Counted from the first letter of the stretch, positions 1 to 20,000 are shown. The stretch is DNA of 20,000 bases from an uncultured virus (IMG/VR IMGVR_UViG_3300005512_000019) (IMGVR_UViG_3300005512_000019); one strand, 5' to 3'. A program made the numbers and translations. The notes: generated by a model not told the origin, from the sequence alone.

Positions 1-751
1 GAACCATCCGGCGGCAGGCCTCCAGCCGTTGGGCAAAGGTAGGGGCTCCCGGCTCAATCCTCTTGAGCAGGTCCTCATCAGATGAGATCATGGTCACGTG
101 GACGGCCGCTCCCCCCTTGTTGCTTGCCAGGGCGTCCAAGTAGGCATCCTCCCCTACAAGGGCGGACTTGGTATTGATCATCAGGGGGTAGCTGTGGAGA
201 GCCAGGTGCTGGAGCATCGCCAGGGAGGCCCCCTCCTTGCGCTCATCGTCCAGGAAGTCCTCAAACCGGATTCCAAACCGGATCGGGATGGTGTTGGCTA
301 CCGCCCGCCGGATGTCCCCTGAGAGGCTGGAGGCGTCCTTCCCCCGGCACTCCATGAGCTTGTCCAGCTCCTTCCGGTACCAGTCCGGGTTGCAGTGCCT
401 GTAGCCCATCGTCTTGCTGTTGTCAAAGAAGGCGGTGTACAGGCTAGCCCGGAAGGCGTTTGCGTAACAGTAGCGGCAGCGGAAGGGGCACACCAGCCCG
501 TCCCATACATCCAGGTTGAGTGGCATGGGGCAGGCGGCGGCTCTCACGGAGACTTCCACAAAGGAGTTGACCTCCTCCGTGTTCAGCAACCGCTCCTGCT
601 TCCGCCACTCCCCCTCAGCCAGATCAAATTGGCTGTAGTTTTTCTTGCGGCCCTTCTCCCTCACCGCATCCTGATGCCGCCTCTCCCGGAGGAGCTGGGT
701 CATGCGGGGGATCACCCGTGACACGAGGTCTCTGAGTTGCCAGTAGTCCAT
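1..751 (-). CDS. Radical SAM protein, spore-photoproduct-lyase-like (3' end runs off the window; not in ORF track)
   Basis: Manual translation from ATG 751 (TGATG overlap with the upstream stop): MDYWQLRDLVSRVIPRMTQ...AAACPMPLNLDVWDGLVCPFRCRYCYANAF...IRFGIRFEDF...LMINTKS...VHVTMISSDEDLLKRIEPGAPTFAQRLEACRRMV, open to base 1. It has CxxxCxxC plus TKS and EPGAP..RL motifs typical of SPL-like radical SAMs. Confidence 0.88.
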   Translation of the reverse strand, partial: MDYWQLRDLVSRVIPRMTQLLRERRHQDAVREKGRKKNYSQFDLAEGEWRKQERLLNTEEVNSFVEVSVRAAACPMPLNLDVWDGLVCPFRCRYCYANAFRASLYTAFFDNSKTMGYRHCNPDWYRKELDKLMECRGKDASSLSGDIRRAVANTIPIRFGIRFEDFLDDERKEGASLAMLQHLALHSYPLMINTKSALVGEDAYLDALASNKGGAAVHVTMISSDEDLLKRIEPGAPTFAQRLEACRRMV

Positions 752-1293
752 CACTCCGCTCCTCCGCTCGGGCCGTGGCCGTCCACTCCGCCGTCCGCCC
801 CAAAGGCCAGGGCGTTGACGATAGCCCTGAACACGAGCACCCTCAGCTTTTTGGAGGTGTGAAGCTGATCCATCAGCTCATCCGGCCGGGGGTAGTGGAC
901 CGTGGCGTGCGCTCCCTCGGGAGAGGCCCAACGGTACATGGCCCACATTGCCCTTGCCGCAGCCATGTGGGCGTCCCTCATCTTCTCGTGGAGCACAAAC
1001 AGGTTGTAGGTGGTCCCCCCGAGGAGGACCCGGCAACTGCGGTGATTGATCTCCGCCGGCACATGGAGCTGGGCCATACGGGCGGTGAGCTCGTCAAACT
1101 GCTCTTGGGTGCAGATGCGGTCATCATCCGAGGGGTCCGGCATGATGTAAGCGGAGGTCCCTGACTGGGGTAGCTCTTGAATGTCTGCTACCAGCTGGGA
1201 GAGGTCCCTCAACGGATCGGGCTTGGCTACCGGGGCCGGGGGCTCGGCCGTCCGGGGCGGCATCCCACATTGCTCTCTGTCTTCAGGGGTCAT
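751..1293 (-). CDS. Hypothetical protein (180 aa)
   Basis: ORF 751..1371; the preferred start is ATG 1293 (MTPEDREQ) after an AAGGAG RBS; its stop overlaps the next ATG. Confidence 0.7.
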   Translation of the reverse strand: MTPEDREQCGMPPRTAEPPAPVAKPDPLRDLSQLVADIQELPQSGTSAYIMPDPSDDDRICTQEQFDELTARMAQLHVPAEINHRSCRVLLGGTTYNLFVLHEKMRDAHMAAARAMWAMYRWASPEGAHATVHYPRPDELMDQLHTSKKLRVLVFRAIVNALAFGADGGVDGHGPSGGAE

Positions 1294-1307
1294 GTCTGGG
1301 TCTCCTT

Positions 1308-1547
1308 TCAGATCAGTCCCATTCCGGCTTCTACGGGGGGCAGGCCGATCTCCGCCCGCCCCTCCAGCCATCCAATCATCTCGTAGTTGTTAGCCTTCTC
1401 AGCGTACACGGCCCCCTCTCGGGAGAACAGGATGGCTGAGTGGTTGTCGGGAGTCCGGCCCTCAAACCGGAAGTGCTCCCGCCCCCCGTAGTGCTCATCA
1501 AGCAACTGGAGGACCCTCTCCACGTGTCCGCGTCCTTCAACGTTCAT
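1308..1547 (-). CDS. Hypothetical protein (79 aa)
   Basis: ORF 1308..1670; the preferred start is ATG 1547 (MNVEGRGH) after a GGAGGT RBS. Confidence 0.65.
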   Translation of the reverse strand: MNVEGRGHVERVLQLLDEHYGGREHFRFEGRTPDNHSAILFSREGAVYAEKANNYEMIGWLEGRAEIGLPPVEAGMGLI

Positions 1548-1563
1548 GCCTACCTCCGAAAAG

Positions 1564-1679
1564 TGGACCGGGGTGGTGGAGGGACCAAGCCATGGTACAT
1601 ATGCACCAACTCCGGGGCTCGTGGCAGGTCCTGCCCGCCTGCGTCTCTCCGGCTGGGGGTGCTCCACCACCCCGGTGAT
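1564..1679 (-). ncRNA. Candidate structured ncRNA or 5' leader closed by a perfect 15-bp stem
   Basis: ACCGGGGTGGTGGAG (1567-1581) and CTCCACCACCCCGGT (1662-1676) are perfect inverted repeats, with possible inner helices GCACC/GGTGC, CCGG/CCGG and GCAGG/CCTGC. The stem begins about 10 nt downstream of a TATAAT box and is followed by CCA-CTTTT on the minus strand. Confidence 0.5.
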
Positions 1680-1685
1680 CGCGCT

Positions 1686-1713
1686 ATTATACCTGATCAG
1701 GCATTTTCAACAA
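1686..1713 (-). promoter_or_regulatory. Sigma70-like promoter TTGTTG-N16-TATAAT
   Basis: Perfect TATAAT (1691-1686) in a GC-rich genome; weak -35; the spacer contains the palindrome CCTGATCAGG (1692-1701). Confidence 0.6.
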
Positions 1714-2656
1714 AGTCCTCCGGCAAGTGGCCGATGTTCCAGAAGAGGACCTGATGCTTCAAGTCCGGCTCGGGCTCCCGCAGCTCCTTCTCCAACCACT
1801 CCCAGGCCTTGGCGTCATACCACGGATGGGAGGGGAAGGGGGGCCGGCATTTTGAGGGGGTCGTGTACTCCCATTGGGGGTCCACCAGGCAGACCTTCAC
1901 CCCGTCCAACATGCCCCCGTCCAGCGGCACTCCGGCCTTCTCGGCTATCTTCCGCAGCTTGCGTTGGCAGTCTCCCGTCCGGCCCATCACTCCGATGATC
2001 CTACAATCACGGGCGGCTGGGTAGGTGTCGCAGTACCACAGGCCCCTGGCTAGCCCTGCAGCTACGGTCCCCGAGCCGATATTGACCACGATATCAAGCC
2101 GGATAGCCCCGTGGGTGAGGGTGGGCAGTATCTGATCAGTGAGGGTGTACTGGAGCTGGTGGGCGGTAGCCTCCACCGTCTCCTTCAGCGGCAGGCCGAG
2201 GTCCAGCAGCTCCCCTTCCTCCCCGTACTTCTTGAGGTGGAGGTTGCGGCACTCATTCCATGCCACCCGAGCCATCCCGGCTCTGATGGGCACGATCTCC
2301 GCCCCGAGGTCCCTCCACTTGCGGCGGTGGTATTGGAGGAGCGGGGGAGTGTCCCTCACGTACTGCGGGTCATAGATCACGCAGTGGAGGCCCAACTCCC
2401 TACACACCCAGGCTACCCCCCAGCCCGCCATGCTGACGGCCGTCTCCACGTAGCCAAAGTGGTGGACCCCCTGCCCGGACTTCTTCTGGATGTGATTCAG
2501 TAGTCCCCGGACCTTGCTGAATGGGGGTCCGGGATCGGGGCAGCAGAGGTCCTCCCGCTTGACCAGGACCATGTACTTTGTCCAGACCTTCCCGCCGTCC
2601 CTCGGCCGTCCGGGCATCTCATACAATTCCAAAGGTGTTCTGGTCTCCAGTCTCAT
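1697..2656 (-). CDS. PLP-dependent enzyme, fold type II (cysteine synthase/ACC deaminase/D-Cys desulfhydrase-like; phage DNA-modification type)
   Basis: VKREDL...SKVRG (putative Schiff-base Lys), SMAGWGVAWVCRELGLHCVIY, VVNIGSGT phosphate loop, HPWYDAKAW and LFWNIG; start ATG 2656 after GGAGGAG. Confidence 0.85.
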   Translation of the reverse strand: MRLETRTPLELYEMPGRPRDGGKVWTKYMVLVKREDLCCPDPGPPFSKVRGLLNHIQKKSGQGVHHFGYVETAVSMAGWGVAWVCRELGLHCVIYDPQYVRDTPPLLQYHRRKWRDLGAEIVPIRAGMARVAWNECRNLHLKKYGEEGELLDLGLPLKETVEATAHQLQYTLTDQILPTLTHGAIRLDIVVNIGSGTVAAGLARGLWYCDTYPAARDCRIIGVMGRTGDCQRKLRKIAEKAGVPLDGGMLDGVKVCLVDPQWEYTTPSKCRPPFPSHPWYDAKAWEWLEKELREPEPDLKHQVLFWNIGHLPEDFVENA

Positions 2657-3728
2657 CCCGCTCCTCCTCCGGGCCAAAGCCCGCATCGTGCATTGTATAC
2701 ATCTTGTCTGTAGTCCCCTCCATGATCCTCCGGCCTTCCTCCTGGTCCCCTACACCATCCCAAGTGCCAGCCAGTATCTCCTGTGGGTCCCTCCCCTCCT
2801 GAAGCATCCTCTTCCACGTATGAGCGTTGTAGGTGCACGGGCGGGGTACGTCAAGCCCACAGCAGGTGTTTGCTGGCTCCCGGTGGGCCTTCCCGCTGTT
2901 GACAAAGTCTGGGCACCCGATCCTCACCCCGTAGGTCTCCCCGAGCTGAAGCAGCTGGGCCAGGATCGGCCTCCACTGCTCATCCTGATTGTGGTACCAG
3001 ATGCGCTCAATGTCCACCCCGATAGCGTGGAGCCTCTTGGCCACAAAGGCGTTGAAGTGGAAGTTGTAGGTGTTGTACCGATCAATGCCGTGATCCCGTA
3101 GGAGCTGCATGGTGCTCTTGAAGTCCTCCACCGTGTGGTAGCCGGGGATGAAGGGCTCACCGTTCAAACCGTAGGGCACCCCCACATCCCGCAGGAAGGA
3201 CAGATGGGATAGCCGGAGCCGGGGCGGGGTGGTCCGGCCCCTCTCCAGTACCTCCCAATCACGGTCCAGTCCAGGGGAGACTACGGGCATCACCTGGAGG
3301 AGGCGGCGGAAGTGAGCTGACTTGATCTCCTCCATAGCCGTCTCCATCATCACCCCGGTGAAACGGGTCTGGATCACAAAGGTCCACCGCTCCTCCGTGA
3401 GTACCCGCACAAGGTCCCGCGCCACGTGATAGGTCCTCTCCGCCTCTTGGAAGGGATCGGACTTGTTGCCCAGGCGGAGGGTCTTGCGGCTAGCCAGGGC
3501 GTGTGCCAGGGGGGTCTTGGGGGTCTTGTTCTTCACCCCGGCCTGTAGCTTGCGCTGAACGTCCTCCGGGTCCGCAGGCCGGAGGTCCGTGCCCCAGGTG
3601 TGGTTCAGGTGGCGGAAGTAGCAGTGGTGGCAATCAGTCAGGCAATTCCAATAGGCATCCAGTGCAAGGGGGAGGGGGCAATACAGACAGTCACCCCGGA
3701 TGCTGAGGGCGTTCTTGAGTCTCTTCAT
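2619..3728 (-). CDS. Radical SAM protein, spore-photoproduct-lyase-like
   Basis: CPLPLALDAYWNCLTDCHHCYF (CxxxCxxC), LRLGNKSDPFQ, IQTR, LERGRTTPPRLRL, GEPFIPG, C-terminal CPDF/TCCG; start ATG 3728 after AAGGAG. Confidence 0.88.
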   Translation of the reverse strand: MKRLKNALSIRGDCLYCPLPLALDAYWNCLTDCHHCYFRHLNHTWGTDLRPADPEDVQRKLQAGVKNKTPKTPLAHALASRKTLRLGNKSDPFQEAERTYHVARDLVRVLTEERWTFVIQTRFTGVMMETAMEEIKSAHFRRLLQVMPVVSPGLDRDWEVLERGRTTPPRLRLSHLSFLRDVGVPYGLNGEPFIPGYHTVEDFKSTMQLLRDHGIDRYNTYNFHFNAFVAKRLHAIGVDIERIWYHNQDEQWRPILAQLLQLGETYGVRIGCPDFVNSGKAHREPANTCCGLDVPRPCTYNAHTWKRMLQEGRDPQEILAGTWDGVGDQEEGRRIMEGTTDKMYTMHDAGFGPEEERDETGDQNTFGIV

Positions 3729-3744
3729 GGCTCGGCTCCTTTGC

Positions 3745-3783
3745 AAAAAGAGAGGGGGCCGGGGGTTGATTCCCGGCCCCCTC
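3745..3783 (-). terminator. Rho-independent terminator
   Basis: 12-bp stem GAGGGGGCCGGG/CCCGGCCCCCTC with an 8-nt loop, followed by TCTTTTT on the minus strand, about 30 nt after the stop at 3814. Confidence 0.85.
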
Positions 3784-3813
3784 GGAGGGGTGACTCACCC
3801 ACCAGGTGCAGCA

Positions 3814-4425
3814 CTACCAGGTGAGCTTGTCGCCGTCCCGCTGCACGATCTCGAAAGCCTCAAGCAGCGGCAGGGCAATCTTGGCGTAAAACCAGGACTC
3901 TTTCATGTTGTCCCGCCCGCCGTTCTTGACGTACAGCTCGTTGGCCTTCTCCACCAGGGCGTCCACGCTCTTGCGGCAGGTCTTGTAGGCTGCTGCCTCG
4001 CAGAAGGCGGTCACACGGGTGTAACCCTTGGTGCGCTGCGTGTCCTTGGTGGCCGGGGGAGCCTTGGTGGCCGCTGCCGCCTTGGCCGGGGGAGCCTTCT
4101 TGCCGGGGACCTTCTTGGCCGGGGGCTCGGCCTCTTCCTCCGGCTCCTCGGCCTCTTCCTCGGCCTCTTCCTCGGCCTCTTCCTCGGCCTCTTCCTCGGC
4201 CTCTTCCTCCGGCTCCTCATCCGCCGGGGCCACCAGCTCCAGGGCCTCCAGAACGTCCCAGGTGGAGTCCTTCAGCTCCTCGTCACCCTGGAGGTGCTCG
4301 TTGATTGCCTCGGTCATGGAGCCCACGATGTCCTCCTGGGACCCCGTGACCACGATCTCCACACCCAGGACTTCCGCCAGGTCCTTCGCAGCCGCCACCA
4401 CTTTCGCTTTGCTCGGTTTCGCCAT
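3814..4425 (-). CDS. Acidic/basic low-complexity protein, possible nucleoid/DNA-binding protein
   Basis: Strong RBS AAGGAGGT; (EEEA)n tract followed by PAKK/KAPPA repeats; has its own promoter and terminator. The function is inferred. Confidence 0.8.
   Translation of the reverse strand: MAKPSKAKVVAAAKDLAEVLGVEIVVTGSQEDIVGSMTEAINEHLQGDEELKDSTWDVLEALELVAPADEEPEEEAEEEAEEEAEEEAEEEAEEPEEEAEPPAKKVPGKKAPPAKAAAATKAPPATKDTQRTKGYTRVTAFCEAAAYKTCRKSVDALVEKANELYVKNGGRDNMKESWFYAKIALPLLEAFEIVQRDGDKLTW
4126..4218. repeat. 12-bp coding tandem repeat (CTCGGCCTCTTC)n encoding EEEA
   Basis: About 5 contiguous copies plus one further copy and CTCCGGCTC variants, in frame. Confidence 0.9.
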
Positions 4426-4474
4426 GACTACCTCCTTTTGGTTTTGCTGTTGGCAATTCTCTCAAACATGCCCT

Positions 4475-4513
4475 ATACTACAGGCTGGATTCATTTCCTT
4501 CAAGACTTTTTTT
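4475..4513 (-). promoter_or_regulatory. Sigma70-like promoter TTGAAG-N17-TAGTAT with upstream A-tract
   Basis: -35 at 4503-4498, -10 at 4480-4475, and an A7 tract upstream, in an AT-rich intergenic gap. Confidence 0.75.
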
Positions 4514-4514
4514 C

Positions 4515-6134
4515 TCACCAGTAGGAAGCCACCATGGGATTGCCCCGCCGGAGGTCCTGCAACAGCGTGACTTCCTCCCCGCTCCTGAGCTCCCCTTCCC
4601 GCACCAGCAGCAGACCCATCCGGGCTAGCCCTCTGCGCTCCTCGTCAGGGGTCTTTTGAATGGACACAAAGGCGGTAGCATGACTGTACTTCCGCTTGTC
4701 CTCGGAGAAGTTGGACAGGCGGAGGGAGCGGGCCTCCAGGCCGGCAGCGTCTGACTGGGTGACCGTCACTACCAGGCAGTGCTTCTCCATAGACAGGCGG
4801 CGCATAGCCTTCCAGTTGGCGTTCTGCTGATCACGGGTGGACATGTGTTCGGTCCCCGGCTCCGGGGCCAGAATGTCCGCATAGTCAATCACTACCAGGT
4901 CAGGGGTCCAGCCCTCCATTGTCTCCCAGATGTCAAGCTGGGCACGGAGGTCCGCCACGCTCATTGTCCCAGTGGGGTAGCACTCCAGGTACACATCCCG
5001 GCCCCGGAGGCGGGACTTGTTGAAGGCTCTCCCGGCCCGGAGCCCTTCCCGCCAGCTCAGGGGCTTACAAGCCGGGATGAGTTCATAGAACACGGCCCCC
5101 TCGTAGTGGGACCGCATCCGGGGGCGGCTCTGGCAGTAGCTGCAGGGGTGGTATCCGGCCGGGGCAGACTTGGCAATGTCCTCCGGGCTCGGGGGCCTCC
5201 ACCCCGCCTGCTCCTCCGGGTCCTCCGGCGGGGCTAGCTGAATGTCCAGCCTTCCAGTCCCCACCCGTTCAATCAGAGAGCACCTCCCGTCCTGGTTGTG
5301 AACGCAGTCCGCTACCGGGGAGAGGTGTTCCACACAATACTTGGGCACCCAGGACTTCCCTGACAGCCGGCAGTGGCGGCGGCGGACCATCTGCTTGCGG
5401 CTCATATCGCCCACCCCAAAGAACACCGTGTTCAGTCGGCACAGGTGACCCCTGAATTCAATCTCTGACAGCCACCAGGTCTTGCCAACCTTCTCCCGGC
5501 CGAGCCCCGCCACAAAGCCCTCCCTGATCATGTGCTCATTGAGCAGCTCCCCGGCCGCTCCGGGCAGGTACAGGATCGGCTCTGCGTCCTCCTCAAAGGC
5601 TTCATAGATGGACTCCTTGTCCGTGTAGGGGTTGATGGCTGTCACAAGGGGCTTGTGGACATGCTGATACTCGGCCACCCGTCCCTCGGCTCCCCGGAGG
5701 TTGCCCCGTGAGAGGTCTGACAGGATGTCCTCGGCCGTGGCCTTCAGGTTCATCTGCCTGAAGTGGTCCACCGTCTGATCCAGGGCGTATTCTACGTTGA
5801 ACGGGTCCCCCTCCTCATGCCGGCGGGACAGCTTGGATAGGAATGCGGCAATGAGGTCTGCCTCTGCGTCCTCCATGCCTCTGCGCCTCTCCGAGTGGAA
5901 GATGGCCTCCAGCTCGGATTTGGGGGCCTTCCCGTAGCGGGTCCAGTACTCCATGCACCAGTGGGCCACCCGTCTGACGTAGGGGGTCTCCACCAACTCC
6001 TCCCTGTAGATCGGCTCCACCTGGCGCAGGAAGCTATCGCTGACAATCATGCCAGTGAGCATCATGGTCTCAGGGAGGTTGTCCACCTTCTGGCGGGTCA
6101 CTCGGGAGGTCATCTTGGGTGGGGGCTTCTTCAT
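4515..6134 (-). CDS. dnaB: DnaB-like (SF4) replicative DNA helicase with a Cys-rich insertion
   Basis: Walker A GREKVGKT, Walker B LVVIDYAD, VVTVTQS, FSEDKRKYSHAT; ATGA-coupled to the initiator gene. Confidence 0.88.
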   Translation of the reverse strand: MKKPPPKMTSRVTRQKVDNLPETMMLTGMIVSDSFLRQVEPIYREELVETPYVRRVAHWCMEYWTRYGKAPKSELEAIFHSERRRGMEDAEADLIAAFLSKLSRRHEEGDPFNVEYALDQTVDHFRQMNLKATAEDILSDLSRGNLRGAEGRVAEYQHVHKPLVTAINPYTDKESIYEAFEEDAEPILYLPGAAGELLNEHMIREGFVAGLGREKVGKTWWLSEIEFRGHLCRLNTVFFGVGDMSRKQMVRRRHCRLSGKSWVPKYCVEHLSPVADCVHNQDGRCSLIERVGTGRLDIQLAPPEDPEEQAGWRPPSPEDIAKSAPAGYHPCSYCQSRPRMRSHYEGAVFYELIPACKPLSWREGLRAGRAFNKSRLRGRDVYLECYPTGTMSVADLRAQLDIWETMEGWTPDLVVIDYADILAPEPGTEHMSTRDQQNANWKAMRRLSMEKHCLVVTVTQSDAAGLEARSLRLSNFSEDKRKYSHATAFVSIQKTPDEERRGLARMGLLLVREGELRSGEEVTLLQDLRRGNPMVASYW

Positions 6135-7288
6135 AGGCGGTCTCCGGTTTCAAAGTTCATTCCTGTCACCTTCTGGGCGTGAACAAGGTATTGGTCCCAC
6201 AGCTTCCCGCCGGGGGCCAGACTGCCAGCGTTGAGTTTGGAGTAGTGCTCCGAGCTGAGGGCGGCTATCCAGCCCGCATACTCCTCGGCCAGGGCGTGGG
6301 CGGTTGGGTAGTAGTAGCGCACCTTGCGGCGGCTGATTGAGCCGTGCTCCGTCCCCGGTAGCTTGGAGTGGTACTCCCTGATCAACCTCACGGCACCCTC
6401 AAGGACCTTCCACGCCTGCCCCGTCAGCTTCATTCCGGTCAGGCTAGCCCAGGCCTTGCCGATCACCTGTACAGCGGGGTCTGAGGGGCCGGGGCTCGGG
6501 CGGTTGCTCACCTGGGCCTCCCGCTGCCGCTCCCGATCCCGCTGCCACTGGCGGTGTATGTTTGTGAACTTGTGTTCCCCGTTGGAGCTGCTCCGCACTC
6601 GCAGGCTTCCCAAGCTCAGGAGGTTCTTGCTCCAGAAGGAGTCCTGCTGGGCCCACAGGACGGCGGGGCGGATGTCCCTGTTGAAGTCCCACTTGTCTAT
6701 GCGGATGAGCTTGCGCAGGGCGTCCACCCCGGCCGTCACGGATGCCTTGGTCACGGAGCGTACAAGAGACGGGTGGAGCTCATGTTGTTTCTTCAAGAAG
6801 TCTCGGGAGAAAGCCTCCAGCTCATCAGGTACAGAAAGACACGTCAGGGGAGTCTCCGGTGTTTCCCTATCCTCTCCGGTATTTCCCCTAACAGTCCCCG
6901 GTATTTCCCTCACACTTTTGCCAGGCCTGGTGCGAGCCACTGTCTGGTTTTTCACAAGGGTGGCTCCTTGCATAAAGCGCACGTGGATGTAGTGCCCAGT
7001 GATTCTCCCGGCGGGGTCCTTCCGGGGGCGGTCCTCTACCAGGCCCAGCTTCTTGAGGTCCCCCTTCCGAGCCCGGACACGATCCTCCCCCCACCCAAGG
7101 GCTCGGGCGGTGTAGGAGGTGGTGGCCCTTGCGTTGGTACCACCCTGCCACTTGGCCGTGTAGTAGTAGAACACATACAGGGCCAGGAGGTCCCCGGCGT
7201 GCGGCCGGGGCTTCTTCCCGTCTCTCAGGAGCCTATCCACAGTTGGCTTGCTCAGCACAATCGGCTCCTCATTGATGTCGTAGGTCAT
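6131..7288 (-). CDS. Phage replication initiator (lambda O/replisome-organizer-like)
   Basis: N-terminal winged HTH (LYVFYY...TARALGWGEDRVRARKGDLKKLGLVE), a low-complexity linker, then IRID...LWAQQDSFWSKNLLSLGSLR resembling O-protein C-terminal domains; lies directly upstream of the helicase. Confidence 0.75.
   Translation of the reverse strand: MTYDINEEPIVLSKPTVDRLLRDGKKPRPHAGDLLALYVFYYYTAKWQGGTNARATTSYTARALGWGEDRVRARKGDLKKLGLVEDRPRKDPAGRITGHYIHVRFMQGATLVKNQTVARTRPGKSVREIPGTVRGNTGEDRETPETPLTCLSVPDELEAFSRDFLKKQHELHPSLVRSVTKASVTAGVDALRKLIRIDKWDFNRDIRPAVLWAQQDSFWSKNLLSLGSLRVRSSSNGEHKFTNIHRQWQRDRERQREAQVSNRPSPGPSDPAVQVIGKAWASLTGMKLTGQAWKVLEGAVRLIREYHSKLPGTEHGSISRRKVRYYYPTAHALAEEYAGWIAALSSEHYSKLNAGSLAPGGKLWDQYLVHAQKVTGMNFETGDRL
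6853..6910. repeat. Three 16-bp direct repeats TCYCCGGTRTTTCCCY, putative origin iterons
   Basis: Copies at 6853-6868, 6873-6888 and 6895-6910 (periods 20 and 22 bp, not multiples of 3) in the initiator linker. Confidence 0.7.
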
Positions 7289-7316
7289 TCACGGTCCCTC
7301 CCAATCTGAGTCACTC

Positions 7317-7350
7317 CCCTATCCTACCGGATGAGGGGTGTTTTCATCGA
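7317..7350 (-). promoter_or_regulatory. Putative promoter of the replication genes (-10 TAGGAT, weak -35)
   Basis: AAACACCCCTCATCCGGTAGGATAGG closely resembles the promoter at 18013-18041 (AAACACGCCCATCCAGTAGGATAGG). Confidence 0.5.
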
Positions 7351-7672
7351 AAGGCGGCAGGGAGGGGACACAGAGGGCGGGCAGGGGGCTCCCCCGGCGG
7401 GTGAACCTCCAGACCTTGTTCAGGCAGGAGGTGTCCGTGAACGTGTCACAGATGTAGTCCCGCTCCAAGAGGGCATGGGTCAGGGCCTCCAGCCGCAGCA
7501 TGTAGGCGTCCCTCAGATACTTGGGGGCTGACTCAGCCCGCCTGCAGGAGAGGGTGATGTCAAAACGGTCTGGTAGCTCGGGAAGGCCCGTGACAAGGGG
7601 CATAGGGTCCCCATGCACAACGTTTTCCAAGCTGATCGTCACCGTGGTAACACATGCCAATGGGTCCTTCAT
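7319..7672 (-). CDS. Hypothetical protein (117 aa)
   Basis: ATGA overlap with the upstream gene; GAGGAGG RBS. Confidence 0.65.
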   Translation of the reverse strand: MKDPLACVTTVTISLENVVHGDPMPLVTGLPELPDRFDITLSCRRAESAPKYLRDAYMLRLEALTHALLERDYICDTFTDTSCLNKVWRFTRRGSPLPALCVPSLPPFDENTPHPVG

Positions 7673-7845
7673 CGCCCCGCCTCCTCGGCCGCTTGCCTCG
7701 CAGCCGCCTCGGCACGCATACGCTGGGCAATTTGTCCTCGGCCGCTCAGGTAGTAACTACTGAGCCACACGGCTAGCCCCGCCAGCAGAACGCCCACGAG
7801 GGCTCCTGCTATGGCGGCGGCGGGGTGTTGGCGTACTGTGTCCAT
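7669..7845 (-). CDS. Small single-pass membrane protein (58 aa)
   Basis: Start ATG 7845 (MDTVRQH) after GAGGAGGAGG; hydrophobic stretch AAAIAGALVGVLLAGLAVWLSSYYL. Confidence 0.65.
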   Translation of the reverse strand: MDTVRQHPAAAIAGALVGVLLAGLAVWLSSYYLSGRGQIAQRMRAEAAARQAAEEAGR

Positions 7846-8374
7846 GTCTTCCTCCTCCTCTTTTGAAACCTTCCACCATTGCCTCATCGCAGCTCCGGCC
7901 GATCCCGGCCATGGCTTTGATCCCGTACTCCCGCAGCTGATCCAGCCCAAACGTCTCCCGTTGGTGGTCCAGCTCCTCCTCTGAGAAGTCATGGTCATAT
8001 CGGGACGGCGGCAGATGCTTGATCGGCCGGGGCTCCCGCTCCTCCCCAGCGTCAAAGAGAGCGGCCCAGATGGCCATCAAGGCCCGATCCCGGTCAGGCT
8101 CTCCGTGGACGTGGTTCTTGAAGTTGTCATAGTCAATCTCCTGGGCCATAGCGGCCAGGAGGCGTGCCCAGAGGTCCTTGGGCATGATCACCCTGTACGG
8201 GTAGTCAGCTTCAGGCGTTGACCTCAGCCTGATGCTCTTATCCCCGGAGGCGTCCCGAGCCATCTTGGCCAGGGTCCCGATGTCCTCCTTGAAACGTCCC
8301 CGCACAAGGACGGTCTCCGGCCGATCCCGGTGCTGTACTGCGCTGAAGAATCCAAATTCAGTGAAGGCCCACAT
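7757..8374 (-). CDS. Conserved phage hypothetical protein
   Basis: MWAFTEFGFFSAV...VLVRGR...DYPYR...IDYDNFK pattern, recalled from uncharacterised phage proteins; its C-terminal tail overlaps the next gene. Confidence 0.75.
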   Translation of the reverse strand: MWAFTEFGFFSAVQHRDRPETVLVRGRFKEDIGTLAKMARDASGDKSIRLRSTPEADYPYRVIMPKDLWARLLAAMAQEIDYDNFKNHVHGEPDRDRALMAIWAALFDAGEEREPRPIKHLPPSRYDHDFSEEELDHQRETFGLDQLREYGIKAMAGIGRSCDEAMVEGFKRGGGRHGHSTPTPRRRHSRSPRGRSAGGASRVAQ

Positions 8375-8376
8375 GG

Positions 8377-9282
8377 TTAGTCTCCCAGCAGCTCTCTCAT
8401 CACAACGTCCGCCTCTTCCTGGGTGAGCTGCGCGGGGTCTCCCCCTCCCAGGTCTGCGGTTTCAACCTCCATGTCAAAAGCAGTCAGGTACGTGGCCAGC
8501 TTCCGGGCCTGTACGGGGGCGGTTGGGTCCTCCGCCCCGGAGTCATACATCACCGCTACTCGGGTGAAGTCTCGGAGCAGCTCCACCTGCTCCAGCTTGA
8601 ACTGGACGCCAAACGTTGCGACGGCCCCCGGCCCCAGTCTCCAAACGTCCGTGATGCCCTCAACCACCACTACCCGATCCCCCGGCACCTGGTCCAGCCC
8701 GTACAGGCAGTGCTTGTGGTCTCGGGCTTCCAGTCGTTGGGGGCAGGCCTTGTAGCGGAGGTTGGACTTGCCTGTCACATCCCTCCCCTGATAGCTGACC
8801 ACCGTCCCCCGGAAGGTGATTGGGGCTATGATCCTGAACCTGTAGTCACCGAGGGGTCCCACTCCCTGCAGGCCCCACACCCTGGCTAGGTGGTCTGGGC
8901 TGAAGTCTCGGCTTTGGAGGTAGCGGCGGTGGATCGGTCCCAGGGCTCCGGCCGTCTCGGGGAGCCGGCAGACGCTGCGGCGGCGGACGTCAATCACGGG
9001 GTCCACCGCCAGGAGGCGGCGCACGTTGTACGCCTTCAGCTCCCGGAAGGCCTCCAGCTCATCGCAGCGGAGGAGAGCCTGGACTACTCGGGCGGCGGAC
9101 TTCCCCCTGCACCTCCAACAGGTGAAGAAGTCCTTTGCCTCCGAGTAGCCCAGGTGGAATCCGGGGTCACCTGTACAGAAGGGACACTCCACGGCCACCC
9201 ACCCCTTCCGGTGGTGCTTGTGGCCCGCTGGAGCGGTGGGGATGAAGTGATCCTCACAAAACCTTCTGAAGTCAAACGCCAT
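8377..9282 (-). CDS. dnaG: DnaG-like DNA primase (Zn-finger + TOPRIM)
   Basis: CPFC...H...CWRC Zn finger; RIIAPI...VVSYQGRDV; TOPRIM VVVVEGITDV...ATFG, VMYDS, GDP. Confidence 0.88.
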   Translation of the reverse strand: MAFDFRRFCEDHFIPTAPAGHKHHRKGWVAVECPFCTGDPGFHLGYSEAKDFFTCWRCRGKSAARVVQALLRCDELEAFRELKAYNVRRLLAVDPVIDVRRRSVCRLPETAGALGPIHRRYLQSRDFSPDHLARVWGLQGVGPLGDYRFRIIAPITFRGTVVSYQGRDVTGKSNLRYKACPQRLEARDHKHCLYGLDQVPGDRVVVVEGITDVWRLGPGAVATFGVQFKLEQVELLRDFTRVAVMYDSGAEDPTAPVQARKLATYLTAFDMEVETADLGGGDPAQLTQEEADVVMRELLGD

Positions 9283-9593
9283 TAGTCTCTCTCCTTCTCC
9301 AGAATCCTACGCACCTGCTCAATTTCCTTCAAACAACCGGAGGTGTCCACCTTGAGATCAACCACCAGGCAGCGACAGTTGGGGTGCCTCGGGACGTTCT
9401 GGAAGTTGGGGGAGGAGGAGGCCGTGCGAGAGGTCCGAGCCCCGGTGATCTTGAACCTGATAGCCTTCTTGGCCCTCTCGGTGGCCTCCCGCACTATTCT
9501 CCTGATCCTCTCGGTCTTGGTCTCCGGCCGGAGGGGGAGCATGGCTGCTCCCACCCCCAGTGCGCTGACCCGGAAGAAGTCCCGCCTATTCAT
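9282..9593 (-). CDS. Small protein with a twin-arginine-like N-terminus
   Basis: MNRRDFFRVSALGVGAAML; ATGA and TAATG coupling on its two sides. Confidence 0.65.
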   Translation of the reverse strand: MNRRDFFRVSALGVGAAMLPLRPETKTERIRRIVREATERAKKAIRFKITGARTSRTASSSPNFQNVPRHPNCRCLVVDLKVDTSGCLKEIEQVRRILEKERD

Positions 9594-10476
9594 TGCCGGC
9601 CTCTCTCAGCCTGATGGCCGCACGCTTCAGGGCGTCCTTCTCCTTGGTCTCCCTCTCCACAACCTGATCCCAGGCATCCTGGTCCAGTACCTCCTTGATG
9701 GAGTCCTGAATCAGGGAGGAGAGGACCTTGGGCTCAAGGGCGTCCAGCTCCCAGGAGGTCCTCCCGTAGTTGGCAATGTACTCCGCACAGCGGGAGTCCG
9801 TGAGCTTGGCCGGATTCGGCGGCGGGTTGTAGGCGTTCACCTGATCCATTGTCAGGGCTATCCGGCGGACTTCCACCTTGGCCCCAAACGTGTTCAGGCG
9901 GTCCTGGATGTCCCGTGACATGTCCACCCCGCTCGGGTCATGGTCCCCGAGGTGAATGAGGAGGCACTGGCGGTCCATCTCCTCGGCCCTCCACCTGAAT
10001 CGGTTGGCCGCTTCATACATGGAGGTTTGAGAGACGTACCCCCGGCAACTGAAGCAGGTCACGTCCAGCGGCTGTGCGGCCTGCTGAACAACCTGAATGA
10101 GGGCGTCCTTCTCCACCCACACTTCCACGTACCAGGGCTGGGTCTCCCACTTGTTCCGGCGGTAGGAGTACACACAGGCATCCACTATCTGCTCGGGGCT
10201 GTTCCAGTGCTGGAGGCTCCGGGTGTGGCGGGTCCGATCCTGAATGGCATCCCAGTCCACCAGGCCGGCAAGGCGGGCTTTGGACAGTACCTCACCCAGC
10301 CTGTCGTAGTTGCTCTGCTTGTTGGGTAGGAAGCCCCGAGCCACAAACTGATAGTACAGCTGTCTCAGGGTCAGCTCGTAGCCCTGAGCCCGCAACTCCT
10401 CAATGATCTCATTGGCGGTGTTGATGGTCTCCAGGGTCTTGTCGGTAAAGTTGGTTGGTACAAAGCACTTCTTCAC
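9586..10476 (-). CDS. Topoisomerase VI subunit A/Spo11-like protein (WH + TOPRIM)
   Basis: LTLRQLYYQ (putative catalytic Tyr helix), VEVWVEKDAL, RGYVS, HLGDHDPSG (DxD), RIALT, WELDAL. Confidence 0.8.
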   Translation of the reverse strand: MKKCFVPTNFTDKTLETINTANEIIEELRAQGYELTLRQLYYQFVARGFLPNKQSNYDRLGEVLSKARLAGLVDWDAIQDRTRHTRSLQHWNSPEQIVDACVYSYRRNKWETQPWYVEVWVEKDALIQVVQQAAQPLDVTCFSCRGYVSQTSMYEAANRFRWRAEEMDRQCLLIHLGDHDPSGVDMSRDIQDRLNTFGAKVEVRRIALTMDQVNAYNPPPNPAKLTDSRCAEYIANYGRTSWELDALEPKVLSSLIQDSIKEVLDQDAWDQVVERETKEKDALKRAAIRLREAGNE

Positions 10477-10769
10477 GCTACCACCTCCCGAGCGGCCAAC
10501 TCTTCAATCATTTCTGAGGCCACCTTGCGAATGTAGTTTGCCAGGGTCTCTCCGGGGGAAGTTGACTGCTGCACTATCTCCAGGGGGGTATCCGCTCTGA
10601 AGTCATACTGCCGGCCCCCCGTGTCCACTGCGACGCAGCGGAAGCGGAAGGCATGGAGGCGTCCTCCCTGGTGATGGGTTGTCTCCATCTGATCCATCAG
10701 GGGGGAGTCCTCCCCCGGCCGCTCCATTAGGTTTTCAACTGTGATCTTCATGAGTTTGATCTTGGTCAT
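10473..10769 (-). CDS. Hypothetical protein (98 aa)
   Basis: GAGGA RBS; GTGA overlap with the downstream gene. Confidence 0.65.
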   Translation of the reverse strand: MTKIKLMKITVENLMERPGEDSPLMDQMETTHHQGGRLHAFRFRCVAVDTGGRQYDFRADTPLEIVQQSTSPGETLANYIRKVASEMIEELAAREVVA

Positions 10770-10775
10770 TGCTGA

Positions 10776-11009
10776 TCAGTCCTCCTCTCCGGGCGGCGGG
10801 AGGATCGGGCACCACTTGCGGATGCTCTTCCCAAAGCCCTTGACGTTGTGTGCGCGAAACTCCTGGAGGTCCTCTCTCCAGTAGGCCAGCTCCCTCCCCG
10901 TCTTGCTAGTCCAGATCATGACGTGCTCCCCGTCTGCGGGCTGGCTTTGTGAGAGGTCCCTCCAGTAGATGTCCTCTTGATTGCGGTGAATGACGGCTTC
11001 TTTACTCAC
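10776..11009 (-). CDS. Hypothetical protein, DUF551-like (77 aa)
   Basis: W..LSQSQPADGEHVMIW...AYW...IRKWCPILPPP pattern resembling DUF551-type phage proteins; GTG start after GGAGG. Confidence 0.6.
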   Translation of the reverse strand: MSKEAVIHRNQEDIYWRDLSQSQPADGEHVMIWTSKTGRELAYWREDLQEFRAHNVKGFGKSIRKWCPILPPPGEED

Positions 11010-11463
11010 TCTGTGCCCTCCTGACTACCCGTCGCACCTTCTTGGCAACGGGGCGTTTGATGACCTGGCGGCGGGGCTTGTCCCCTCCGCTCGTATCAAG
11101 TGTGTGAATGGTACGGTTGGCCGGGGCCGGGGGAGGGCTAGCCGGATGGGGCGACTGGGGGACGGTCTGGCCCTTCTTCCGGGGGCGACCACTCATCACT
11201 CGGCTTCCGGCCCCCACCAGGTCCTTCTGGGTGAACACCCCGTGCCCCATGGTCTGAAAGCGGATGTGGAACAGCTTGAAGAGGTCGTTGCCCTCCCGGT
11301 CTGTTCCCCACGTGTGTATCACGGCCTGGGTCCCGCTCTTGGATTCGATTGTGAGCCCTTCCAGGTACTCAGGCAGGTGGTCCTCCGGGCCTTCCGCCTG
11401 CTCCACAATCGGGTCCGGGTCCGGGGCGGGCCTGTTTACCTTCCTGATGATGCACTTTTTCAT
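11002..11463 (-). CDS. Hypothetical basic protein (153 aa)
   Basis: Strong RBS AAGGAGG downstream of a promoter; Arg/Lys-rich C-terminus. Confidence 0.7.
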   Translation of the reverse strand: MKKCIIRKVNRPAPDPDPIVEQAEGPEDHLPEYLEGLTIESKSGTQAVIHTWGTDREGNDLFKLFHIRFQTMGHGVFTQKDLVGAGSRVMSGRPRKKGQTVPQSPHPASPPPAPANRTIHTLDTSGGDKPRRQVIKRPVAKKVRRVVRRAQSE

Positions 11464-11480
11464 TGAATCCTCCTTTGCTT

Positions 11481-11509
11481 ATCCTACATGTTCCTGCCAC
11501 TTCCCGCAA
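11481..11509 (-). promoter_or_regulatory. Sigma70-like promoter TTGCGG-N17-TAGGAT
   Basis: -35 at 11509-11504 and -10 at 11486-11481 in an intergenic gap. Confidence 0.6.
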
Positions 11510-11560
11510 GGGGACCCCCGGACGGCCAGGGCTAGCCTGTCCGGGCGCACCTGCGTGGGA

Positions 11561-13525
11561 CTATGCTGCTTCCTCGTCATTCTCGTCAGAGTATCGGGCC
11601 AGGAGGGCGGAGAGCATGCTGCTCTCGTCAACGTCCTGCCCATCCAAGACGGCCGTCAGCACCACCCGCTTCTCATCCAGCAGCTCAGCAATCTCCTCCT
11701 CCACCGTCCGATCCGCCAGCAGGTAGTAGGCTGTCACACTGTCGGCCGTCTGACCGATGCGGTGCACCCGATCCTCTGCCTGGTCGTGCTCTCCGGGGGT
11801 CCAGCCGATCTCGACAAAGGCGGTACAGGAGGCGGCTGTCAGGGTCAGTCCCACGCCTGCGGCCTTGATGTTGCCGAGAAACAGCCTGATCTCCGGGTCC
11901 TTCTGGAAGGCGTCCACTGCAGCCTGACGGGCGGGCTTGGCCGTCCGGCCGTCCACCTTGACGCACTGTCCTTCAAAGGCCTCTGCCAGGTCATCCAGAC
12001 ACTTGTGATGAACCCCAAACACCACCAGCTTCTCCCCGGAGGAGAGGAAGTCCTCAATCCATTCGATGCAGGCGTTGATCTTGCCCGTGTAGGCCAGCTG
12101 CTTGAGGTGCTCAATCCTGACCAGTGCCTCGGCCGTCATAGCCTTCTTGGCCGCTTCCTCCCCCTTCTTGCCCCACAGCCACTTGATGAAGTTGTCCTGC
12201 GCGGCCTGGTAGGCATTCCGGTTTTCCAGTTCCATCGGTACAACCACCCGAGTCTTGGGCGGTAGCTCCTTGGCCACGTCAACCTTCAGGCGGCGGAGGA
12301 GGATGGACTTGGTCAGCTGGGCGTTGAGCTCCTTGGTGTTGGAGGCCCCGGAGAAGTCCCACCCATAGCCGTTGCGGCGGGCGTTGCAATACTTCCGGGC
12401 AAAGGCCCAGAAGTCCGGGTACAGGTCCGGGTCCACCAGCTGAATGGGGGTGAAGAATTCAATGGGCCTGTTCGTGATGGGGGTCCCCGAGAGGGCTATG
12501 CAGTGGGGAGCGGCCTGGGACAGTTCCAGGCAGGCCTTGCTGCGCTTGGTCTTGGGGTTCTTTGCGTAGTGGACCTCATCAAAAATGACCACGCTCGGCT
12601 TCATCTTCTTGAGCTGCTTCTCCCAGTAGGGTAGGATGTCGTAGTTGATGACGATGATCTTGCCCTTGATGAAGTACGGGGTCCGGCCTTCCACCTGTTC
12701 CACCTGCGGATCGGCCAGCCACTTCTCGGCCTCCCGCTGCCAGTTGAGCTTGAGGGAGGCGGGGACCACGATCACTGCCGGCCGGAAGTCCGGGTGCAGC
12801 TGAAGGTAGGCCAGGGCCTGGACCGTCTTGCCCAGCCCCATCTCGTCACCGATGAAGGCCCGCCCGTTGCGGGTCTCAATGAAGGCCACCCCGCTGTCCT
12901 GGAAGGGGCGGAGGGTCCCGAGGAGGCCGGGGATGTCGATGTGATCCGGGGCCGGGGCTGTCTTGGACTCAAACCACGCCATCAGATTGGGGGTCAGGGG
13001 GAAGCCCAAGTCAAGGAGGCTCTGGACGTTTTCCAGGCTGAGTTTCGCTGACCAGCCCGCTCCCGATCCGTTGCGCTTCTCAAACATGCGGTCATGGAGG
13101 CGGGTCTTGACGTCCGAGACCAGCTGGGCATCCCAGTCAAACCTGATCCAGATGCGCCCAGCCTTCTCCTTGTCCAGCTCGGCCGTCTTGGGGCTAGCCG
13201 GGGCCTGGGGCCTGGGGCTCTTGGGCTGATAGGACTTGATGGGCAGGGGCTCCAGGTCCTCCGGTATCTGGCGGTGGTACTTCTGGAGCTTGCGGATGCA
13301 GAGGGCCAGCTGCTTCTCGGTCAGATAGCCCCGGCTCCGGTAGAACACTGCGAATGAGCTCAGAATCTCCGAGTCACAGGCGTTGAAGCCAATGTCGTTG
13401 AGGTGGGCCGTGAAGCCGGCATTCTGCTCATCCCGAGTCTGGCAGGAGTACAGGAACATCAGAGCCGCAACGGCAAACTCCGGCTCCCCCTTGATGCGCT
13501 CTTGAATTGTGAGTGTTGTGGTCAT
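11561..13525 (-). CDS. SNF2-family (SF2) helicase/ATPase, HARP/SMARCAL1-like, with an extra N-terminal domain
   Basis: LRPFQ, GDEMGLGKT, VVPASLKLNW, DEVH, LSGTPITN, LRRLK, AGVGLTLT, QAEDRVHRIGQ. Confidence 0.93.
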   Translation of the reverse strand: MTTTLTIQERIKGEPEFAVAALMFLYSCQTRDEQNAGFTAHLNDIGFNACDSEILSSFAVFYRSRGYLTEKQLALCIRKLQKYHRQIPEDLEPLPIKSYQPKSPRPQAPASPKTAELDKEKAGRIWIRFDWDAQLVSDVKTRLHDRMFEKRNGSGAGWSAKLSLENVQSLLDLGFPLTPNLMAWFESKTAPAPDHIDIPGLLGTLRPFQDSGVAFIETRNGRAFIGDEMGLGKTVQALAYLQLHPDFRPAVIVVPASLKLNWQREAEKWLADPQVEQVEGRTPYFIKGKIIVINYDILPYWEKQLKKMKPSVVIFDEVHYAKNPKTKRSKACLELSQAAPHCIALSGTPITNRPIEFFTPIQLVDPDLYPDFWAFARKYCNARRNGYGWDFSGASNTKELNAQLTKSILLRRLKVDVAKELPPKTRVVVPMELENRNAYQAAQDNFIKWLWGKKGEEAAKKAMTAEALVRIEHLKQLAYTGKINACIEWIEDFLSSGEKLVVFGVHHKCLDDLAEAFEGQCVKVDGRTAKPARQAAVDAFQKDPEIRLFLGNIKAAGVGLTLTAASCTAFVEIGWTPGEHDQAEDRVHRIGQTADSVTAYYLLADRTVEEEIAELLDEKRVVLTAVLDGQDVDESSMLSALLARYSDENDEEAA

Positions 13526-13535
13526 TGCGGGGCTC

Positions 13536-14105
13536 CTATATGCGTGCGGCGGTTGTCTTCAACTCTGCCATGACTTCCCAGATGCGTTTCCACTTCCATC
13601 CCTCGGCTCGGAGATACCTCTGGAGGATGCCCCGGATGATCTTGGGGGGCTGGGCTCCCAGGTCCCGGAGGGCCTCCACTGGAGCGTTGAGGAGGAGGTC
13701 CAGGATGTACCTGGCGTCATCACTCAATCCGCTCCTGAGCTCCACCACCCGCATGTGTTGGTAGGGTCCGTCACTCCTGTGGTCCGGCACGATCTCCTCC
13801 AGGACGGCTTCCCCGAGGTCCGGGGGGAGGTCGTTGTGCTGCGTGTAGTCAATCAGGCCCTGGTTCAAGAGCCGATAAAGCCACGTGCTGAATTTGGCTC
13901 CCCTGTTGGGATCGTAGGAGTGGAAGGCCTCCATGAAGATACCCTCACAGACTCCCATCAGCTCGGTGAAGTCATGGCCAGTTGTTTCCCGGAAGGACCA
14001 GCTGCGGGCGCACATCATTGCGTAGGTTGCGTCATACAGCTTCTGAGCCCGTCCTTCGGTGACCACCCGCCGGATCGTGTGCTGCGTGTTCCGGTCCTTG
14101 GTCAT
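13536..14105 (-). CDS. Phage-encoded sigma-70-family factor
   Basis: Region-2-like DFTELM...FMEAFHSYDPNRGAKFSTWLYRLLNQGLIDY, and LSDDARYIL resembling the start of region 4. Confidence 0.78.
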   Translation of the reverse strand: MTKDRNTQHTIRRVVTEGRAQKLYDATYAMMCARSWSFRETTGHDFTELMGVCEGIFMEAFHSYDPNRGAKFSTWLYRLLNQGLIDYTQHNDLPPDLGEAVLEEIVPDHRSDGPYQHMRVVELRSGLSDDARYILDLLLNAPVEALRDLGAQPPKIIRGILQRYLRAEGWKWKRIWEVMAELKTTAARI

Positions 14106-14287
14106 TAGCCTCTCCCCCCGTCACGGAGTTTGCGTTGCATGCTCTGAATGTGCACGGCCACGATGGCCTCCAGCTGCTCCTTCCCGTTGCTCCCGAGGGC
14201 TCGGGACAGCCCGTTGAAACGATCCCGCAGTTGGCGCGGGACTCCCTGAATGACCCAGCTGCAAGTGGTTGTGTTCTGCTTGTCCAT
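14105..14287 (-). CDS. Ribbon-helix-helix-like DNA-binding protein (60 aa)
   Basis: Start ATG 14287 (MDKQNTTT) after GAGGA; SWVIQGVPRQLRDRFNGLSRALGSNGKEQLEAIV fits a beta-alpha-alpha pattern; TAATG-coupled to the sigma gene. Confidence 0.6.
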   Translation of the reverse strand: MDKQNTTTCSWVIQGVPRQLRDRFNGLSRALGSNGKEQLEAIVAVHIQSMQRKLRDGGRG

Positions 14288-14300
14288 CTTGTGTTCCTCT

Positions 14301-15062
14301 CTAGTTGTCTCTGACGTGTCGATTCTCTGTTGCGGTGATCTCGGTGTCCAGGTCCCTGGCCCCGTCCTCCCCGGCTGCGTCTGCGGCAAGCTGAGTGGCT
14401 TCCCGGCTGTCCATGTATGCGGCATACTCCGGGTCAACGGCCTCCGGCCCGTTGCTCCGCCCGTACAGGCGGCGGTTGGGCGGCGGCATGTCATCCTCGG
14501 GGTCCTCCTCCTCGGGGAGGGGCTCCACCGAGCAGTAGCCGATCCCGGTGTCCCAGACCATCTCCTGGAGTTCATCGGCCGTGTACTTGGTGTAGACCTC
14601 CATGGACCAGCTCGTGGAGCCGTCCGAGTAGCCCTGGCCCACGATGAGGATGTTGAGGCGGCTGAGGAGGTTCTGGACCCCCCGGCGGCAGGCTTGCCCC
14701 ACGGTGATGACCAAGTGCTCGGCCGTCCTCCGCTCCCGCTCCTGCGCTGCGGAGATAGCGGCCAGAACGTCCTCCAGCTCCCCCTGCGCAATCAGCTCCT
14801 GCCTGGCTCTCCGCTTGAGGTCCGTCACGCAGTAGGCCCGCTGCTCTTCCGGGGTAGCCCCGCCCCCGTCCTCCTCCATGACGATGTCGTTGACCCGGAG
14901 CCTCCAGAACAGCTCGGGCTCGGTCCCCGGCCGTCCCTCGTTGCGGTCTCCCTCGTAGATGAGGACAACGTCCTCGGGGACTCCCGGAAGGGTCCACTGG
15001 GGCTGGGGAGCTGTGAGCCCCCCGTCTGTCTGCTTCCACTTGAGGTTGGTCTTGCGCTTCAT
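14301..15062 (-). CDS. Hypothetical acidic protein (253 aa)
   Basis: GGAGG RBS; fills the gap in the co-directional array. Confidence 0.7.
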   Translation of the reverse strand: MKRKTNLKWKQTDGGLTAPQPQWTLPGVPEDVVLIYEGDRNEGRPGTEPELFWRLRVNDIVMEEDGGGATPEEQRAYCVTDLKRRARQELIAQGELEDVLAAISAAQERERRTAEHLVITVGQACRRGVQNLLSRLNILIVGQGYSDGSTSWSMEVYTKYTADELQEMVWDTGIGYCSVEPLPEEEDPEDDMPPPNRRLYGRSNGPEAVDPEYAAYMDSREATQLAADAAGEDGARDLDTEITATENRHVRDN

Positions 15063-15072
15063 CGTGGGCCTC

Positions 15073-15369
15073 CTATGAGTGCTGGGGGGTGACTCCGGCT
15101 TCCCGGAGGAGCTGGTTGAGTCCGGCCCGGACGGCCGCTGCGTCTGCGGCTATCCTGGGACGGTTGACGACTGTGACTGCGTAGCGGGCTTTCCAGGCCT
15201 TCCGGCTGCGGCTCCAGTCCAGGTGGACGGTGACCGTGAAGCCCTCGGCCCGGAGCCGGGAGGCCTCCCCCTCTGCGAAAGTGGAGAGGGCCTCCTTGTC
15301 CGGGCTGGAGTCTACGGTGTGGCCGTTGATTCTCTGGCGGGTGATGTTCTCGGGGATGGTGCTGCTCAT
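15073..15369 (-). CDS. Hypothetical protein (98 aa)
   Basis: AAGGAG RBS. Confidence 0.7.
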   Translation of the reverse strand: MSSTIPENITRQRINGHTVDSSPDKEALSTFAEGEASRLRAEGFTVTVHLDWSRSRKAWKARYAVTVVNRPRIAADAAAVRAGLNQLLREAGVTPQHS

Positions 15370-15385
15370 CGGGCTTCTCCTTGGA

Positions 15386-15673
15386 CTAAAGGGTGTGGGT
15401 GCCGACCTCCCGGCGGTGAGCCATCGTGGCGGCGTGCTTGATGGCGTTGTCGTAGGCCTCCGAGTTGAAGGACCCGTCCGGCCTCTTGAACTGGCTTATG
15501 GTGATGGGTGCGATAGCGTCTGCGATGCCGGCAACAGCGTCAATCCCGAGCTTGTGAACTGCGATGCGCGCTGCCTCCGAGTAGGGCAGGTTGCCGGGCA
15601 ACTTTTCCCCTGTGGCTACCTCGTAGGCCGCTTTGGCTGCGATCAGGGCGATGTGACGGTCTTTGTTCTTCAT
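15386..15673 (-). CDS. Hypothetical protein (95 aa)
   Basis: Preferred start ATG 15673 (MKNKDRH) after AAGGAG; first gene after a strong promoter. Confidence 0.7.
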   Translation of the reverse strand: MKNKDRHIALIAAKAAYEVATGEKLPGNLPYSEAARIAVHKLGIDAVAGIADAIAPITISQFKRPDGSFNSEAYDNAIKHAATMAHRREVGTHTL

Positions 15674-15716
15674 CGTGCTGCTCCTTTTGGCTGTCCCGTT
15701 CTTCATCATGCCGCCT

Positions 15717-15746
15717 ATAGTAGCCTAGCAACCATAGGCACGTCAA
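15717..15746 (-). promoter_or_regulatory. Strong sigma70-like promoter TTGACG-N18-TACTAT
   Basis: -35 at 15746-15741, -10 at 15722-15717, T-tracts upstream. Confidence 0.7.
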
Positions 15747-15747
15747 G

Positions 15748-15783
15748 AAAAAAAGAGGGAAAAGTCAAAAAAACTTTCCCCCC
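15748..15783 (-). terminator. Possible intrinsic terminator just upstream of the promoter
   Basis: Minus strand GGGGGGAAAG-TTTTTTTGA-CTTTTCCCTC-TTTTTTT (10-bp stem including G-U pairs, then a U7 tail). Confidence 0.55.
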
Positions 15784-15805
15784 TTCCTTGGCCACGCCTG
15801 ATGGG

Positions 15806-16363
15806 CTATCGTTGCGGTTTGTTCCCCTCCTGGTCCTGAACGGGCTTGAAAACCTTGGCGACAAACACGGCATCCTCGTGATCAAAAAACGTGCCCACAG
15901 TCCGCTCACCGTAGATGCAGACACGGTAGTTGAAAGCTGCCCCGGAGTCTCCCGCCCGCTCCCCTACCAGATACACCTCCTGATTGGGCATGAAGTCATC
16001 AAAGGTGCCGGCCTCTTCCCGGTACTCGGCCAGCTGGCGTCCGAGGTCCTCTGCGTCTTCAAACTCGGGGGGCCTCCACCCCTTGGGAAGGCCTACAATC
16101 TGAGGCCCGTGAAGGCACTCGTTAATGAAGGTCCTCCCCATCTCCGTGACCTCCATCGGGGGGTAGCACTGGCTGCTCGGGAAGGTGTCCACAATATCGG
16201 CCCCCGGCCCCTCATCCCGGCCGGGGAGATACTCCCTGATCAGGCCCTCCCGCTTCAGGTCCCGCACGTCATGTGGGTTGACGTCGCAGTGCCGTTGGGA
16301 GGCGTTCTGCCTCCACCGTCCCTCGTACACCTCACACAGTATCTTCAGTTGGTTTGTGGTCAT
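15806..16363 (-). CDS. Hypothetical protein (185 aa), possible N-terminal winged helix
   Basis: AAGGAGG RBS; MTTNQLKIL...DLKREGLI...VTEMGRTFI pattern. Confidence 0.7.
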   Translation of the reverse strand: MTTNQLKILCEVYEGRWRQNASQRHCDVNPHDVRDLKREGLIREYLPGRDEGPGADIVDTFPSSQCYPPMEVTEMGRTFINECLHGPQIVGLPKGWRPPEFEDAEDLGRQLAEYREEAGTFDDFMPNQEVYLVGERAGDSGAAFNYRVCIYGERTVGTFFDHEDAVFVAKVFKPVQDQEGNKPQR

Positions 16364-16931
16364 CGGTCTCCTCCTTTGCTTTTGGGTGCGGTACGTTGTC
16401 TTGCCACTTCCTGTAGCGGGGACTCCGGGGCCGGGGCTCCTCCCCCATGCAGGTCCTCAGAATGTCTACCCAAGGCCCTTTCATGAAGTCGTGATTCATG
16501 TACTCCCGGAACCACTCAAAAAAGTCCGGGTCCGGCTCGGAGGCCGTCTTGGTCTTGTAGGTCCCCTGGGCGGGCGGGGGGTTGTCCTTCGCTCTGAAGT
16601 GATAGGTCCCCGTCCGATCCTTGGTCACATGGAGGTGAATAGTGCTGTCACCTCCGGGCTTCCCGCTGTCCACTCCAAAGTCCATATGGGGCATGGGGTC
16701 AGGGCCTTCATCCTCCGGGCTGATAGCGGGCTGTCCCTGCCATCCGGCCGGGGCCAGCTGTATCTCCGCCAGCTCGTAGCCCTCCGGCCCGATCTCCGCC
16801 AGCTCGTTGGCCAGCGCGTGTCCGAATATGCGGTGCATCACGGCCACCCCGATATACTGGGAATGGCGAGACCCGAGCTCAACGGCTCGGGCCTCACGTT
16901 TGGTCACCGCAATGACCAGTGGATAGGGCAT
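16332..16931 (-). CDS. Hypothetical protein (199 aa)
   Basis: TGATG coupling and AAGGAG RBS. Confidence 0.65.
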   Translation of the reverse strand: MPYPLVIAVTKREARAVELGSRHSQYIGVAVMHRIFGHALANELAEIGPEGYELAEIQLAPAGWQGQPAISPEDEGPDPMPHMDFGVDSGKPGGDSTIHLHVTKDRTGTYHFRAKDNPPPAQGTYKTKTASEPDPDFFEWFREYMNHDFMKGPWVDILRTCMGEEPRPRSPRYRKWQDNVPHPKAKEETDDHKPTEDTV

Positions 16932-17251
16932 CAGCCTTGCTCCTTCCCGCCCACGTTGTCAGTCCGCCGGAAGAGGTGCCAGCAAATGGCCTTGTCCGGC
17001 CGGAGGGCCTGGATGGTGGTGATGTACTCCCGTTGGAGCCCGCCCCCAACCTTGATCGGCTTCCCGGTGCTGTGGGCTTCAATGCAGTGAGTCTCTTTCT
17101 CCCCCACCCCTTTGGGGACCAACGCCCAGAGGACGGGTCCCGCTCCCGGCTGGGCGGCGGCGGTCAGAATCTGGGACCCCACGGGCAACTCCAATTGCTG
17201 GAGGGGCTCCAGGGTCAGTTTGTACTTCAGGATGTGAGCTGTGTTCGCCAT
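16931..17251 (-). CDS. Conserved phage hypothetical protein (106 aa)
   Basis: ILKYKL...LELPVGSQILTAAAQ...LWALV...TG...YITT...WHLF pattern, recalled from small phage proteins; AAGGAG RBS. Confidence 0.75.
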   Translation of the reverse strand: MANTAHILKYKLTLEPLQQLELPVGSQILTAAAQPGAGPVLWALVPKGVGEKETHCIEAHSTGKPIKVGGGLQREYITTIQALRPDKAICWHLFRRTDNVGGKEQG

Positions 17252-17284
17252 GATTGGCTCCTTCCCGGCCTCCCGGCCGTGCTG

Positions 17285-17989
17285 CTAGTTCCAGAGCTGC
17301 TGCCTGAGCTCCTCTACCCAACTGACCACGTACTCGGAGAACACCCGAGCCCGTGCCTCATTCCACTTCAACGGCTCCACCATCGCCAGCGGCTTGACGT
17401 TGGCCCGGACGGGGTTGCGGGACAGCCCCACAAGGAGGTTGTCTTTGGAGGTCTCCAGGACCCTGTACTTGTCATAATGCCCGCCAACGGCCGTCCAGAG
17501 GTCATAGATGCCCTTGAGCAGGTGCCACATGCAGTGCTCCATCGTCCACTCCTCCAGGTGGGCCGCAATCAGGTAGAAGGGGTTGTCAGCGTTCACCATC
17601 TCCCGAGCTTGGGTGATCCTCTCGTCAAGGCGGTCCCTGTGGAGGCGGAGGGCCTTGAGCATCTTGTCCTCCACCAGCTGGCAGGCAGCATAGTGAGCCT
17701 CCTCCTCCAGGAGGTCCTGGACCGTCTCCGGGCTGAGGGGCTTGGCGGGGAAGAAGGCCGCGCCCCCGTCCCCCGTATCCACATGAACCATCATGGTCCA
17801 CTCGGTGGTGTCCACGTTGGTTGCGCGGCATCCCGAGGGGTGGGACTCCACCTCCCAGGCCTCCTTGATCAGGGTGCGAATGTCTGACATCACGCTCCCC
17901 GGCCGGACGGCAAAGACCTCCTGCTTGAGGGGCACGGGGGTCTGGGCTCCGAAACTGAACAGCTTGACAGTGACTTCAATTGTGGACAT
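17285..17989 (-). CDS. Hypothetical protein (234 aa)
   Basis: AAGGAGGT RBS downstream of a promoter. Confidence 0.75.
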   Translation of the reverse strand: MSTIEVTVKLFSFGAQTPVPLKQEVFAVRPGSVMSDIRTLIKEAWEVESHPSGCRATNVDTTEWTMMVHVDTGDGGAAFFPAKPLSPETVQDLLEEEAHYAACQLVEDKMLKALRLHRDRLDERITQAREMVNADNPFYLIAAHLEEWTMEHCMWHLLKGIYDLWTAVGGHYDKYRVLETSKDNLLVGLSRNPVRANVKPLAMVEPLKWNEARARVFSEYVVSWVEELRQQLWN

Positions 17990-18012
17990 GACTGTACCTC
18001 CTTGGTTGGCCT

Positions 18013-18041
18013 ATCCTACTGGATGGGCGTGTTTCGTTCAA
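18013..18041 (-). promoter_or_regulatory. Sigma70-like promoter TTGAAC-N17-TAGGAT
   Basis: -35 at 18041-18036 and -10 at 18018-18013. Confidence 0.65.
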
Positions 18042-18238
18042 ATGGTGACCCTCCTCCATCCAAGGAGGATCATCCTGCCTTCATCGTAGGTCCCCGGAAG
18101 GGCCGAGACCGTGACCACGGTCCCGTCCCGATCCGCCGTGCCCCATCCATTCCGTAGTGAGTGGTGTTGGGCGTGGATTGCCTGGGAGAGGCTCCCAAAG
18201 TCCTTCCTCCAGGCCGTGATCCCGTAAACCTTGCTCAT
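18038..18238 (-). CDS. Hypothetical protein (66 aa)
   Basis: GGAGGT RBS; abuts the upstream stop. Confidence 0.65.
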   Translation of the reverse strand: MSKVYGITAWRKDFGSLSQAIHAQHHSLRNGWGTADRDGTVVTVSALPGTYDEGRMILLGWRRVTI

Positions 18239-18239
18239 C

Positions 18240-18827
18240 CTACCACCTCCCGGTGCGCATACACCTGTTCGTGCTAGCCGTCTGGCTCCCTACCTGGCTG
18301 CTGTAGCTCCGGCGGTCCCTGCGCCACTCTCGGGCTCTCCCTACGTGGGCCACTTCCCAGTCCACCCCAGCGTATCCGGGCTGGAGGCGGTCCACCATTG
18401 CGTAGGTGACGTGCTCAATGTCCCCGTTGCGGTTGAGGAGGAAGTAGCGGCGTGTCCAGTAGCCGTCCCGGCAGACCGCAAAGATGAGGACCGTGCTGTT
18501 GTCCGGGATGTCGTTGTACTTGATGGGGGTAGCCGTGAGGGGCTCCTTGGCCTTCCGGCAGGGGGCTGCGTAGAGCATGGAGCCTCCCCGCCCGATCCCC
18601 TCCGGGTTGTCGGAGACGTACCAGACCACGGTGAGGTCCCAGGTGCGCTTGGTCAGGGGGTTGAGGCTAGCCAGGTGGAAGTCCGGGTGGACCTCGTAGC
18701 CCAGGGCTTCAACGGCCTCCCGCACGGTGTCCAGGGCGGGATCGGTAGCGGGGGCGGGAGAGGCCGAGCTGGCGATGGTCCGGCCTCCCCACTCTGTCTT
18801 GATCTCGGTGATGAGGTAGTGGCTCAT
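18240..18827 (-). CDS. Hypothetical protein (195 aa)
   Basis: AAGGAG RBS. Confidence 0.7.
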   Translation of the reverse strand: MSHYLITEIKTEWGGRTIASSASPAPATDPALDTVREAVEALGYEVHPDFHLASLNPLTKRTWDLTVVWYVSDNPEGIGRGGSMLYAAPCRKAKEPLTATPIKYNDIPDNSTVLIFAVCRDGYWTRRYFLLNRNGDIEHVTYAMVDRLQPGYAGVDWEVAHVGRAREWRRDRRSYSSQVGSQTASTNRCMRTGRW

Positions 18828-18839
18828 GGCTTGCTCCTT

Positions 18840-19316
18840 TCAGACGGTCTTGGCGTTGTCGTCACGGATGTAGCGGCGGAGTCCTTCCCACCACTCGGGC
18901 TTCTCGGGCAGGCCCCACTCCAGCTGAGTGTTGATCCAGGCCGTCTCCACGTCCCCCCGGCCGTCCCAGCAACCGGAGTTGATCCAGAGGGCGATTGCGA
19001 TTGCGGCCCAGCGGCGGTTGAAGGCCACGTGGGCCTCCCCCTCCGGCCCCGATCCCTCGGTGACCACCATCAGGACCCAGCAGGGGGATGAGCCGTTGTA
19101 GCGGCAGTTGTTTGGGCTCCCGCAGATGCCCCGGTTGTACTCCCCGAGGGTGGAGGGCTGGACGTAGGCCCGAATGGGCTTGAGGCTCTGGTAGCCCCTT
19201 GCGTAGGCCTCCCGCTCCTCCAGGGAGGTCTTGGTTGCGTCGTGAAGGGCCGGGGGCCGTTTGTAGATGAAGTCCTGCCGGCCCTTGCTGAAGAAGTTGA
19301 GTGTGTTCGTGTCCAT
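18840..19316 (-). CDS. Hypothetical protein (158 aa)
   Basis: Preferred start ATG 19316 (MDTNTLN), with TAATG overlap and GGAGGT RBS. Confidence 0.65.
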   Translation of the reverse strand: MDTNTLNFFSKGRQDFIYKRPPALHDATKTSLEEREAYARGYQSLKPIRAYVQPSTLGEYNRGICGSPNNCRYNGSSPCWVLMVVTEGSGPEGEAHVAFNRRWAAIAIALWINSGCWDGRGDVETAWINTQLEWGLPEKPEWWEGLRRYIRDDNAKTV

Positions 19317-19732
19317 TAGCGTACCTCCTCCGCTGTCAATTCCCGGATCGTGTTGTTGAAGTAGTGCCCGCAGGCCGCGCAAACGTCAGCCCCGCCCGTC
19401 CCCGGAGCCCCGGCCCAGACGTAGGAGACCTGCTGGCTGAAGCACTTGGGGCACTGGTTCTTGACGCAGGTGGTGAAGCTGAAGACCCCCCGGCCGTCCT
19501 TGAACGTGGCCGTGTGGTAGATGCCTGTGCGGGTCTCCAGGGCGGTGTAGTCCACCAGGGTCCCGGCGGGCACCTCAATCCAGGAGGGCTCCTTCCAGCG
19601 GCGGTCCAGGGCCTCCAGCCCATCGTTGGCGTTGTTGGTCATGCGGAGGGGCCGATTGAGCCGGAGCTGGCCCGTGGTCTTGATCTGACTGTAGTCGTTT
19701 TCGGTCTGAACCTTGTTGATGATGCGCTGCAT
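19316..19732 (-). CDS. Hypothetical protein with a C-terminal Zn ribbon (138 aa)
   Basis: Start ATG 19732 (MQRIINK) after AGGAGG; CPKC...CAACGH. Confidence 0.7.
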   Translation of the reverse strand: MQRIINKVQTENDYSQIKTTGQLRLNRPLRMTNNANDGLEALDRRWKEPSWIEVPAGTLVDYTALETRTGIYHTATFKDGRGVFSFTTCVKNQCPKCFSQQVSYVWAGAPGTGGADVCAACGHYFNNTIRELTAEEVR

Positions 19733-19734
19733 GG

Positions 19735-19995
19735 TTAGTCCTCCTGCGCGTTGAGTGCTTCGATGCGGTCTGCGAGGGTCCTGAGCTCTGCGACCATGAT
19801 GGTCCTGAAAGGCCTCCCGTAGTTGAGCCACGAGCACATCCGGGAGAGGAGGGCCGAGGTGGTCTCCAGGATGTCATCCTGGAAGGAGGCTGCGTTGAGG
19901 TTCTTGGCGACTTGCGAGAGCTGCTTGAGAGCGGTCTCCCTAGCCTTCTGGCGGGCTTCTGTCCTGGCGAGTGCGGCTTTGGTCTGCTTGGTCAT
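19735..19995 (-). CDS. Hypothetical helical protein (86 aa)
   Basis: Co-directional ORF; TAACCATG junctions on both sides. Confidence 0.65.
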   Translation of the reverse strand: MTKQTKAALARTEARQKARETALKQLSQVAKNLNAASFQDDILETTSALLSRMCSWLNYGRPFRTIMVAELRTLADRIEALNAQED

Positions 19996-20000
19996 GGTTA

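Follow-up and report, generated by a model that had tools for sequence, protein, structure and literature searches.

We analysed a window of 20,000 nt from an uncultured virus (IMG/VR IMGVR_UViG_3300005512_000019), at the beginning of which a sequence-only reading had named two radical SAM enzymes, a PLP enzyme and two small ORFs. All five features are present, and all lie on the minus strand (Table 1). The first radical SAM gene (rSAM1) is interrupted by the window edge, and its full extent is supplied by a near-identical metagenome contig (L079; 2 mismatches in 3930 bases), which carries the whole gene, coding for 474 aa, at 287-1711 on its minus strand. For the second (rSAM2), the previously assigned start at ATG 3728 is likely, because the hairpin at 3783-3752 overlaps the TTG extension and the database copy is 369 aa long. 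The start of the PLP gene at 2656 is likewise the likely one on the basis of alignment with relatives.

Table 1. Positions of the module genes and their upstream neighbours in the window
Feature	Position (nt)	Strand	Remarks
rSAM1, N-terminal 250 of 474 residues	2-751 (ORF to 751/754)	-	cut at window edge
Orphan ORF, 180-206 aa	751-1293 (ORF 751-1371)	-	likely start near 1293
Small orphan ORF, ~79 aa	1308-1547 (open up to 1670)	-	likely start near 1547
Fold-type II PLP enzyme	1697-2656 (ORF 1697-2686)	-	PALP, phrog_7093
rSAM2, 369 aa	2619-3728 (ORF 2619-3746, TTG start)	-	radical SAM, paralogue of rSAM1
Terminator-like hairpin	3752-3783	-	consensus scan
Acidic low-complexity protein, 203 aa, cluster c2	3814-4425	-	ORF and conserved position
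DnaB-like replicative helicase	4515-6134	-	phrog_19, E 9.7e-23

The position of the DnaB-like helicase gene is kept in relatives and marks the upstream border of the slot occupied by the module. Between this gene and rSAM2, 29 of 40 related loci carry the acidic c2 protein, for which Pfam, PHROG and NCBIfam return low-complexity matches alone, all of them weak. The hairpin that separates the acidic-protein gene from the rSAM2 start has a stem of 12 pairs (11 G-C) and a T run after it; the terminator consensus scan returned five such sites over 4.7 kb, where 3.3 were expected, and the stem here is the strongest by far. Given this hairpin, the module may be transcriptionally separate from the genes upstream. 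The module had been thought to follow the replication genes, but it is embedded among them, with the DnaB-like helicase on one side and clamp and polymerase genes on the other.

Third-position GC in frame supports coding by both orphan ORFs (0.72-0.85 for the larger; 0.77-0.79, from ~1375 to ~1525, for the smaller). In 68 related loci, no homologue of either was found, and neither belongs to a Pfam family; the larger also yields no homologue at E <= 0.001 in a collection of 5.8 billion proteins and no usable Atlas match, its model being of low confidence. Both are variable inserts separating the PLP gene from rSAM1.

The radical SAM pair and the PLP enzyme

The CxxxCxxC motif of rSAM1, encoded at ~467-490, is immediately preceded by the pre-motif ACPMPLN, and its three cysteines are invariant in 31 of 31 homologues. 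The portion within the window matches Pfam Radical_SAM with E 1.4e-5, and with 37.6 bits a full-length relative exceeds the cut-off of 29.5; there are further matches to phrog_13321 (E 1.8e-10) and, weakly, to the NCBIfam families Rv2578c and PA0069. Within the radical SAM enzymes, rSAM1 is of the SPL/COG1533-like kind. A search of 185,579 species genomes finds it in just 5 contigs, all metagenome-assembled.

The motif of rSAM2 spans residues 35-42 (encoded at ~3621-3644) and is kept unchanged by all 39 homologues. The protein also carries the pre-motif YCPLPL and a conserved C-terminal cysteine motif (GCPDF...NTCCG), and C23, C35, C39, C42, C295 and C296 are invariant across the 39 sequences; the C-terminal motif could provide ligands for an auxiliary Fe-S cluster. 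Matches of rSAM2 to phrog_13321 (E 1.6e-9), to Pfam Radical_SAM (E 0.0045, under the gathering score) and to the NCBIfam Rv2578c family (E 5e-11, far under the cut-off) were recorded. Every one of its 452 homologues is metagenomic or from an uncultured source, tblastn gave no match among 50,697 GenBank phage records, and its profile retrieves 3423 cluster representatives at E <= 0.001. As delineated by these searches, the family is large and functionally open.

The Cys and Pro of the shared pre-motif CP(L/M)PL are invariant in both families, and the suspicion that the two enzymes are diverged paralogues is upheld by profile-profile alignment (hhalign probability 99.6%, E 1.2e-24, 272 columns, 23% identity), which extends to a C-terminal CC motif common to both. 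Inteins are present inside rSAM1 of four relatives. Inteins are typically found in proteins of importance to the phage, and we count these insertions in favour of the module proposed below.

The PLP enzyme scores 47.1 bits against Pfam PALP (cut-off 35), matches phrog_7093 with E 1.2e-41 and finds solved structures of the IlvA, TrpB and ACC-deaminase type in the PDB. It aligns with gp52 of phage M6 over 96% of its length at 32% identity (E 4e-34), the GSGT loop is conserved, and its invariant K58 (numbered from the 2686 start) aligns with gp52 K36. Lee et al. (2021; PMC8989533) regard gp52 K36 as the likely aldimine lysine, which makes K58 a candidate for that residue here. M6 gp52 is the PLP decarboxylase of C-alpha-glycinylthymine (C-alpha-GlyT) in DNA (Lee et al., 2021, NAR; PMC8989533), and by E value, coverage and the conserved lysine the present enzyme is a specific homologue of it. 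Homologues occur in 67 GenBank phage records, every one below 60% identity and all 67 from M6/YuA-type or similar siphoviruses; in the annotated records, the gene next door encodes an amino acid:DNA transferase.

To our knowledge, no radical SAM enzyme other than M6 gp53 has yet been shown to remodel an adduct on a DNA base. In the comparison with it that had been proposed, rSAM1, rSAM2 and gp53 all match phrog_13321, and gp53 is found by the profiles of rSAM2 (probability 97.3%, E 2e-11) and rSAM1 (E 4e-6). This similarity is distant (21% identity by hhalign), about as strong as that to the bacterial Rv2578c and PA0069 families. M6 gp53 is an isomerase that converts N-alpha- to C-alpha-GlyT and contains ~9 Fe per protein, i.e. 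two clusters (PMC8989533). The window and its relatives share with M6 a PLP enzyme of the gp52 type that retains the lysine, adjacent radical SAM and PLP genes, SPL-like radical SAM enzymes of the gp53 PHROG with an extra C-terminal cysteine motif, and siphovirus genomes of roughly 60-90 kb. They differ from M6 in having two radical SAM paralogues rather than one, in the placement of the module between helicase and clamp genes, and in the gene complement described below.

Gene content of the module among relatives

We surveyed gene order and cassette content across 70 non-redundant loci from related phages. In all 70, rSAM2 precedes rSAM1, the pair being nearly adjacent in 13, and the cassettes contain PLP (34), AKR (13), c7 (10), DUF362 (7), c12 (5), c8 (5), FAD (4) or none of these (12). 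The radical SAM pair is therefore the invariant core and the PLP enzyme, absent from 36 of the 70 loci, an optional part, unlike in M6. This distribution runs counter to the earlier idea of a second radical SAM enzyme added on to an M6-like route. The relatives all come from a single syntenic phage lineage, which makes the conserved order less telling than if the genes had co-occurred independently.

In relatives, the PLP gene is replaced by genes for a flavin enzyme like PaMx11 gp47, an aldo-keto reductase, or methyltransferase-like, DUF362 or amidoligase proteins. The flavin enzyme, which takes the place of the tailoring gene in 4 of the 70 relatives and is absent from the window itself, aligns with gp47 at 27% identity (E 8e-24, 85% coverage) and matches 20 phage records, all PaMx11-type or similar. 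The PaMx11 route to 5-NmdU and acetylaminomethyl-dU comprises the gp46 transferase, the gp47 flavin-dependent lyase, the gp48 acetyltransferase and the gp49 kinase (PMC8989533), whereas the flavin enzyme of the relatives is accompanied by an aldo-keto reductase and not by an acetyltransferase, kinase or transferase. Because the PLP enzyme is gp52-like and the flavin enzyme gp47-like, the slot would hold two independent tailoring enzymes of DNA-linked glycine. Other DNA-modification genes in the slot include those for DNA methyltransferases and the amidoligase, and a TET-associated glycosyltransferase (E 5e-40) occupies it in relatives that lack the radical SAM genes.

The M6/ViI logic requires a dUMP hydroxymethylase, a 5-hmdU DNA kinase and an amino acid:DNA transferase. 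For the 5-NedU route of M6, these are the TS-like hydroxymethylase gp58, the kinase gp54/gp55 and the transferase gp51, in addition to gp53 and gp52 (PMC8989533). Pfam searches detected none of the three functions within the 20 kb window, and tblastn with gp51, gp54 and gp58 found no match in 68 related loci. The sequence-only reading had proposed looking for these genes beyond position 1; in whole records of relatives, four of them at least 94% complete, the transferase was found in 0 of 9, the kinase in 0 of 4 and the thymidylate-synthase-type hydroxymethylase in 0 of 5 (PF00303 0/5, PF18724 0/9, PF18748 0/4, PF18723 0/4), while PF18724, PF18748 and PF18723 (kinase and transferase) were detected in M6 as a positive control. 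An ORF-based Pfam pass over one complete relative overlooked its ThyX gene and so is not exhaustive. The absence covers the window's 20 kb and the relatives' records; a Tet/JBP search was made without a positive control. The complete relative makes dTMP, as it encodes ThyX. Of the M6-type interpretation, then, the PLP enzyme's homology to gp52 and the kinship of the radical SAM enzymes with gp53 stand, but the starter enzymes are missing in window and relatives alike. Gene content, homologies, paralogy, conserved order and the absence of starter enzymes from relatives are direct observations.

Downstream, in the region outside the window, relatives always carry genes for a PCNA-like protein, a tiny conserved peptide and an aminoacyl-tRNA-transferase-like protein (c1). 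The last is a soluble tandem GNAT protein of ~265 aa encoded next to the clamp genes. Its predicted model (pLDDT 93.4) matches the aminoacyl-tRNA-dependent transferases L-PGS, A-PGS, MprF, DUF2156 (2hqy), the Sbb17 peptide synthase and FemX (E 8e-9 to 5e-7, TM 0.51-0.66), and its alignment profile matches 2hqy with E 0.0011; PF09924 is precomputed on some of the 448 c1 family proteins and otherwise matches weakly. This high-confidence model shares its fold with the MprF/aaPGS C-domain, yet c1 differs from MprF-type transferases in being soluble, in having no membrane domain and in being phage-encoded beside clamp genes. The tiny peptide (MGGKSRKSGGVS...) is encoded by an ORF between c0 and c1, known in 38 distinct versions, and has a near-invariant 16-residue head. 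In 3 of 65 loci that lack radical SAM genes, c1 adjoins the clamp gene, so its association with the pair may reflect synteny only.

A proposed DNA hypermodification module

With moderate confidence, we read the region as a DNA hypermodification module that bypasses the 5-hmdU route and has the radical SAM pair as its core. The DNA substrate, the base that is targeted and each chemical step are our inference. The module would act on the bases of the phage's own DNA after replication, and 5-hydroxymethyl-dU would not be an intermediate. Its core, rSAM2 and rSAM1, falls into one SPL-like clade with M6 gp53 and would make or rearrange an amino-acid-like side chain with a free alpha-amine on a DNA base, for which the thymine C5-methyl is our best guess of attachment site. 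In this phage, the PLP enzyme would then take off the carboxylate, so that an aminoalkyl group remains. An exchangeable tailoring enzyme is encoded beside or between the radical SAM genes: the gp52-like PLP enzyme here, and in relatives a gp47-like flavin lyase with an aldo-keto reductase, or methyltransferase-like, DUF362 or amidoligase proteins. Decarboxylation would not be essential to the module, because the PLP gene is missing from 36 of the 70 loci.

The downstream partners could equally fit a peptide or small-molecule product. It is conceivable, if unlikely, that the module leaves DNA untouched and works in the RiPP/pearlin manner, yielding either a modified peptide or a small molecule with a peptide or amino acid as its scaffold. 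The tiny peptide would be substrate or scaffold, the DUF2156/FemX-like protein would add an amino acid from aminoacyl-tRNA, and the radical SAM, PLP, flavin, reductase and methyltransferase enzymes would tailor the product; if basic, it might condense DNA or be an internal component of the virion. The c1 fold and profile matches, PF09924 on some family members and the 38 versions of the near-invariant head are consistent with this, and the PLP, FAD, AKR, methyltransferase-like and amidoligase set is equally typical of natural-product pathways. Against it, the radical SAM enzymes are of the SPL/COG1533 kind, whose sole characterised relatives act on DNA (PMC8989533); Pfam reported no SPASM, twitch or RRE domain; the specific nearest relatives of the PLP and flavin enzymes among all GenBank phages are tailoring enzymes of DNA adducts; the neighbours are a PCNA-like protein, clamp and polymerase; and c1, c0 and the peptide are known from relatives, outside this phage's window.

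We regard as improbable a role in the metabolism of free nucleotides, RNA or tRNA, for example in making a modified dNTP before replication, in which case the resemblance to the tailoring enzymes of M6 and PaMx11 would come down to common amino-acid chemistry and nothing more. The radical SAM family is very large and mostly uncharacterised, the complete relative encodes a MazG-like pyrophosphohydrolase besides ThyX, and sequence is no proof of a DNA substrate. Yet that annotated relative has no nucleotide kinase, nucleotidyl transferase, TS-like or deaminase genes alongside the module, replisome genes surround it, and the substrate of the closest characterised homologues is polymer DNA (PMC8989533).

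Repair of UV lesions in dense phage DNA by enzymes of the spore-photoproduct-lyase kind, with the PLP gene as unrelated cargo, seems quite improbable, even though homologues are labelled 'DNA repair photolyase' in their sources, the module sits amid replication and repair genes, and the cassette of one relative includes a T4 endonuclease V-like pyrimidine-dimer glycosylase (Pyr_excise, E 5.9e-15). With SPL and the COG1533 families Rv2578c and PA0069, the pair has in common a radical SAM core whose CxxxCxxC lies close to the N-terminus; NCBIfam matches to Rv2578c and PA0069 are weak and partial (E 5e-11 and 3e-10), and members with inteins occur on both sides. These scores, however, are 32-42 bits against family cut-offs of 360-430; no NCBIfam SPL model is reached at E <= 0.1; and neither radical SAM profile matches any solved structure, SPL included, at E <= 0.1, or for rSAM2 even at E <= 10. 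Lesion repair would also leave unexplained the obligate paralogue pair, confined here to phage-sized contigs, and the gp52-like, gp47-like, reductase and methyltransferase-like genes that keep recurring between its members. Finally, an M6/ViI-type 5-hmdU cluster with one extra radical SAM step, to which the gp52 and gp53 homologies point and whose starter genes could lie outside the 20 kb covered for this phage, is scarcely credible in view of the empty Pfam and tblastn searches in window and relatives and the dTMP synthase ThyX in one complete relative.

A full-text literature search found no description in print of the module that we favour, a DNA hypermodification module independent of 5-hmdU. 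The metagenome survey of Lee et al. was seeded on 5-HMUDK (PMC8989533) and would miss this module type because of that seed. With a PLP enzyme known from phages that decorate thymine in their DNA, but with relatives that lack every gene by which such decoration normally begins, the module probably marks an undescribed way to modify phage DNA.

The radical SAM pair and the PLP enzyme

The minus strand carries every gene of the 20-kb window, and the part beyond the module corresponds to a phage early/replication region encoding a sigma-factor-like protein, an SNF2 helicase, a primase and a phrog_6247 'topoisomerase'. The pairing of the sigma-70-like and SNF2 genes is seen again in G001, a complete 78-kb relative. 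Nucleotide searches of the window against GenBank phages returned low-complexity matches in the acidic gene only; the sole similar part of the first 8 kb is 4066-4203 (mycobacteriophages Muddy and Eaglepride), where repeats rich in GAG/GAA give the 203-aa protein its acidic (EEEA)n stretch. The hairpin ahead of the module suggests a transcriptional boundary or attenuator.

Features of the window and of related loci, with coordinates
Feature	Position	Strand	Remarks
Sigma-70 region 2-like protein	window 13536-14105	minus	E 1e-6; directly upstream of SNF2 gene
SNF2-family helicase, 654 aa	window 11561-13525	minus	downstream of sigma-70-like gene
296-aa protein	window 9586-10476	minus	phrog_6247 ('DNA topoisomerase') E 4e-108; no Pfam family
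103-aa ORF adjoining phrog_6247 protein	window 9282-9593	minus	faint DNA polymerase A-like matches
DnaB-like helicase	window 4515-6134	minus	phrog_19, E 1e-22
Acidic low-complexity protein, 203 aa	window 3814-4425	minus	encoded between DnaB-like helicase and rSAM2
Strong terminator-like GC-rich hairpin and T run	window 3783-3752	minus	directly upstream of rSAM2 start codon
rSAM2	window 2619-3728	minus	CxxxCxxC
PLP enzyme	window 1697-2656	minus	PALP above cut-off
Two small ORFs	window about 1308-1547 and 751-1293	minus	coding-like third-position GC
rSAM1, partial	window 751 down to window edge	minus	CxxxCxxC
Pyrimidine-dimer glycosylase, T4 endonuclease V-like	L058:8326-8766		Pyr_excise, E 6e-15; between rSAM2 and PLP gene
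c0, ~260 aa	L027:12386-13222		directly after rSAM1; also in 31 other loci
Tiny ORF	L010:14037-14195; L017:14369 onward; L027:13122 onward		between c0 and c1
c1, ~265 aa	L027:13246-14061		also in 29 other loci
TET-associated glycosyltransferase	L156:4710-5855		PF20691, E 5e-40; between helicase and c1
ThyX	G001:C1:69571-70176 (L165)		PF02511, E 2.5e-37; six-frame search

The CxxxCxxC cysteines are invariant in 39/39 homologues of rSAM2 and 31/31 homologues of rSAM1, the two radical SAM enzymes of the window. Against the superfamily profile PF04055 (Radical_SAM; cut-off 29.5 bits), a full-length relative of rSAM1 reaches 37.6 bits, and rSAM2, at 17.6 bits, and the truncated rSAM1, at 25.8 bits, fall short of the cut-off. 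Taken together, motif and profile place both proteins in the radical SAM superfamily. Comparison of the rSAM2 and rSAM1 families profile to profile gave an alignment of 272 columns at 23% identity (probability 99.6%, E 1.2e-24), and the two are therefore real, old paralogues. This agrees with the sequence-only reading, which had taken them for diverged paralogues; the pre-motif that it had seen in both lies within the aligned stretch, which also spans a C-terminal CC motif.

Both proteins match phrog_13321, as does M6 gp53, the radical SAM isomerase of the phage M6 hypermodification pathway, and neither shares gp53's own family, phrog_9252. Alignment to gp53 with hhalign indicates distant homology for rSAM2 (probability 97.3%, E 2e-11) and for rSAM1 (86.8%, E 4e-6). 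Matches to two radical SAM families of NCBIfam, Rv2578c and PA0069, are weak, at 26-42 bits against curated cut-offs of 360-700; the proteins are related to these families and are not members of them. The rSAM1 genes of four relatives (L020, L021, L062 and L068) carry intein (Hint) insertions, with ORFs of 612-622 aa and upstream Hint-bearing ORFs, which recall the NCBIfam model for intein-containing Rv2578c-family proteins. Sequence-profile searches of solved structures with both families gave none at E <= 0.1, and for rSAM2 only chance-level rows at E <= 10. At E <= 0.001 the rSAM2 profile recovered 3423 cluster representatives, and many proteins of ~400 aa give similar scores with the two paralogue profiles and weak ones with gp53. 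Judged by these profiles, the pair falls within a large clade that resembles spore photoproduct lyase (SPL) and is uncharacterised.

The protein encoded between the two radical SAM genes matches PALP (PF00291) at 47.1 bits against a cut-off of 35, has a lysine within FSKxRG that is invariant and a glycine-rich phosphate loop, GSGT, that is conserved, and its profile matches the structures of IlvA, TrpB and ACC deaminase, which places it by homology in fold-type II (PALP, tryptophan synthase beta family). It aligns with M6 gp52 over 96% of its length (32% identity, E 4e-34) and with phrog_7093 (E 1.2e-41). Its invariant K58 aligns with K36 of gp52, named as the probable aldimine lysine of that enzyme by Lee et al. 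2021 (PMC8989533), and we predict that the window protein is a decarboxylase of the gp52/gp226 type with a corresponding aldimine lysine. The 67 GenBank phage records that it matches are all from M6/YuA-like or similar siphoviruses, ViI being absent from them, and in the annotated records the PLP gene adjoins genes for an amino acid:DNA transferase, a radical SAM enzyme and a kinase.

The two small ORFs downstream of the PLP gene have no similarity to M6 gp51 and no Pfam, PHROG or NCBIfam family. They were without relatives in any search run: the larger had no homologue in the protein collection, and the Atlas gave nothing usable. These ORFs are lineage-specific inserts. On the window itself, the features named by the sequence-only reading thus hold up, namely the radical SAM pair, a PLP enzyme of fold-type II, now with its gp52 match, and two small coding-like genes, for which no relatives were found.

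A metagenome contig of 4.9 kb, L079, differs from the window at 2/3930 positions (753 and 2072) and extends 960 bases beyond the window edge, supplying a complete rSAM1 of 474 aa. The difference at 753 changes how the end of the 206-aa ORF overlaps the start of rSAM1, so that the small ORF there is 219 aa. L079 ends 290 bases past rSAM1, within an unrelated small ORF (96 aa, open, no Pfam family), and does not reach the downstream genes of the relatives. An exact-match search of the viral collection with the window gave no match.

Constant and variable parts of the module in related loci

Querying the viral contig collection with the two radical SAM proteins, and afterwards with c1, one of the protein clusters of the relatives' loci, yielded about 150 loci, of which 70 with both radical SAM genes remained after duplicates were removed. 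The order rSAM2 then rSAM1 is found in 70/70 of these non-redundant loci, with the two genes nearly adjacent in 13, and the pair is the constant element of the module. The genes between or just before the pair, which we term the cassette, vary across the 70 loci. A gp52-like PLP enzyme is present in 34, an aldo-keto reductase in 13, a class I methyltransferase-like protein in 10 (an Atlas lead only), DUF362 in seven, the weakly methyltransferase-like c12 in five and c8, which has no assigned function, in another five; no cassette gene was detected in 12/70. In 4/70 the tailoring slot is filled by a flavin oxidoreductase homologous to gp47 of the PaMx11 pathway (27% identity, E 8e-24, 85% coverage). 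An amidoligase occupies the slot of one relative, and DNA methyltransferases lie beside it in several. From these contents it follows that the slot gathers the kinds of enzyme that sculpt amino-acid adducts on DNA. One locus, L058, carries the pyrimidine-dimer glycosylase gene within its cassette.

Beyond the window, known from the relatives' loci, three genes follow rSAM1 in 62/62 relatives with enough downstream DNA: c0, a tiny ORF and c1. The c0 protein has no Pfam family, and its model (pLDDT 84) matches PCNA (Foldseek E 1e-10, TM about 0.5). A beta-clamp-like gene and a polymerase come next after c1; with a PCNA-like c0 and a beta-clamp-like factor two genes on, each phage would therefore encode two clamp-type proteins. 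The tiny ORF, which in some loci overlaps the 3′ end of c0, encodes 44-70 aa in 38 distinct versions that share a nearly invariant head, MGGKSRKSGGVS; the head (MGGKSRKSGGVSKKLI) is joined to a lysine-rich tail often ending in an LF/FF-type motif. Its product might bind a clamp or serve as a scaffold.

The c1 protein is soluble, and its model (pLDDT 93) has the tandem-GNAT fold of aminoacyl-tRNA-dependent transferases, matching the aaPGS/MprF C-domain, DUF2156, Sbb17 and FemX, an assignment further supported by a profile match to 2hqy and by precomputed PF09924 assignments in some members. Searches seeded with c1 found both radical SAM genes and c0 upstream in 62/65 loci with room for them. 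In the other three, c1 still lies beside the clamp and the radical SAM genes are replaced, by two N6/N4 DNA methyltransferases in the L151 neighbourhood and by a TET-associated glycosyltransferase in L156, where both are missing. Such replacements support the view that the position is a DNA-modification slot. The same three loci led us to reject c1 as a proven part of the module.

Starter enzymes of the 5-hmdU route and distribution of the module

According to Lee et al. 2021 (PMC8989533), M6 gp51 adds glycine to 5-phosphomethyl-dU in DNA, gp52 decarboxylates the product of the gp53 step to 5-NedU, and PaMx11 gp47 is listed as a flavin-dependent lyase acting on N-alpha-GlyT. The module resembles the M6 pathway in its gp52-type PLP enzyme, whereas the enzymes that start that pathway are absent from the relatives. 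We searched whole relative records by family, four of which the collection estimates to be at least 94% complete, with M6 as positive control for PF18724, PF18748 and PF18723. The thymidylate synthase (TS)-like dUMP hydroxymethylase (PF00303) was found in 0/5 whole relative records, and the 5-hmdU DNA kinase (5-HMUDK) in 0/4 complete or near-complete relatives with either PF18748 or PF18723, for which the M6 controls were positive (E 1e-19 and 1e-57). Likewise, the amino acid:DNA transferase (ADDT; aGPT-Pplase, PF18724) was found in 0/9 relative records, with an M6 control of E 2e-48. None of the three families occurs among the 28 ORFs of the window, and tblastn with M6 gp51, gp54 and gp58 gave no match in 68 related loci.

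A Pfam pass over the 113 ORFs of G001 describes a siphovirus with an SNF2 helicase, the module, HU, a UDG-PolA fusion, RecA, FEN, ligase, SbcCD-like proteins and MazG. The starter families are absent from this pass, which is non-exhaustive, having missed the ThyX gene that lies next to or overlaps the MazG-domain ORF. ThyX was found in that one of the five relative records searched, the other four being without it, and Tet/JBP in 0/5, a search that is uninformative, no control having given a signal. The sequence-only reading had likened the cluster to those of M6 and ViI and had proposed a search for kinase, transferase and hydroxymethylase genes. The likeness is partly supported: it stands for the gp52-type PLP enzyme, the radical SAM enzymes have distant homology to gp53, and it fails for the three starter enzymes, for which the window ORFs and the relatives yielded no gene.

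In a collection of 5.8 billion proteins, 452 clusters are homologous to rSAM2 and 448 to c1; among the best 120 matches listed, the longest contig carrying such a homologue is about 112 kb, and the only names among the matches listed are 'hypothetical' and 'DNA repair photolyase'. Among GenBank phages, tblastn found no match for rSAM2 or c1 and one weak match for rSAM1 (25% identity); no cultured representative was found. Among 185,579 species genomes, rSAM1 occurs in just five metagenome-assembled contigs, and because these are spread over five different phyla no host can be inferred.

Within the published work on M6, ViI, PaMx11 and related systems, searched as main text, a kinase-free module with two radical SAM enzymes is not described, nor is it in the abstract openings of a structural paper from 2024 and of one from 2026 on a diaminopropane-modified thymine. 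The metagenome survey of Lee et al. 2021 (PMC8989533) was seeded on 5-HMUDK, and would for that reason have missed this type. From its gene content, the region appears to be a variant of the phage DNA hypermodification cluster, with two radical SAM enzymes and no kinase, that is undescribed in the literature searched.

Proposed function of the module

We give somewhat better than even chances to the proposal that the module carries out post-replicative hypermodification of DNA bases by a route other than 5-hmdU, with the radical SAM pair as its core. In this phage the gp52-like decarboxylase would serve as the finishing enzyme. The proposal draws on four observations: two independent tailoring enzymes each show specific homology to an enzyme acting on DNA-linked glycine; the sole characterised relatives of the radical SAM enzymes act on DNA; replisome genes surround the module, whose slot is otherwise taken up by DNA-modifying genes; and the known starter enzymes are absent from complete relatives. 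We infer a DNA substrate and do not assert one, because all relatives form a single syntenic lineage, the module can dispense with the PLP step, and the c1-type transferase and the tiny peptide fit a peptide or metabolite product equally well.

A more specific proposal, which we offer tentatively and regard as rather unlikely, is that the pair itself starts the hypermodification, acting in duplex DNA on a canonical base that has not been activated, with an amino acid delivered by the c1-type transferase. The thymine C5-methyl group is the radical centre handled by SPL-type active sites. The most plausible course would be hydrogen abstraction at this methyl and then formation of a carbon-carbon or carbon-nitrogen bond with an amino acid. 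The DUF2156/FemX-like transferase would supply that amino acid from aminoacyl-tRNA, and the additional PCNA-like protein would serve as a platform on the DNA. Such a course would make the hydroxymethylase, the kinase and the pyrophosphate-displacing transferase of all known pathways superfluous, and the exchangeable enzymes of the PLP, flavin, reductase and methyltransferase kinds would vary the group finally formed.

Alternatively, the module might yield a peptide or small-molecule product, which an aminoacyl-tRNA-type transferase and a tiny peptide would fit equally well; with the DNA-directed homologies of the tailoring enzymes set beside it, we consider such a product unlikely. Another nucleotide or RNA role is decidedly improbable. 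That the radical SAM enzymes are SPL-like repair enzymes is very unlikely: the Pyr_excise gene of L058 is the only cassette hint towards UV repair, and no SPL model appears among the NCBIfam matches of the pair at E <= 0.1. A literal M6-type pathway is the most improbable of all, given that its starter enzymes are absent from complete relatives.

To our knowledge, all characterised thymidine hypermodifications begin from nucleotide-level 5-hmdU that is later activated by a kinase. If the favoured reading of DNA hypermodification is correct, finishing-type enzymes alone would provide a second, radical-based entry into this chemistry, with two radical SAM enzymes at its centre. The module type is widespread: rSAM2-like and c1-like proteins form about 450 clusters each, on contigs of phage size. 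That reading would account for a large family, unannotated and at present named 'DNA repair photolyase', and would widen the known chemistry of DNA to include new forms resistant to restriction and CRISPR. Were the product instead a peptide or metabolite, the module would represent an unusual phage-encoded biosynthetic pathway set within replisome genes.

What the first reader, a model, noticed from the sequence alone, without database searches (positions are those of the whole stretch)
442..18672. Highly iterated palindrome GGCTAGCC dispersed through a CTAG-poor genome
Seen (manual count): exact GGCTAGCC at 442, 2048, 3488, 4623, 6442, 7771, 11136, 11530, 13192 and 18665 (10 copies), with near matches at 5232, 8884, 18272 and 19938. 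I found only about 18 CTAG in total, so over half sit in this octamer. At ~64% GC a random model gives under 1 copy of the octamer and about 65 CTAG. The site occurs in two reading frames (GCT-AGC Ala-Ser and CTA-GCC Leu-Ala, using A/T-ending codons in GC3-rich genes) and once intergenically, mostly 1.1-1.8 kb apart in the left 13 kb. Inference: DNA-level selection, analogous to cyanobacterial HIP1. It could be a methylation/modification target, a site for a genome-organising protein, or a host-derived repair/recombination signal.
Basis: partly seen in the sequence, partly recalled or inferred. Interest (0 to 1): 0.75.

Follow-up and report, generated by a model that had tools for sequence, protein, structure and literature searches.

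The report
Iterated GGCTAGCC word in a phage
A virus of bacteria writes the eight-letter DNA palindrome GGCTAGCC into its genes far more often than chance or codon habits allow, much like the unexplained HIP1 repeats of cyanobacteria, and the same word also fills the chromosomes of a few unrelated soil bacteria.

Summary
GGCTAGCC occurs 10 times at the stated places (0.42 expected; 0 of 200 shuffles reach 10). It survives a codon-preserving shuffle: 9 in genes against 0.49, 0 of 1000. It is the most over-represented 8-mer, 26.7-fold. The word fills 9 of the 16 places where the proteins allow it.

The window is a phage replication module. Its closest fetched relative is a 61-kb viral contig (G154). 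That contig carries 16 copies along its length. The other relatives' loci hold 0 to 2 each. Only 1 of 9 sites in shared genes is common to both phages.

The same word saturates 6 of 151 Hymenobacter genomes, with up to 3325 copies. These phages use Shine-Dalgarno sites, which Hymenobacter lacks, so their host is another, unidentified lineage. No methyltransferase was found in the window or in the 67 of 71 G154 proteins scanned.

Best reading (0.5): a HIP1-like genome word imposed in the host cell and mirrored by the phage. Main rival: a reader encoded by the phage. The spacing is not regular, and part of the CTAG poverty follows from codon usage.

This scan has noted other iterated palindromes on other DNA before. 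I rate this a new variant of a known kind.

The parts
442..449 (.). GGCTAGCC inside the radical-SAM gene 2-754 (minus strand). Codons CGG GCT AGC CTG (R-A-S-L), in the conserved peptide FRASLY.
   Evidence: This is the only site shared with the related phage G154, with identical codons. Of 27 loci from homologous viral contigs that carry the same peptide, only the 2 from G153/G154 spell it this way; the other 25 do not.
2048..2055 (.). GGCTAGCC inside the PLP-dependent enzyme gene 1697-2686 (minus). Codons GGG CTA GCC AGG (G-L-A-R).
3488..3495 (.). GGCTAGCC inside the second radical-SAM-like gene 2619-3746 (minus). Codons CTG GCT AGC CGC (L-A-S-R).
   Evidence: The G154 orthologue has CTC CGG GAG GGC (L-R-E-G) at the aligned place.
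4623..4630 (.). GGCTAGCC inside the DnaB-like helicase gene 4515-6134 (minus). Codons GGG CTA GCC CGG (G-L-A-R).
   Evidence: The G154 orthologue has GGC ATC ATG AGA there.
6442..6449 (.). GGCTAGCC inside the DnaD-like loader gene 6131-7288 (minus). Codons TGG GCT AGC CTG (W-A-S-L).
7771..7778 (.). GGCTAGCC near the 3' end of hypothetical gene 7757-8374 (minus). Codons GGG GCT AGC CGT (G-A-S-R).
   Evidence: Among the loci I held, this gene has a homologue only in G154. It matches no family.
11136..11143 (.). GGCTAGCC inside hypothetical gene 11002-11463 (minus). Codons CCG GCT AGC CCT (P-A-S-P).
11530..11537 (.). GGCTAGCC in the 97-base spacer between the helicase stop (11561) and the next gene's start (11463).
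   Evidence: It can sit in a hairpin, but the spacer folds no better than shuffles (z = -0.5). No terminator-like site covers it.
13192..13199 (.). GGCTAGCC inside the SNF2-type helicase gene 11561-13525 (minus). Codons CCG GCT AGC CCC (P-A-S-P).
   Evidence: The G154 orthologue has GAG AGC ACA AAG there and carries its own site elsewhere.
18665..18672 (.). GGCTAGCC inside hypothetical gene 18240-18827 (minus). Codons CTG GCT AGC CTC (L-A-S-L).

Best explanation
GGCTAGCC is a true highly iterated palindrome of the HIP1 kind. It is an exact 8-base word kept in the DNA itself, wherever the encoded protein tolerates it. It lies in genes of unrelated function and between genes.

I think the pressure most likely comes from the cell in which the phage replicates. 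A host factor that recognises or creates this word would act on all DNA in that cell. In cyanobacteria the counterpart is linked to methylation and to DNA uptake or recombination. The phage genome would then drift to the host's word density and so look like host DNA.

Shown here:
- the enrichment and its independence of codon usage;
- its reach across a related phage contig;
- its absence from other relatives;
- the turnover of sites;
- the same word saturating some bacterial chromosomes to the same degree.

Inferred, not shown:
- that the source is the host;
- that a protein reads the word;
- that the benefit is passing as self.
For: Enrichment in the window: 10 copies against 0.42 expected. 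In genes, 9 against 0.49 under a synonymous shuffle, 0 of 1000. It is the top 8-mer at 26.7-fold.

Saturation: the word fills 7 of 12 Ala-Ser and 2 of 4 Leu-Ala permissive places in the window. In G154 it fills 7 of 20 and 7 of 20. In 200 kb of each of two word-rich Hymenobacter genomes it fills 58 of 153 and 52 of 127 Ala-Ser places, and 50 of 156 and 52 of 157 Leu-Ala places. In a word-poor Hymenobacter the figures are 1 of 63 and 1 of 98.

The related phage G154 shares 9 genes with the window at 24 to 68% identity. It has 16 copies spread from 2371 to 57320. In its genes, 14 stand against 1.06 expected, 0 of 1000, and the word is its top 8-mer at 12.7-fold.

Patchy among relatives:
- 82 loci (640 kb) hold 1 copy in all.
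- 76 helicase loci (1.0 Mb) hold 14, all in the two loci of G153/G154.
- 46 radical-SAM loci (732 kb) hold 10, all in G153/G154.
- 79 loci of the topoisomerase-like gene (1.39 Mb) hold 28: 14 in G153/G154 and at most 2 in any other.

Sites turn over: 1 of 9 sites in orthologous genes is shared.

Cells can impose this very word. Six of 151 genomes of one genus hold 961 to 3325 copies, against 15 to 324 in the rest. That genus is Hymenobacter, going by the title of the MAG that led there.

No methyltransferase or other obvious writer was found in the window or in G154. Pfam was run on 67 of its 71 proteins and PHROGs on 45.
Against: The host is not identified, so its word density is unknown.

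The only word-rich genomes I found are Hymenobacter. These are unlikely hosts for two reasons.
- A Shine-Dalgarno core precedes 16 of 26 window ORFs and 38 of 64 G154 ORFs. In Hymenobacter it precedes 1 of 138, 1 of 167 and 3 of 130.
- GATC is nearly absent from the rich Hymenobacter genomes (2 and 1 per 200 kb) but normal in the window (98 against 87). TCGA shows the opposite pattern.

The two phages differ in G+C (62.5 against 56.5%). They also have opposite biases for other palindromes: CCCGGG is 0 against 136, CGGCCG is 37 against 0. This suggests different hosts, yet they share the word.

None of 401 sampled Chloroflexota is word-rich. Neither are 50 other genomes or 5 further Chloroflexota. 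Such samples could easily miss a small clade.

The fine pattern differs. In the phages 26 of 30 GCTAGC carry the full G...C flanks. In rich Hymenobacter only 279 of 664 do.
Confidence: 0.5

Rival explanations
1. The word is a phage-lineage trait read or written by a phage protein. Candidates are a replication, recombination or packaging factor, or the conserved radical-SAM module as a sequence-directed DNA-modifying system. The sites would serve the phage's own DNA transactions or mark its DNA.
For: The two closest relatives I could fetch share the word. They do so despite different G+C and opposite biases for CCCGGG and CGGCCG, which point to different restriction landscapes.

One site is identical in both.

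No word-rich genome that uses Shine-Dalgarno sites was found.

One hypothetical gene (7757-8374) is shared only with G154 among the loci held.

Many genes in both phages have no known function.
Against: Every recognisable shared gene also occurs in relatives that lack the word. This holds for the helicase, primase, DnaB-like, topoisomerase-like and both radical-SAM proteins.

No methyltransferase, Vsr-type nuclease or specific DNA-binding family was found.

The apparent restriction of gene 7757-8374 may only reflect the 10-kb flanks fetched.

Bacterial chromosomes reach the same saturation with the same word. I did not test whether those genomes hold homologues of the phage genes.

Only 20 kb of the window's genome was available.
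Confidence: 0.27
2. The word is a by-product of a biased mutation or repair process with no reader and no function. For example, a repair bias could remove CTAG everywhere except in the GG_CC context, or convert near-matches into the palindrome.
For: CTAG outside the octamer is scarce. The window has 8 and G154 has 23, against totals of 44 to 116 expected for all CTAG.

Sites turn over rather than being conserved.

Spacing is indistinguishable from random.

Elhai's published model explains HIP1 gain by biased repair (passages read).
Against: No C5-methyltransferase (the usual partner of very-short-patch repair) was found in 0 of 5 rich Hymenobacter genomes, nor in the phages.

The transition neighbours are not informative at these counts: GGTTAGCC 1, GGCCAGCC 8.

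In rich Hymenobacter the number of permissive Ala-Ser places is about double that of a poor relative (153 and 127 against 63). So amino acids are changed as well, which needs a strong drive.
Confidence: 0.18
3. The count is an artefact of codon usage, a recurring peptide, or a dispersed repeat element that happens to contain the octamer.
For: All genic sites fall in only two frames, coding Ala-Ser or Leu-Ala.
Against: Codon-preserving and codon-order shuffles give 0.49 and 0.27 copies against 9 observed.

The third frame would contain a stop codon, so two frames are all that is possible.

The flanks of the ten copies share no sequence.

The sites lie in nine different genes and one spacer.
Confidence: 0.02

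Closest known systems
HIP1 (GCGATCGC) and the alternate highly iterated palindromes of cyanobacteria (Elhai 2015, PMC4390886; Xu et al. 2018, PMC5861425)
   Same: It is a GC-rich (75%) exact palindrome. It is tens of times over-represented. It lies in coding and non-coding DNA and is built from non-preferred codons. It is lineage-specific, and different lineages use different words.
   Different: - The word is new. 'CTAG' does not occur in Elhai 2015, and none of the 25 listed HIP papers holds GGCTAGCC.
- The carrier is a phage whose signals do not look cyanobacterial or Bacteroidota-like.
- Density is 500 per Mb here and 260 per Mb in G154, below the 1000 to 2000 per Mb quoted for HIPs.
- No cognate methyltransferase was found.
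- The first and last letters are not the loose positions in the phages.
GGCTAGCC-rich Hymenobacter chromosomes (found here; in no paper I could search)
   Same: The word is identical. The two reading frames are used about equally. The share of permissive places filled is similar, 32 to 41% against 35 to 58%.
   Different: - Hymenobacter genes lack Shine-Dalgarno sites.
- The rich genomes have purged GATC and like TCGA, the reverse of the window.
- The looser forms NGCTAGCC and GCTAGC are also raised there.
DNA uptake sequences (USS of Pasteurellaceae, DUS of Neisseriaceae). A 2026 paper proposes this role for HIP1 (PMC13756078, passages read).
   Same: Both are short exact words written about once per 1 to 2 kb into genes. 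Both would mark DNA as belonging to the lineage. Mobile elements of the same hosts can carry them (recalled, not tested here).
   Different: USS and DUS are not palindromes (recalled). Competence of the unknown host cannot be assessed.
Restriction-site avoidance in phages
   Same: It also acts on short palindromes at the DNA level. It is very strong in this same window: CCCGGG 0 against 22, GGGCCC 1 against 27, GGATCC 0 against 11, CGCG 13 against 70.
   Different: The sign is opposite. GGCTAGCC and its core GCTAGC (12 against 3.3) are enriched, not avoided.
Chi sites
   Same: Chi is also a GC-rich over-represented octamer that protects DNA in the cell. Elhai makes this comparison.
   Different: Chi is asymmetric and acts in one orientation (recalled). 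A palindrome has no orientation.

Membership tests
Highly iterated palindromes (HIP1 and alternate HIPs, as in Elhai 2015 and Xu et al. 2018) | Exact GC-rich palindromic oligomer (75 to 100% G+C) | tested here: met
   GGCTAGCC is its own reverse complement and is 75% G+C. The criterion was read in Elhai 2015.
Highly iterated palindromes (HIP1 and alternate HIPs, as in Elhai 2015 and Xu et al. 2018) | Extreme over-representation against composition-aware models. The abstract of Xu et al. 2018 gives 15- to 300-fold for HIP1 (listing). | tested here: met
   About 24-fold against dinucleotide shuffles. 26.7-fold under third-order Markov, top of all 8-mers. 18-fold against a synonymous shuffle. G154: 12.7-fold and 13-fold.
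Highly iterated palindromes (HIP1 and alternate HIPs, as in Elhai 2015 and Xu et al. 2018) | Density of roughly 1000 to 2000 copies per million bases | tested here: not met
   Window 500 per Mb (10 in 20 kb). G154 260 per Mb (16 in 61.4 kb). Rich Hymenobacter about 290 to 640 per Mb. The range is quoted from Elhai 2015.
Highly iterated palindromes (HIP1 and alternate HIPs, as in Elhai 2015 and Xu et al. 2018) | Present in coding and non-coding DNA and not explained by codon preference | tested here: met
   9 genic and 1 intergenic site in the window. 14 genic and 2 intergenic in G154. Shuffles.
Highly iterated palindromes (HIP1 and alternate HIPs, as in Elhai 2015 and Xu et al. 2018) | A methyltransferase specific for the word or its core is present in the genome | tested here: inconclusive
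   None was recognised in the window or in the G154 proteins scanned: Pfam on 67 of 71, PHROGs on 45. The host genome is unknown. In five rich Hymenobacter genomes no single methyltransferase family is common to all: PF00145 in 0 of 5, PF01555 in 3 of 5, PF02086 in 1 of 5, PF02384 in 4 of 5. Specificity was not tested.
Highly iterated palindromes (HIP1 and alternate HIPs, as in Elhai 2015 and Xu et al. 2018) | One-letter deviants concentrated at the first and last letters | tested here: not met
   In the phages only 4 of 30 GCTAGC lack the G...C flanks. In rich Hymenobacter the feature is met, with 385 of 664 GCTAGC lacking them.
Highly iterated palindromes (HIP1 and alternate HIPs, as in Elhai 2015 and Xu et al. 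2018) | Sites conserved between related genomes more than control palindromes | tested here: inconclusive
   1 of 9 sites in orthologous genes is shared between the window and G154. These genomes are far apart (24 to 68% protein identity), and no control palindrome was scored.
Highly iterated palindromes (HIP1 and alternate HIPs, as in Elhai 2015 and Xu et al. 2018) | Kilobase-scale periodic distribution | tested here: not met
   Next-neighbour spacing is not more regular than random (P = 0.245 for the window, 0.513 for G154). With 10 and 16 sites the test is weak. The tens-of-kilobase periods of Xu et al. cannot be assessed.
Dispersed repeat elements (REP or MITE type) | Copies share sequence beyond the core | tested here: not met
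   The flanks of the 10 copies share no sequence.
DNA uptake sequences | The carrier is a naturally competent bacterium whose uptake machinery prefers the word | not testable with these tools

The most novel reading that the evidence does not exclude
GGCTAGCC is the mark of a transferable self-tag system. An unidentified reader, not one of the classical DNA methyltransferase families, would have spread or arisen independently in distant lineages. Those lineages include a subset of Hymenobacter (Bacteroidota) and the Shine-Dalgarno-using host of these phages. Phages of such hosts copy the tag to pass as self. Highly iterated palindromes would then be a general identity mark mimicked by phages across bacteria, rather than a cyanobacterial oddity.
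Probability: 0.2. Interest if true: 0.8.

Novelty: new variant of a known kind. Interest (0 to 1): 0.62.

Why it matters
HIP1 has been unexplained for three decades. Every paper I could search treats it only in cyanobacteria.

This case offers a different word in two new settings. One is a phage pair, where the word can be gained or lost on short time scales. The other is a patchy subset of one bacterial genus: 6 rich genomes among 151, one of them with a 4.6-Mb contig. That patchiness is the contrast needed to find the responsible gene by comparative genomics.

If phages mirror their host's word, such words would also become a simple host-prediction signal. They would also point to a self/non-self mark that phages mimic.

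Tried and rejected
**Host and relative hunting**
- No whole genome is held for the window.
- Megablast against phage records gave only a 51-base helicase match.
- tblastn with two proteins gave only distant phages of many hosts.
- The window DNA is not in five rich Hymenobacter genomes. Only short matches of 66 to 86% identity were found.
- Tetranucleotide correlation did not discriminate. The best value over the loci scored was 0.50.
- The window holds no tRNA.
- I could not reach Deinococcota, which codon usage suggested. One Allomeiothermus silvanus plasmid stretch had 2 copies against 2.6 expected. Its record gave no handle with relatives.
- 401 Chloroflexota had no word-rich member. The two highest pair counts, 23 and 16, came from a repeat element and a CRISPR array.
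- Five further Chloroflexota held 8 to 34 copies.
- 50 genomes from the pair scan held 2 to 438 copies.
- The closest helicase relative (65% identity) could not be fetched.

**Other word-bearing viral contigs**
- Those from the pair scan share no genes with the window. They also lack its Shine-Dalgarno and CGCG-avoidance signature.

**A candidate reader**
- Gene 7757-8374 is shared only with G154. It matched no family, and the atlas gave only unnamed viral clusters scoring 0.82 or less.

**The shared site**
- The 18-base spelling of the FRASLY site was found in two further viral contigs. These hold only 1 and 2 copies of the word and show no homology to window proteins. I read them as chance matches.

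**The intergenic site**
- I tested it as a terminator or hairpin and found no support.

**Thermophily**
- Amino-acid composition gave estimates of 42 and 28 C, which is uninformative.

**Earlier notes of this scan**
- Nothing was found by place or by sequence.

Full report
**1. The observation**

Dinucleotide-preserving shuffles give a mean of 0.42 and never more than 2, so 0 of 200 reach 10.

CTAG occurs 18 times against a shuffle mean of 51.5, and 10 of the 18 lie inside the octamer. The window is 62.5% G+C.

The flanks of the ten copies share nothing, so this is not a dispersed repeat element. Of the four near matches, two differ by one letter (5232, 18272) and two by two letters (8884, 19938).

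**2. What the window is**

All convincing genes lie on the minus strand. They form a phage-type replication module:
- a DnaB-like helicase (4515-6134);
- a DnaD-like loader (6131-7288);
- a primase (8377-9282);
- a protein of PHROG 6247, annotated as a topoisomerase (9586-10476);
- an SNF2-type helicase (11561-13525);
- a protein with sigma-70 region 2 (13536-14105).

At the left end there are two radical-SAM-like genes and a PLP-dependent enzyme gene. The window holds no tRNA. No whole genome is held for it. No close relative exists among deposited phages.

**3. Is it codon usage?**

No. Nine copies lie in nine different genes and one lies between genes.
- Seven read xxG-GCT-AGC-Cxx (Ala-Ser).
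- Two read xGG-CTA-GCC (Leu-Ala).
- The third frame would contain a stop codon.

Shuffling synonymous codons within each gene gives 0.49 copies (maximum 3; 0 of 1000 reach 9). Shuffling codon order gives 0.27. GCT is 87 of 580 Ala codons and CTA is 22 of 552 Leu codons, so the word is built from rare codons.

Under a third-order Markov model it is the most over-represented of all 8-mers, 26.7-fold.

The word fills 7 of the 12 places where the protein sequence would allow it in the Ala-Ser frame. It fills 2 of 4 in the Leu-Ala frame.

Inside genes CTAG is 16 against 20.0 +/- 3.5 under the codon shuffle. So part of the CTAG poverty follows from codon usage, although CTAG outside the octamer is rare.

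The spacing of the sites is not more regular than random placement (P = 0.245).

**4. Relatives**

The nearest helicase in the protein collection is 65% identical, and I could not fetch its contig.

The closest relative I could read is a viral contig of 61,397 bases. It is G154, estimated 82% complete, 56.5% G+C. G153 is the same phage from another record.

G154 shares nine genes with the window:
- radical-SAM protein, 68% identity;
- topoisomerase-like protein, 65%;
- primase, 52%;
- SNF2 helicase, 49%;
- DnaB-like helicase, 44%.

It also carries portal, capsid and tail genes. So the window's element is a tailed phage.

G154 holds 16 copies of GGCTAGCC spread from 2371 to 57320. Fourteen are in genes, seven in each frame, and two lie between genes. 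In genes, 14 stand against 1.06 under the synonymous shuffle (0 of 1000). The word is again the top 8-mer, 12.7-fold. It fills 7 of 20 and 7 of 20 permissive places.

All other relatives are at background:
- 82 loci (640 kb) hold 1 copy in all.
- 76 helicase loci (1.0 Mb) hold 14, all in the two G153/G154 loci.
- 46 radical-SAM loci (732 kb) hold 10, all in G153/G154.
- 79 topoisomerase-like loci (1.39 Mb) hold 28: 14 in G153/G154 and at most 2 in any other.

These sets overlap in part.

**5. Turnover of sites**

Of nine sites that lie in genes shared by the two phages, one is common to both. It is CGG GCT AGC CTG in the invariant peptide FRASLY of the radical-SAM protein.

Among 27 homologous loci with that same peptide, only the 2 from G153/G154 spell it as the octamer; the other 25 do not.

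At the other eight sites the partner genome has either synonymous alternatives or different amino acids. An example of the first kind is AGG CTA GCC GGG against CGC CTT GCC GGC.

So the word is being written and lost. It is not inherited as a fixed set of functional sites.

**6. The same word in bacteria**

I scanned one genome per species for two copies within 30 bases. One stretch, from an uncultured Hymenobacter MAG, had 15 dispersed copies in 10 kb.

That genome (G001, 4.1 Mb) holds 2620 copies. The reversed control word occurs twice.

Among 151 genomes of its genus, six hold 961 to 3325 copies and the rest hold 15 to 324. Two unpublished genomes are in the denominator, and neither is rich.

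In 200 kb of each of two rich genomes:
- the two frames are used equally;
- 58 of 153 and 52 of 127 permissive Ala-Ser places are filled;
- 50 of 156 and 52 of 157 permissive Leu-Ala places are filled;
- in a poor relative the figures are 1 of 63 and 1 of 98.

So the phages are as saturated as chromosomes that carry the word.

I found no paper that mentions this:
- GGCTAGCC appears in 619 papers. The 30 listed are cloning, virology or cell-biology papers by title.
- None of the 25 listed papers on iterated palindromes holds it.
- Elhai 2015 holds no 'CTAG'.
- 'Hymenobacter' with 'GCTAGC' finds one unrelated paper.

**7. Is Hymenobacter the host?**

Probably not.

*Translation signals.* A Shine-Dalgarno core lies before 16 of 26 window ORFs and 38 of 64 G154 ORFs. 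In three Hymenobacter genomes it lies before 1 of 138, 1 of 167 and 3 of 130 (examples).

*Other palindromes.* The rich Hymenobacter genomes have almost no GATC (2 and 1 per 200 kb, about 300 to 380 expected) and an excess of TCGA. The window has normal GATC (98 against 87) and avoids TCGA (8 against 61).

*DNA identity.* The window's DNA is not in five rich genomes.

*Codon usage.* The window's usage (GGG, CCC, AGG, CTC, GAG, AAG) reminded me of Thermaceae. That is a recollection, not a test. One Allomeiothermus silvanus plasmid stretch has the word at expectation (2 against 2.6). I could not reach that phylum otherwise.

*Surveys.* No word-rich genome turned up among 401 sampled Chloroflexota, 5 further Chloroflexota or 50 other genomes. 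Such samples could easily miss a clade as small as the Hymenobacter one.

**8. Mechanism**

What is shown is a strong, continuing, lineage-specific pressure on the DNA itself.

I favour a host-side source (0.5), for three reasons.
- Cellular chromosomes can be driven to the same state with the same word.
- The trait is patchy among phages that share the same recognisable genes.
- I found no writer in the phages. No methyltransferase or comparable family turned up in the window. None turned up in G154, with Pfam on 67 of 71 proteins and PHROGs on 45.

By analogy with HIP1, the word would be read by a host system tied to methylation and DNA uptake or recombination. That view comes from abstracts and passages. 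A phage that carries the word would look like host DNA.

Three results count against this reading.
- The two phages differ in G+C. They also have opposite biases for CCCGGG (0 against 136) and CGGCCG (37 against 0). That suggests different hosts, yet they share the word. This keeps a phage-encoded reader alive (0.27).
- In Hymenobacter no methyltransferase family is common to five rich genomes: PF00145 in 0 of 5, PF01555 in 3 of 5, PF02086 in 1 of 5, PF02384 in 4 of 5. So Elhai's rule of a cognate methyltransferase is not evidently met there.
- In the phages the octamer is sharp, with 26 of 30 GCTAGC carrying the G...C flanks. In Hymenobacter looser forms are also raised, and only 279 of 664 carry them.

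A function-free repair bias (0.18) is not excluded.

**9. Comparison and novelty**

This works like an alternate HIP. As a member of that class:
- it meets the palindrome, over-representation and codon-independence criteria;
- it falls short on density (260 to 500 per Mb against 1000 to 2000);
- it lacks a demonstrated methyltransferase;
- it does not show the end-letter looseness in the phages.

The papers I read on HIP1 do not mention phages ('phage' occurs 0 times in PMC5861425 and PMC13756078). Only two papers hold both 'highly iterated palindrome' and 'cyanophage', each with a single mention of the former.

Earlier notes of this scan report other iterated palindromes on other DNA. These include ACGGCCGT in Chloroflexota and their phages, and an unnamed octamer in a 42-kb phage. 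I could not check them. Their letters are partly hidden, so I cannot say whether any is this word.

I rate this a new variant of a known kind.

Noticed in passing
G001, G062, G072, G085, G101, G138 (genus survey); loci L275 and L329-L348: Six of 151 Hymenobacter genomes carry GGCTAGCC at 961 to 3325 copies per genome, a chromosomal iterated palindrome outside cyanobacteria. In 200 kb of two of them GATC is almost gone (2 and 1 copies, 300 to 380 expected). CGATCG is absent. No methyltransferase family is common to five of them.
   Followed up: partly
window, whole length: Many other palindromes are very strongly avoided: CCCGGG 0 (about 22 expected), GGGCCC 1 (27), GGATCC 0 (11), GGCGCC 0 (11), TCCGGA 0 (8), CCGCGG 0 (9), CGCG 13 (70), TCGA 8 (61). 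CpG is at 0.67 of expectation. This points to a host with many restriction systems.
   Followed up: partly
G154 (L445-L448): The related phage has a different set of biases. CGCG is 0 (130 expected) and CGGCCG is 0 (13 to 35). CCCGGG has 136 copies (32 to 48 expected). TGCCGGCA has 20 copies (7.6-fold under third-order Markov). So CCCGGG is forbidden in one phage and iterated in its relative.
   Followed up: no
window 2-4425; G154 35370-40003: A module sits next to the DnaB-like gene in both phages. It holds a radical-SAM protein with a CX3CX2C motif, a second radical-SAM-like protein, a CobT-like protein, and either a PLP enzyme (window) or a DUF362 protein (G154). The first radical-SAM protein is 53 to 73% identical across 46 viral loci whose G+C ranges from 31 to 57%. 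It may be a DNA repair or modification system. Its function is unknown.
   Followed up: no
window, e.g. 1245, 2437, 2603, 6730, 8949, 11650: CGGCCGTC and its complement GACGGCCG occur 19 times (2.5 expected under third-order Markov). There is a strand bias: 15 CGGCCGTC against 4 GACGGCCG on the plus strand. GGCCGGGG and its complement occur 29 times. These may be codon or peptide effects, since the genes run in one direction. I did not test this.
   Followed up: no
G560:C1:3176982-3177580; G457 and G491: In single Chloroflexota genomes GGCTAGCC is part of a CRISPR-like array repeat (G560). It also forms the outer ends of small dispersed inverted-repeat elements (G457, G491).
   Followed up: no
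window 7757-8374: This hypothetical 205-residue protein has a homologue (37% identity) only in G154 among the roughly 280 related loci searched. It matches no family. Its absence elsewhere may only reflect the 10-kb flanks fetched.
   Followed up: partly
L085, L114, L150/L151, L155 (viral contigs): These viral contigs are 63 to 66% G+C and have few Shine-Dalgarno sites. They hold 4 to 8 copies of GGCTAGCC where about 0.2 are expected. They may be phages of the word-rich Hymenobacter. They were selected for having a close pair of copies, so the counts are biased upward.
   Followed up: no
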